Below, in pieces: positions 1 through 64,000 of a stretch of DNA of 64,000 bases. The stretch lies in the NCBI GenBank assembly GCA_053919585.1, contig CM132803.1; one strand, written 5' to 3'. The position numbers were made by a program, and so were the translations under genes. Source of the DNA: Euprymna scolopes (Eukaryota). The notes beneath the pieces are model-generated. The model saw nothing but the letters and a program-made list of their open reading frames with translations, was not told where the DNA came from and did not search any database. The number at the start of each line of letters is the position of its first letter. Position 1 is the stretch's first letter.

Positions 1-1367
1 CGGAGGAGATATTTTGATTGTTTTTGGAGGTTTTCTGGTACATACCTGAGATAATTCCGACTCATATTTCGCGGCTATCACCCATACCCCATCTGTTATC
101 CTAATAGCTTTTGATAGCATTATATTTAGAAGGACTATTATTGACAATGCTGCCCTATTCCCTTTCTATTATCCTTGAATAATTCCATTACACATGAATG
201 GTGATTGCTGAGTGTATATATCAGGCTATTAGACACGCAGCTTCCGAGCTTCGGGAGAGGTAAGCAACATGAACTTTCCTCTCGTTTGGTCAAGAGCAAT
301 ATTTTCAGATTCTATTTTGCACTTTGCGACAGTTCCCAATCCCTGTTTCTCATATGGATAGGGAATCGGTAAATTAATAACTTGAAAGACTTCATATATG
401 CTACTGGAATCTAACGACGGAAGCGACACCACAATCAGCAATCTACCGTCTTCGATGAGAGTTAGACAACCCAATGACTTATAATAATGCCACAGCTCAG
501 CTGTGGGATCTGCTGACAAACTTAGGTGATGGGGTAGTTTGGCCTGAACTTCCAGTATGTGGTCTTTTAATGCGGAAGGTTCCACTATATTTGGAGACAA
601 ATGACCCAAAGCTAGCATATCTAACTGGACTTGCAAATTTCGTATAGAGCCTAACAATGCGTGCAACTTTTTCTGCAATTGTTTGATGATTGTTAAAAAA
701 ACGAAGCTATTTCCTTATGCAATCTTCCAGTTTTATCACTCGGATTGTTAATTCTCCAGTGACATTTCTAATCACCACTTGCATTTTCTTAAATCCCTCC
801 ACTAACTCATTTATTTTGCGACGGTTATCGGCTAGTTCTACTCTGGTTATATTTAGAATAGTAATACTATCCTTCTCTACCTGAGCCAATTCCATCTGAC
901 CTCTTTCAGAAGCCTTTAATCTTTTCTTTAGGTCATCTAATTCCTCCTCTGTTATAGTCCCCAAAAGTATGTTTAACGCTTTCCCCATTATGAGAAGTAC
1001 TGATGTCTTTTCCCTATTTTGTAATAGTGTTAATTCATCCAAATATTTTTCTATAACCTCCACACTAGTTTTTATAATCTGTATGTCCTGCAAAAGTGGG
1101 CACCACAGATTTAAAACCTTTACCTTTTTCATTAGCTATGCAATCCTTTGCCAAACTCTTTCCTACTAAGGTGACCTCGTCTATTTCTTTTTTCAACTTA
1201 TTTGGTGAGGAATGATAGTGTTTGAAGTTCATCGTAAAAACTATTAGCCATTTTGACCTTGTAATTGTCATCTCACTTGTTTTGCGGAAAATTACATTCT
1301 GACTATGTCGCATGGATGCTACTGTTGTCAGCATGCTCAGCAGGAGTAGAGACTTCAATTCAGCCAT
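1..1367 (-). pseudogene. env: Envelope (baculovirus F-like class I fusion protein) gene of an env-bearing Gypsy element, frameshifted, runs off window
   Basis: Consecutive minus ORFs 1065-1367, 707-1132 and 229-678: signal peptide MAELKSLLLLSMLTTVAS; NVIFRKTSEMTITRSKWLIVF; degenerate furin site REKT followed by fusion-peptide-like SVLLIMGKALNILLGTITEEEL; heptad region; GHLSPNIVEP...LWHYYK motif. Confidence 0.75.
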
Positions 1368-1400
1368 CCTACAAGAGAATAGGGGGTTAAATTCAGTCGG
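1368..1400 (-). promoter_or_regulatory. Splice acceptor immediately upstream of env ATG
   Basis: Minus strand reads CTGAATTTAACCCCCTATTCTCTTGTAG|G ATG GCT: branch-like site, pyrimidine tract and AG one base before the start codon. Confidence 0.6.
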
Positions 1401-1592
1401 TTACTAATGAAAGGTAACCTGGTTCCGGCTAACTTTAACATCTAATTCTTCCCAATCTTTCTGTCTATATATTCCTTCTCTATTCTATATTTTATTTTAT
1501 CTTATTTTGTTTTTCAAACACATCTAGGCATACTTACATAAACATATCTCTGTCCTATAATGTCTGTTTTAGATTTTATCCAGCACCTATGC

Positions 1593-1865
1593 TTATTTCG
1601 CTGGGTAACAACTTGGTGCAAGCTGGTAATGAGTTATATTATGGGATTGGCCAGATCGCAAGTCATCCCCTTTTTTATTTTGATAGCTTCTTAATCTGTA
1701 TTTTAAAGGTGTATCTTCTTTTTTTTTAATATTTTTTTGTAACTCTGACAGGGGAATTTTGTCTTCACTCTCCCAACTATCTGATTCATTTTGCATAAAG
1801 GCATTTCCTACTTCTTCAATTTCTATTTGTGGCCTTGCGGGAAATTTATTTGCTACGTATTCCAC
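1593..1865 (-). mobile_element. Probable Gypsy pol (integrase) C-terminal tail upstream of env
   Basis: ESDSWESEDKIPLSELQK...KYRLRS resembles acidic/basic tails of Gypsy integrases; position directly 5' of env. Confidence 0.4.
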
Positions 1866-2841
1866 GAGGTGTATGTCAATTAAGCTTTAAAGAAAACACA
1901 AAGGAAATAGCATGAATAAATGAATAACAAAGAGATACTTTAAGAACATGAAAGCATTAACATTTATTAGGGAGAAAAGATCACAAAGGGTTGGGACAAA
2001 GGAAAACTGCAAAGTTCAATTATCAAAATATACTCAAGTTCAGATGTTCACCAGTTCGACTGTAAAGTAGCTGCCTAGAATTGTCCTTCAGGCAAGCGCA
2101 AAGTTTAATTTAACAAACGGGAGAGAAATCAGAAATTAGAGGTTTTGAAAGGTATAGAAACTTACTGTGTGGTTATCGTTCAATAATCATCTTTTTTTCT
2201 TTAAATGTGTATCTTATATACATATATCCTCTTCGCCTTTTCCGAAGATACGTAATTCTTTAACTCTTTCAAAGTTCATTTTCGATGAAGGAATTAATCC
2301 AAGTACAAGCACTGATTAGGTAAAATCCTTAGTCTGCAAAAAACTCTTCAGTAGGTGTATCCTTTATAGCGCCACGACAACGACCATAATTCAGCTTTCA
2401 TCTTGACTGCTCCGTAGATGATATTTAAATTGCCGCATGTGCGTCACTTTCCACGATCAGATTCTAACTTGAAAAAGATCGATTTTCTCTTTCTCTTCAC
2501 ATTACCAAGGTACTACAGCTTGGTCTCCTTTTCGGAGCATCTTCCTTGAACACTCCAGCATACCTTTATATTCGTTCATCTGAATAATGAAATGCATTTC
2601 CATTTTAAAGACTGATATTGTCTGAGTTCCTCGAGACTTTCGTAACGGCGTGTTACGTGCATCAATTCTTCTCTGAAACCGGTTGTTCGTTCTTCAATTT
2701 CTTGTCAAAAAAAGGGCGGTGAAAACCCTTAGCCAATCAAATGTCATGACAGATGGCGTGATCTTAAGTCATCAGCAGCAGCTTCTTAATCTAACACAAA
2801 AAAACAAGAAAGGGAAGGAAAGAGATAAAGAAGGAAAGAAA

Positions 2842-3956
2842 TTAAATTTCTGACAGACTAGCGTTTTCTAGAATGCAGAAACATAGTTCACCTTTATTGT
2901 TCTTTAGCGAGATTTTCGTATTGCCTCTTTTCAAAACGCTATCATTTACTCGACTCCCGTCAGCTAGTTCTACAAAATGATTTTGTGGCTTAAAGTTGGG
3001 GTCAAAATTGATAAAATCAAATTCCTTTGTAATCACATATGCCGTGGCCCTACAATCGACAAGAAAATTATTATTGTTTGTTGAAGCATTAAACGTACAC
3101 AAAAAAAAATACATGTTCGCTAACAGAGCTCTCTACATTTTTAATGGAGTCGCCATTTTGAGTCCTGTATCTACATTGGAAACTCTTGTGATTAGGTCGT
3201 CCACAATTATAGCAAATAATTTTTGTACTTTTCTTAGGAGAAAAATTGTTTTTGGCAAAGTTGCGGTTTTTATTTCTGGCATGGGTATAATTTAATTTTG
3301 GTGTTTTTATGTGTGTATTTTTAAATTTCATGATATTTGTGGATTCGTTTTTTTCTGTGATCATTTTTGTGTGATCGTTTTTTTCTGTGATCATTTTTTC
3401 AGTTTCTTCATAACTTCTGAGTGCTACCTTGAATTGGCTAAAAGTCAGGGGTTTTTCTTTCTGGGTTATAAATGGCTTGGTGATAAATGGCTTGAAATCA
3501 CTCAGTAATCCTTTAAGGACCATGGAAAGTAACAGGCTGTCACTTATAACTTCACCAGACATTTTTAAAGAATTTGCAGTCGTTTCGGCTCTTATAATAT
3601 AATCAGTAATAGTTTCGGCTTCCATTCGTTTTAGAGAGGTCAGTTCAGTGTATAAAGAAATAATTTTGGGTTTTTCTTTCAATAAATAGTGCTCTCTCAA
3701 TATGTTTAATGCTTTGCAGCCATCGTCCAGGGCTTCTCTCATTACCAGTGATAAACTTCGGTCATCTAAACATTGTATTAATTCCGCAAAGACAGTTGCG
3801 TTCTTTTCAATGAAGTCGGGGTCGTTTCTGTTTTGAGGTTGTGTTTGAAGTACTTTGTATCTTTTGGATTCGTAGATATCCTAGAAATTTAACTTGCCAC
3901 AATTTGAATTTTGATTCGGATCCATCGAAATAAAGATGCACGCTGGGCCCATAACC
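2842..3956 (-). mobile_element. Copia LTR retrotransposon 5' fragment (PBS, gag, zinc knuckle, protease)
   Basis: Gag KALNILREHY...KIISLYTELTSLK...TDYIIRAE; CCHC knuckle CYNCGRPNHKSFQC; protease FLVDCRATAYV; PBS GGTTATGGGCCCAG (+ ctgggcccataacc, 3943-3956), the internal tRNA-iMet half-molecule PBS of copia. Confidence 0.9.
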
Positions 3957-3984
3957 TCTAGAAGTGTAAGCCATGTTTAGTTTC

Positions 3985-4112
3985 AGAACAGTTTCAGATG
4001 GTTCGTTGTTCTAAACAAGTCTTGAGAGGTGACTGGTTTGCAGTAGACAGAACAGTTTCTGATGGTTCGTTGTTACACAAGTCCCGAGAGGTGACTTGTT
4101 TGCAGTAGACAG
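3985..4112. repeat. ~63-bp tandem duplication (2 copies)
   Basis: agaacagtttc(a/t)gatggttcgttgtt...gagaggtgact(g/t)gtttgcagtagacag occurs twice in tandem. Confidence 0.85.
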
Positions 4113-4657
4113 TTCCACAGAGCAAAATATTCTTACCGTGTCGAGACGGGGAAAAAACATGTGAAATTGGTACAGAAAAGGTTTAATATTTATGCAGCAA
4201 TTCTGGTTTCTGATTGGTTGGTAGCAGAACGTGAATTAATTCGATTTGTCAGTTCCTAGCAGCATTGTTTATAAATAGAATCGTTCGACTGTGTGGGATC
4301 ATACCCCATTATACTTCCAAAATATTGCAACACTTTAGAAGCAAGACTTCTGACCCGGAGTCTATCGATGTTCCTACCTGCTTGCCCATATCTACCCTAC
4401 ACATCATGACCGAGGCCTGTGTGAATAATTCATATTCTTCTGCTCCTTTTGTGTTGAGAATTTTAATCATTTCCCATTTCGAGCTGGAATCTTTTGGATT
4501 TGTTTTCATTTTAGGAACTAGAGTACCCTTATTCTGTTTCTCCTTTAATGATTGAATATGGTTAGTTTTGCAACTTTTAGTTTGTGCCGGTGTTTTGGTT
4601 TTTTGTTTTTCTGAAGTTGACTAAGTTACATTCTCGCTTTTAGACCTCGGACACATT

Positions 4658-5442
4658 TGTAGTGGATATATTATATATATCCCCGAGTCGTAAAAAACAT
4701 GAAAAATGAATTGTTTTGAGAAAGAGACGAACGTTTTAAATTGAATTAAATGAACTAAAATTTATTTCGTGAAGAAACACAGGAAAGAATAGGGTACAGC
4801 ACACATTTAGTTTGGCGTGCATCTCTGGTTGTTTACTTGTGAGAAGGAAAGTCTATTGTTTGGCATGTGTCTCTCGCTGGTGAGAGGGAAAGTCTATAGT
4901 TTAGCATGCATCTCTTGCTGTTAGCTGGTAAGAGGGAAAGTCTATTGTTGTAGAGAGAGAGAGAATCAATCCAGGCGATGGAGATAGAAAATGTGTAAGG
5001 TGTACGTACTGTCTGTTAACTCTTGCCCCCACACATATAGTAACAGGGGATGTGACGTGTGCGCGTGCCACGAAAGGGACAAATGGTTTGTCGACCACTC
5101 AGCTCAGAAGGCGAGTCGAAAAAGGGTAGGAAACAGCTTGTCTCTTGCTTTTATAGTTGTTTCCGGTGGTCTTTTGCGCATGTGTGGATTTCCTTCAAAG
5201 GGGAAGTAACGTTGCCCATGTGTGCACGTATGTGTGCATACATGTGTGTATGTTAGCGTGTGTGTGTATACACATGAATGTGAGTGTATGTACGCGAACA
5301 TGAATATATGTACGTGTGTGTATGTGTGCGCGTATGTGTATAACAAGAAAAGTGGTTTGAAATGCGAATGCATGTTTTTGTGTGAGACTAGGTAAGGCTC
5401 CCAAAATACTCCCCTTCCCAGGGAAAAAAAATATGCAGTGTA

Positions 5443-5480
<38 letters not shown>

Positions 5481-5516
5481 GTAAGTAATGTTTTCGGCAG
5501 TTGTCTTTTCGTCCTG

Positions 5517-5547
<31 letters not shown>

Positions 5548-7246
5548 GTGTGGTTGTTTAAACAACGTCAAAAACGGAATCTGTTCATAAAAAAGTATTT
5601 ACTTACGCGTGGAAAAGGCGCGTACTCTTTCTTTTTAGGCTGACATTTGTTTTGTTTGTTTTTTTGTTGTGTGCTGACATGTGCAACGAGTTGCTTGGAC
5701 AGTGAAGTGAATTGTTCATTTAGAAGGAAAATTTTTTGTTTCGTGTTGACATCGTGTCTCAAGTTGACGGTGTCTTCGCAAATGAGTCTGCGGTAGTGTG
5801 TGTGTAAATTTTCTGTACGGGCGTTTATTGTGCATTCGTTTGTGTTGAATGAGTTTCCAGTTGCCGGTGTCAATGAAACTTCCAGTTGTGAGTTTATCTG
5901 TGTGCGTGGTGCATCTCAACTCATTGTTAATTCAGCTTCTTCCTATGTGTTGATAGTGATGTCCTGTAATTGTTTCTTTGTTGTTGCGTCTGCTGAATGG
6001 GAGAGAATGTGCATAGGCCTATGTGATTTTGCTCCTCGCGTTTGTTGCAGGGTAATGTTAGGAAACCGTGAAAAATGTTTGCCCAGCTCGAATTTTTTAA
6101 AAATTCGGTATGAAGTCGACAGCTCCGTGTTTATTTTTCTGCCGAGTCTGACAAGGAGTTTCGTCATTGTAGTTCGTTGAGGTTCTTGTCAGTAGTAGGT
6201 CACTTGTTTTTCTTTGTTGAAATGTTCGGGGGTTTTTTGTTTATCAAACAAAACGCGCGTCTTGCTCAAAACAATCAATTTCAAAAAGATAGGGTCACCA
6301 TGCATGTTTGTTTCACATCAGTCAGTCACCAGTTTGTTGCAGGACTTGTGGATTAGAAGGAAATGCGTGTTCATCTAACGTTCGGGTGTCACCAATTTGT
6401 TGTGGTCTGGTGGTATAGAAGGAAATGCATGTTCCTCTCGCGTTCGGGTGTCACCAATTTGTGGTGGACTGGTGTAGGGTATAGAAGGAAATGCATGTTC
6501 ATCTCACGTCAGGTCACCAATTTGTTTTGGACTGGTGGATATATTATATATATCCCCCAGTCGTACAAAATATGAAAAATAAATTGAATTGAGAAAGGAA
6601 AAATGAATTGTTTTGAGGAAGAGACGAACAACGTGTTAAATTGAATTAAACGAACTAGAATTTATTTCGTGAAGAAACACATGAAAGAAAAGGGTACATC
6701 ACGCGTTTAGTTTGGCATGCGTCTCTCGTTGTTTACTTGTGAGAACGAAAGTCTATTGTTTGGCATGCGTCTCTCGCTGTTAGCTGGTGAGAGGGAAAGT
6801 CTATTTTTGTAGAGAGAGAGAGAGAATCAATCCAGGCGATGGAGATAGAAAACGTGTAAGGTGTACGTACTGTCTGTTATTTCTTGCCCCCACACATACA
6901 GTAACTGGGGACGTGACGTGCGCCCCAAAAGGGGCGAATGGTTCGTCGACCACTCAGCTCGGAAGGCGAGTTGAAAAAGGGTAGGAAACAGCTTGTCTCT
7001 TGCTTTTATAGTTGTTTCCGGTGGTCTTTTGCACATGTGTGGATTTCCTTCAAAGGGGAAGTGACGTTGCCCATGTGTGCGTACATGTGTGTATGTTAGC
7101 GTGTGTGTATACACGTGAATGTGAGTGTATGTACACGAACGTGAATATATGTATGTGTATGTATGTGTGCGCGTATGTATATGACAAGAAAAATGGTTTG
7201 AAATGCGAACGCGTGTTTTTGTGTGAGACAAGGTAAGGCTCCCACA
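4658..7246 (-). mobile_element. Non-autonomous LTR retrotransposon (~2.6 kb, LARD/TRIM-like), ~730-750-bp LTRs, non-coding interior
   Basis: Direct repeats 4658-5405 and ~6523-7246; TG...CA outer ends; 4-bp TSD CATT (4654-4657 and 7247-7250); PPT GGGAAGGGGAG on minus at ~5408-5419; tRNA-Trp-like PBS TGGTGACCTGACGTGA at ~6504-6519. Confidence 0.85.
6291..6535 (-). repeat. Tandem array of ~62-bp units, each carrying a PBS-like TGGTGAC and LTR-end-like bases
   Basis: tcacca ends at 6300, 6331, 6394, 6456 and 6519 (62-63-bp period for the last four); shared core tagaaggaaatgc(a/g)tgttc. Confidence 0.8.
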
Positions 7247-8354
7247 CATTTGTTCGTAATAATTCCGGCGTACATGCTGATTTGAGGTATTCCCTTTTTT
7301 TGTACTGCTTGTCTACGGCTGTAACAATGATGACTCTCCAGATCATTTTCTATGGTAACCCTCCGCCTTAGTACTGTACGATAGCTATTCCCTCCTGTTG
7401 CCAATAATTTCTACCAGAAAATTTATTAATTTTTTCTTGTTTCTCACAGCCCCGAAGTCGCTCATAAAGCCTTTCACTTTCTCTGGCTGATGACAAAGCC
7501 TCTGATAGTGTCTTCAGGTTGGCTCTGGCCACATCTTCCTTAATGAAAGTATTGTTTATTCCATCAATGAAGAATTCGGCTAGCTGTACTTGTACAGCTG
7601 ACTCTTCTCTCAGTTCAGAGTCTTTATAAGCCTTGCAAGACTTGACATTCTACTTGCAAGCGATTCATTTGTTCCTTGCATCACATTAATCAATGCTCGA
7701 GCAGCATCAGCAGGGTTGACAAACTTTTCATACTGTGCTGTGATCTCATCGAATAGGGCTTTACTGGAAGTGTCTGAATGGTCATCAAGATAAATTCTAA
7801 TTCATTCGGATACAACTCCATCTGAATAGCCATAGCTTAAGTTAATTAAGTCAGGGTCCATTAAATCATGGACCCCTTGTTTTTGTTTTTTAATGCCATT
7901 AGCCATGGTTTCAAATCTGTTGGCTTTCCAGTAAAAATTAGGATCTCCGATCCAACTGTTAGCAACATAGGTGAAATGTTTGAATGGGAAGTCGCCATTG
8001 TATTAAGAAAAACAAATACACCCAGAAGCTATTCAGAAATGAACCAAAAATGCACAATGAATGAAAAGAACAAAGAAAAATAGTCACTTACGTCGACACT
8101 AAAGTTTTCTGGTGATACTTTTCCTTGAGTGGCTGTGTAGGTTGAGCTAATTGCTTCCTGGGCTGGTTTCTGAGTGAAGTCTCGTTGCGCCGGTGAATTA
8201 GCTGAGTGTTAACCTTGTTTTGAAGCATCAAAATGTATTTGTGGTCGATACTGAATTTTGTGGAACAGATGCCACAAGATCCACCATGGGAATTAACAAG
8301 GGTCAATCCTGCATTTGGTAACTAACTAGAATAAATCTTGGTCACAGCACCAAA

Positions 8355-8961
8355 TGTGGTACAATATATTCATGAAACCGATTTGGCCGATGGTTTTGTG
8401 ATCACCACATGTTTCAACTGGTCTTTCTCTGTTTCCTTCCATTCCCATGTTGCTTTAAGATATGTAAAAAGAAAAAATGAGTATGGTCTAGTCAACGAAG
8501 GTTGAATTTGTTGCTGGAGGGAAGAAAAGTTGCCAAGCAAACAAAAGAAAATGTCGGAAAGTGTTTGTTATAAACAATAACAACGTTTATTAACACAATC
8601 TTCAACAAACATCATGGAATGGGGTGATTGCGGTTGACTGGCAGAATAAAGTTTTCTTAGAAAATCTTAACTGCAATTAGGCAGCGTTAATGATGTAGAA
8701 CGGAGTGGCAACGGATTTGGTTCTTTAAGTGGCGACAAAAAAATGAACCAACTTGATTTTTGGCGACAAAAAAAATGAACCAACTCAATTTTTCGCTTTG
8801 GGTATTCTCTATTGGCCTGAATCCTTGAACAATCAGTGTCTGATTGGTCAGCTAATGGAGATTGCTGACTAATGGCTATCATCATAACAATCACCTAGTT
8901 AGCCTCTGATTGATTTTAGATAATCGGCCAATTAGTTGCAGTCATTGGGAGGGGCTATACA
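8355..8961 (-). mobile_element. Putative 5' LTR of the His-PBS Gypsy (far boundary uncertain)
   Basis: TG starts 2 nt from the PBS; minus-strand AATAAA near 8587; several CCAAT boxes; internal 31-bp duplication at 8730-8792. Confidence 0.4.
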
Positions 8962-9459
8962 GAGCAATTCTGTGATTAGTTGATGAATGATGTATAGCCA
9001 CCTAGTCGTTGTGCCAAACTTGTATGCAATTCCAAGTTAGGCCGACCCAAAATGTTTGCCAACTTAGAAATATGTTTATTGTTTATAATTTTGAAAATTA
9101 TGCTTTTCAGCAGGTGCAAACACCTGCACTTTGTAGTTTTATAGGTCTTTGCTCGAGTCACAATCTCTTTGCACTTAAAATGTTGGATTCCCAAAACGAA
9201 TTTATTTTACTTATATGATTTGTTTATAATTTTGAAAGGTCTATACACCTGCAGATGGTTTTTGTTTTATTGACAGTTTTATAGGTCAGTCCTGTTCTTG
9301 CTCAGGTCACCATCTTTTTGCACTCAATGACAGTTTATTACACTTGATTCTTAAAAAGTGTTGGCTACCCGAACGAATTTTATACTGTTCAATACTATAA
9401 TAACTATTATCATAATTTAATTAATTGTTATTTAATTAACTTCGCCAGTCAACTTTTTC

Positions 9460-10070
9460 ACACTTAACTATAAGTGTCATACATAGACTCTAGCTGTTTT
9501 TTTCTGAGAATCTCTCTTTGTAGAAGCACAAGGGTTACATTTAACAAGAGCCGCATAAAGTGTGCCCGAGAGATGATGGTATCGATATCCAAGCACTTTT
9601 TCTCAACATTACCATGATTACTCATTTTCTTTTGAACCCTTACATGGTCCGTATTGCAAGACTGCCTGAAGTAATCATTCCTGACAGAGAGCATGCAACC
9701 CACACAGTTCCTCTGGATTATCACTTAACATGACAAGATTATCCATGTAAACCGATTCTCCATCATATATCTACAATTATGCATGGGATATTGAGCAGCA
9801 TGGTATCGGAGAACATAATTTAAAGGGGCTAAAAGCAAAACCCCAAAATGATGTTGTATCTAAAACAGCGTAGGTGACCTCCATCTTTTAAGAAAAAACA
9901 AAATCGGTTCTTATTCTAGCTTCAGACCAATAATCAAGAAGGCCTTCTTGATGTCTGCCAATACAACATGATTATTTGTGCGAAAGATGAGCAGTAAACC
10001 CAAAAGATCACTCGTGAGATCCACTTCATGGTAGGTTGTTTAAGATATTTCATCTCCCCTGTTTTTTGCT
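9460..10070 (-). mobile_element. BEL/Pao reverse transcriptase fragment, degraded
   Basis: Minus translation DLLGLLLIFRTNNHVVLADIKKAFLII...RFCFFLKDGGHLRCFRY...SPF...YMDNLV. Confidence 0.8.
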
Positions 10071-10561
10071 CCATGACAGTGGCAAAATAAGACAAATACA
10101 ACAAAAGCCTACCTTAAATTCAATAAAAATTTTATTAGTTTCTCGGTTGCAAAAAGGAATGCCCGTTTTGCCTCTGTAGAAAGAGCTGCTAATAACCATG
10201 AAAGGTGATAGTCTTTATCTTCAACAGGAACTAGATGCAGGTTCATCTGCCTTCACAGATTTGAGTTTACAGCTGTTGAAGGGGGCCATTATGATGCCTT
10301 CTGATGAAAAGATACAATTATTGCCTTGAGACGATATTACAGAAGTTCATAATTAATGTTCATTGAAGGAAAGGTCCTTCTGGGAGACGCATAATAATAA
10401 TTGAGCCTAATTATTTAGGCTTAAAATTGAAGTCTCAAAGAGACGAAGGTTGAAGACTCCAAAAATGCCTCCTATGTGGTGGGTGAGTTCCAATTGATAC
10501 TTCTTGAACGGCTATCTTGGTCGGAACTGAAAAAAAAAGGCATGCATGTGTTATATTCGTG

Positions 10562-11176
10562 TGTTACGGACGAATATGCGTATGGTTGCAAAACATAAGA
10601 TGAAATTAAGTAAATTAATATATATTTATTTACCACAAGAAGTTGAGAAGATTAATATAAGTGTTTATTACCGCAACACATGAGATACTGTTGGCATCCG
10701 TTAATAGTCAGCTAGCGGCGAGAGCAGGGTCTGGTGATGGCTCATCCGTTAAGGACGTCGTTGTTGATAATGTCAGGTATAGGAGTGGCTCGTCTGGTCG
10801 TAACGTCGTGAATATGATACGTAGTACGGTAAATATGGGGTACTCACGAGACACTTAATTAACGGACGTTTGTTTGGTAGTAGTCATCTCGCAGCTCCCT
10901 TTCAGTCATCCACGTGTTGCCCCTTCCTTTTTTTTTCTCCTTCCTCTACCGGAAGTCCCCCCGAAAAAACTGCCCCGCAGATGACCAAAGAAAATCCCTT
11001 TCCTCTCCGCACTTGAGACGACAACAACTTCCGTCTCTCGCAATCACGGCAAGATCTCATCTTGTAACACATGCAAAAAGCCCGCCAAGGCAAACCACCC
11101 CGTAGTAAATACACCAATCTGATTGGTTCAAAACAAATACAATGGGAGGCATGATGTAATTGTCAAATTTCTAACA
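10562..11176. mobile_element. Candidate solo LTR
   Basis: TGTTA...TAACA ends, minus-strand AATAAA motifs, GC-richer U3-like part; no clean TSD. Confidence 0.4.
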
Positions 11177-11782
11177 GTTGCTTCATTAAGAAAAGGAGAG
11201 TCCCCAATCTTGAGACTGCAGTTGAGCACTGGCTGAGTTTTAGAAGTAGGGTTTAATTTCAAGACAGGTCTGTGTGGAATCCAAATGAATTTCTTAAATC
11301 ATTGGAGGCTCAAAAATCTATTCTATTATTTCCTGACGTTCCTGCTGAAGAAAAACTTGCAAGTATTCCTGACAAAGTTGCTTCTTCAACTTTTGCACTA
11401 CATGTTTCAATATGCACAAGGCCACCACATGGTTATCAGGTACATGAGATATTTTGCCATCCTTCCAGAGTAACTGCACATCGTATTTGTTATCTTCGAA
11501 TGAGACTGCTTGTTGAAAGAGAGCAATCTTCTTTTTGTCATAGTCGGTCACTTCTTGTTTCTTCACACTAAGCACGTTCTCAAACCTCCTTTGCACGTCA
11601 CTGTCCAGGAAAAAATCACTTAGAGGATTCTTATACGTGCTCTGAGACTCAAGCACAAAACACAGGTGAGAGGGGTTAACTTCAGCAGTTGATGCAAGGA
11701 CCAAATTAAAGACAAGGTACTCCAGTATCTTGTCCAGAGAATGCTCTAAGTAAAGGAACTGCTTCACCTCACCAAAGTGAAC
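11177..11782 (-). mobile_element. BEL/Pao pol fragment (region just upstream of RT)
   Basis: FEDNKYDVQLLWK...NHVVALCIL...EYLQVFLQQERQEIIE...WIPHRPVLK...PVLNCSLK..SPFLNEA. Confidence 0.8.
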
Positions 11783-14700
11783 TGTTGTAAGTAAAACAAA
11801 TACTGTATACCCTTTAAATAAGGTTTTTATTAGCATAAAAGAACAATATGTCGGGTCCAACGTCAACACTATAAAGTAACATGGCAGACACTACTGGAGT
11901 AGTATATAGAGCTAGCGCTTCATCAGGAAGAGTGCTACTAGGAAGTTTCATATCTATACGAAACACAATACAACATTCTCCCCTCAATTATATTAGAAAG
12001 TTCCTGCCATGGGTGGAAAGTTCATTCAAGTATTAGTGTATGAAGGTGGGTTGATCACAATGAATGCAACGAATGTAGTTTAATAGTTCAGGTTCGCAAT
12101 GTTAAAACTCACTAATTCAGCACAAGGAGTGCAATTTAATAGTTCTGATGCGCAAAATAAATTTAATCAAGGTTTACTAAACTCTAGAATCACAAATTCA
12201 ACGTATCTGGTGGTCTTCTACTATGTTCTGACCGTCGCAAAACAGGTGGTTCTACTGGTGGGGGTGAATTTTCCTCTTGCTGATCTGCTGGTGTATCATT
12301 CCAGTTTTCCGAGTCATTTGGGTGATCGGTGAATTGGAAGTCTTTCAACGGGGCCAAGTCACTGCCTACCCTCGTTAGATCGAACAAAGGCATAATGGGG
12401 GTTAGCATCTAAAAGTTCAACCTTATCAACTAGAGGTTCATATTTAGTTAACCGGTTGTGTCTCTGCATTAAAACAAAACCAGATTTGGTCATCCTAGAC
12501 GGTACTGCTGTCCTGGACACTGATCTTCTTGGGTGGTTAAACAGGCACTCATGAACTGTCTCATTTATGGCTGTGTATATTAAAGACCAAATGGAATGGA
12601 AGTGGTTGTATTCATCAACTAATACCAACATATACTTATTTGGGGTAGATGAAGGTAGGGGTCCTTTAAAATCGAGGTTCAACCTCTCGAAAGGTTGGGT
12701 TGATTTGATTTGATTAAATGCCCATCAACGGGGTGGAAAAATCTTGGTTTGCGCTTGTTGCAAACAATACAGTCCTTTGTCATCTGCCGAATATCCTCAA
12801 GAGAGTAAGGGAGGTTTCTACACCTTATGAAGACCATCATCCTTGTAATCCCAGGATGGCACAAGGATCAATGCAAATTGAGGAGGTTGTTGCTACTATT
12901 CACAGTAGCACAAGAAGCACATGTCAATGCGTCAGCTACAAGATTATTCTCATCAGGGTGATAGATAATGTCGAAATTGAAGCATGAAAGCTCCAATCTC
13001 CAACGGAGCAATTTATTGTTTTTTATTCGACTATGGTGACTTTGGTTGTAAACAAATTTTACTGATTTCTGATCAGTAATAAGTTTGAAGTGCTTCCCCA
13101 AGAGGTAGTGGTGCCAATATCTAACTGCTTCTATAATGGCAGCCGCTTCCTTTTCAACAGCTGGATGGTTTAGTTCAGAGCCGTGTAGAGTTCATGAGAA
13201 GAAAACAACTGGTCTACCATTTCGGTTGAGGACTCCAGAAAGAGCACAATCAGAGGCATCAGTCTTCAACTCAAGGGAAGCATTCTCGTCGATAGTTTTT
13301 ATTACAGCTGATCCAATATCTAGCTTTAGACTGTCAAATGCATTTCGAGCTTCCTGATTAAGGGGAAATAAATTGGTATTAATAAGAGGCTGAATCTTAT
13401 CAGAATACCTATGGATCCACTTTGAGTAATACGAGAAAAAACTCAGGGCTCGTTTGAGTGATTTGCCGTCAATTGAATAAGGGATTTCTTTTTAAAGGTT
13501 TCAACCTCTCAGGGGCGGGTTTAATTTGACCGTTGGGTCCAATGATATAACCCATGGAGCTCAGTTCATTCACAGAAAACACACACTTTTCTTTATTGTA
13601 CATAATTTTCCGTTTTTCTGTTACTTTGATAAATTTCGCCAGATTCTCGTGTTGCTCCTGATCCTTTCCACAGATTAAAATATTGTCCAGCTATCCAAAG
13701 GTGTCGTGTAAGTCCACAGAACTAATAATTTCATTGACAATTCACTGAAAACAAGCAACTCTGTTTGTAACCCCATAGGGTATTCAGGTGAACTGATACA
13801 AACTGGAGTTAGCTTCAAAAGAAGTGAAGGGTTTATCATTCTCATTGATGGTGATCTGGTGATACGCATTTTTCAGGTCGATTGTGCTGAATACATTATA
13901 CTGAGCAACCTTATTCACTACGTCATCCAGCCGGAGCAGGGGGTAGGCATCAAGACTTGTGTACTTATTCACAGTCTCAGAATAATCAATGACCATTCTT
14001 TTTTTCTGATTATCGGATTTAACCACGACCACTTGTGCCCTCCAGTGGGAGTTTGAGGTTTCGATGATCCCCTCCTTTAAAAGGCGCTTAACTTCTGAGT
14101 CAATGAACTTGCTATCACTTGAGCTATAACGTCTAGACTCGGTGGCAACCAGTTTGCAGTTCTTATTTATATTAGCAAAAGGTTCAAGCGGTTCCATCGA
14201 AGCCACAGCGAGTCCACAAATCTCAATAAGAGTTGAACTCCCACCGTACTTGAAGGTAACGCTTTCATGTTTACTTTGAAAATCCAGTCCGAGAATCACA
14301 TAACAAAGGTTATTTAAAACTGACAGTTTTTGGTTGGGATACATACATTTGTTAAAAAGTACGTTAGGAAAACAAGCACCTACCACTTTGGATGAGAGGT
14401 GAGATGATGCCATCGGAACTCTCAAGTTGAATCTGTTATTTTTAAATCCAGATCCTCAGCTATTTTGGTATGAATAAAGCTGTCAGATCTACCACTGTCC
14501 ATTAGTGCTCTTAATGGCCAACCCAAAATGTGGATTTCTATGGTGGATCTCTGTAGGACCTATGGAACTGCCAAACTCAAACTTTGGTTGGATAATGGAC
14601 TGAGGCAGAAGTTTATTGAGTAGTATTATTTGATTTGAAGCATTTTGCAAAATGTTTGATCCGTTTACATCGATGACAAACACTCGATTTCACTGGATAT

Positions 14701-15175
14701 CGTGATTTTTTGGGTTTATAATTTCCACAGTTTCAACATTTAATTTCTGATTTAGCAGCATGTAGGTTTATTTGATTAAAATCCAACTCCGATGTCTCTT
14801 CCTTCCCGAGGGCTGCAGCGGTTGGTTCTCGGTATTGTGCTGGTGAATACGATTCCATATTCCTCGTAGCATTGTCCAGCGCTTGGGCCTGGTCGTCCAG
14901 GTCGAGCGTTTTATTTTCCAACAAATGCTGGCAAATGGTATGGGACTGAATTCCGGCAATAAAGGCACCCCGAATCGATTCATTAGTGTATATCGCCGCA
15001 CTGACGTCCCTAAAATTGCAGTCTTTGCTAAGGACTCGTAATGCCCAAAGATATTCATCCAGACTTTCTCCCGGTTGCTGATGCCTCGTGGTGAGTAGGT
15101 GCCATGCGTATATCTCATTTTTTGGTTTGATAAAGAGTCCCTCCAGTTTGAGACAGGCTTCTTCATAATTTTTTA
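11783..15175 (-). mobile_element. Gypsy LTR retrotransposon, 5'-truncated and degraded (gag-PR-RT-RH-IN-PPT-3'LTR)
   Basis: 3' LTR 11783-11975 with TGTTGTA...TACAACA ends; PPT TTGAGGGGAGAA (11976-11987); RT RMVIDYSETVNKYTSLDAYPL, IDLKNAYHQI; RH LITDQKSV; IN HPGITRM...CIVC, LDFKGPLP. Confidence 0.9.
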
Positions 15176-15639
15176 AACATGTTTTTTAATTATGGACAGG
15201 AAAAGGATATTAAAAAAAAAAAATTTCCAAAAGAATAACTAACAATGAACATAGTTTTTTTTTGTTGTTGATTTTCGAGTCGCAAATAAACCATCTCAAA
15301 GTTAACGCTTTGTAAAACAAAGATAAGTAAAGATAGAAACTGTGTTCAAACGCTATTTAATAGCGAAAATGTTAATTTCTTTTGTCCTAAAATTTGAAAA
15401 GAATTGGATAAAAACTTTTTATGCTAGAATCGTTAGAAATACTGACAAGCGCTTATAAACTTGAGAACTTTTGTGCGTCATTGTGCACAGAAAAAAAATC
15501 TGTAAACATACATTCGTCAACTAACTTATGAATAAAGTATTTTATTTTTTTATTTAGAAAAAAGTTTTTAATTATGGAAAGTAAAAGAATATTTTTAAAA
15601 AGTAATTATTTGAAAAAGAATGACCGACAATGACCATGC

Positions 15640-15815
15640 TTTTAAATAAGTTAAAACACACAAAACACTTATCCAGTTAAGTAAAAGAATAACTTTTATT
15701 GGGTTTGTGTTACAATCCACAGAGGTATAAAAAAGTAGGGAAAAAAAAACAAATATATAACAAATAAATGTTACCAAAGGCAAGTACTCTTCTACCTACC
15801 TCAATAAATTTTTGA
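15640..15815. repeat. Fragments of the same MITE family as 59370-59925
   Basis: aaaacaaatatataacaaataaatgttaccaaaggcaag and aaacacttatccagttaagtaaaag match the arms of the fold-back element at 59.4-59.9 kb. Confidence 0.65.
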
Positions 15816-16549
15816 TGCTGTAAATGTTTCCTGATCAAGCAAACAAGTAGTGTCAAGTGTTACATGAGAACAAGAAAAAAATGTCCACGATGTCTCTTGA
15901 AGTTTTGACACTGACTTAAAAATAAAAAATTATACAAAATAGTGGTAATGAATGTCATGTCAGCAAGGATCACTTCACTGCCCGGTCTATACATGATGTT
16001 GTAGTTGTACCCCTGGATCTTTAGCAGCATGCGCTGTAACCGGTGTGGTACTGAGTACAGTGGCTTGGCGCAGATTGGTACCAGTGGCTTATGGTCCGTG
16101 ATGACAGAAAAGGCTTTTCCTTGAAGGTCTTCGTCGTTCTGGCCAAATACTGCCACATCATCAGCAGTACTGGCCACACCATCTAGACCTTCTAGGATTT
16201 GGTCCATTTTTGCTTGGAAAATATCCTGGGAGATGTTAAGGCCAAATGGTAAGCGTTTCCAGCATACCCCTCCAAAAGGTGTCCTGCAGGTTGTCAAGAG
16301 CTGTGACTCTTCATTCAGGAGTATCGACCAGTATCTAGCCTTGGCATCAAGTTTGCTGAATACTTTGGCTTTTGCAAAAGCTGGGTTCAGTTCCTCCACG
16401 GTGGGTATTTTGTGTGGACACCTCTTGAGACTTGCGTTAAGCTTCTGTGGATCCATGCATATTCAGAGCGACCCATCTTTCTTGGTGCTGTACACGAGGC
16501 TGGAGCACCAATCTGTGTGTTCTTCGACGTTCATGAGCACATCTTCATC

Positions 16550-19500
16550 TGTCATGCTGTGTTAGCTCGTGTTGTGTGGTTGGTTAATAGAGAGAAACGA
16601 AAAGACGCGTGTTGTTAGTTTTAAATATAAAACATGGAGGCCTTTATTTCCAGTGCGCATGCGTGGTTGTTACAAAACAAGGATTGTCATGAAACAAAAT
16701 GATAACGTTGTTACAAAACTAGGATTGTAACGAAATGAAACGATAACATCGTTACATCCCCCCTTTACCAATATGAAGATTATGATATTGAGCATATTCA
16801 ATATATGATAAAAGGTAAGGGCTAATTCAGGGTAGACTGCCTGAATAGCTACAGCGAAGCAGGGGATTATTCTGCCCCATGAATTGCTTGCTATACTTCT
16901 CTAGAAAATGTTAACAAGTTCATTTTTGATGGTGGTCGTACCATCCTGCCACTGCGAGTGTATTGTTGGGAGTCTCTTTGTGGAGACTGAGTTGTACATG
17001 CAGGTGTTTTTTTTTTGTTTTTTTTTTTTTTTTTTACAAAGGCGTCACCACATTATCAAGGCCCAGAGGCCACTCAAGGATAAGGGTTAAAGAGTGTACA
17101 GTAGAAATTGGTCAATATAGTAATCATTAGTAATGAAAATTTGGTAAATTTAATAACTTATATGGAACGGCTCATCAAGAACTTATTTACTTTAGACTTG
17201 AACACAACCATATTGTAGTCAGCCGGAAAGCAGGAAAACGGAAGACAATTCCACAGGTGTGCAGTTCTAAGAAAGAAGCTTTGTTCATGGAATCTACGTT
17301 TAGGTTTAGGCACAGATAAAGAGTGGGGGAAATTATTGATAGTGTTTACAGCTAGACGAGTGTTTCTTGTGAAAGTTTGGCGAGGGGGGGACCATAGATT
17401 GAAGCTCAGTTGAACACTTTCCATGAAAATAACGATACATCAGAGACAAACTCGCAACATCTCTTCTGTGAGATAGAGGTTGCAAGGAGGAGAAAAGGAC
17501 ATCTCCTACGAGGCTACGAAGTCTATTTTGAACTCTATCAAGGCAGGACAAGTCCTTTCTAGCAGCTCCTGCCCAGATGTGGCAACAGTATTCCATCCTT
17601 GGACGTACCTGGCTCTTATATAGGTAGAGAATAGCATCAGCAGTGAGATATCTACTGGATCGATAGAAAGATCCCACCATTTTTCCAGCGGCCTTGGCAA
17701 CAGATTTGATATACGTGTTCCATTTAAGATCAGGAGTAATGGTCAAGCCCAGAAGCTTGTCAAAACTTGAGGCCTCCTGAAGACGAGAGCCATTCATTTC
17801 AATTGATGACAAATGTGAATTAGAATGTTGATGATGTAAAGAGAGAAGCTTGGTTTTAGATGCATTAAAAGTAACCAGCCACTCCTTTCCCCATTGTACT
17901 ACGTGCTCAAGATCAGAGGAGAGAGAATTGGAGAGAACTTGGTCGTTTACTGTCTTAGATGTGGTACCATAAATGGTAGTGTCGTCAGCATAAATGTCTA
18001 CAAATGATGTAAGGATATGATTTGGAAGATCATTAATGTAGATCAGGAAAAGAGTTGGGCCCAGGATGGATCCCTGAGGGACACCGGCATTAATACTGTG
18101 AGCTTCTGATTTTTGCCCCTCAACTACTACTCTTATGAACCTATCAGAAAGAAATGATTTATAATTGAGAAGACTTTTCCAGCTATACCATAGCTAGCGA
18201 TCTTATGAAGTAAACCTTTATGCCATACCCTATCAAAGGCTTTAGATATGTCAAGAGCAATTGCCCTAGAAAGATTGCCACCGTCGAGAGATTTGCTAAT
18301 CCTATGCGATATAACTGTAAGGACATCTGCTGTAGATCTAGCAGAACGGAAACCATATTGAGTGTCACTAAGAAGGTTATTTTTGTTGAGATGTGGTTCT
18401 GCAAATGTTACATGCTTTGGCGTTTGTGGTGGTGTTGGCCTTATTGGAGCACTCCTAATATGCTGCCGGTTTCTCCGTATCATATATCTGTTTGCAGTTT
18501 GTAGGAGATATGATCGGGGACCATCTGCTTGAGAAGCTACGGTTGCTAAGTTCCAGTTTCCGTGTGTTGGGTGTTGTGCTCTTACCCTCTGGCCAGGATA
18601 TAAAGGTGGTAGGTCTTCCTTGAGTGCATGCTGGTCAAAATATTTCTTTTGCTTGTGTTGTCTTTGTTTAAAAGCATCATATATTTGATCCTGATCTTGG
18701 TGGTTGTTTTCTATTTTTGTTGCAATTGGGGATTGGATTCGTCTACCCATGAGTAGCTGTGCGGGGCTGGGTATGGCGTTTGAGATAGGTGTGCAGCGCC
18801 AGTGCAATAATGCAATTTCGGGTGTTGTCCTAGATTGCTTGGCCTTTTTGAGGATGGTCTTGATGGTCCTTATCTGGCGCTCTATGAAACCATTTCCCTG
18901 TGGTCTTCGAGGTGAGGTGGTCTGATGGTTGAAACCCCATTCTGTTGCAAATTCGTGGTAAAGGGCGCTTGAGAAGTGCGGTCCGTTGTCACTAACCACT
19001 TTTGACGGTATGCCAAACTCCGCGAAGGTTTGTTGCGTTATTTTTATGACAACACTGCTTGGTGAGTGGGCAGGTAACTGTTTGATAACAGGGTACTTGG
19101 AGTAGTAGTCTGCTATGATCAGCCATTGATGTCCATGGAGCTCGAAAAGGTCTGTTCCAACTACGTCCCATGACTTTGTCGGAATGTCGTGCTATAGAAG
19201 AGGCTCTGACATTTGTGATGGCTGATGTTGTTGACAGATGCTACATGAGCTTGTGAATTGTTCGATGTCTCTGTTTATATTTTTCCAATAGACAGTGTCT
19301 TTGGCTAGGGGTTTGGTTTTCTCCTGTCCTAAGTGAGCGGTGTGGAGTTGCTTTAGGATATCTTCTTGGAGGGTCTGAGGAATGACAATTTGTTGTCCTT
19401 TAAGGATAAGGCCGTCATCAATTGATAGCTGATCTCTTAGGCTCCAAAATTCTCTGATATCGGTAGGCAGTTGCTTGATTGTCTCAGGCCATCCCATGAC

Positions 19501-22500
19501 AATGGTATCTCTTAGCTGGTAAAGCAGAGGGTCAGCTGTTGTGCAGTCTCTCAGTTTTTCAACGCGGTCAGCAGAGAAACGAATGGTGTCAACTCAAACA
19601 TCTAGATCGATAGGGTCCGAATTACCAGGTGATGGCAGGCGTGATAACCCATCAGCCAATATGTTTTCGGATCCCTTGTTGTAGGATAATCTGAAATTAT
19701 ATCCCTGTAGCTGGATGAGCATTCGTTGTAGGCGAGCTGGAGCTGAGGTGAGAGGTTTGTCAATGATCATGACAAGAGGTTTGTGGTCAGTGACAATTTG
19801 GAAACCATGACCGTATAAATATGTGTGGAATCTATGTGTGCCAAACACAATTGCCAGTAGTTCCCGCTCGATACATGTGTATCGTTGTTCTGTTTGTGTC
19901 AGACTCTTGCTTGCGTATAAGACAGGCATTAAATTGCCAGCTGAGTCTGGTTGTAGAAGCGCTGCTCCTATTCCATGAAGACTTGCATCGCAGTCTAATT
20001 AGATTGGGCGCTTGGAGTCAAAGTAGTGAAGCAGGGACGTTTCAGACACTTCACTCTTCAGGTTTTTGAAAACCGTCTGGTGGTGTGGCTCCCATTGGAA
20101 TTCTGACTCTTTGTGAAGTAAGTCACGTAATACAGTGGTTTTTGAGCTGAAATCCTTAATAAAGCGGGATAGGTATGTCATTACACCTAGAAACTGTTGC
20201 AGTTCTGTTTTATTGCGTGGTTCTGGAATTTCCTGTAGGTCTCGTACCTTTGCTGGGTCCGGTTTCATTCCAGAATGGGTGTATATATTTCCGAAGAAGG
20301 AGATTTCCTGGCGTTTTATCTCGCATTTCTTGGAATTCATTGTGAGGCCCTCTTGTGTGGCGACTTCCATGAGGTGCCTTAGGTTGTTGTCATGTTCACG
20401 TTCTGTTGAGCCATATACAACAATATCATCCGCTATACCGCATACTCCTGTGCACTTCTCAAGTATTCTGTCCATCTCGAGCTGGTAGATGTCTTGGCTC
20501 ATGTTTAAACCAAATGGAAGTCGTTGGAAGCAGTACCTTCCAAATGGTGTTTGAAAAGTGGTCAGGATCTGGCTTTCCTGGTCAAGCTTTATAGACCAGT
20601 ATCCTGCCTTAGCATTTGAGAAGTATTTTGCACCTGCAAACCGGTGATTGAGTTCCTCAACTGTTGGGATTTGATGATACGGCCGCATTAGGTCTTTGTT
20701 TAGTGCCCTTGGGTCTAAGCAGACCCTTATTGTGTTGTCGCGTTTGGTTACATATGTAAGGGAGCTTACCCAGTCAGTTGGCTCCTCAATATGACGAATG
20801 ACATTCTGTGACTCCATTGTGTCTAGTTCAGCCTTGATCTTCTCCCGCATGGCTATTGGCGTTCTTCTTGGTGCATCTATGTGGCATGGAGTGTTAGGGT
20901 TGACAGTGAGCTTGTGTGTTTTCTTGAACTCGCCAATGCGGTCGAATCTGTCGGGGTATAAACGCATCAGATCATCTATGCTGTTGATAGGTTGTTGCTG
21001 AACGGATATGGCACAGTTCATTGTCACAACGTTGAAGGCTACAGATGTTGGCAGGCCCAGTATAGCTGGTCCTGGAGTGTTGACCACATAAAATTGAGTG
21101 TTGAGCCATGAAGAGTCCTTGTATTTGCACCTGATGTTTGTGGTGCCATGGCATTTTATTTCAGTGTTGTTGTATGCTGTCAGTACGCATTTCGTTGGGT
21201 TTAGTGACCCAGGTATTGGGTTTCCATCTTCGTTTATGGCGGAGGGGCACATATTGCGGAATATGCGTAAAGGTAGTGTGTTTGCCTGTGCACCCGTGTC
21301 TACCTTCAGTTTGAGGCTGTGCGTACCTGGGTGGTCTGTCAATATAACGTTGATATTGACAAACGCTTCATTTTGTGTTGTTTTTTATTTGTGCAGTGGA
21401 TGTTCACTGTTAATAGTGCTGAATGTGAGGTGCTCCATCGCCGCATGTAGTTTTGTTGTGGCTCAGTCGTCATGTTCAGCAACGCTGTTGACTTTTCGGC
21501 CTGGTCCATGTTGTCTGTGCCTTGGCTGGCTGCGGCTTTTGTGCCAGGGTTTTTCTTGTTTCCTGGGTCTGAGTCTCGCTGAGAAGCACAATTTGGCCCA
21601 ATGGCCCATTTTCTCGCAGGAGCTGCATATGTCGTTCTTGGCAGGGCAATGCTCCTTGCCAAAACGGTGGTCCCGTCAACAATTTTTACACAAGTTGCTG
21701 GTATTTCTGTTGCCTTTCTGGCATTCGCGACCACCGCGATTTATGGTGTCTATCTGTGACAGGCCATGTAGTTGGTGTATTTTGTTTATATACACGGCTG
21801 AAGCCCTATATGTGCGTGCTAATTTCACAGCCTCTTCTATTGTGTAGCCCTTCGGCTTGTTTAACAGTTCTTTTTGTAAGTCCGATATGGGCGTGTTGAC
21901 TATCAGTATTTCTACTAAATGTTTGTTCATTTCATGGGCTGTGAAATCGCATTTCTTCGCCTGTAAGCGCCACCTGTTTAGAAATATGTCTGTCGTCTCG
22001 GTAGGTTTTTGTTGGTATCTACTGAGTTCGAGCCTACATATACGGTGGTTGGTTGCTGGTTCCAGCTGCTCCAAAAATGCGTTGAAAATTTTGTTGCCGT
22101 CTCTTCGGTCTTCGTTTGACATAGACCAACTGTTGTATCTACGAATTCCTTCCTCACCAGTTGCGAGTAGAATGATAGGCACTTTCTCTTCTTCTTTAGT
22201 TCCCTTTGCTGTGAAATAAAGTTCCAAACGTTGTTGGAATATCTTGAATGACTCTGCAGTGTTAGGCGAGTCCCAGTCGAGAATGGGAACTGGTATCGAT
22301 ATATTAGCCATAGTAGTATTAGTGTTGTTGCGAGCTTCAACGAGTGTGTGTGTGTGTGTGTTTTACGAAGTTTTGGTTCGAAAAGAAAAGAGAAAAAAAA
22401 AGTAAAAAAATATAATGTCTTACTTTTATCGTTGTTTTATTTTATTTTTCCCTTTATCTCGCCGCTGTCACCATGTCATGCTGTGTTAGCTCGTATTGTG

Positions 22501-22680
22501 TGGTTGGTTAATAGAGAGAAACGAAAAGACGCGTGTTGTTAGTTTTAAATATAAAACATGGAGGCCTTTATTTCCAGTGTGCATGCGTGGTTGTTACAAA
22601 ACAAGGATTGTCATGAAACGAAATGATAACGTTGTTACAAAACTAGGATTGTAACGAAACGAAACGATAACATCGTTACA
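16550..22680 (-). mobile_element. Full-length Mag-like Gypsy LTR retrotransposon (frameshifted), nested in a related element
   Basis: 207-bp LTRs 16550-16756 and 22474-22680 with 4 differences; TG...CA; TSD CATC; PBS TGGTGACAGCGGCGAG; PPT next to 16757; gag 21676-22311, PR KVDTGAQAN, RT IADD, RH, IN SDNGPHF..GFIER. Confidence 0.95.
17007..18392 (-). mobile_element. 5'-truncated CR1/L2-group LINE inserted in the integrase tail
   Basis: QYGFRSARST, LDISKAFDRVWH, QGSILGP, IYADD, RPRMEYCCHIWAG; 3' poly(A) (poly-T on + at 17007-17036); flanked by GTG/GTG; host frame rejoins as AEP|PACTTQ...YTRSGRMVRPP. Confidence 0.9.
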
Positions 22681-24403
22681 CATCAATGAGCCTATTGATT
22701 TCCTCCTTTATTTTATCCTTGAGGTGGATGCTGCATTTCCGTGGAGGGTCGATGAAAAGCTCGGCACCTTCCTTCAGTAAGAGTTTGGGAGTCACACTAA
22801 AATTTCCTATCCTGTCAAACTGATTTGGGAAATCGTACATCAGTTGGGTGATGGACATGATGGGTGCAGCTGGGCATCTTTTGAGGGTGTCGACACGAAT
22901 TGTGATAAGCCTCAGCCTTTTACATGTTGGGAGCCCCATGACTGCAGGTCTTGATACTTCTACAACATAGAACAATGTGTTTGTCCACTCTGAGTCCTTG
23001 TGTTGACATAGGAAGCTAATAGTTCCCAGGCATCAGATGCGCTCGCCTCCGCATGAGGTCAATTTAACGTGTGGACAGGGTTTTAAGATGGACAGGGCTT
23101 CTTGAGATTTGCCATACATCTGCTGGAAAGTCAATTTTCATTTGTAGGGTGTGTTGCGTTTTACACTTTAAGTGGAGTGGCCTGATGTTCAGAGTTGTGT
23201 AGGCCTCATCCCTAGGTCTCTTAGTGATGCTGTCCATGCATTTTGCACTGACGGTGATGGAGTGGAAGTGCTACAGGTAAGCGTCCTCATCACTGCCGGT
23301 ACCTATATGATAAAAACTTTTCCCATATGTCCTGCCTTCGGTTCTCTTTTGGGTTTTGGTTTGAGTGTTTGCGAGAATTGCTGCAGTGTTTGCCTTTTCT
23401 TCTGTGGTCTTTGGTTTTGCGTTTCTGCAGCATCTTGCCCAGTGTCTCTTGCTTCCACATGCAGAACACTCATCATTATATGCTGGGCATTGCCTGGGCT
23501 TGTGGCTGGTATTGCAGTTCCTACACTTCCTGCCTTGGTTGACGTTGTCGATTCTTTCAGATTTCGGCATTCCGAGCTGGTTTAGTTGCTCATTCCCAGC
23601 GGTGAGGGCTTTGTACTTCCGACTCTTGGTTAGCACGTTGGCTATGCTTCAGTTTGCTATACAGCTCATTTCTGAAAGCTTCGTATAGTGTTGAGAAAAT
23701 AATGAGCTCTATTAATCTCTCGCTCAGCTCCTCGTCTGTAAAATCACATTTATGTGCTAAGGTTCTGGCTCGTGTAACGAAGTCGTCCAGCATCTCGTTT
23801 TGTTTCTGACGATACTTCGTTAGGTGGAGTCTGTGAATTCGGAAGTTTACATTCACCTGGGGTTGACTTTCAAAGAAATTCCACAGGTGTTCCAGTGACT
23901 TCTTTTCCTCGTCAGTGAGTCCACTGGCGTTTACGCATCTTAGGCCTTGGTCGCCTCTACCGCGGCATATTTTCCTGGCTTGCTTTGTGCGTTCAGTAAT
24001 TTCTTCATCCTCTATATAGAGGTTCATTTTCTGTTTGAACAGGAACATAGCTTCGCTGAGGTCTGGGTTTGACCAGTTCATAGTTGGTAGGAGGTGTGCC
24101 ATAATTTATTGTTTGTTGATGTTTTTGACGGCAAATAATATTATTGTTATTTCTGAATTTTGGGGGTTTTTTTCTACAAGAGCGGGGAAATAATACGTAC
24201 TCACGCTTTTTTTTCCAATATGGCGTCATTTGTATCCCCATGTTCTCACTGGCCGACTGTGCATGCACAAAGTTTTTTTCCGTTTGTTATTTTCTTTTTT
24301 TTGTTGCAGTCGTAGTGCTGTTCTTTCTGTATATATTTATTCATGGTTATTTAATCCCACCACTAGCCACCATGAAGTGTTACTTATTGGAGTGCTATTT
24401 ATA

Positions 24404-25950
24404 CTCGTGTTGGTCAAAAAAATAGAACATCATGTTTTTTGGCGCTAAATTCTTATTGAGGGCGATCTGTGAGATGTAATTCGTACTAAAATATCCTATC
24501 ATGCTAAACAAACTGAAATAGTTGTTTTATGACAGAATGTTTTTCTCATATCAATTGCAATGTCAGTTTTTGAATATTTCCTGTTTCAAAATAATAGAAC
24601 AAGTCAGGTAAGTAAACAAAATAGTTTTTTTGTATTAAAAAAATTCATCAATATTTAGTAGCAGCATCTTTTGCCTTGATAACTACATCAATTCTCCGGG
24701 GCATGGAATCAACAAGATTCTCGCAATCCTGTGTAGACACTGAATCCCATGTGTTCTGGATTGCAATCTTCATGGCTGCAAGGGTAGTAGGTTTTTTTTT
24801 TTGCAGAGCTTCCTCTTCATCTGGTCCCACAATGCTTCAATAACGTTCAAATCTGGTAAGTTCGTCGGCCATTCAAGAACAGAGATCGATCGTTCTCGGA
24901 GCCAGGAAGACGTGGTCTTGGCAGAGTGTGCCAGTGCCAAGTCATGTTGAAAAATGATGTCTGTAGCCTCACTGTCAAACTGGTTATTCGACATTAGCAG
25001 TAAATTAGCTTCCAGGATATCTTGGTACATGTTTGTGTTTACAGTTCCTTTGATGAAGTATAAATTACCGACCCTTTCAGCACTCATACAGCCTCAAACC
25101 ATGCAAGAACTGCGGGAACTACACAGACTTCTTAACGCATTCTTGGTTATACCGTTCTGTGATTCTTTGCCAAACACATGGCCCTTGGTCGACGAAGGAA
25201 ATATAAAATCGAGACTCCTCTGTAAAGATCATGTGCCACCATTCATCTGCAGTCTAGGTTTGATGAGCAGTTGCCCATCGCAGCCTCAACACCTGCTTCT
25301 TGTTAAGGAGCAGTTTTGTGGCAGCTATACGATTCCGGTATCCCAAATGCCAGAGCCTTCGGTAGGTAGTGCTTCTCAAAACGTTGGCACAAGAACCCTG
25401 TTTCCACACTTCAGTGATGTGACTTGTTGATTGGAATCGACTTTTCTTTGTCACCTTGTCCAGTGCCCGGTCTTTTCTTTCAGTGGTGCTTTTATTTCAT
25501 CCGCATTTCTTGCGATTGCTATTGGAAACACCCTCAGCACCTTTCTGAATATCCAACCTTGATTGCAATTTCCATGTGCGTCTTTCCTTCTGCCCGCAAA
25601 TCAAAGATATGTTGCTTCTCAGGCAAAGATATGTCTTTAGAGCGACCTATACTTATACAGTATTATTAAATCGCTTTCAAAATCTTTTTAAACAGTATTT
25701 GCAAAATTTTTTGAGTTTAAGATTACTCAACAACAAAATGTTCTATTAAATTGAAACGTTGACTTTTCTAATGTGACAATAAAGTACTCATTGTCTGCCA
25801 CATATAATAACAATTGCAACTATTTTTAATCATTTGAGGAGGTGCGATTGTTATTTAAATATAAGATAGCTCGCCTGTACAATTTACAAGCTGAAAATGA
25901 TCCCAAACAGAATGAATTTACATATGTTCTATTATTTTGGCCAGCATAAG
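24404..25950 (-). mobile_element. Tc1/mariner DNA transposon, degraded transposase
   Basis: TIRs ctcgtgttggtcaaaaaaatagaacat / atgttctattattttggccagcataag; TA on both sides; IFQHDLALAH, EWPTNLPDLNVIEALW, LVDSMPRRIDVVIKAKDAATKY. Confidence 0.9.
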
Positions 25951-26078
25951 TAGGAAATAGAGCCGAACAGAGGAGCGAGGTAATCAACGTTTATTTTGCA
26001 TGAGAGCTAGGCCGGTAAGGTTACATCCGGACCTATACAAAGGGAGGTAATTGGTTTAGTGCATTTCATTGAGCAACA

Positions 26079-26411
26079 CACCCCTATGGGACAAAAGCAG
26101 GTATGGCCCACTCCAAACCAAATCTGGCAGAACTATAAGAAAACCCTCACGATACAAAGACTGACCCAATTCCACAAACCAATGACATGAACTGTCACAA
26201 AAAAAAACAAAAAAAACACGCACACAAATATACACAATGAACTAAACAGTGGGGGTGATGTTGTAGTAATGGACTAAACCAGTTACCTCCCTGTGTATAG
26301 GCCCGGGTGTAAGCTTAACAGCCTAGCTCTCATGCTAAATGAACATCGATTTACTCGCTCCTCTGTTCGGCTCTATTTCCTATAAATAGCACTCCAATAA
26401 GTAACACTTCA
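26079..26411 (+). mobile_element. Plus-strand 3' end (integrase tail, PPT, LTR) of the same Mag-like family
   Basis: QTKSGRTIRKPSRYKD* tail; PPT-like gtgggggtga; LTR 26259-26411 is the reverse complement of 24373-24403 + 25953-26078. Confidence 0.8.
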
Positions 26412-26710
26412 GAAGCTCACTCGATAATTGTCACGGTAACTTTAAGCCATTAAAAATGAAATTTAATTATCCTAATTAGTTTAATGAACTTGAAAACATT
26501 ATAATTGTAATCTGTACAAAATTTCCTTCCATTTGATATGCTGCAAGCCATATTTTGTTAATAATTTCTTTGAATTGTGTCGTGGTAGCCATCTTGGATT
26601 TCCTGGTTGCCATCTTGGATTTTTCACAGTGTAATGATGACAAATGATAAAGTCCATCAGAATAACGTTTTGCAATGATGATAAAGTCTGTGGGGGACCC
26701 GGTGTGCAGT

Positions 26711-28033
26711 TTATATACTGGTTGTATAGTTGGATGCCCTCCTTGTAGTTTGCATGTAGGTACCGGTTACAGGAAATAGGCTGCATGTTTGATAAGCTGG
26801 ATAGTTGGAGGTCGTTGTTACTAGGACAGGAATTTGACTCTGAGTGGATGGAAGCGGAGGTGGAAGTGGTAGACCCCTGTGTTGTAAGTTATTTGGTCGT
26901 GGTACGAGCCGGCGGATGTGTCCGCAGTGAACCCAATTTGTTCTGCCGTTTTCATTTTTTACTAGGATCACCAACCCATTCGTTTTGGTGACTACAAAAT
27001 CACCTATCCAGGGCAGGTGTGACGAGTGGGCTATTGTGGATTTTGGTCGGTGGAGTAGCACTCTGTCGCCAACCCGTATAGGGTCTTTAAAGGTGCCTCG
27101 GTTTAGTTTGGCTTCCATTTTTTGGTCAGCCTCATTGTTTGCCAGGGCAACCCGTTGGTGCACCTGTCGGAGCAAAGCGTTTATCTGCATACCATAAGCA
27201 CTTGGGTTGTTATTAACAATGTCTTGGTGGGAGATCTTTGGTAGACCGATGTGTGGTTGGCGGCCTGTGATAACATAGTGCGGGGATGCGCTAGTGGCAG
27301 TGTTGGCTGTGGCATTCATTGAGGATACTACAGATTCGAGGACGTCCGTCCATTCACAATTTCTATCCTCGCAGATCATGTAGAGAGCATTCTTTAAAGT
27401 CCGATGTTGCCTCTCGATGTTCCCTGAGCTCTGTGGTCGCCATGGGCAGTGAAGTTCCTGGGTGATCGAGGTTAGTTCGCAGAAATCCTTGTAGACCTCA
27501 CCAGTGAAGTGAGTTCCTCGGTCGGAGGAGACGATGCGGGGAATCTCGTTGTGACAAAGAAAGAACTGATAGATCCCTCGAGCTGCGTCGATTGCACGGT
27601 CTCTGGTGCATGGTATGGCCATGAGGTGATGGCTGAAGCTGTCTAGAATAGTTACTATGTACCATTTGCCCTTTGAGAAAGGCATTGAGACAAAATCTAT
27701 GTAGACAACTTCGAATGGTTTTCCTCCTCTCCTGCAGTGGCCCATGGGCCAGTTTTGGTGCATGCCATAGTTTCCCTTGCGTTTAGCGCAGGTCTGGCAT
27801 GACTGGACATATGCCTTGATATCGCTATCTTTTAATTCCCACCAGTAGCTGGCTAGGTGCTCCTGCATGCGGGTAATCCCAGAGTGGTTGATACAGTCAT
27901 GGGCCTGGTGGAGATATTTTGCGCGGAGCTTGTAGGGTACTACCAATTTTGGTGTGTTCGTAGCGTCCCTGATCATCAGTACAGAAGTACCAGGTTCCAA
28001 GTAGAATTGGTGCATGTGCTTGTTGTACAGCAC
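26711..28033 (-). CDS. Gypsy-type integrase (uninterrupted 440-aa ORF, isolated fragment)
   Basis: HDCINHSG...CQTC zinc finger; YIDFVSMP, SSDRGTHF, QSSGNIERQHRTLK catalytic motifs; IRVGDRVLL C-terminal module. Confidence 0.85.
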   Translation of the reverse strand: MLYNKHMHQFYLEPGTSVLMIRDATNTPKLVVPYKLRAKYLHQAHDCINHSGITRMQEHLASYWWELKDSDIKAYVQSCQTCAKRKGNYGMHQNWPMGHCRRGGKPFEVVYIDFVSMPFSKGKWYIVTILDSFSHHLMAIPCTRDRAIDAARGIYQFFLCHNEIPRIVSSDRGTHFTGEVYKDFCELTSITQELHCPWRPQSSGNIERQHRTLKNALYMICEDRNCEWTDVLESVVSSMNATANTATSASPHYVITGRQPHIGLPKISHQDIVNNNPSAYGMQINALLRQVHQRVALANNEADQKMEAKLNRGTFKDPIRVGDRVLLHRPKSTIAHSSHLPWIGDFVVTKTNGLVILVKNENGRTNWVHCGHIRRLVPRPNNLQHRGLPLPPPLPSTQSQIPVLVTTTSNYPAYQTCSLFPVTGTYMQTTRRASNYTTSI

Positions 28034-28057
28034 GTCGACATAAGGGCAATCGTATGA

Positions 28058-29078
28058 CTAGTGGAATTTGCAGCCACATTTAAAACACACCGTAGTGTTG
28101 CCCGCAGGTCCACGCGGGTTCATTTTGATTTTGTCAGTGGAGCGTGCTTTGTTGTTGTTTTGTCGTTTTCCGCCGCGATGTGTTTTTCCTCGCTGACTAC
28201 TAAAATGCTGATCACCGCGGTGCATAGCGCGACCATAGTACACCTAACTGGGTTCGTTTTTATCTTCAGTGTAGGCAATAACACCTTCCTTCTTAACCAC
28301 AATGGGTGTTGAATTCATAGATGAAGTGTCAAACGGCAAATCTTCTTTAACTGGGCCGACATGGAAACGAGTGTCAGTTCGCCGACTGTCACCTTGACTA
28401 GTCTTTCATTTTCAGGGGTGAGGGAGGCACTCTTTAATGCCCTGAATGCAAGTACCGGTTCAGGCAGGATAATATTGAAATCTTTCAACTTGGCAACGTG
28501 TCGGCCGAAGTTAATAAGGAAGTCTTCCACTGATGTATCGGGTTGTCTCAGGTATCCTTCGAAAGTCTTGTAGGCCAGAAAAGCCGGCTGGTTTATCTCT
28601 TTCAAAAAAAGGGTGTCCAATTTTTCATATAATTTGGGCATTCCATCCACAGAATTAAGAGTCGCAACATCTAATTCCAATACAGCTTCTCTGGGTTTTT
28701 CTTCCAGAGAAAGAAATACTATGGGAGCGCATTTTGTCTTGTCAAGCGACGTGGCCATTTCCCAGATTTGCATTTCTTTTTTCCGCGTGCTGTATTTGTC
28801 TTTAATTAAGACGGGCGGTGAAATGTGTTTTGAAGCCATAGTTGCGTTTTGCTCTGCTACCAGTGTTAGTAGTCGAACACAAGACTGTTAATACGTATAA
28901 AGAAGTATATCAACATATAAATGACGGACTCCGACAACAGATACGGAGAGAATATTTTATTCGACTCCTCACTAACTCCCGAGTATATACAACAATGGCC
29001 GCTTCCCCACTTCCAACCGGAAACCGCCTCACTCGCAGGGAGAGTCTCTTCAGGGGAGATCACTCACACAGATTAACA
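28058..29078 (-). mobile_element. Copia (GalEa-like) 5' end: LTR, PBS, gag
   Basis: LTR 28864-29078 TGTTA...TAACA; PBS TGGTAGCAGAGC (tRNA-iMet, 28851-28862); gag SPPVL..Y..KKEMQIWEMATSLDK..APIVFLSL; knuckle CFKCGCKFH. Confidence 0.75.
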
Positions 29079-29719
29079 AGAAGAATTATTATCTTTTTTT
29101 TTTTTTTTTTTTTTAACAAATCCTTTGAGGGTTTACTCAGCAAAGCTAAGACGATGGGGGAGGGGGCAAACAAACAAGAAATAAAAAAGTAACATACATT
29201 AAAATTCCCTTTTTTTGTTTAGTCCTTTTTCTCCTTTTTTCCTTTGAGGAAATGTCTCTCGGGTCTTGTGCAAGAGTTTTCCTTTTCACTTCCCTCTCTG
29301 ACAGTTTTCTTCTCACATGCTCCTCTTCGACTTCTCTTCCTCAAAATGGTTCCTCGGAATCTTCTGAAATTTTCCTTTTCAAAAGGTATTTAAACAAATG
29401 ACTTCACCTTCTGTAAGCCTTCTTGCTATTTAATTGACGGTACCCTTTTGAAGGATAGTTTTCAGACACTTTTAATTCCACCTTTGTGTAAGGCCTTTAG
29501 CCTTTTAATTAAAGGGAAATGATACATTGAAACTTCAACGGAGCACCCATCGTCACGTCGAGGTACTGACGAAATTGTAGTAACTGGAATTGGAGGAAGG
29601 GGACGGGCAATTGGAGGAAGGGGGCGTGTAAAGATTCCTTGAGTACATTGTCATTAAAACACCTACCTTTCCCTCACATGAAAAAATACAAGATCCGGAT
29701 AGCTAATCCTGACAGTGGC

Positions 29720-32170
29720 AACATGCTGACCTCATCCCACCTCCACCCAGTTTCATAGTAAAAGAGTTAAAAAGGAATAAAAATTCTTAAAGCCCCTCGG
29801 TCAGAATGTATATAGGTATGGAACTCCAAAGACAGTGAATAGTGAGCAGAGGCATTATAGAATTACCGTAGCCGATATGTCTGAGCAAGGGAAGGCAAAA
29901 GGAAACCATGAATATTCATCGACAACAGTTAATATATATTGGTTCTTTGTTTTGCTTGGTAGCGGTCCTTTAAAATCAAGATTAAGTCTTTCGAGCGGTT
30001 GTGTTGCTTTTAAAATGCCAGTTTTGGATTTCTAAAACTGAGGATTTATATCAGCACACGTTCGGCAAGAATTTGTAATTCTTTTTACCACCTCCACTGA
30101 GAAAGGTAAGTTTCTACACCTCGCAGCATGAACCATTCAGGCAATGCCCGGGTGATTGTTATGTAGTGTTCGGAGTTTGTCTCCACTTGATGCTGTACAG
30201 CATACTCTTGGCAGTGTATCAACTGTTAAGTTCTACTTGCCTGGTCGGTATCTCCACCTCGTTATTTTCTCATTCTTGATTTTGCTTGTAGTCTTACAGT
30301 TGAACATAAAAGCAACTGATTTTTGGTCAATAATAAGTTTAAAGTGGCGTCCGATCAGGTAGTGCTGCCATTTTCTTTATACCTCAACTATGGCATAGGC
30401 TTCTTTTTCAATTGCGGGGTGTCGTTGTCCAGCTTGTGAGAGGGTTCTTGAAAAAAAGGCTACAGGAGGATCAGCTTGTCTCAAAGAAGCAGCAATAGCA
30501 CAGTCTAACACATCTGTTTCAACAACCAGAGGAATATTTTGGTCTATTGTTGTAATTGCTGATTTCGCAATATCCTTTTCAGTTCTTCGAATGCCTCAAT
30601 GGCTTGATGAGACAGAGGAAACGTCTCTACTTGTGTTAATGGATGTATCTTTTCTGAGAACTATGCAATCCATTGGGAGTAGTAAGCAAACATGCCGATA
30701 GCACGTCGAAGGGAAAGCCGATCGTGAGAGACAAGCATCTGGAGTAAAGTTGTCAATCAATCTGCGTCTGGTGCTATAAAACTTTTACTTATGGTATACC
30801 CCAATAGGTTTATTTTGTCCCGTCCAAATGAGCATTTGTCGTTGTTTAGGGTATGGTTGTATTTATGAACAGTGGACATGAACCATCTGAGATTTTCTTT
30901 GTGCTCCTTTTTATTATGGCCACATACTGTGACTTTATCAATTTGATTTGGTCAACTATTCTTTGGAAGCTGGCTACCCTATTTGAAAAGAAATCCTGCA
31001 AAATTGATATAGTCAACCGTTCGCCTTGAAAGCTGTTTATAGCTTGTCTCTAGCGGTCTTATGGTACATGCTTTTCAAGTCCAGAGTGCTAAACATATGA
31101 TATTTGGCTATTTTGACTATCTTTTCATCTTTCCTGGGTAGTGGGAAGGCGTCCAAAAGAGTAAATCTATTTATGGTTTAGGAGTAATCTATAACCATTC
31201 TTTTTTTATGGTTTTCAGAAGTGGTTATAACTACCTGAGCCCTCCAAGGGTGATTTGCTAGGCTCAATTATACCGTCCTTGAGTAGTCATTTTATCTCGG
31301 AGTCAATGAATTTTTTATTATTATAAGAAAAACGCCTGCTTCTCACTGCTATGGGCTTGCAGTTTTCAGTTAGGTTTTTTTTTTTGCCAATCCACAAATT
31401 TTCAATGCAGGCATTGAACCACCAAACGGAATTTCAATCTGTGAGTGTTGTTGCAAAAAATCGTGTCCCAGTATTATTTCGCAACAAAGGTTTTTGATTA
31501 CAGATAATTTAGTGGTTTTATAGGACATGTCATTAAATAGCAAGTCCACCAAACAATAACAACTTACTTGGGTAGACAATGACGCATTTGCCATTGTTAC
31601 TCTGCTGAGGGAGAGGGCAAAATACAGTTTATTGGTTTTTACCAAGCTTTCTTTGATAAAATTTTCTGAGCTCTCGGTATTGAGCAAAGCATTCATAGAT
31701 CTTCCATTAATTTTAACTTTTACAATAGTTTTTGAAAGGCAGTCAAGGGAGGCGGCTAAAGTTGCAGATGTATTTTGATGTAGCTTTGTATAGGATTTTA
31801 GAAGACTTGTATACCTTTAAAAAATTATCAAGTTTTCCACATTTATAACAGTAAGTATCTCTGGCAGGGCATGAAACTCGTAGGTATTTAGATAAGCCAC
31901 AAAAATAGCAGGTGTCCCTTTTTAAAGCGGCAATGACCGATTGTTCTTGAAGCTTCGTTGTCATGAGGCAGGGCAGTAGGAATAGGTGGGTTTAGTGTGG
32001 CAACCATGTTTGGCTGTAAATAAGAACTAGACTGCTGTATAGCACATTAGAAGGTATAGTCTTGCTCATAAGCTGTTCTAAGTGTAAAGGTCTTATTCTC
32101 AAAAAGACATTGAGCATTACATAAGCCATTAATGAAGGCGTTCAAAATGTGTTGCTCTAAATTCAACACA
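29720..32170 (-). mobile_element. Heavily degraded Gypsy, related to 11783-15175
   Basis: Gag CYFCGLSKYLRVSCPARDTYCYKCGK; PR ALLNTESSENFI..IILGHDFL; RT AQVVITTSENHKKRMVIDYS; RH and IN remnants. Confidence 0.8.
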
Positions 32171-32908
32171 GAAAATATGTGCATTTTGATTGGCTAGAAA
32201 GTCAATAACCTCTTTCATGTGGGGTGTCTTCAGCTACATCCGCCGAAGAATGGGTTTGATTGGGTCAGTGGCTGACGAAATATTTTCGTTTTTTATATGT
32301 TGGCTAGAAGGGTGCATAAAGGTGCATGCGTGAGAGGTGAATTTTACGCGTTGTGTCTAAGGGAGTCGAGATGTCAACATCCAGTTGTGTTGTGTGCTAT
32401 TGTTTTTAGTTGAGTAGCCCACACCATTGTTTGCTAGGGTGACGGTGAGGCTATGATATGGCTCCCTTCTTAGAAAATTGATTGGGAAAATCAATTCAGT
32501 AATAAATATATGTTTTAAAGTTGTCAGGAAACTAAACTATTCTTCCTGATTTGGTGCGGATGATGGGTTTGGGTGCTTCTACACAATGATAAGACAGCAC
32601 ACCATGTTTTATTTGAATACTGGGTCAGCGTTTACTTTCGATGAGAAATATTTTCATCTCAGGGCTCTGACAAATGTCTGTACAGAGAAACTGGAGACTC
32701 CCAAAGATGGTGTCTAGTAGGCATTAAGTTTCTCCCCCTGTCTAGTAGACATTCATGTCTTAACAAATCTAATTTTATTGAAAAAGAAGATTCACATATT
32801 TCACAAATATATGATTTCTCTCTTTAATTTTTTATTTTGTTTTTGTTGGAGCTATGGCAGTCCACCGGATGCCAGTCATTTACCTGCTATTTCAAACACT
32901 CCAAACGA

Positions 32909-35900
32909 TGTGACACTTACGTCACCCGCGCGTCGTCCAGTGGTGGAATGACCCCGGTTGTCGGTTCTGGTGTTTCCTCGGCGATGATGTCAACGGCCGG
33001 TATCCTGAAACAGACTTGTCATGCAAAACAATTGAAAGGACCAAGTCAACAAGCGTTTCCTTTTGTACAAACTTCCTTGTATTTCGACAACAGTACAATC
33101 GCAGCTAGCTGTTCAGTTAGGGACTGGCCACTTGTTAACTGCGAGGTTTTCTCTTCTCTCTCCGACAGAAAACTCAATTATCTACGTGATAGGGTCAATC
33201 GATGGGGGAATCTTCGTTCGTCGGACCCAAGGAAGCAAAGCTCTCTCTCTATATTTCTAGGCTCTATAGAGGTCGTCTCTCTCGTCTTAAACCTTCGCTC
33301 AGTGTCGTCCCTATAGTCGTCAGGAACTCTGTCCTCATCTCGCGTTTGACTACCCCCGGGATTCTTTATCTTTTCACCCGTCTCCTTCATCCAAACTTGG
33401 TCACCCTGTCTTAACTGTCTAGTAAACGCTGCCTTTCTTTCTTCTGGTCCTATTAGTCCTATCGGCCGTCGCCTTGAGGACCGTCCCTGATTCTCGGACT
33501 ACTGGATCTGTAGGAGTTACTTCCTTCTTATTAACCTTATACGTCGCTACCCGTTTGACTTGGGACAATTTTCCTCCCTGTTCCTTGGTGCTATCCACCT
33601 TGCCCATACAGGCCCCGACCGTTCTTGGGGAAAGCTTCCTGTTGCTGTCAGCTCCCATAGGGAGAGGGACAGACCTTGTGTCACCTAGTGGTATCTTCAC
33701 CCCTCTCACCGTTAGCGCGTCTGGATTAAAACTCAGAGTGGCTCCCCTCGCTCGGAGCCAATCCTCTCCCAGAATTATTTCGTTGCATAGCCCGGGTACC
33801 ACATACAGGGGGAAATTCTCTTTCTTTCCGGCCACTCGTACGGGTAGCCATACCTTCCCTGTCACCGACATCCAGCTACCGTCGGCCTGACTGAGCCCCA
33901 CATCCGATGGGTACAACCTTCTCCTCCCTGCCACAGTCCGACAGACGTCCGCGTCTATTAGGGATATTATTGCTCCGGTGTCAACCAGAGCCTTCACCTG
34001 CATGGCTCCTATCGTCACATTACAGGTGAGTTCTCCCTTTTTTGTGAGCGGAGGGGACACCTGGGCTCTCCTCTTTTCCTGTTTCAGGGTTCTCTCCTGG
34101 TACCCCGCTCCCGTGAGCATCGCAACTTGTGACAGTGGTTTCTTTCCAACCCTACCTGTCTGCCCTACCTCTCTTTCTCTACAGATTCGCCGAGGGGGTG
34201 GGGTTTGGTTCTGATTCCCTCTCTCCAGAGGATCTTTCGCCCTCAGGTGGCTTTTTCCTCGGTCAGGACAGTCCCTCCTAATATGTCTCAGGTCTCCACA
34301 CCGCCAACACCTGTGGGACTGGTGGCTGTAGGAGAAATGGTCAATTTTACCTCCTCTCTGACACGCGTTCAGTTCGGTCTTTACGATGCCCACTCTTACT
34401 CTCCCATTCTGTCGGGGTGTCTTCTCGTGGACAGTGGGGCACTCTCTCGACCTGTGGCCCTCGCCGCCACAGTTCCAGCACACCAATCCAGGCTGGCCCC
34501 GGGCGAGTCCTCCGGCCCCATATCTCATTCTGTTCCCCAGTTCCCCGCTCCTATTTCGCGACTCCTCTCCCATTATTCTTTTCTGCAACCACGCATAGTT
34601 CTTAGCTATTTTGCGTGCTTCTTCTAGAGTGTCTGGGCAACTCTTTAGCACCTCTATTTTGGTCGCTTCGTCCCGCACTGCATCCACCATCGTGTCAACT
34701 AGCATTGCTTGGGTCGTGGGCATATCGCGGTGTTCGGTCACCGGATACGCCAGGACCGCCAGTTCTTGCATGCGGTCGACCAGTCTATCCACGTCTTCCC
34801 CGTCGGCCATCTCTATTCGAGACAGCTCGCGCACCGCCTGCACTGTTGTCTTTTCGCCGACGAATTTCCTCTTCACCTGATCGCGAAAATCAGACCAGGC
34901 TATGCCCGGGTTACTTTCCAGGCATTTGCATATATATTCTGAGGCCGCTGCGACTGCTCCGTCACAGGCAAGCAGCACCATTTCTCTATCGGTCAACCCA
35001 TATACTAATCTTTTTTTTTCTATTATCGCCAACCACTCCTTGACTCCCCTCGGGTCTCCCCCTATGCGGGTACGCTGATTCCCCACAGTGGCCGCTCCAT
35101 GGTCATCTGCAGCTCAACAGTCTGCCCTGACCCTTCCCCCATCGACTGACCCGCCCCGAATCCTTCCTGAGAATACATTATGTTATTATCTATTTTTTTT
35201 TTCACTCCTACCACTCCTCGCCCCCTACAAGGTGTAACAGCGCCCAACACAAAACACAGACAGCCGCTGAAAGCAAAGCATACAAAAGAGGGAACCAGCA
35301 AAAAAAATGGACTTACCCGGTCTGATGCACTTGTGTTCTTCTGCGACTGGTGGATGAGAATGACTAACGAGCTGTTCAGACTTTATAATCAGTTGATTAA
35401 AGTTCGTCGTCTGGCTTCACTCGTGGCGTTTTTTTTTTTTTTCCTTCTTCTTTTTTCTTTTTTTTTTCAAGATGCGCTTTGGTTTCGAGTTTACTTTCTT
35501 TCCTTTTTTTCTTTTTTTTTTTCAATTTTGGCTTTCTCTCTTTTTCTCCCTCCTTGTTTTGTTCGTTTTCTTTTTCTTTTTTTTCAACTTTCCCTTCCCA
35601 CTCTCACAGGGAGATCTTGTGCCTTCGAGAGAGAAAAGAAAAAAAATTGTGTGCCCGTGGAAATTCGTTCGCACGTTTCCTACCGAAACGAGGTATCACA
35701 GGTCGTCGGCACCAGTTATGTGACTCTTACGTCACCCGCGCATCGTCCAGTGGTGGAATGACCCCGGTTGTCGGTTCTGGTGTTTCCTCGGCGATGATGT
35801 CAACGGCCGGTTTCCTGAAACAGACTTGTCATGCAAAACAATTGAAAGGACCAAGTCAACAAGCGTTTCCTTTTGTACAAACTTCCTTGTATTTCGACAA

Positions 35901-36736
35901 CAGTACAATCGCAGCTAGCTGTTCAGTTAGGGACTGGCCACTTGTTAACTGCGAGGTTTTCTCTTCTCTCTCCGACAGAAAACTCAATTATCTACGTGAC
36001 AGGGTCAATCGATGGGGGAATCTTCGTTCGTCGGACCCAAGGAAGCAAAGCTCTCTCTCTATATTTCTAGGCTCTATAGAGGTCGTCTCTCTCGTCTTAA
36101 ACCGTCGCTCAGTGTCGTCCCTATAGTCGTCAGGAACTCTGTCCTCATCTCGCGTTTGACTACCCCCGGGATTCTTTATCTTTTCACCCGTCTCCTTCAT
36201 CCAAACTCGGTCACCCTGTCTTAACTGTCTAGTAAACGCTGCCTTTTTTTTCTTCTTGACCTTCCTGGTCCTATTAGTCCTATCGGCCGTCGCCTTGAGG
36301 ACCGTCCCTGATTCTCGGACTACTGGATCTGTAGGAGTTACTCCCTTCTTATTAACCTTATACATCGCTACCCGTTTGACTTGGGACAATTTTCCTCCCT
36401 GTTCCTTGGTGCTATCCACCTTGCCCATACAGGCCCCGGCCGTTCTTGGGGAAAGCTTCCTGTTGCTGTCAGCTCCCATAGGGAGAGGGACAGACCTTGT
36501 GTCACCTAGTGGTATCTTCACCCCTCTCACCGTTAGCGCGTCTGGATTAAAACTCAGAGTGGCTCCCCTCGCTCGGAGCCAATCCTCTCCCAGAATTATT
36601 TCGTTGCATAGCCCGGGTACCACATACAGGGGGAAATTCTCTTTCTTTCCGGCCACTCGTACGGGTAGCCATACCTTCCCTGTCACCGACATCCAGCTAC
36701 CGTCGGCCTGACTGAGCCCCACATCCAACAGGTACA
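32909..36736 (-). mobile_element. Non-autonomous Gypsy (gag-PR only) with ~1.0-kb LTRs that overlap its coding region
   Basis: Direct repeats 32909-33915 and 35719-36736 (~98-99% identical); TG...CA; TSD ACGA (32905-32908, 36737-36740); PBS-like TGGTGCCGACGACC (35701-35714); purine tract GGCAGGGAGGAGAAGG abutting the 3' LTR. Confidence 0.9.
33419..35086 (-). CDS. Gag-protease polyprotein (555-aa open frame; true start probably ~35178 before a 1-nt frameshift)
   Basis: Two CCHC knuckles (CWNCGGEGHRSREC, CWRCGDLRHIRRDC); aspartic protease ALVDTGA...IILGEDWL; no RT, RH or IN core. Confidence 0.8.
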   Translation of the reverse strand: MGNQRTRIGGDPRGVKEWLAIIEKKRLVYGLTDREMVLLACDGAVAAASEYICKCLESNPGIAWSDFRDQVKRKFVGEKTTVQAVRELSRIEMADGEDVDRLVDRMQELAVLAYPVTEHRDMPTTQAMLVDTMVDAVRDEATKIEVLKSCPDTLEEARKIAKNYAWLQKRIMGEESRNRSGELGNRMRYGAGGLARGQPGLVCWNCGGEGHRSRECPTVHEKTPRQNGRVRVGIVKTELNACQRGGKIDHFSYSHQSHRCWRCGDLRHIRRDCPDRGKSHLRAKDPLERGNQNQTPPPRRICREREVGQTGRVGKKPLSQVAMLTGAGYQERTLKQEKRRAQVSPPLTKKGELTCNVTIGAMQVKALVDTGAIISLIDADVCRTVAGRRRLYPSDVGLSQADGSWMSVTGKVWLPVRVAGKKENFPLYVVPGLCNEIILGEDWLRARGATLSFNPDALTVRGVKIPLGDTRSVPLPMGADSNRKLSPRTVGACMGKVDSTKEQGGKLSQVKRVATYKVNKKEVTPTDPVVRESGTVLKATADRTNRTRRKKGSVY

Positions 36737-36789
36737 ACGAGAGATCAATTTAAGATTTTAACAGTCTGTTTAAGTGCAATTGTTTGTAT

Positions 36790-37560
36790 CTCTCTTAGAC
36801 TTACAATGATACAGATTTGATTGGGGCGATTTGTGAGGTCTCTGACAGTTGGAAGTGGTTTAATGGTTTTGTAGTAGAGCCCAGAATCAACAGGCATTCA
36901 GTCAAGTCATTTAGGGTTAGTAGAGAATTAATTTCTGTCAAAAGTTTATTTTGATGGGAGGTATCCCATAAGTTGGCTATCATATGCTCAGAGAATGAGG
37001 TTGTACATTGTTGGTTGCTGCAACTACATTGTCTTTTGAAGGTGCAGATGCTTATGATTTCAATCGGGAAATGAAGGACATGATAGTTTCCCCATCACCT
37101 TGCCTCATCACAAAGAATTGTTGACAGTATACCTCAGGGTGGATGGATTTCACTGCAATTGATTTAATATATCCTAGCAGTTGTTCCTCTGTGGAATTAT
37201 TTAGGGCATCTGGACCAATGAAATTAAACAGCATTTCATTAACACACAAACTGTATGTGGATCCTTTATCGTTTTCGGTTTCTGTCGGATCAGTGAGTTG
37301 TGTCATCTCTTTGTAGCAGAACCACATATTTTGGAAGATAATGCATTTATTATCTGAGGAGTTTGGTCCTGTAACTGAATGCTTGGATTTCATGGTGAGG
37401 GTGTGTTTTGTTTGGCAGATAATAAACATGCCATAAAGTGTATTATTCATTCGTGCATGGCAAGCTGTTGTTGCTGCATTTGTATCAAGAAAGTTATCAG
37501 CTCGACTTTGGTCTGTTTTGATGAGCGTTTGTATGAGTTAGACATTTTTAGTAGGTATTG
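36790..37560 (-). mobile_element. Gypsy gag fragment
   Basis: TEEQLLGYIKSIAVKSIHPEVYCQQFFVMRQGDGETIMSFISRLK capsid-like motif. Confidence 0.7.
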
Positions 37561-37689
37561 TAGCTAAAAAATTCAAAATATATACAATGTAGAAGCGCTA
37601 CTGAATAGGGTTTAGGTGTAAATATGGAGGTAAGGGTTTAAGAGATATTTAAATTTCTGATGTGTGTCAACTGGTTTTGTTGCATATCT

Positions 37690-38760
37690 TATTTCATTCT
37701 TGGTTTGGGACGGTTCGTTTTTTGGGCAGTTACAGTGTTTTTGTAGGAGGCAAAATCCAATTCCAGATTTTGGCCAATCAGTTTCCAAGCATGTGGCTTT
37801 AACCAGATCAAAGATGCGGATACCATGTTCAATTTCAGTAACAATCGATGACTTGGAGTCCTCATTCCACTTGAATTGGGTGGTCGGTTCAAGAAGCTCC
37901 CTGAATGGTAACATGCTATCTGTCATGTTGAAGGCATAAGACACTTGGTTCGTGAGACTGAACCATGAACAAACATTGGTGATGTTTTTCGGCATCGGGA
38001 AATCCTGTAAATACTTCCTACATGGGCAGACACTGTTTTTGATGTTGAATCCAGCAAATCCAACGATGTCTGCTCCAAGAATAAATTTATCTGAGTTAAG
38101 TGTGATGCCGTTTCTTCCACAGATGTCAAGCCAGTTTATTGTCTGAAAAAAGCTTTCTACCAAATTTTCGGCCCATAACAAAGCATCATCAATGCACTTT
38201 GTCTTCCATGGTATGTCCACGACAATCTCATCATAGCGTCGTGTGTATCCATCGCTGGAGGCAATGTAGCCCTGTGGTGCAATAGCGACCTCAAGGGGTG
38301 ATAAATGTGGTAAAATGGCGATCTTCCTTACAGAGGGGTACACTGTGGTAACCATATCACGCATCAAAGACAGTCTTCTTTTTACCTGACTGAATGTGCA
38401 GGAATGACGATGGTATGTGATTGGTTTCATGAATTGCAAAAGCATTTAGGGCTTAAAGATTGACTGTGTGTCTTGGTTGGCCATTTTTCTTTGTACAGGT
38501 CATCATTTTATGACACTTGGTGACAGGTTCGCCAATTGGTGACAGGTTCAGTGACTTCCAAATTGCACATCTCCAGCAACTCCTTTTTTGACTTCCTCCC
38601 GCCAATGTATGAGAATCGATAAAGGCATATGATGAGCTAGAGGCTCAGCATCGGGGTCCACCACGCAACTCAGCTTTAGCAATGGGGAGTCCATCATAGG
38701 TAATATTTGATGTTCAGATGTGTTAAATGTGCACCATATAGATGAAGAAGAAACTACTGA
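37690..38760 (-). mobile_element. Gypsy RT/RNase H fragment
   Basis: APQGYIASSDGYTRRYDEI..KCIDDALLW; CGRNGITLNSDKF; LETDWPKSGIGFCLLQKHC. Confidence 0.85.
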
Positions 38761-38985
38761 AGCTTCACACAGTTTTACTCTGTTCCTCTGTATGGAAGGA
38801 GGCACTGTATACTAGGCATTGTAGCTCAATTGGAATTTAGTTGTCTTGTTTATAGATAAGAGTGTACTGTATTTGTCCAGCAGTTGTTATTGTCTACTGA
38901 CAATGAACAAGACCTGAAAGCGGTAAAGACAAAACAGTTAGAATTACTAATAATAATCCTCTATTTTTATTTTTAATCCCATGCT

Positions 38986-39230
38986 TGTTATGGGGTTAAA
39001 TGGTAATAAGACGCAAGGAACACAGGACTTTTAGGAACAAATATGTATTCACATATATTACAGGCAAAGTGGGTTGAGCAACCATTCCTCTCTCTTGCAT
39101 AGAACCTCCTTGGCCGCTTGCCAATTTCTGACTCCGGGCACCGGTACTTGTTACCGGAAGTGACGTCATGAGATGGTCCATTAATCCTATGGAGGGGTGT
39201 CTCCAACAACTCTTGACACCTTGCATAATT
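38986..39230. promoter_or_regulatory. LTR-like segment containing an overlapping ETS-CRE motif
   Basis: Starts TGTTA; CCGGAAGTGACGTCA at 39154-39168; LTR boundaries not established. Confidence 0.35.
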
Positions 39231-39299
39231 TTAATAGAACATTATACATTCAGGAATAACAACAGGACATGGACATTTGATGTCAACTTATGATGCACG

Positions 39300-39900
39300 T
39301 GTGTGCCTTTATTTATGTCTCTGCCATAACAGTTGCTACCTATACCTAGAAGAGTTGCTCCATGTAAAGATTAAGCATACTAGCAAGGGCACATAACTTG
39401 GGTATTATGTTAACGTCTGCTGCCACGTCCAAGCTTGATTGTTGCCTTGCATTGTGGCATCAAGCTCTGCAACATTGATGCGGACACTATCATTTTTTTT
39501 TCATAAGCAAGCAGCATCTTCAGCAATTATTTCTATTTCTCACAAAGCCCCTAATGTCAGGCTCCTTGTGTCACTCCGTATTACCCCTTCTTGGTGTTAT
39601 TATATGCCATTCTTCCTTTTACAGTTTCTACCTATTTAACTTCCGCAATAATTTCTTGTATCCATCGCAGTACCTCTTAGCTAATTGCACCCTCCCTTAT
39701 TCCTCTGTAACTTTAATCGCAGACCCATTCCATTTTCCAACAACTGATAGTTAAGCCATCAGTTAATATGTTGACATGTTCTCTCACCTTTTCCACAGTC
39801 ACTTTCTTGTCCACTTGTACATCATTGATATAAGGGCAGGTGGCTCTTATCAACACAGCATATTTGGGCAACACAGTCCTAAGTACTGCCATCATCATTT
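39300..39900 (-). mobile_element. Degraded Gypsy RT/RNase H remnant
   Basis: ATCPYINDVQVD..VTVEKVREH (YIDD-like) and RINVAELDATMQGNNQAW (RNase H-like). Confidence 0.55.
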
Positions 39901-40367
39901 TTGTGTAGAATTCAGTCTAAATCTGACTTTTATATTTGACAAATTGATATTGCCACAGCTTCTTATCCACATGAATTTGAAAGCCGATTTTTATTGCTCA
40001 TTCTATTTTCTTTCACTATCTTATGAATTCTTCACATGTGTAGAATAGTTATGCATTTTTGTAAGCCATTTTTTCTGTTTGCATCCTGATTTTGCTCTTT
40101 TATTTGGATTCTTTTGGCAAGTGCTTCACTTCAAGTTCCTTTACTATGCTTTAAAGCCCCTTTTTACGCCATTTTAAAATCAGCCTGCAAATGATGTCCT
40201 TCAGCCACCCATGCACTGTAAGGATGATAAGAAATTGTTTGATCTGAGACAATTTGTTTCTACCAAGGTTCAGTTTATTTCAAAGCTTTCATGTCCAATG
40301 TCTTGTTTTGCGCACTGGAATCCCATTGCTTTTAGAATTAAGAAACTGATTTTTCTGAGGATGTAGA

Positions 40368-43300
40368 TATAATGTCGGGGGTTCCCATCTCGCGGGTATC
40401 AAACAATACGAAAGAATAACAACGCAGGCATTAACATGTTAACAACAGCTCGGTCGCAGTCAGACTGACGGCCAAAACATAATTTATTGAAGAGCGCACA
40501 TAACTAAGGGTAGATAACTCCTAGAGTTATGTCCCTTGATTGGGGACATCACATCCCTCCCCATCTTGGTGGGACAACTTGTCTTATTTTAATTTTTTTT
40601 TTTTTTATTACTAATTTTTTTATTTTTATTATTTCTTTTTATTTATTTATTTATCTTACATTATGAAGTCTTTGAATCTTGCGGGGGGCAGTCTTTTCCT
40701 AGATGGATTTCGTCTCGGTAACTGATCAGCTATTTGTGTTTCGAGTATTTCCTGGTCTTCTGAGGTGTGTGGATTGTACTCACTTTCCCAGTCGGAATCA
40801 GAGTCAGGGTTTTCATTCCTAGGTGTTATGCGTTTTAGCAAAGAAGAGTTTCTAGTCATTTTGTGATTTCCTCTCTGCACCGTTATCATACTTCCCTTCA
40901 TTTTTGTAATGGTATATGGTTTAGGATTGTATGGTGTTGACAGTTTGTTTTGTCTCTTCTGTCTGATCAAAACCATATCACCCAGGCTGAGATTTGTTGT
41001 TTTTGCCTTTCTATCAGCGTACCCCTTCATCTTGTCTTTTCCTTTGGAGTCATTTTCTTTTATTCTTTTATGTATCGGCCCTGTTACTGGGCTTTCGATA
41101 CCATTTGGTATGCCGATGTTCAGTTTTCGGCCCGTACAAGCTTCAAATGGTGATATTTAGTGGTGGTATGGGGGGTGGCTCTATATTGCCTTAGGAAATG
41201 TGGTAACTGGGTCTTCCAGTTGTGGCCTTCCACCGTGGCTGCAAGAATGTATTTTTTTAAGGTGCGCATAAAATGCTCTACTTCACCATTTGCCTCCGGC
41301 CATAGAAGTGTAATGCGTCTATGTTTGAAACCTGCTTGTGCCGCTAAGTCTTTAAAGTCTTGTCCTTGAAATGGTGGACCGTTATCAGATTTTAGAATGG
41401 TTGGATATCCTTGTCTAGCAAAGATCATGTTTAAACGGGGAATAACTGTACATGCAGCTATTGAGGGTATTACCTCCACCTCAGGGAATCGGCTGTAATC
41501 GTCGATTATGACTAACACATAGTCACCTGATGGGAACGGCCCTGCAAAATCGACTGAGATTTCAGTCCATGGTGCAACTGGTAGTGGTGAGGAGTGTATG
41601 GGTTCACGGCTCATGTGCCTTGGGTCTGAGGCTTGGCAGGGAATGCATCCGTATATTGTTTCCTCCACCAGTCTATCGATTCCTGGGAACCATACTTTTT
41701 CCCTTATCAGTTGTTTGGTTTTGACCATGCCCTGGTGAGATTGATGAGCTAAATCGACGGATCTCTTCCTCAATTTTGAGGGAATTACAAGCCGGTGTCC
41801 TTGAAGGACGAGACCATTGTGTGTTGAAATTTCATCCTTGAATAGGGAAAAACTTGACAGCTGGGGGTCATTCCATCGTCCATCTTTAACAGCACCCTTG
41901 ACCTTTTGTAACTGGGGGTTCTGTTCTGTGGCTTGTTTGACTTCTTCAAGAGTTAAAGATTTTGGTATTGTATTCTTAGCTATATACCTTATGTAGGCTT
42001 CTGCTACATTGTCTTTAGATGTTGTGTTGTGAGTGACGACTCAGATAGTCCGCAGGGTTTTGGTCATCTTTCCCGGGACGTTATACCAGGTTGTACTGGT
42101 AGGGCATGAGACGAAGATGCCAGCGTTCAATTCTTGTTGTTGTCGGTTTGAGACTTTTCACAATCCCAAGAAGAGGTCGATGGTCGGTGGTGATTTTGAA
42201 TCTCGCCCCATATAAGTAGAGATGAAAATGTTCAGCTGCATATACCACGGCTAACATCTCTCTCTCAGTTTGAGAGTATCGTTTTTCTACATCTGTGAGG
42301 GCACGACTGGCATAACATAGCACCCTCCCATCTTGTGTCAGAACTGTACCTAACCCAACTGGGCTTGCATCTACCAGGATGTCGGTGTCTTTCTTCGGGT
42401 CGAAATACGCCATCACCTCAGCTCCAGTCAAAGCTTCCTTTAACTTGTCTGCAGGTGCTTCTTCTTCCTCTGTCCATCTCCAATTAGCATCTTTTTTGTG
42501 AGCCGTCTCAGTGGTTCCTAATAGTGGCATAATGTGGAATAAATCGAGCCACATACTGTGTCATGCCCAAGAATGATCTGACTTCACTGATGTTCCTTGG
42601 AGATTTGCATTTTGTAATAGCAGAGATTTTCTCTGGGTCAGGGGACACTCCATTCTCACTGAAAATGTGTCCGAAGAAAGTCAGTTTCCGTACAGAAAAA
42701 AGGCATTTTTCTTTGTTCAGCTTGGCTCCTACTTCTTGTAGACGTTTCAGGGTGTTCCTCAAGCTGATGTCATGAGATGACTGGTCACGTGCATATATTA
42801 TTATGTCGTCTGATAAGTTTTTCACTCCAGGGATGTCTCCGAGGAGGTCTGATATAGCTTTTTGAAATAGTTCAGAGGCTGCATTCACACCAAAACTTAG
42901 TCGCTTGTAACGAAATAAACCTGTATGCGTGGCAAATGTCGTTATATATCTGCTGGGCTCTTCCAGTTCTAGTTGATGATACGCATTGGAAAGGTCTAGT
43001 TTGCTGAAAACTGTACACCCATTTAAGTCTGCTATTAAGTCGTCTACGGTTGGCATTGGATGTTTAATCTGTTGAATGGCTTCATTTGCCTTTCTCATGT
43101 CGACGCAAATTTGTACGCTACCATTTTTCTTGGGAACTACGACAATCGGTATAACCCATGGGGTAGGTCCCGTGACTTCCTCAATCACATCCATTTCTGT
43201 GAGACGTTTGAGTTCTGTCTTCACATCTTTTCTCACATGGAAAGGTATCCTGCGGTGTCGCTGAGTTACGGGGAAAACCGATGAGTCAATGTGGAGCTTA

Positions 43301-45142
43301 ATGGTAACTCCAGAAATTTTTCCCATCTTTCCATCAAACAGTGCATGGAACTCGTCTTGAATTGGGACCGTCACATGGAACGTGAAGTTAAACGTTATCA
43401 TTCCCAATGCTTCAGCAGAATTACCGCTCAAGAGGTTCTGCAGTCCAACTAAAGGATTTTCGCTGTCGACCACAAATATTTTAGCCTTACAGGATTTATC
43501 ACGAAATTTTATGCTCGCATTGATAAATCCTCGGATGGGTATGGCATGTTTCGACCTGTACGCAAATATCCGGGTCGTTGTTTTGTTTATACATGGTTTG
43601 TGTTTTAAACCATCATATATGTGTCCAGCAATTATGTTTACGCTAGCACCCGTGTCTACCACAAACATTACAGGGGAATTATTTACAAGGGCGGTAACTT
43701 TTGGTGTCTTATTTGACGGTGTTAATTTCATCGAGTATACAGACTTGTCACTGGACGTAGAGGGAGATATTGGATTATTGACAAGGGTGGTAGCTCTTGG
43801 TGTCTTAATTGACGGTGTAAATTTTACCGAGTAAATAGATTCGTCACTGGACGTAGAGGGAGATATCGGAGGAGGATTGGTGAAATGAATTACTCTTACC
43901 GGCTTTGCTTTGCATGCTCTTGCAAAGTGGTTTTTCTTGTGGCAATTCATGCATTCTTTTCCTCGGGCTGGACAAGTCAAGTGTGTAGCAGAATATCCAC
44001 AATAGTGACATGTTTGCTGTCCGCCATCTTTTTTTTTGTCCACCTCGTGGTCTGTTCTTCGAGGTGTCATGGCGACTATTTTGCCGCGCTGTCCGCCATC
44101 TTTTTTTTGTCCACCTCGTGGTGTGTTCTTCGAGGTGTCATGGCGACTATTTTGCCATGAGTGTCCACAACAACTGTCTTTACTGTCGTTGACGTTGAAA
44201 TTTTCATTATTTCTACGTGTGAGATGCGTGCGGTTCTCGTTGCTGTAAAGAGCATGTAATTCATTTCGTTCCATGTCTGCAGCACGCGTATCAGCCAGCA
44301 CTATTGCCCTAGCTTCGTCCAGGACTTGTTTCAGCGTAGAGTTGTCTCTTAGCGCCTTCCTTCTGACTATAGAGGATGTGAACCCCTGCAAAATTTGGGC
44401 TAGGATCTCTCTGTCTTTATCTTCAAACTCGCACGTGGTAGCTAGAGTCCGTAATCGTGCATGGTACTGGTCTAAACTTTCGTCCATGTTTTGCATAGCC
44501 CGTCGAAATTTGAAAAGTTCATATGACGTGTTTTTCTGTGGCGTGAAATGATCCGTGATTTCTTCATCGTTTCATACTCGCCCGAAACTATATTTGCCGT
44601 CGTCCAAAATGTTTGTTGCGCCTATGCCCTTTTGCTGGTCCGTGAATAAAATGGAAAATATCAAACACTTCGTCTCCTGCATAGTGAAGAAGTGTTGCTT
44701 TCTTCTTTTTGTCGTCGCAAATGTCCATAGCAACAAATTTTCTAACCTGTCTATCCATTTTTTCCAGCGAACGGTAGTCGTGTTTTGGTCCGCATGTACG
44801 CTGAAACTTGGAAAAACTGGTAATCCACCGCTGGCCATTTTTTTTTTTTTTTTTTTTTTTTGTATTAATTCCGGAAAAAAAAAAAAATAAAGATTTTTTT
44901 TATATTAAATTCCGAAATGTAGCGTGAGCTCGTCACAAAAAATTCTCGTCGCCAGATATAATGTTGGGGGCTCCCGTCCCACGGGTATCAAACAATACGA
45001 AAGAATAACAACGCAGATATTAACATGTTAACAACAGCTCGGTCGTAGTCAGACTGACGGCCAAAACATAATTTATTGAAAAGCGCACATAACTAAGGGT
45101 AGATAACTCCTAGAGTTGTGTCCCTTGATTGGGGACATCACA
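40368..45142 (-). mobile_element. Full-length Mag-like Gypsy LTR retrotransposon
   Basis: 186-bp LTRs 40368-40553 and 44957-45142 (~10 differences); 5-bp TSD GTAGA; PBS TGGCGACGAG (tRNA-Ser GCT type); PPT 40554-40565; gag-PR-RT, RH (42081-42554), IN (41120-41773, 40656-41030). Confidence 0.95.
42508..44496 (-). CDS. Gag-PR-RT open frame (662 aa) of the 40368-45142 element
   Basis: CHYCG...CMNCHKKNHFARAC; FVVDTGASVN; ICVDMRKAN, KLDLSNAYHQL, LSDDIII. Confidence 0.85.
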   Translation of the reverse strand: MQNMDESLDQYHARLRTLATTCEFEDKDREILAQILQGFTSSIVRRKALRDNSTLKQVLDEARAIVLADTRAADMERNELHALYSNENRTHLTRRNNENFNVNDSKDSCCGHSWQNSRHDTSKNTPRGGQKKDGGQRGKIVAMTPRRTDHEVDKKKDGGQQTCHYCGYSATHLTCPARGKECMNCHKKNHFARACKAKPVRVIHFTNPPPISPSTSSDESIYSVKFTPSIKTPRATTLVNNPISPSTSSDKSVYSMKLTPSNKTPKVTALVNNSPVMFVVDTGASVNIIAGHIYDGLKHKPCINKTTTRIFAYRSKHAIPIRGFINASIKFRDKSCKAKIFVVDSENPLVGLQNLLSGNSAEALGMITFNFTFHVTVPIQDEFHALFDGKMGKISGVTIKLHIDSSVFPVTQRHRRIPFHVRKDVKTELKRLTEMDVIEEVTGPTPWVIPIVVVPKKNGSVQICVDMRKANEAIQQIKHPMPTVDDLIADLNGCTVFSKLDLSNAYHQLELEEPSRYITTFATHTGLFRYKRLSFGVNAASELFQKAISDLLGDIPGVKNLSDDIIIYARDQSSHDISLRNTLKRLQEVGAKLNKEKCLFSVRKLTFFGHIFSENGVSPDPEKISAITKCKSPRNISEVRSFLGMTQYVARFIPHYATIRNH

Positions 45143-48100
45143 GTAGAGTCCTGCAGCATATGTAATTTAATTCATCTCCATGAGGGATGTATTGGATATG
45201 ATGAGTGTTTGAATAGTAATGTTAACTTTTTATTACTGCCTTCGTAGCTCTTGTAACTTGGGCTTTCCTCCAGCCTCATTTTCTAAACCTGCTCAATGAT
45301 GTTATTAAATTCTTTCTTCAAGGCCAGCTGTTCATAATTTGGCTCTGGGAATTCTTCAGCTAATGGTTGTGGTGCTGATAGTAGTCTCCTTGCTGATAGT
45401 GATGAGGAAGAACTTTGGTTCAGTGGGGAGGTGTATGTCTTTAGTTTGTACATAGCTGATGGTGATGGAGATCCTGGTGGTGAAGTGGATCTATAGTGAG
45501 GTGTCTTTGGCATAGGCAGTTCGGATGGATCCACAGCTGAATTGTGGTCTGGGTCTTACTGTATGTAGGGTGTGTTGATCAGTGATGGCAATTGGGGAAA
45601 TTGTGATAGGGCTTTGTAGTGGATTTTCTTGTTCTCTTGGAGGATTCTGTTTTTCTCCAGAGTGCATGTGCCTTGCCAATTGTTAGGAACGGGCAATTTA
45701 ATGGCTACCTCCATAGGGGGGGGGGGTTAACGCCGGTTAATCATAATAACTTTTAAAATTTTCGAGTACTTTTTTATTGTATTTGAAAGATTATAGTTTA
45801 AAGTTAATTTCTCAAAGAAAAAAAGTGTGTGAAATAAAAAATACATGGAATAATTTTATCTCAAATCTGAAAAACCCTACATTTCATGTAAAAATTCATT
45901 ATGACAAAAATAACGTTTACATTTTCTGTCAAGGAAAATATAAGTTTTCTGGAATTATTTCCAAGTTAAGTATTAAGTTAAAGTCTTAAAATAATGAATT
46001 AATACAATAAATGTACTTAACTTTTGCTAAAAAAATAATAATTATCCAAAAATGTATCACTGGTAGAAACGAGACTTGTGTATCGTATCCAAAAAAACTC
46101 TGGCGGCAATATTCAAATATGTATGGAAGGACAAATTAGACATAATTTATGTCTTTATTTAACATTCTTCTGGCATACCGAGCGACATTTTTTGGAGCTG
46201 CAGACTCTCCTTCCTTCATTTAAAAATGCAGAAAAGTTAATTAAATTAATTAATTATACTACTGACAATTCTTTGAAAAAGAAAAGATAGAACCATTATT
46301 TATTAATATTAATACAGAATTACAATGGTTAAGAAAACAATTTATAATCATTGAAAAAATTATACACTAACAAAATACAGACTTACGCTAAAATTTATCA
46401 TAATGTTTACGTGAAATTTAAAGTTGATGAACACAAACAGGCGGGTAGTTGAAAAGAGGAGGAGGAGGAGGGTGGGCAAAACAGATTGGTTTTCTTTTCA
46501 ACTTTGCGCATCCATACTTACCGACATGGAACGTTCGTATAATTTTTGCCATTTTTTAAGTAAATTATTTTTCTATGTTCCTGTTTTTTGATTTAATTTT
46601 TTTTTACTTTATTTTCCAAGATTATATGAACATTATTTTATGTTGATAATTATACGTCCTTGCGTGCAATGAACATATTAGAATCTTACATGTAAAGATT
46701 ACGTTAAAAATGTAAACATAAAAAAAAGTAGAAATAATTTTTGCAATTATAATTTTTTTGTGTGAAAATATTAAATAAACAATGCTTAATTCAATGATAA
46801 TATTGGTAGTTCAAGAAATTAATTTTTCTTTGAGTTATATCGATTTCATTAATACAGATTTCAGGGGGGGGGCGTAATGTTCCTGTAAAAATTATTTTAT
46901 TTTTATTTTATTGTTACAAATTACGATGCTTTATTTACATAAAAAAAGCAAAAATAAATTATTGCGTTTTTTATTTACTACTGAAAACCATAACTTTAGA
47001 AAAGGTATTTTTTGTTTAAACAAAATAATACATTTTCACTAAGATTCAAAAAAAAATAATTAGTTCATTATATTCCGCGATCATTATTTGATAAATACTG
47101 AAAATTTCATTAAAATTGGTTAATTTCCTGATTTTTTGGTGAATTTTTAAGTAAGGGGAGGGGGTCAAAATGTTTATACATTTTGAGCATCGGCATTCAT
47201 TTTGCCCGTACCTACCAATTGTGATTTTGTTGAAAAAAAAATGGAAAATGAACATACTTCACAAATATATGGATTCTTTCCATAACAAAATGGTTTTACA
47301 CGTGAAAAAAAAAAGACACAAGAATATGATTCTGTGAAGGTGTCCCATGATTTAATTTTGAACATTAGTCGGCTGGGCGATAACCTGTTAAACATGTAAA
47401 ACGTATGTGGCGGTCAGTAAAAGAAGAAAGGTCCAGACGCGGAGATAGATTATCAACGTCTTTATGAATTCTCGTTTTATTTACATTGGGTGAGAATTTT
47501 TATTTTTTAAAGGGAGGCAACTGCCACTGGTACAGAATATCTGCTAATATAATATAAGCACTCTAATATTATATATGTTTTTCTTATTTATTCAACATAA
47601 ATATTTTTTTTTAATTATAAAATGTTTGGGTCATTTTCTTTGCACTTAAACCTGACAAAATCTGAAGACGAATGGAAAGATATTTACTTACCTTTTTGAA
47701 AGAAATTAATTTGGTTTTATCGGTTCTTAATATGCTGAAATCCGAGAATTAGGAAGGAATAAAAGCACATTAAATTGAATTCTCTTTCATTGTATCAAAT
47801 TGAAACATTTGTGATGAAATATTTTTTTTAAATATGAACTTGAAATGAGTGCAATGCAAACAATTTCTGTACTAATTGGACTTTATGCATTTCTTTTGTA
47901 TTATTTGTTTTCTTTGCAAAAGTTAAATTGATTTAAAAAAAAAAAAAAAAACTCTTTCTCTCAAATAATGAAATTCTGTGACAACTGTGCAGGTGTATTT
48001 TTCACATATCCATAACTGGTAATTACCCATTGAGTTTTTTTTTAATTATTATTATTTTGTGAAATCAAATATGTAAATCTGTGAAATAAAATTGTAAGAA

Positions 48101-48375
48101 TTCCATTAAAAATGTTTTAATTCTGAAATTAAATCCATCCAATGAGTTATTTCATAATTTTTAATAAACAAAAAGCTAAATTTGTGACCTTTTGAAATCT
48201 GGAAGAAATTTTAAGGTCCTTTAACTTTCAAATAGAAAATCATTTATGATTTCTTGAATTTTTACAAACTCTTAATGAGTGAAAATTTTTGTCCAGTAAC
48301 ATCACAAAATAGTGTGGTTTAATTAACAATTGAATGACTAACCGAGACCACAATAATTAAATGTAACTGTTAAAA

Positions 48376-48414
<39 letters not shown>
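48376..48414. repeat. (TTA)n microsatellite
   Basis: Direct observation. Confidence 0.9.
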
Positions 48415-48415
<1 letters not shown>

Positions 48416-48429
48416 GGTGCTGTTGTTAT

Positions 48430-49280
48430 TGATGGTTGTGTTGATGATGCAACAATAAATTCATCCAAGCAAAGATTGGAAGAGATAATAGTCAACATAA
48501 AAAGAGAGAAGAAACTGTCAAATGATAGATTTCTTTATTCAAGTTGCTCACAATGTAAAGATCATAACGACAATTAAAGTGAAGAAAATACATGGATCTT
48601 ACCAGTCGAAAGGTTTATGAAACATTGAAGGCAGTCAATATAATTCTAGGAGCGCTAAGAATAGTTCTGAAAAACCAGGAAAAATGGCAAGGAAAAATTG
48701 GAATCAAAAGGAAGATTAAAACTATGCTGTGGACGACAAATTCCAAAATAGCTGAAATAGTAAAGGGACCTGAAGCTGCCATAAATCCCTTGAACTGATC
48801 ACCACCATCATATCCAAAAAATAAAACAAAAATGTTTGTTATTTATGTTGCTGTTAGAGATAGTGGTCATCCCAGCAAGGAAACTGGATGTCATAATAGT
48901 CAACATAAATGAAAAGAAACTGGCAAATCAATTTACAGGCTAAACATCAATGAAATAGAAAAAAAAAATCAAGCAAATACATGGAAAGTGACTTGGAAAT
49001 GTCATAAATCCCATAAACTGACCCTCCTCCTCCTCTAAAGAAATAAAATAGAAGGAAAACATATGTGGCGCCAACAGTCTTGTCTGGTACCACACAATCT
49101 GATTGTGAAGCTTCATAACGAATGAAAAGTACAGATGCTGTAATACTAGAGGCACTAGGAACAATACAAAATAAATTGCAAGAAATTAGGAGAAATTGGA
49201 ATCTAAAGGAACACACAGCAATTCTACACACATAACACACAGCAATTCTACAACAGTTGAAATATTAAGGAAAATCTATA
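48430..49280 (+). mobile_element. Two degraded 3' tails of R4/Dong-like (REL endonuclease) non-LTR elements
   Basis: VNIILGALRIVLKNQEKWQGKIGI and VILEALGTIQNKLQE resemble the IVIGALGT..K.L..L C-terminus of R4-clade ORFs. Confidence 0.45.
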
Positions 49281-50289
49281 GAAATTTTGTCTTGCATGGA
49301 TTGTAAGTGTAACAGAGCTACGGACGCGTATTTAGTAGCAGTCATATGACACATGCTAATGACCTTGTCGGTGCACGAGCTGACATCACAGCAGATGAAA
49401 AGAAGAAAAAGAAAAGCAGACAAAAAAAGGACGCATGAGCAGCAAGCAACAGAAAGGCATGTGTGTAGCGACAGCAAGGAAGCATTTGGCCGATCAGTCA
49501 GTGCAAGAGGAACTTTTAAAACTAGATGCAATCCAAAGTTGATTTATGAAGGCTTCAATGAAAAACTTGCTATGGTAACCAACAACCAATTAGAAGAAAC
49601 CGTCTTACGTTTTTTACTAATTTTGAGGACCTTTGAACACCAGTAATTGTTTTTTTTTTTTTTTTTATGAATGAAAATTAAAAAATTTTATTTCAGAATA
49701 TAGTTGAGAAGGTGACCTATGAACAGTAAAAATTGTTTGAAATTTGGTTTAAAGCAGTTCTAAATGAGTAAAACTAACACTTAACCATATATTCAAACAC
49801 TACCGTGTTTGAATGATATAAAACAAACCCCCATTACAAGCTGTCGTGTTTTAAAGAAAAAAGATTGTTTTGAATGCTTTTATTCTCTTTCAAAACAAAA
49901 ATGCGTTACATTCTTTTTGTTTTGTTTTGAAAAGTACTATACACTGAATTGGAGAATTAAGAGAAAAAAAATAGGTATCCAGAACACATAGTTCTTTAAA
50001 AAAAACAAAAAAAAAACAGGAATCTTTTCTTAAAAAAAAATAAATCTTATTCTTGTTTTCAAGATTAGAAAGAAATATATCTCATCTTAAAATTAAAAAA
50101 CAAAAACAAATGTAAACACATGGTCTATCTTTCACCACTTCAACAGAAACTATATTGAACCATGTTGGCATTTGAAATAGGGTTTTGTTTATCAAAAAAA
50201 AGATATACACATTTTTCTTAATGCAAAAATTGTATATAAAAAAGGGGGCAGATCTACAATCTCACCCTTCGTAATTATTGCAAAAACTA

Positions 50290-53200
50290 TGTGGAATTCA
50301 TATTTTGAAGGACCCCCACCCCCAATTACGGTGCCTTGCCTCACTCTCGTGGGGAGGAAAAAATACCTCTACACTGGAAAGCTTTGCCACAATGGCTGAC
50401 CAACTTCGAGCATACTGTAAACTTTGCTCAACAGGAGGCCACTTCATGAGTCACTACAAGGAATATCCTGATGTCCAGAAAGAAAAACCAGATGCAAGGA
50501 AGTTAACCTTCAACTCGCATGTACTGGCTTGGCTCATAAAAGCAGGGATTGCCAAGGAAAACAAAACAAGCTACCATTAAAATATGCACAGTGTGACTCT
50601 AGAGAGCATGTTAGCCCTCTTTGCGAGGAAGCAGAGAGGAGAGAAAAGCCAGCTCAATCCACCAATGTATATGCTAGCAGCCACTCTCAGAACCAACCTT
50701 CATATTACCCATAGTTTCCATTTCTGTGTCCAGAGGGAAATGAAAACAAAAATTTAACTTTTGTTTGACACGAGTAGTCAGAGATCCTACTTTTCCAAAC
50801 GAATAGTCGAAAAATTAAAATCCTCACGAGAACGTCTATGGAATCTGAAGTAAACACATTTTGGGGCACAAAAAAAAAGAAACTTGATGAGGTTGTTTTA
50901 GGAGTCCATCTAAACAAAGAACACACACTGCTCTTTATATTTCTAGTGGACAATGATTTCAACATAAACTTTAAAATTGAAAACTTTAGAACCGTGAAAA
51001 ACATCTTCAAAATATTAAACTATAAGTTAGTATTCCTGGACAACAGCAATGACCATATTCGTCATGTCCTGAGGCTCGTGTAGATTTTGTTTTAAATCCA
51101 AAAAACGTTATCCTGATCTGTTTCCAGAACTGTTTGATGAAAGTCCAGTGGAACATAACACCGAGAAGACGTTTGTCGTTGATTCATTAGGTTTCCACTC
51201 CGAACGAAAATACATTTGTCAGCGATTATGACAAAAACCAAATTGAAAAATTTAGAAAGTCTGCATACTTCAAAAATGGTGCATATTATGTAGATCTTCC
51301 CTGGCATGAGGACTAACTCGACTGTTCCTTCAAACTACCAAGTTGCACTTAAGGTGCTTGATAAAACAGTGAAGTATTTACAAACTTCAAAATTAAATTA
51401 TTATATTAAAGATTATACCAAGAGGAAAAGGAGGGAATTATAGAAAGAATCGAAGTATCCCCTGATAAATTTTCAGAATATATATGGATTCCTCAAAGAT
51501 CCATAATTAAAACAGATGAAGAGTCCACAACAAAAATAAGACCAGTATTTAACTGTTCCTTAAAAACACAAAATGGATGTTCACTGAATGAAGCTGCATA
51601 TCCTGGAGAATCTAATGAATGATTTGCTGGAACTCTTGTTGCTATTCAAAACTAATATGTTTTGCTAGCAGACATCAAAAAGATGTTCCTGATGATAAGA
51701 CTCAATTCTGAAAAGGATAAAAACAGATTCTGCTTTTTTCGAAAGGAACGGGACAATCTTCTTTGCTTCAGGTACACAACATTAATCTTTGGCTTTAACA
51801 CCAGCCCTTTCATACTATTCTATATTCTGTGATATCATGCCGAGCAGTTTGAAGATGAGATTCACAAAAATAATAATAATTTTTACATGGATAATCGATG
51901 TAAAACTAGCAATTCTCCAGAAGAACCTACACAAGCTCTATATGGAAGTACATCGCCTACAGAAAGGTGGCTTTGATTTGAGATTATGCAACTCAAAATG
52001 GCAACTACTCAATCACAGATGGAGAAAGATAATTGTTCAACCAAACTTGTTCAATTCGCGTTTATGACCGGACCCTGACCATTGTGCAAGCAAATCAGTG
52101 GTTTGGAAAAGGTCCTAGGCTATAAATATAACCCAAAATTAGACACCTTCCAAATCTTTAACACAGACATTGACAACAGTGTAAACAGTAAAAAAAGAGG
52201 TGTGTTGTCATAAACAGCAAAAGTCTTCGATCCTGTGTATCCCTGTGATGGTCAGAGCAAAGGTACTCCTACATGAGTTATGGTCCTTAAGTTCCTATGG
52301 TCCCTAAAACTAAGTTGGGATGATATGAGTTCCGACTCCTTGCTGGAATGTTAGTCCACCTTGGCAGGGAATTTGGCAGACTTAAGTGACTTGAAATTTC
52401 CAAGACAAGCTATAATCAGGACAGTCCAGTAACACTGCATCTTTTGTGATGCATCACCTAATGCCTATGGATTTGTAATGTATGGAATACAGAACAAAAA
52501 TTCAAACTTTGTGTTTGCCAAAACTAAGGTGGCACCTATGAAACCAAAAACACTACTTAACCTGGAATTACTAGCATCTTAGCTAGTTATAAAAACACTG
52601 CCCAATTTATTAAAAACTTACAAGCATGTAAAAATAAGTAATATTTACATTACAGTAGATGTCTAAGTGGTCCCATCATGGCTACTGTCTGAAAACATTA
52701 AGGCAAAAAGCCAGTACACCAGAAACAGGCTTAAAGATGTACATCAAATAAGTAAGGAAATCAGCCAAAAATATTCATTAGACATACAATTTAAGTATGG
52801 TCTCTCAGCAGAAGATCCGGTGGATCTGTTGTTGTGAAGTATATCTTTGAACAAGTTTTGACAAATGATCCGATACTAGACATGGGGCCCAAAATGGATG
52901 TCGAAAAGCCCAATAAATTGGCCTAATAGTAATCTGGACTGCTTGAGTCCCTAAAAAAAAGGAGATAGTCCAATCTTCGGTGCTACACACCACTGTTTCA
53001 GACTCTAAGGTGAAACCCAGTATACTTTATGACTGATTCTCAACATTGTCAAAGCTAATAAATGCTACAACCTTTGTATTTAAATTTAAAAATTCATTAA
53101 AGCATCATAATGATCGGACCCCACACCCTGACCACTGTGCAAGGATACATCTTTTCAAAATTATACAGTAGCAAATCTTCCAGAAGGAAATTGCTTACCT

Positions 53201-55480
53201 TAAAGACCCCAAGCAAAGCCTTCCTGAGCTTATCAAAGCTCTTAACCTATTCTTGGATGCAGAAGGAATAATAAGAACAGATGGGAGGATTAGCCCAAAT
53301 TTCAATTTATGATCCATCCAATTTTATTAGACAAACATCACCCTTTAACGGACCTAGTGATCAACGATCGTCATGACAAATGCAAGCATCTTGGCATAGG
53401 AGCAACTAAGTTGAGGCTCTCTGGATTTTGGGGTCCTCAAGCAAGCCAGGCAGTAAAGAAGGTACTATCAAAGTGCTTCACATGTAAAAGATTTAACAAC
53501 CTTACATTCAAATACCCTAAAATCACGAATCTGCCAAAGCACTTTCCAACAAACAGGAATAGATTACACTGGCCATTTGTGGGTCAAACAAGATGAAAAG
53601 TACAAAAAATGTAAATATTGGTTTTCACTTGCCTAAATGTAGGGGTGATTCACATAGAGCTTGTGGAAGACAAATCTACGACTGCATTCGTCCAAACTTT
53701 GATCAGGTTTACCAACACAAATGGTGTACCAGCTTACATTTACAGTACCAACGCTAGATCATTTGATGTTGCATTGAGAGGAGACATGGTGGAACATCAC
53801 ATACAAACTTCTGAGTTTGGAAAAAAATTCAACAGCTACAGAATCAAACTGTTTAAAAACCATTGGACTCACCAGCATGTAGGAATGCTTGATACAGGTG
53901 GTGAAGGCATGTTTATACAAAAGCATTGGTTGAGCCCAAATCAAATACTTTGAGCTACTGATGTCTCTTACTGATATACAAAATGCAGTACCTGCATGTC
54001 TTATATATCCATTATGAACACATCAAATATCCATTATGAACAGATATTCATCGGATAATGATCTCCAAATTATAACCCCCAATTGTCTTCTGCACCCTAA
54101 TGTCAATGGACTCGTAAGATCTAAGACCTCAGATGCAATAGAAACTGACCCTCCACCCCGCCTCACCGAGGATTGATCTCACAGAGACTTTGGAAGAGTA
54201 TGAAAGAATCTTGGAAAAATTTGGAGAAATGTGGTATGAAGAGAACTTATTCGGCCTCTGAGAAAGCTGCAAAGATCTGTACCAAATAATTTTTTTAATA
54301 TGATCAAATTAAATGATGTGATCCTTATAAAGAATCCAGCAAAGTCTAGACCTTATCGGCAACTTGGAAGGGTAATAGAACTCTTCCTGGGAGATAACAA
54401 GATTCGGTCATTTTGGGTAAAAAGAGGAGATAGACTGACACAAACGCATTCCATACAACATCTGCATCCACTAGAATTCTCACTCACGCACGACTACCAC
54501 CCTTTCTCCCTTGAAAGAGAGGAAATAAAAATCTCCAGCTCAATTACTGAAGGGCCAGTTACTGATGGCAGCCCCACTGTGACTATGAATTGTAATCAGA
54601 CACCATTGCGGGTAAAAAGAACAGCTAGTTGAAAAAATAGGAAAAATCACCCTGATGACTCGTACATATACTATTTCGTATAATGACTGTGGGTAAGGTT
54701 TAATAAAAAAAACATATATATATTTCTAACATGGAAAAGAAAAAGCAGCTGCAAAGGGAAATCGATTTGAAAGTAAATTTTAACCCTCCATGATTTACAT
54801 ACACACATCGTACATACATCCAAGTGAACCCTCCCTTAAACATTTCTGTTAAGCTCTCCAAAATTTGCATTCACTTATTAAGAATATTTTCAACGATGGC
54901 ATATTGTACATTCTACCTGCATGTCTTATATACCCATTATGAGCACATCAAAATATAAATCCCTTTTGAACATTGCTGTTCAGATGTTGTCAAATTTGTA
55001 TTGAAAATCCCCAGAAATGTGTCGATTTAAAGTTTCTATTTTCCTAATTGTACATCCTACGTACATTTTTATATTGTATTCATGTTATATATTAGCTAAG
55101 TTGTAAAATTTAATACAAATTTCTTGTCTATTATCTGGGGAAAAAAAACATTGCCACTCTGAACTGTTTGAACTTTTAAGAACCTTAATATAATGCTATG
55201 AAATTTTCATAGCATTATTCTCCTAAGTTGGGAATGTATTGGAATTTATTTGTCTCCCCTTCCTCTCACCGCTTACTTGTTGCCTCATCCCTTTAAAGCC
55301 AGGAATTGGCTAGCAGGAATTCCATCCCCTACTTCCTTGAGAGTCACATGAGCCAACCTATAAAAACCCTTGCGCGTTGCGTTCTGGCCTCTTTTTGAGG
55401 ACAGCAGTGAGAACTTTGGTGACAAGGCCCTCAATGGTAGTCACAGAAAACCATCCACTTCCTCTTCACCATTATCACAT
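50290..55480 (+). mobile_element. BEL/Pao LTR retrotransposon, near full coding length, heavily mutated, with probable 3' LTR from 55235
   Basis: Cys/His gag remnants; IWIPQRSIIK..TTKIRPVFNCSLK; LADIKKMFLMI; YMDN; RH CDASPNAYG; IN HPILLDKHHPLT..HLGI..CFTC, FTCLNVGVIHIELV, LGRVIELF; PPT-like aagttgggaa|TG; TATAAAA near 55359. Confidence 0.9.
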
Positions 55481-55701
55481 TGAACAGTGTCTATTTCTCT
55501 GCGCAGCCCCTAACGGTAGCAGGAAGGCAGTCATTATGCATCCCCCAATATCCGTTTACATTACAACTAAGCCAAGAAGCAGAATATATTTACATCCACA
55601 TGAAAAGAGCCAAATTGAGGGATGCACACATGCACCTGTTATTCAAACTCTTCATTCAGATAAGTTCCTATGGCTACTATAGTTGCACACATGAACTTAC
55701 T

Positions 55702-55704
<3 letters not shown>

Positions 55705-55734
<30 letters not shown>
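55705..55734. repeat. (CA)n microsatellite
   Basis: Direct observation. Confidence 0.9.
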
Positions 55735-55739
<5 letters not shown>

Positions 55740-55972
55740 TCAAATGAAATTCTCATATAATTAAATCAAGTGTTAGCTCTAGGACAGAGCTCCTAGATCT
55801 CAAAAAACAAGCCAAAATAAAATAATAAAAAAAGAGATATCTATATTGCCCTGACTTTAACACCATTATAAAACTTCCATTTTTTGTAAATGAATACTTC
55901 TTTTTATTTTTTTTTTTAATATTTTTTTACAAACAGAACATTTTTTATATATTATTTTTGATTGGAATTCAT

Positions 55973-56186
55973 TATTAATTGATTTATTGCAGACTATTAT
56001 TCTCATCTTTATTAGTTGTTGTTTTCACAACATTTCGGCCAACTATTTCTCTGGCCTTCGTCAGGTGGGAAGTTCCTATCCGTCAGGGTTACCACCTGAC
56101 GAAGGCCAGAGGAATAGTTGGCCGAAATATTGTGAAAACAACAACTATAAAGATGAGAATAATAGTCCGCAATAAATAAATTAATA
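55973..56186. repeat. ~95-bp inverted repeat (23-nt spacer) with two head-to-head hammerhead-ribozyme-like cores; Penelope-like-element derived
   Basis: Arms 55973-56068 and 56092-56186; each strand reads ccacCTGACGA aGGCC-12nt-GGCC GAAA t(a/g)tt gtg. Confidence 0.7.
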
Positions 56187-57221
56187 GAACATTTTTTTCT
56201 TCAGAAACGAACACTTTTTTTCTTTCTGACTAACAGGACATTCATTTAACATTCATTTAACGTAGAGTTACTCACCTTTGCATCTTCATCCATACTCTTG
56301 GACTTATTCGATTACTCCTTGTTTCCATTCCTATTTTATTTACACATAAGCAAAGATGATTCAATAAAGTTGTTTTAAATGTTAAAATGAAACTGTCTAC
56401 CTATTCCACTGGTTTATTGCCATTCAAATCTCAGGAAAGACCAATGATCAAATAGATTTTAATAAAAAGTGATTGCTTGCAATAATGCAACATAATCTGC
56501 AAAGGTTTTTGAAATAGGAGACGAGTATGGAAAATCTTGAGAAGTGTCTCACTCAGACTCTATTGTTTATTTTCAGTGAATGATCGGTGATAATAAGTTT
56601 GTAAAAAATAAAAAATAAACAAGATAGTTTTAAAAAATGCACAAAAATGTAACTCTCGAGCAATACTGTGTGGAGAATATAAAAGTATTCTATGCACCTG
56701 TGAGTAAGCATTATATGTTGTCTATTGTTTTCATAATACAAACATCTCTTTGCTTTATCATTAAATATAATACATGCATCTGTAAGAATGGCATGTGTAT
56801 AACAATGGGATAATAATGAGATTTTATTTACTCACAATTTGTCAAGATCAAACACTAAATAACTGTAAAGAAGGGCATGTAATTCTCAAAACATATATAA
56901 CGAAAATATCTCAGAAAAAAAAAGTAAAATTGTACCTTTTGCGATTCGAATATGCATGCGTTATTCACTTTATATGATAAAAAGGAAACATTCTTTTCAT
57001 TGTGTGAATTCCTACAATTCTTCATGTTTTGATCTTATTTGTTTCAACAATGATGACCATCTTATCATCCTGGAGAGAGGATGGATAACTCTCACTCAAT
57101 CATGAAGCAAGGGTTGCACAATTACTAACCACTGCTTTTCAGAGTTGGCACTGCTTGATTCCAGTGGCAAGGAGAAGTCCAGCACTACTAGAAACAATAT
57201 TGAGGCAAGGATAAGAGCACA

Positions 57222-57286
57222 TACAGTACCTGGTATTCCCAAATGGTCACCCATTTTAGTACTGAACAGTCTCAACACTGCTTAAC
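57222..57286 (-). pseudogene. 5S rRNA-derived fragment (3' half; pseudogene or SINE3 head)
   Basis: Minus GTTAAGCAGTGTTGAGACTGTTCAGTACTAAAATGGGTGACCATTTGGGAATACCAGGTACTGTA aligns by eye with animal 5S positions ~50-115 (internal control region). Confidence 0.8.
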
Positions 57287-59369
57287 AGGAACCACAATAC
57301 AATGAACATGAATAAATAACATAAACATGTCACCTGTTTGTGTGTTTCTTTGTTTTTATCCGAATCCTAGGGTTTCACATAAGTCAAATGCTAGAATTAC
57401 CTATTAATTTAAGCAAAGCTGCAAAGTGGAATTCATCTCCTGTTACCTTTGGTAAAATTGAACTTACTGTCAAACTTAAGTATGTAATTTCCAGAGGAGG
57501 AAGGGATGGTTCACTATGTGCTCTTTACTGAACCGCTAAATTTAACAGATCTTTAATTTAAGAAATTTTACTAACGATTAAGTAGCTTGAAGCTACAATA
57601 TATGAAATTCCAATCACGAATGAAAAACTTGTTTATCTTTCAAATAGCTTACAATGAAGAAATTGTTTTCCAATTAGCTTATGAAAAAAATTCACTTTTT
57701 TTTATAAAGATTATTTTAAAATTTAATTTTAAAATATTTGAATTATAGGAAACATAAAAGTACACGATCAAACTAATAAAATGTTTTAATGTGTTATGAA
57801 AATGAGAACTCTGAAGCATTTAAAAATAAATCGAAAATTATATAAATTATTAAACATAAAGATACGTTTCAATATATGTAGCAGTTCCAAATTATAAAAT
57901 TATCTGTAATTGCCTAAAAAAAAGTAGAATCTCCCTTTCCTCATTTATTGGATAAATATGATTTTTTTTTAATTTAATAACATACATATTTTTCATATCT
58001 ATAAAAAAAAAAGCCACAATTTATTTTTTGTACCTCAATTAACAATACCAAGGTAATTTAATTTTTTTACTTGAACTGTTTCATTTATGGATTGATTATT
58101 TTAGTCTTTCAAATTGTCTCTTGAAAATATACTTTTTTTTTTTTGCCACTCCTATTTACCTCCCCTACATTATCAGCCTTATCTACATAAGTGCCAATGC
58201 ATTCAGGCATTGAGCTAGAGTTAATTAAATTTTGAAAAACTGTAGTGCCTTCCACACGAATTCTCCATGTATGTTGTAAGATAATGACACCTACCTGCAA
58301 AAACTAGCATTGTTAAAAGTATCTCAAAGGAAAGATGTGATCTGGGACTACTTTTAAATGTGATATTCCCTAATAGCTTTCAACAGAAACCGTCTGAATC
58401 AGTCCATAGTTTGCACCAGACCGAATTCACGGTGGAGTCATAATTTCAGGAATGTATTTTTAGTAGAACCATTAAAGGTAAATTTTACAGAGTCGTCAAT
58501 CCATAGAAAGGGTTACTAACTTACACCCCATAATAAAGAAATAAAATTAAAATCTGAAAAGTAACGACACTTGACAAAAACATGAAATCGCAGTATTAAC
58601 ATGAAATAAACATTTATTTACTCGTTAGGAATATTAGTTTTGATTGTTCCAATTGTTTTAATGTGTTCAATGTTAATAATGAAGGATTAGTAAAGTGAGG
58701 ATTTTGTGAGTATCGGAGAAGGCTTGAAATTATTGATTTTTGTATAAGTGTGCCGCATCTGGCTATTTTTGAGAAAAACAGTCCGTAAATCATATAAGCA
58801 GATGTGTGTGTGTGTTCGTAGCATAAGAACAGTAGTTTGAAATAAGATTGGTTTAGAAAGAGATTTAAATCCTTGCTCGATGTGGTGATTTTCTATGCTG
58901 GGTATAGTTTGTGTCTGTTGCGTGTAAAGTCATGACAGGTTTTAAGGTCTTCTGTGGACGGAATTTCCTTGACACGTGTTGAACTGGAGAAATTGAAAGG
59001 AAAACTGATTTGATTTTGGCGGCCAAGTCTTTATATACAGGCTTTATTAAACGTTCCAGCCTGTATACTGTTTATGCGAGAAAGCATAACATAGTTCTTT
59101 TCTTTTATGTGTGCCATGGTTGCATCACATCATGTTCCTACGCGTTTTTCATATGTGTGGGTATTTCAAAGCGGTGATCGCTGTGAAATGTTCCTGCCAT
59201 TCCATTTATTTAACCGAGAATTTGCAGGTGTCGTCTAGTATTTAAAAAACAAAACTTAAAAACAACTTAATAAATAATTTTAAAATATTTAATCAGGTCA
59301 GAAACACATCCAAAGTAGTATTAAAGTCGTATGAAGATTGATGGGTTTGTATTGTATATTTGTATTCTA

Positions 59370-59925
59370 CACCTAGATTCAAAAAAGTTGTCAAAAAACA
59401 AATATATAACTAATAAATGTTATCAAAGGCAAGGTAAGTTACTTTTTTACCTAACTGGATAATTTTTTAGTGTGTTTATTTAATGTAACATGTTTATTCA
59501 GCTCGAAAAACGTACAGCGTTTACGACGTATTGGAAATTAAAAATTGCGCCGGACTCTCTGTTGAATACGGTAAGTTTGGGAAAATGAGTTAAAAATAAA
59601 AAGCTATACAAAATACTTTTAGAAACTCTGTCAATATGTTACCATGACATATACTGACATATATTCAGTGGGTTTTTAACATTATTTTGTATAGTTTTTT
59701 TATTTTTTACTCATTTTCACAAACTTACAGTGTTCAGCAGAGAGCCCGACACCATTTTTAATTTTCCAATACATCGGTAAACACTGTTTTTCAGGCTGAA
59801 TAAACATTTTACATTAAATAAAAACACTAAAAACTTATCCAATTAGGTAGAAAAGTAACATCTTGCCTTTGATAACATTTATTTGTTATATATTTGTTTT
59901 TTGACAACTTTTTCGAATCTACGTG
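59370..59925. mobile_element. Fold-back MITE with ~245-bp inverted arms
   Basis: cacctagattcaaaaaagttgtc... / ...gacaactttttcgaatctacgtg; arms pair inward to ~59615 / ~59683. Confidence 0.85.
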
Positions 59926-60494
59926 CATAGTAATAAAGATCCAGATCAACAATTTACCGAAATTTAAATCCTAAAAATAGAAATACAAAAATAGGGCGCC
60001 TCAAAACATTCCACAGCCATCAGAAAATTATTTAAACAAAAACATGGCAAGGTGGATTCTACTGCTTAGTATTGTTAATAACAGGATAAAAATCTATTCA
60101 GATGCGTATTGACCTTTGTATCTTTTTTCAGTCTGTCTGATGAAATGCCAATCTGTAATATTTTTGAACAACATAAAGTTTAAAATTGTCCGAATCGTGT
60201 CAAAACAATTGTAACACTATTGAAAACTATACAATATGATGCAATTTTTTCCCCCTCATTATGTTGGTTTTGAAAATATATATTTGTTACAATATTTTTT
60301 CTTTCAAAGAAAAAGACCTACATATCCTCAATCGTTATAATTTTCTTTTTCTTTCAAAAATGGTCCACACGTGTTCATGAAATTGTTGTTTATAAATCCT
60401 TAATATCTTTTTTCATCTTAGTTACCACATGTAATGTTGTAAAATACCCCGGCTTGTGGTTATCCACAATAAAATAGAACAGAACACAAACATA

Positions 60495-62071
60495 CATTGC
60501 TGATCAAAAATTTAAGACCACTTAAAAATCTTTAAAAAGAAACCATTTTTTTAAGGATAGATTTTAAACTCTTCCAACTTAAGATTACTAATACTACAAT
60601 ATAAAGATTATGGAAACGAAAAGGTACATTCCAAAAATTTTATTTAAAAATGTTCATTTTTATTAAATTAGGCTGTTTACACATGATCAAAATTATAAGA
60701 CCAAGGGTATAAATTGTTAGATTTATGGTCATTCTAATGTTTTTAGTTCAATTAGAGATTAGCAATCACTGTGTAAAGGTGTTACCATGCCTAAAGCAAG
60801 AAAACTAACCGAAGTTAAGCGCTCTTGAATTCTAGGATTCCATAAGCAAGGTTTGTCACATCAAGCGATAGCAGCTAAGGTAAATCCCAGTAAAACTGTT
60901 ATTTGCAGCTTTCTAAAGAACACTGAGAATTATGGAAAAGCAAAATCCTTTGGTAGGACCCCCCACCACCACCACCACCACCAAAATTTCTCCTGCATTG
61001 AGTAGGAGAATCGGACGAGTTGTTATGAATGAGAGAAGACTTTCTTCTAGGCAAATAAAGGCGGTTACAGATGCTGATTGCAGTCCAATAATCATCAGAC
61101 GACACTTACAACAAAAAGGCATGGTAAATAAAAAGCTTAAACAAATTCCTTGATTGCTTCCACGTCACAAAGTGAACTGCTTAAGATTTGATCATGAATA
61201 CCAAACCTGGGACGTTGAGAAGTGGAAGAAAGTCCTGCTTTCTGATGAGAAAAAATTCAATTTAGATGGTCCTGATGGCTTCCAGTGATATTGGCATGAC
61301 AAAATGATGCCCCTTGAAATTTTTTCCATACGTCATAGTGGTGGAGAGTCGGTGATGGTATGGGGTGCCTTTTCTTACAGGGGAACGATGGAGCTCCAGG
61401 TGGTGCAGGGTCGTCAGACAGCAGCTGGTTATGTTAGCATGATACAAAAAGCATCTTTGATGATGGAAGGTCATCGTTTGTGTGGGGATGGATGGTTATT
61501 CCAACAGGATAATGCTGCAATCCACATGCAAGATGGACCTTGAGCTTTCTACAAGAACATGGAGTCCATCTCTTGGGAGATCCTACATGCTCACCGGACT
61601 TGAAAATGTTTGGGGATGGATGACAAGAGATGTTTATCGAAATGGCAAACAATATTCAACAAAAAATGAACTTCGTGAAGCCACCTTCAGAAACTGGAGC
61701 AGGATCCCTTGCACCTTAATAGAAACCCTTATTTCTATCATGCCGAAAGAATTTTTGAAGTTATCAAAAGCAGTAGAGGTAGAACGTATTATTAAGTTTG
61801 ATTGTTGAATGTTTTCATACACTTTTTGTACAATTTAATAGAATTTTTGTCTCTGGTCTTATAATTACGATCATGTGTAAAAAGCATAATTTAATAAAAA
61901 TGTAAATTTTAAAAATAAATCTTTGGATTGTAGCTTTTTGTTTCCATAACCTTTTAGATTGTAGTATTGGTAACCTTAAGTCGGAAGAGTTTAAAATCTA
62001 TACTTAAAAAAGATGTTTTTTTTTTTTTTTTTAATGATTTTTAAGTAGTCTTAAATCTTTGATCAGCAGTG
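60495..62071 (+). mobile_element. Tc1/Tc3-like DNA transposon with ~210-bp IR/DR termini, transposase pseudogene
   Basis: TA flanks; TIR cattgctgatcaaaaatttaagacca / tagtcttaaatctttgatcagcagtg; inner DRs at ~60681 and ~61855; [35 protein letters not shown]; ATG at 60787, several stops. Confidence 0.92.
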
Positions 62072-62126
62072 TACAATTAACAACAGCACGCTCCCAGATT
62101 AAACTGGTTCTCACCCTTTTTTAATC

Positions 62127-62158
<32 letters not shown>

Positions 62159-62189
62159 CGTTTCAAAGGTAGATAATTCTTTTGGGAAT

Positions 62190-62820
62190 TATGTCCCTGT
62201 AATTATAAACTATGGCATATCGCTACTTGGACGTAAGGAGTCATTATTTGGGACCATGCCGAGGAAAGATTAACAAGATGTTGGTTTATGTTACATTTAA
62301 ACTTCTGCATATCAGTATAGCCAGGGAAGCAGACAGCAGTAAGGGAATTCCAAAATCTAGCTGTTCGAAGGAAGAAACTGTTATAATAGAAAGCTTTCTA
62401 GCATTTAGATATCTCAACAGTGAAGAGTTGAGATTTTGTTGCTAAGTGGGTTTGTCATGGATATGTATGTCAAAGGGACACAAGTGCAAGGAGTTCATCA
62501 GAGCACATTCCATTAAAATACTTGTAAAACAAGCACAGAGATGCAACACTGCGGTGATTGGACAGGAATTGGAGCTTAGTTGACAAAGTGGGACCTATTA
62601 GATTGAAAACTCTTTTTTGGACCCTATCCAAGAGGGAGAGGCTAGTGGTAGATACACCAGCCTCGAGGTGGTAACAATACTCCATGCATGGGCGAATGGT
62701 GGCCTTGTAGAGATACAGGATACTCTCAGTATGAGTAGTCTCCTAGCTCAGTAAAAGGAACCCACCTTCTTAGCAGCAGCTTTCACAATGTCCTCAATGT
62801 ATTTGTTTCAGTTCATATTT
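62190..62820 (-). mobile_element. CR1/L2-group LINE 3' fragment
   Basis: RPCMEYCYHLEAG..LLDRVQKRVFNLIG..HRSVASLCLFYKYFNGMCSDEL; related to 17007-18392. Confidence 0.8.
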
Positions 62821-63129
62821 CCTGCAAATTTTTGGCAGGGGAGTTTGAAGGAAGAATTCTAAGGTAGGGTGTTATTTGTCATCCAGAATTCCTATCTATC
62901 GTGATTTTATGCATTTCCTGATTTTATGCATGCTTTCTTTTGGCTGGCGCTATTTCTCTCTTACAATGATTTCTAGCATCTACAAATATTCGCCTATTCA
63001 TATTTGACTAATGACATATAAACCGGCAAAACGCATGCTGTCTTTGTGCAATGACAGCTACACAATCTGTAGTGAACCATGGGGATGAGTGGGATTTCAT
63101 ATATTGTCTGCTTTGTCTTTGATTTATAA

Positions 63130-64000
63130 CATATGACACTGTTATGATTTCTGAGTCTTTGTACTATGCGAATGTACTTATAGTTCTGCCCAATTTAGTA
63201 TGAAGTGAGCCATATATATCCTTGTCTAGTGTAGTTTTGGTGCGGTTAAGTTTGGTGATTTAATCTCCAACGTCACTCTCCCTTTATCTTATTGTGCCCT
63301 GTATGGTGTCAGGTTCAAGGATATCAAAGTGAACATTTTTGGCATCAGATTAGTATGACTGTTCAATCTGTTAGGATCAGTATCTGATTCAGCAAGAATA
63401 GAGCTGCTCCATAGATCTGGGCAGCTGGATAGTACCTCGGGTGTTCTTTGATAACTGCCTTACAACCAAGAAGAACGACGTACAGTATTGGTCATGATAA
63501 GCATGCAATACTGCTTTCAATTGGTGATGGAATCGTTCTGTCATTATGTTAGAAGCTGGGTGATAGTTAGTTGTAAGGATGCGTTTGATCCCTTAAATCC
63601 TGGAAAGTTCCTAGAAGAGGTGGGATTCAACTTGTTTAGGGGCTTCAGGCTATTATGTGAATTGGTTTATACAGGTCAAGAGATAGGTAAATCCCTGACT
63701 GACCAGCCATGATCCAACCAGATCAGTATGAATACGGCTGAACCAAGTGTTTGAAGTGCTGAATGTTCTAAGTGCAAAGGTATATTTGTGAACCTTTGGT
63801 TTTTGGCAGGATACACCTGAACGTGTTAAGGCAGAGATATCACGCCTCATTGTTTCTGAAAAGTGTAGTTGAAATCAGTTTCATTGAGTCTTTGATTCCG
63901 GGTATACTAGGTTGTGTAGCATATTAAAAATAACCCTACAGTAAGTCATCAGAACAAAAGGGTGGGGTGAATCTATTGAAGTGCCACAGATAATTTGTGT
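63130..64000 (-). mobile_element. Degraded Gypsy (CsRn1-like) integrase
   Basis: LHNLVYPG..MRRDISALTRSGVSCQKPKVHK..IHTDLVG..SQGFTYLLTCINQFT..PEA; ERFHHQLK. Confidence 0.75.

What the first reader, a model, noticed from the sequence alone, without database searches (positions are those of the whole stretch)
1..45700. Strand-polarised TE stack: candidate flamenco-like uni-strand piRNA cluster
Seen: of ~21 orientable insertions, all but one 330-bp fragment (26079-26411) lie on the minus strand. They include many unrelated families (Gypsy clades, two Copia types, BEL/Pao, CR1, R4-like, and a Tc1 whose insertion orientation should be random). Under random orientation, 1 or fewer of 21 has a two-sided probability of about 2e-5, although nested pieces are not fully independent. 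The youngest insertions (near-identical LTRs) follow the same bias, so selection appears ongoing. Established: Drosophila flamenco is a uni-strand cluster of antisense, LTR-dominated fragments including env-bearing gypsy elements. Inference: this is a plus-strand-transcribed piRNA precursor locus or TE trap in another invertebrate, with its promoter left of the window.
Basis: partly seen in the sequence, partly recalled or inferred. Interest (0 to 1): 0.85.

Follow-up and report, generated by a model that had tools for sequence, protein, structure and literature searches.

The report
One-strand transposon stack, possible piRNA source
About 45 kb of this invertebrate genome is a pile of unrelated transposons that all point the same way, as in loci that make transposon-silencing small RNAs, but sequence alone cannot separate that from a long intron or an insertion bias.

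Summary
The polarity is real. With Pfam and natural relatives I could orient 13 insertions in 1-45.7 kb (12 if a nested LINE arrived inside its host), and all lie on the minus strand. They comprise seven Gypsy-type elements, an LTR element of unknown family, an env-like fragment, a Copia-type gag, an APE-type LINE piece, a Tc1 transposon and a non-autonomous gag-protease LTR element.

No plus-strand piece gave a transposon hit.

I could not reproduce the count of 21, the second Copia type, BEL/Pao or R4. The two-sided p is therefore about 2.4e-4 to 1e-3, not 2e-5.

The stack ends sharply near 45.7 kb. The next retroelement to the right lies on the plus strand.

Three integration chemistries and a range of insertion ages share the bias. 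This favours orientation-dependent survival inside a long plus-strand transcription unit.

- A uni-strand piRNA precursor locus is my leading reading (about 0.4).
- An intron of a plus-strand gene comes next (about 0.25).
- Same-orientation nesting bias plus chance is equally likely (about 0.25).

No tool here measures transcription or small RNAs. If it is a piRNA locus, it is a new member of a known kind. Interest is moderate.

The parts
232..714 (-). env-like fragment (Baculovirus F protein family), left edge of the window
   Evidence: Pfam PF12259, E 8.2e-07, 28.4 bits against a cut-off of 24.1
3092..3880 (-). Copia-type gag fragment with zinc knuckle; no pol found next to it
   Evidence: Pfam Retrotran_gag_2 at 4.8e-10 and zf-CCHC; neighbouring pieces gave no hit
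4662..7244 (.). Element X: pair of about 740-bp direct repeats (82% alike) flanked on both sides by the same 9-mer. Old LTR-like element; orientation only weakly indicated (a pyrimidine tract beside the left repeat would fit minus). Not counted.
   Evidence: no Pfam hit for its pieces
9832..11890 (-). Element I: LTR-type element of unknown family, oriented through its colinear homologue on the plus strand at 51191-51829
   Evidence: four colinear protein matches, plus to minus. The weak CFAP300 Pfam hit is below the cut-off and was dismissed
12199..15173 (-). Gypsy A: decayed pol (protease to integrase). 4-6 stops and 1-2 frame changes against three relatives. Same family as E.
15860..16549 (-). 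Gypsy B, 3' piece (RT-RNase H), cut off from its 5' piece by the insertion of C
   Evidence: Pfam RVT_1 and RT_RNaseH; the query spans are colinear with 22681-24105
16550..22680 (-). Gypsy C: complete LTR element nested in B. LTRs 207 bp, 98% alike; target-site duplication CATC; primer-binding and polypurine tracts give minus.
18454..22326 (-). pol of Gypsy C (protease-RT-RNase H-integrase): 6 in-frame stops, no frame change
17164..18408 (-). 5'-truncated LINE reverse-transcriptase fragment lying inside C between its integrase and its 3' LTR. Full-length relatives carry an AP-endonuclease plus RT.
   Evidence: Pfam RVT_1; representative search; Pfam on relatives; phmmer 1.3e-98
22681..24105 (-). 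Gypsy B, 5' piece (gag-like and the start of pol)
24402..25952 (-). Tc1-type DNA transposon, 1.55 kb, 29-nt terminal inverted repeats. The HTH and DDE domains are in minus order; the transposase is broken.
   Evidence: Pfam DDE_3 and HTH_Tnp_Tc3_2; inverted repeats
24373..26411 (.). Foldback/MITE-like host of the Tc1 copy (arms about 144 nt, about 490 bp without the Tc1). Symmetric, so it has no orientation.
26714..28057 (-). Element D: Gypsy-type integrase fragment (zinc-binding and core domains), separate from E
   Evidence: Pfam
29858..31991 (-). Gypsy E: decayed pol (protease to integrase). 2-12 stops and up to 2 frame changes depending on the relative used. Same family as A.
32908..36738 (-). 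Element F: non-autonomous LTR element. LTRs about 1 kb, 97.6% alike; target-site duplication ACGA; primer-binding and polypurine tracts give minus. One intact gag-protease frame (33422-35113).
37615..38545 (-). Element G: weak Gypsy-type pol fragment
   Evidence: tblastn 4e-11; phmmer 6e-08. No Pfam hit
40367..45142 (-). Gypsy H: complete LTR element. LTRs about 187 bp, 94.7% alike; target-site duplication GTAG.
40662..44847 (-). gag-pol of Gypsy H: 2-3 stops and 2 frame changes
45701..48300 (.). Right edge of the stack: AT-rich stretch (GC 0.26) with no coding signal
51191..53593 (+). Old LTR retroelement on the opposite strand, outside the stack. Gag-like part homologous to element I, plus an integrase zinc-binding domain. 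Positive AT skew over about 48-55 kb.
62257..63106 (-). Second LINE RT fragment, outside the stack, 54% identical in protein to the one inside C

Best explanation
Region 1-45.7 kb is a nested pile of at least 13 independent transposon insertions, all with their sense strand on the minus strand. It continues off the left end of the window.

Most likely it lies inside a long plus-strand Pol II transcription unit that serves as a uni-strand piRNA precursor, a 'transposon trap'. The plus-strand transcript would be antisense to every trapped element and would be cut into antisense piRNAs.

Under this model insertions land in either orientation. Sense insertions are lost because they carry polyadenylation and splice signals into the precursor. 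Antisense insertions are tolerated or favoured. The unit would end near 45.7 kb.

Shown: the polarity, the nesting, the in-situ insertions with target-site duplications, the range of ages, the three integration chemistries, and the sharp right edge.

Inferred: the transcription, its direction, and the piRNA output.
For: - All 13 orientable insertions are on minus and none on plus. Two-sided p is 2.4e-4.
- Integrase-driven LTR elements, a target-primed LINE and a DDE transposon share the orientation. One insertion mechanism cannot explain that; survival after insertion can.
- The bias holds from old decayed elements (A, E, B) to young ones with 98%, 97.6% and 94.7% LTR identity and intact 4-bp target-site duplications.
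- Three successive nestings (B, then C into B, then the LINE into C) keep the same orientation.
- Gypsy-type coding sequence is on one strand only in 8 of the 9 5-kb bins. This is the sequence-only criterion that finds flamenco-like loci in Drosophila (PMC11400887, PMC10643416).
- Mollusc piRNA clusters are enriched in young Gypsy elements (PMC6128900). Unidirectional clusters of up to 60.9 kb are reported in a pearl oyster (PMC6342924).
- The plus strand has 28 AATAAA hexamers against 70 on minus.
- Polarity stops at a sharp compositional edge, and the next retroelement is on plus.
Against: - There are no expression or small-RNA data, and no promoter lies inside the window.
- Only 45.7 kb is visible, against 143-1085 kb for described flamenco-like loci.
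- Only one env-like fragment is present.
- piRNA clusters cover only about 0.3% of a mollusc genome (PMC6128900), so the prior is low.
- At 75-80% antisense, as seen for ERVs in vertebrate introns (PMC1794541), an intron would give 13 of 13 with probability 0.02-0.06.
- A 2-fold same-orientation nesting preference would give 0.008 (PMC2836564).
- With a low prior for clusters, these alternatives weigh about the same.
- In the annelid Capitella no large flamenco-like locus was found (PMC8915122).
- The source species is unknown.
Confidence: 0.4

Rival explanations
1. The region is a long intron, or part of a long non-coding or UTR transcript, of a plus-strand host gene. Sense-oriented retroelements are removed by selection because their polyadenylation and splice signals disrupt the host transcript, so only antisense copies remain. 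There is no dedicated small-RNA role.
For: - The facts that point to a plus-strand transcription unit apply here too: polarity across three integration chemistries and all ages, and fewer AATAAA hexamers on plus.
- Antisense excess of ERVs and LTRs in introns is well documented, at 2-3-fold and 4-fold for one family (PMC1794541).
- Introns make up a large share of such genomes, so the prior is high.
Against: - Pfam scans of 110 stop-free pieces on both strands found no host-gene exon anywhere in 64 kb. The one candidate (CFAP300-like) was below the cut-off and has one uninformative relative. This is a weak test for short exons.
- 13 of 13 is more extreme than reported intronic ratios: 0.024 at 75% antisense.
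- About 70% of the region is transposon sequence, including three complete LTR elements. That is dense for an intron under selection.
Confidence: 0.25
2. The polarity has no transcription-linked function. This is an ordinary heterochromatic transposon pile in which new copies tend to enter older copies in the same orientation, with chance and post-hoc choice of the region's edge doing the rest.
For: - In human intergenic DNA several nesting combinations show about a 2-fold excess of same-orientation insertions, for example ERVL in ERVL 2.0 and L1 in L1 2.2 (PMC2836564, Table 3).
- With a 0.67 chance of copying the orientation, a chain of 12 further insertions has probability 0.008. That is not negligible across thousands of transposon-rich windows in a large genome.
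- Several insertions here are demonstrably nested, and some pairs belong to related families (C in B; A and E).
- The right edge at 45.7 kb was picked after seeing the run. For the whole window the figure is 14 of 15, p 9.8e-4.
Against: - The bias is shared by a DDE transposon, a LINE and LTR elements of unrelated families. A common insertion-site mechanism is not expected across these.
- The Tc1 copy sits in a symmetric foldback that offers no orientation cue.
- Most elements are juxtaposed rather than demonstrably nested.
- In four control loci around relatives of H in other assemblies, neighbours were on both strands: 2 same and 3 opposite. This is a very small sample.
Confidence: 0.25
3. 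The region is transcribed on the minus strand, for example from the AT-rich edge or from element promoters, so the elements lie in sense. Alternatively the polarity reflects some other strand-linked process, such as replication direction.
For: Nothing in the window fixes the direction of any transcript. LTRs of young elements (C, F, H) could act as minus-strand promoters.
Against: - The minus strand carries 70 AATAAA hexamers against 28 on plus, together with the elements' own termination signals. A long minus-strand transcript is the less likely one.
- No known process selects for sense-only stacks.
Confidence: 0.1

Closest known systems
Drosophila flamenco and flam-like unistrand piRNA clusters (PMC10643416; FlaHMM, PMC11400887)
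   Same: The region is LTR/Gypsy-dominated and nearly all insertions lie on one strand. Old fragments and young copies are mixed. An env-type fragment is present. It meets the Gypsy-on-one-strand-per-bin criterion used for sequence-only prediction.
   Different: - Only 45.7 kb is visible, against 227-1085 kb.
- In flies the bias is driven by Gypsy alone; here a Copia gag, a LINE and a Tc1 follow it too.
- The promoter, splicing and somatic expression are unknown.
- The genome is not a fly's: CpG o/e is 0.67 and the elements' relatives are marine invertebrates.
Flamenco-like unidirectional cluster of Aedes aegypti (PMC7161354)
   Same: Elements are arranged on the same coding strand and, in the mosquito, are read as one long antisense transcript that gives phased piRNAs. 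This shows the architecture exists outside Drosophila.
   Different: The mosquito locus is about 143 kb, rich in hybrids of transposons and non-retroviral viral elements, and backed by RNA and small-RNA data. No such data exist here.
Mollusc piRNA clusters (Lymnaea, Crassostrea: PMC6128900; Pinctada: PMC6342924)
   Same: The host group is plausible. These clusters are enriched in young Gypsy elements, unidirectional clusters exist, and sizes reach about 61 kb.
   Different: Those clusters were defined by small-RNA mapping. A complete antisense arrangement of the transposons is not reported as their hallmark in the passages I read.
Antisense-biased ERV/LTR populations in introns (PMC1794541)
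   Same: The proposed cause of polarity is the same: sense copies inside a transcription unit are lost because of their polyadenylation and splice signals.
   Different: The reported bias is 2-4-fold, not complete. No flanking exons were seen here.
Orientation bias of nested transposons in human intergenic DNA (PMC2836564)
   Same: There is a same-orientation excess among nested insertions without any host transcript.
   Different: The excess is about 2-fold and specific to certain pairs. Here the bias is complete and crosses transposon classes.

Membership tests
flamenco-like unistrand piRNA cluster | LTR/Gypsy-rich region with strong one-strand bias of insertions | tested here: met
   13 of 13 orientable insertions are on minus. 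Gypsy-type coding sequence is on minus only in 8 of the 9 5-kb bins.
flamenco-like unistrand piRNA cluster | Size of hundreds of kb (227-1085 kb in Drosophila, about 143 kb in Aedes) | tested here: inconclusive
   45.7 kb is visible. The stack runs off the left end of the window and has a sharp right edge.
flamenco-like unistrand piRNA cluster | Uniquely mapping piRNAs from one strand only, with 1U bias and phasing | not testable with these tools
   No small-RNA data are available, and the source species is unidentified.
flamenco-like unistrand piRNA cluster | Single Pol II promoter upstream and one long continuous precursor transcript | not testable with these tools
   The presumed start lies to the left of the window. 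The promoter scanner on hand covers only bacterial promoters and was not used.
flamenco-like unistrand piRNA cluster | Enrichment of env-carrying Gypsy elements (endogenous retroviruses) | tested here: inconclusive
   One env-like fragment (Baculo_F). No env was found in the other Gypsy elements.
flamenco-like unistrand piRNA cluster | Strand bias carried by Gypsy only, with other classes unbiased (PMC10643416) | tested here: not met
   The Copia gag, LINE and Tc1 copies are also on minus. The numbers are too small to weigh heavily.
intronic antisense transposon accumulation | Flanking exons of a gene on the strand opposite to the elements | tested here: inconclusive
   No host domain was found in 110 scanned pieces. 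Short exons would be missed, and the left flank is outside the window.
nested LTR-retrotransposon pile | Elements interrupted by later elements that carry their own target-site duplications | tested here: met
   C (duplication CATC) splits B. A LINE piece lies inside C. A Tc1 copy splits a foldback element. F and H have 4-bp duplications.

The most novel reading that the evidence does not exclude
A marine invertebrate outside the arthropods, probably a mollusc, has evolved a flamenco-type locus. This would be a long plus-strand precursor in which every trapped element of every class, including a DNA transposon and a LINE, is kept antisense. Complete polarity would then be a convergent, general design of transposon traps rather than a speciality of fly follicle cells.
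Probability: 0.3. Interest if true: 0.6.

Novelty: new member of a known kind. Interest (0 to 1): 0.4.

Why it matters
If the locus makes plus-strand piRNAs, strand polarity alone could flag piRNA source loci in non-model invertebrate genomes that have no small-RNA data, as FlaHMM already does for Drosophila. It would also give a dated record of which transposon families this species has had to silence. If the locus is an intron or a product of nesting bias, it is a useful warning: a run of about a dozen same-strand insertions is not enough evidence on its own.

Tried and rejected
1. A weak CFAP300 Pfam hit at 11321-11890 (minus) looked like a possible host exon or retrocopy. It scored below the cut-off, and the homologue search found only one unnamed 177-aa relative. 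I rejected it; the piece belongs to element I.
2. Attempts to identify the species or the contig all failed.
   - An exact look-up of a window protein returned nothing.
   - An LTR word and a pol query found nothing in metagenome contigs.
   - Named relatives of H pol are molluscs, cnidarians, echinoderms and amphioxus. This fits a marine invertebrate, possibly a bivalve, but with low confidence.
3. The homologue search with the gag-protease of F found nothing. The PDB search with the LINE RT found nothing.
4. Rfam and tRNA scans found nothing.
5. No hits came from Pfam or from relaxed phmmer with the proteins on hand. D is a Gypsy-type integrase by similarity.
6. Control loci around relatives of H in other assemblies had too few neighbouring transposons (5) to estimate a background orientation rate.
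7. Duplication does not explain the polarity. The only near-identical repeats are the LTR pairs, and related elements are 45-70% alike in protein.
Full report
**What the window is.** The window is 64 kb with no N. From 1 to about 45.7 kb GC is 0.36-0.50 and the plus strand is T-rich. From 46 kb GC falls to 0.27-0.35 and the AT skew turns positive over 48-55 kb. CpG o/e is 0.67 in the stack and lower in the older elements, so this genome methylates CpG and is not a fly's. Named relatives of the best-kept pol are molluscs, cnidarians, echinoderms and amphioxus. The top hit is a bacterial-symbiont bin of clams that evidently carries host DNA. The species could not be identified.

**Annotation method.**
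- Pfam gave transposon domains for 18 of 59 minus-strand pieces and 0 of 23 plus-strand pieces within 1-45.7 kb.
- 120 natural Gypsy pol relatives matched only minus-strand intervals by tblastn and by phmmer.
- 150 relatives of the extra RT are AP-endonuclease plus RT LINE proteins. They matched 17164-18408 on minus and a second fragment at 62257-63106 on minus.

**The insertions, left to right.**
- An env-like fragment (Baculo_F) at the left edge.
- A Copia-type gag.
- An old LTR-like pair, X. Its orientation is uncertain and I did not count it.
- Element I, oriented through four colinear protein matches to a plus-strand relative at 51.2-51.8 kb.
- Gypsy A.
- Gypsy B, which is split by Gypsy C. 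C in turn holds the LINE piece.
- A Tc1 copy with both transposase domains in minus order. It sits inside a symmetric foldback element.
- Integrase fragment D.
- Gypsy E, of the same family as A.
- F, a non-autonomous gag-protease LTR element.
- A weak Gypsy fragment G.
- Gypsy H.

C, F and H have 4-bp target-site duplications. C and F also have primer-binding and polypurine tracts that give minus independently of the proteins. That makes 13 orientable insertions, or 12 if the LINE piece arrived inside C, and all are on minus. Together with X and the foldback element they cover about 70% of the region.

- pol of C: 6 in-frame stops and no frame change.
- gag-pol of H: 2-3 stops and 2 frame changes.
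- A: 4-6 stops and 1-2 frame changes.
- E: 2-12 stops and up to 2 frame changes, depending on the relative used.
- B: cut by one insertion and truncated.
- The gag-protease frame of F is intact, but the element has no RT or integrase.

26079-26411 is the right arm of a foldback element of about 490 bp. The Tc1 copy split its left arm. The evidence is a perfect 31-nt inverted repeat plus a 115-nt one. The element is symmetric and cannot be oriented.

**Signals that need no annotation.**
- AT skew is negative in 39 of 45 1-kb bins of the stack, against 7 of 19 to the right.
- No stretch of 2 kb or more in the stack has a clearly positive skew, so a hidden plus-strand retroelement is unlikely.
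- Stop-free pieces of 250 aa or more number 10 on minus and 0 on plus.
- AATAAA occurs 28 times on plus and 70 times on minus.

**Statistics.**
- Two-sided p is 2.4e-4 for 13 of 13, 4.9e-4 for 12 of 12, and 9.8e-4 for 14 of 15 over the whole window.
- The edge was chosen after seeing the run, and the number of windows screened is unknown. In a large transposon-rich genome a few such runs could arise by chance.

**What lies to the right.** An AT-rich stretch without coding signal spans 45.7-48.3 kb. An old LTR element follows on the plus strand (integrase zinc domain at 53294-53593; gag-like part). After it come foldbacks and a Tc1-like element with long inverted repeats, and then a minus-strand LINE piece. 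The polarity is therefore a property of the stack and not of the whole window.

**Interpretation.** Integrase, target-primed reverse transcription and DDE transposition have no shared way of sensing strand. A shared orientation across old and young insertions therefore points to survival after insertion, which is what a long plus-strand transcription unit would impose.
- Two known settings fit: uni-strand piRNA precursor loci (PMC10643416, PMC7161354, PMC6342924) and introns (PMC1794541).
- The region meets the per-bin one-strand Gypsy criterion that predicts flam-like loci from sequence in Drosophila (PMC11400887). Mollusc clusters are enriched in young Gypsy elements (PMC6128900).
- Clusters cover only about 0.3% of such genomes, while introns cover far more.
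- A roughly 2-fold same-orientation excess among nested insertions in human intergenic DNA (PMC2836564) gives a non-functional route with probability near 0.008 for this run.

Weighing priors against likelihoods, I put the piRNA-precursor reading at about 0.4, the intron or host-transcript reading at about 0.25, nesting bias plus chance at about 0.25, and other causes at about 0.1. No tool here can measure transcription or small RNAs.

**Comparison and novelty.** One-strand piRNA source loci are known in flies, mosquitoes and molluscs. If this is one, it is a new member of a known kind. Two features are unusual. The polarity is complete. It also extends to a Copia gag, a LINE and a Tc1 copy, whereas in Drosophila the bias is carried by Gypsy alone (PMC10643416). 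In the annelid Capitella no large flamenco-like locus was seen (PMC8915122), so a confirmed case outside arthropods would be of moderate interest.

Noticed in passing
window 32908-36738: LTR element F has 1-kb LTRs. Its single intact gag-protease frame runs from the internal part into the 3' LTR, so part of the protease domain is LTR sequence. It has no RT or integrase. It is a non-autonomous element whose LTR seems to have grown to take in coding sequence.
   Followed up: partly
window 16550-22680: Gypsy C has LTRs 98% alike, yet its pol carries 6 in-frame stops and no frame change. By my rough estimate that is more stops than the LTR divergence predicts (about 1-2). It was probably already defective when it inserted.
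   Followed up: partly
window 232-714: A Baculovirus-F-type env fragment occurs in a genome whose transposon relatives are marine invertebrates. This env type is best known from insect Gypsy elements.
   Followed up: no
window 59363-59932 and 55973-56186: Two foldback structures, with arms of about 275 nt and about 100 nt. If transcribed they would form long hairpins.
   Followed up: partly
window 60493-62073: A 1.58-kb element with about 220-nt terminal inverted repeats of Tc1-like ends and no recognisable transposase.
   Followed up: partly
window 4662-7244: A pair of about 740-bp direct repeats (82% alike) flanked on both sides by the same 9-mer, with a 62-bp tandem array before the right copy. 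It is probably an old LTR-like element with an unusually long flanking repeat. The family is unknown.
   Followed up: partly
window 45701-48300: A stretch with GC 0.26 and CpG o/e 0.88, higher than in the transposons around it, lies exactly at the edge of the stack. Its nature is unknown.
   Followed up: no
L004 1-23321 (ENA ERZ25066843): A control locus around a relative of H pol holds a LINE, a pogo-type DDE gene, a THAP gene and a RAG1-like gene on mixed strands. This contrasts with the polarity of the window.
   Followed up: partly

Follow-up and report, generated by a model that had tools for sequence, protein, structure and literature searches.

The window analysed here, a 64-kb stretch of Euprymna scolopes DNA, contains a minus-strand Ty3/Gypsy element of 3,828 bp at positions 32909-36736. 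It has the direct terminal repeats, TG...CA ends, short target-site duplication (TSD) and host-tRNA-complementary primer-binding site (PBS) that characterise LTR retrotransposons, while the RT, RNase H and integrase that an autonomous element would encode are absent. Its features are given in element orientation:

36737..36740, no strand: TSD copy bordering the 5′ LTR (plus-strand letters ACGA), from the flank letters and the lone 4-mer at the empty paralogous site L223
35719..36736, minus: 5′ LTR, chimeric, 1018 bp, TG...CA, from the repeat alignment
36056..36736, minus: stand-in for the U3 in the 5′ LTR, made up of 681 bp of internal coding DNA (C-terminal half of the protease plus protease-RT spacer; parent positions 2803-3483)
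36056..36061, minus: TAGAGA microhomology at the junction of the 5′ LTR, where internal sequence meets position ~651 of the normal LTR
35719..36055, minus: part of the 5′ LTR that corresponds to the final ~340 bp of the family's normal LTR, predicted R-U5, from the family LTR alignment
35697..35714, minus: PBS, degenerate tRNA-His type, 4 nt behind the LTR, from tRNA comparison
35114..35696, minus: 5′ leader containing A-rich tracts, together with the gag start region of the family, which in this copy is out of frame with the main ORF
33419..35113, minus: gag-protease frame, 564 aa stop to stop, with capsid-like region, two CCHC knuckles and aspartyl protease
33916..33932, minus: candidate cryptic polypurine tract (PPT; 14/15 purines, 9 G) plus 2-nt spacer GT within the protease coding sequence (VAGRRRL), a putative plus-strand primer
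32909..33915, minus: 3′ LTR, chimeric, 1007 bp, TG...CA, from the repeat alignment
33246..33251, minus: junction microhomology TAGAGA in the 3′ LTR
33078..33083, minus: AATACA, candidate poly(A) signal by motif (position 820 of the normal LTR)
32905..32908, no strand: TSD copy bordering the 3′ LTR (plus-strand letters ACGA), from the flank letters and the empty site

The 3′ LTR begins immediately behind GGCAGGGAGGAGAAG-GT, which codes for VAGRRRL in the aspartyl protease (residues 365-454 of the 564-aa frame, Pfam PF13975), as a first-pass annotation of this DNA had described. The same annotation had reported a gag-protease frame open for 555 aa; a long frame does exist (564 aa between stops, 520 aa from the first ATG), but it is frameshifted, with a shift near 35063 that separates it from the family's start region and gaps at 33446 and 33441, inside the 3′ LTR, that close it early. 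Each LTR was rightly said to include the C-terminal half of the protease, whereas the LRQGDRVWMK stretch, taken to resemble an integrase tail, is colinear in alignments with the spacer between protease and RT in relatives that carry pol. A weak integrase-tail match elsewhere (E 0.001, aa 643-721 of the parent ORF) falls nearly all in the part lost from this copy. The PBS, which had been left without a tRNA, can be assigned to tRNA-His: its first 8 nt match perfectly (10/18 matched ungapped), two of 20 distinct PBS contexts in the family match at 18/18, and ARAGORN confirmed tRNA-His genes at all four of four loci.

The two LTRs differ by 13 substitutions over 1007 aligned bases (K2P 1.3 %), plus gaps of 10 bp and 1 bp. 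These substitutions are divided 7 to 6 between the LTRs, each being private to one LTR when compared with natural copies, and are equally dense in the protease part (9/670, 1.34 %) and the R-U5 part (4/337, 1.19 %), so that a single duplication time is indicated for both. The ACGA duplication, the TG...CA ends and the ~1.0-kb LTRs claimed previously are borne out by the repeat alignment and by an empty paralogous site, a copy of the host repeat (L223) that joins the left to the right flank (E 2e-27 and 6e-15, respectively) across a single 4-mer, CCGA in place of ACGA; the TSD is thus no chance 4-mer. One of 19 non-self left-flank loci showed this empty site, and none of the 19 right-flank paralogue loci, whose matches began about 70 bp from the insertion. 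According to the first-pass annotation, a boundary unique to this copy together with an empty site lacking a single ACGA would imply a local tandem duplication with a coincidental 4-mer. Pattern searches indeed found no other copy with the boundary; the single 4-mer at the empty site nevertheless leaves the coincidence unsupported. No tandem repeats were found between positions 30 and 40 kb of the window.

Reconstruction of the parent, as proposed earlier, led to an abundant gag-protease-only family with LTRs, PBS and true PPT, whose copies span 6381-6953 bp (among 11 of 14 rows). The absence of RT, RNase H and integrase core had been correctly noted, but is no loss of this copy, since the whole family is without them; what the window copy alone has lost is the end of the ORF along with 3′ non-coding region, PPT and U3. 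Capsid dN/dS was 0.06-0.24 in all 11 pairwise comparisons that aligned, and the family's Ty3_capsid and Retrotrans_gag matches fall below the Pfam cut-off. The same gag-protease module occurs with at least three different LTR types. Both internal deletions (common; L199-L202) and tandem copies with a common LTR (L042/L043, L162) are present in the family, and about a hundred unaltered relatives exist beside the window copy. A relative (L146/L198) with the domain order PR-RT-RH-IN and a Baculovirus-F-like env frame has LTR, PPT and tRNA-His PBS in common with the gag-protease-only family and is the likely helper supplying the enzymes; the Ty3/Gypsy placement is based on this domain order in L146. 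We take the env-bearing relative to be comparable to errantivirus-like elements.

In each LTR of the window copy, a 6-nt microhomology joins the 681 bp of protease C-terminal half and spacer to the final ~340 bp of a normal LTR, a segment predicted to be R-U5 from TATA and poly(A)-like motifs. In the 5′ LTR, the 681 bp are 97.8 % identical to the corresponding internal stretch of the parent copy L032. The exact junction pattern gave two matches, both within the window LTRs, and a looser pattern likewise two, as compared to 170 for the R-side 18-mer alone; such exact-pattern searches overlook mutated copies. The new 5′ end with non-family flank also matched twice, in the window and at an unrelated site (L104) that was rejected as a second copy because its surroundings are without family sequence. 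Ten regions with partial protease matches turned out to be frameshifts, deletions, tandem copies or copies with other LTRs, and none starts at the cryptic boundary. With the junction and the new 5′ end found nowhere else, neither a precursor (normal 5′ LTR plus deleted 3′ end) nor progeny was seen in these pattern searches. The first-pass annotation had envisaged a mobilised lineage with a rebuilt LTR and suggested looking for more copies and solo LTRs that share the 5′ boundary but differ in TSD; these searches found none, and both junction and 5′ end are single-copy.

The position of the junction is informative. Within a normal LTR, position 615 is the first base of the TATA box and ~651 that of the junction homology, and the spacing between the two is 26-46 nt in natural LTRs for which the printed context holds both. 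Transcription is expected to start about 25-32 nt behind a TATA box, and the junction hence sits where the start would be predicted from the sequence. Being located just downstream of the normal TATA box, it marks a replacement of the true PPT and the promoter (U3); a normal LTR has its TATA and GC boxes upstream of this point, and both are missing from the window copy. Of 19 LTR windows, positions 615-665 also vary most in length, with 17 different lengths among 69 LTRs against 10 in the runner-up; the preceding window has a single length. In the thinned set, linkage across the LTR is lowest at 600-725 (r2 0.08-0.09 vs 0.25-0.37 on the same side, 12-14 pairs); in the unthinned set, the minimum is broader (525-650). 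Length variability and linkage minimum near the junction are as expected at a strand-transfer edge, although this zone also consists of a simple AG repeat, in which ordinary slippage can account for the variation in length. RNA contigs from two studies start at L037:1334-1336, close to the predicted start, but were discounted, as local variants can break contigs.

With the family PPT missing, the 14/15 purine tract in the protease gene may have taken over its priming role. Its geometry is that of the true PPT (purine run, 2 nt, TG), to which it is identical at 7/15 positions. Upstream of the junction, at least 13/15 purines precede five of 151 TG sites, and two of these combine this with at least eight G, the cryptic tract being included in both counts. 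A second purine tract with TG lies closer to the junction (parent position 3151, 14/15 purines) and was not used, and the search returned no 5′ ends at this nearer tract. The family machinery is tolerant of shifted LTR starts: 7 of 53 host-flanked family LTR starts lie 4-5 nt early, inside the PPT, and in five insertions (L113, L114, L180, L185/186, L187) the TSD is flush with the alternative TG within the PPT. On the element strand, the TSD of the window copy ends in GT, the dinucleotide also found in the gene directly before the new LTR start, and no TSD of 24 solo LTRs ends in this way. This creates a 4-nt microhomology, GTTG, between the left junction of a normal insertion and the protease site, so a DNA-level join would yield the same letters. 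GTTG occurs 12 times between PBS and junction, and as a purine tract precedes two of these sites, the tract alone discriminates only modestly.

The window copy, with both LTRs chimeric, was probably produced by a single faulty round of reverse transcription followed by normal integration. The RNA of a normal family copy would have been packaged together with a helper's enzymes, tRNA-His serving as primer. During the first strand transfer or directly after it, the minus strong-stop DNA, whose 3′ end is a slippery AG-rich stretch, would have restarted from this end on an internal TAGAGA ~2.7 kb upstream, leaving out the 3′ non-coding region and with it the true PPT and the U3. The G-rich purine tract in the protease gene, if spared by RNase H, could then have served as plus-strand primer, and the second transfer would have copied the new "U3" to both ends, whereupon integrase would have trimmed two bases to give TG...CA ends and inserted the element with a 4-bp duplication. 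Such a scheme retains much of what the first-pass annotation had proposed, namely the lost PPT, an LTR start behind a coding purine tract and TSD-forming integration by enzymes acting in trans, while its deletion-first order is less favoured.

In that order, a genomic copy would have lost ~2.7 kb (from the ORF end to LTR position ~651) by a microhomology deletion and then undergone one PPT-less transposition, with transcription from the intact 5′ LTR, priming at the coding purine tract and one integration. The end product would be the same, a family rich in internal deletions offers ample opportunity, and the PPT geometry, the TSD and the equal LTR ages are all compatible; yet the junction is known solely from the two LTRs of the window, and it is because no precursor was found that the one-step error is favoured. 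A deletion could, moreover, have ended anywhere in the ~650 bp of U3, so that an endpoint at most ~25 nt from the predicted start would seem a coincidence of a few percent, softened by the many microhomologies of the AG repeat. We therefore regard this two-step route as rather unlikely, but as deserving serious consideration. Cryptic priming could be dispensed with altogether if a normal insertion had made the TSD and local DNA events (a 3′ deletion, tandem duplication or gene conversion via the shared R-U5 and a GTTG join at the old LTR start) had then built the LTR-like repeats. The GTTG microhomology at the 5′ junction and the LTR-sharing tandem copies known in the family speak for this possibility, which we nonetheless consider improbable: rare events, two or three of them, would have to strike a single locus, and the final break would have to fall precisely on base 1 of the old LTR, with the U3 wholly gone and zero host bases lost; the scheme also leaves unexplained both the G-rich tract at the right 2-nt distance and the junction at the promoter edge. 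Gene conversion after insertion would also predict a protease part younger than R-U5, at odds with the observed 1.34 % and 1.19 %. Misjoined repeats in the assembly, finally, might be suspected from four public runs, in which a junction-bridging contig is absent and loose ends continue into normal internal or normal U3 sequence. These runs derive from other samples, however, and contigs, none of which bridged the empty site either, show presence, not absence; the 13 LTR differences, each private to one LTR, the same novel junction in both LTRs and flanks that represent a true duplication of the empty site make an artefact very hard to credit.

Comparable elements and reactions are known. As far as the available part of the source goes, plant TR-GAG or GAG-PROT-only elements are non-autonomous LTR retrotransposons with a quoted length of <4 kb, a limit that some GAG/PROT families also exceed (10.64898/2026.03.01.708851). 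Judged by this description, the parent family resembles TR-GAG in that it keeps LTRs, PBS, PPT and gag-protease without RT, RNase H and integrase core, and occurs as many young copies, TSD-flanked, and solo LTRs; it differs in its animal host, its 6.4-7.0 kb, beyond the <4 kb of the TR-GAG definition, and the env-bearing relative that probably acts as its helper; the window copy differs further in that U3 and PPT are replaced. Unlike env-bearing Ty3/Gypsy elements, both the window copy and its family are without pol core and env. In HIV-1, Ty1 and EVADE, the consulted sections report that internal purine tracts can prime plus-strand DNA and that the U3 end is displaced or lengthened when PPT cleavage shifts, the internal primers yielding flaps or episomes (10.1101/2023.06.12.544617, PMC4393142, PMC13395811, PMC7197481); extended ends are described as integrating poorly, with about 20-fold lower strand transfer (PMC13395811). 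In contrast to what these sections describe, the internal tract of the window copy appears to define a whole new LTR end that was integrated in the germ line. Similarly, the first strand transfer can join R-U5 to the U3 of another template, and microhomology-aided switches near R/U3 give rise to chimeras, as far as covered in the excerpts of PMC6894440 and, for SERV-K/MER11, 10.1101/2022.05.11.490678. While the recombinants in these excerpts are viable and carry a real U3 and PPT, the "U3" of the window copy is its own coding sequence. A literature search, with subscription journals mostly outside its range, found no natural LTR that starts at a coding purine tract, and the novelty is accordingly unproven.

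Since GC box and TATA box are gone, we predict that the window copy is not transcribed and that it represents a dead end instead of founding a family, in keeping with the absence of descendants. We see a somewhat better than even chance that it is a germ-line fossil of LTR rebirth within one cycle, in which a strong-stop mis-landing exchanged the whole U3 for coding DNA and an intragenic purine tract was accepted as the new end by RNase H and integrase. It is one dead copy, and every step has precedents in retrovirology; new LTR ends and U3 regions are otherwise mostly inferred from finished families, whereas here both scars, the promoter-edge junction and the substitute PPT, are kept beside some 100 unaltered relatives, which makes each step checkable. 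For annotation, a warning follows, as structure-based tools would report a new family with a 1-kb LTR. About one in eight sampled family insertions starts at an alternative TG within the PPT, and what PPT and integrase demand of an end may thus be rather relaxed in vivo. If LTR rebirth of the proposed kind is general, any internal purine run followed by TG would be a latent LTR boundary, and LTR families would have a route by which to gain new, unrelated U3 regions and LTR lengths.

The element that the first-pass annotation had placed in the window, with an LTR beginning inside its own protease gene, is confirmed, and its surroundings are as follows:

32909–36736, minus strand: Ty3/Gypsy element of 3,828 bp, edged by direct repeats of 1018 and 1007 bp with TG...CA ends and ACGA on either side
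near 35063 and at 33446/33441: frameshifts in the element's ORF
36800–38450, adjoining the insertion: older decayed retroelement with many 70–80% paralogues and, by eye, a gag-like stretch on the minus strand and an RT-like stretch on the plus strand

The 3' repeat starts within the Leu codon of VAGRRRL, directly after GGCAGGGAGGAGAAG-GT. In L223, a paralogue of the host repeat without the element, the left flank runs straight into the right flank with a single 4-mer, which shows a true target-site duplication (TSD) and an insertion that cost the host no DNA. Over 1007 aligned bases the LTRs are separated by 10 transitions and 3 transversions, with further gaps of 10 bp and 1 bp. A 564-aa frame spans the interior and reaches into the repeats; it encodes a pair of CCHC knuckles and an aspartyl protease; matches to capsid fall below the cut-off, and a domain search found no RT, RNase H or integrase. 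The first-pass annotation had gag-PR open for 555 aa; in this copy it is frameshifted.

When the 5' repeat was searched against the 5.9-Gb genome, the best 40 of 786 candidates included full-length matches only to the window's two repeats; the remaining 38 match positions 1–681/685, which at 28/28 non-self loci fetched is ordinary internal sequence, with the protease gene continuing on its upstream side and other sequence following downstream. The normal element, as seen in twenty 10-kb regions, has LTRs of about 0.96–1.03 kb reading TGAGAGACGC...GTGTCACA, preceded by the PPT GATGGGAGGGGAGTGG and AA. Copies have 4-bp TSDs, total lengths of 6381–6953 bp and 2–14 LTR–LTR substitutions (11/14 elements); flanks at L055, L058, L063, L068, L070, L033 and L046 fit a 3-bp, not a 4-bp, duplication. 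Exact 4-bp TSDs also flank 15/24 solo LTRs, 170 exact matches to an LTR 18-mer were counted in the genome, and among 150 scored protein matches the top 95 share at least 85% identity. The sole long frame of the reference copy L032 (735 codons) encodes knuckles, capsid and protease only; the missing enzymes are hence no peculiarity of the window copy, and this make-up resembles the gag/protease-only families known from plants, the TR-GAGs (10.64898/2026.03.01.708851). Capsid dN/dS is 0.06–0.24 in 11/11 pairs that aligned (protease 0.12–1.16; spacer/tail 0.37–1.11); gag may have been swapped with helpers, in which case the selection could have operated outside the non-autonomous line. Tandem copies sharing LTRs, or near-identical solo LTRs at ~16-kb spacing, occur at L042/L043 (G000:C4:1.32–1.34 Mb), L162 (C40) and L203/L204 (C5). 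An abundant repeat is likely embedded in the initial ~110 bp of the normal LTR (L037:693–800), where contig depth in RNA runs is extremely high and other repeats match.

Compared with L032, each window LTR joins parent positions 2803–3483 (C-terminal half of the protease plus spacer) to LTR positions ~651–994 through the microhomology TAGAGA; about 2.7 kb is missing, from the end of the ORF through the 3' non-coding region and the PPT to a point ~650 bp into the LTR. The stretch LRQGDRVWMK, previously taken for an integrase tail, aligns with the protease–RT spacer of pol-bearing relatives and not with their integrase. The normal LTR carries a GC box, a TATA box starting at 615 and, at 820, AATACA. 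In those natural LTRs whose inspected context covers both TATA and junction, the junction follows the first T of TATA by 26–46 nt. Transcription is expected to start at such a distance, and the junction should accordingly fall at the predicted transcription start; the chimera would thus retain the predicted R-U5 while U3 is replaced. R-U5 is joined to U3 during first strand transfer (PMC6894440). Of 19 windows compared, the 50-bp one holding the junction varies most in length (17 lengths in 69 LTRs), and linkage is minimal at 600–725 among 44 thinned LTRs, a minimum drawn from few pairs and broader in the unthinned set.

The window copy is probably the product of one faulty reverse transcription. 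The minus strong-stop end would restart at the internal TAGAGA and pass over the true PPT, a G-rich purine tract within the protease gene would prime the plus strand, and integrase would trim the new end to TG. The 13 LTR differences are split 7/6 between the LTRs, with equal density in both parts of the chimera. A deletion in a genomic copy followed by a single transposition would share the cryptic priming; it is rather unlikely, and a precursor sought by junction patterns was not found. Exact and looser patterns place the junction at two genome-wide matches, both in the window, and the new 5' end preceded by non-family flank has one family match, the window; within the limits of exact patterns, neither a precursor nor progeny or solo LTRs came to light. 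The rebuilt-LTR interpretation is partly supported, in its cryptic priming and not in a mobile lineage with further copies.

Priming from the coding tract, common to both readings, is highly probable. The tract shares the geometry of the true PPT; of 151 TG sites upstream of the junction, it is one of 5 where 13 or more of 15 bases are purines and one of two with 8 or more G. Against the one-step reading count a purine tract nearer the junction that was left unused, GTTG sites with a purine tract in 2/12 cases, TSDs ending in GT in 0/24 solo LTRs, and the window TSD itself, whose final GT equals the two bases preceding the new LTR start. A DNA-level join through GTTG would give identical letters, as would suit a local rearrangement at the insertion site, which requires several rare events and is distinctly improbable; misassembly of repeats is barely credible. 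Published work describes priming by alternative and central PPTs in HIV-1 and in plant elements (10.1101/2023.06.12.544617, PMC7197481), PPT mutants with shifted or extended U3 ends and poor integration (PMC4393142, PMC13395811), and proposed microhomology switches near R/U3 in SERV-K/MER11 (10.1101/2022.05.11.490678). The literature searched, partial in coverage, yielded no natural integrated LTR starting at a coding purine tract.

The PBS, for which no tRNA had been named, is of the tRNA-His type (10/18 matches, the first 8 perfect); the tRNA-His pattern has 447 genome matches, and 4/4 loci checked are tRNA-His(GTG) genes. Large tandem arrays of tRNA-His-like genes lie at G000:C40:48.03–48.05 Mb (about 285-bp period) and C3:12.68–12.99 Mb. 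Only 2/20 distinct family contexts match at 18/18; the other 18 match at 9–12 of 18, which could reflect drift or escape from tRNA-fragment silencing, whereas a pol-bearing relative is perfect. The Ty3 PBS is not copied anew from the tRNA (PMC5371799), so the perfect His PBS of some copies may reflect inheritance and not repair.

Pol-bearing Ty3/Gypsy relatives with env-like frames form two groups, L146/L198 and L147–L150, L164, L165 (Baculo_F match checked on L198). L146/L198 combine the family's LTR and PPT with a perfect His PBS, RT, RNase H, integrase and a Baculovirus-F-like env frame, and this lineage is the likely enzyme source for the gag-protease family. In older or recombinant relatives (L154, L156, L157, L160, L151, L152), the gag-PR module is associated with other LTRs (those of L154 measure about 1.4 kb) or fused ahead of a pol region (L151), and their differing gag and protease divergences point to module swapping. 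At L161:3863–7735 (G000:C1), the protease-spacer module lies between copies of a different, abundant 240-bp LTR, the 5' one joining protease active-site codons directly, a join seen once among the best 40 scored matches.

Shifted starts are found within the family as well: 7/53 host-flanked LTRs begin 4–5 nt early, within the PPT, and in five insertions the TSD is flush to an alternative TG there. Early 5' ends at TG inside the PPT (TGGAA-TGAGAG) were seen at L113:5578–6588, L114:~4731–5712, L180, L185/L186, L187, L047, L045 and L200. These insertions reflect imprecise PPT cleavage with integration still achieved. The enzymes serving the family tolerate shifted starts, and the window copy is a real, well-documented one-off event.
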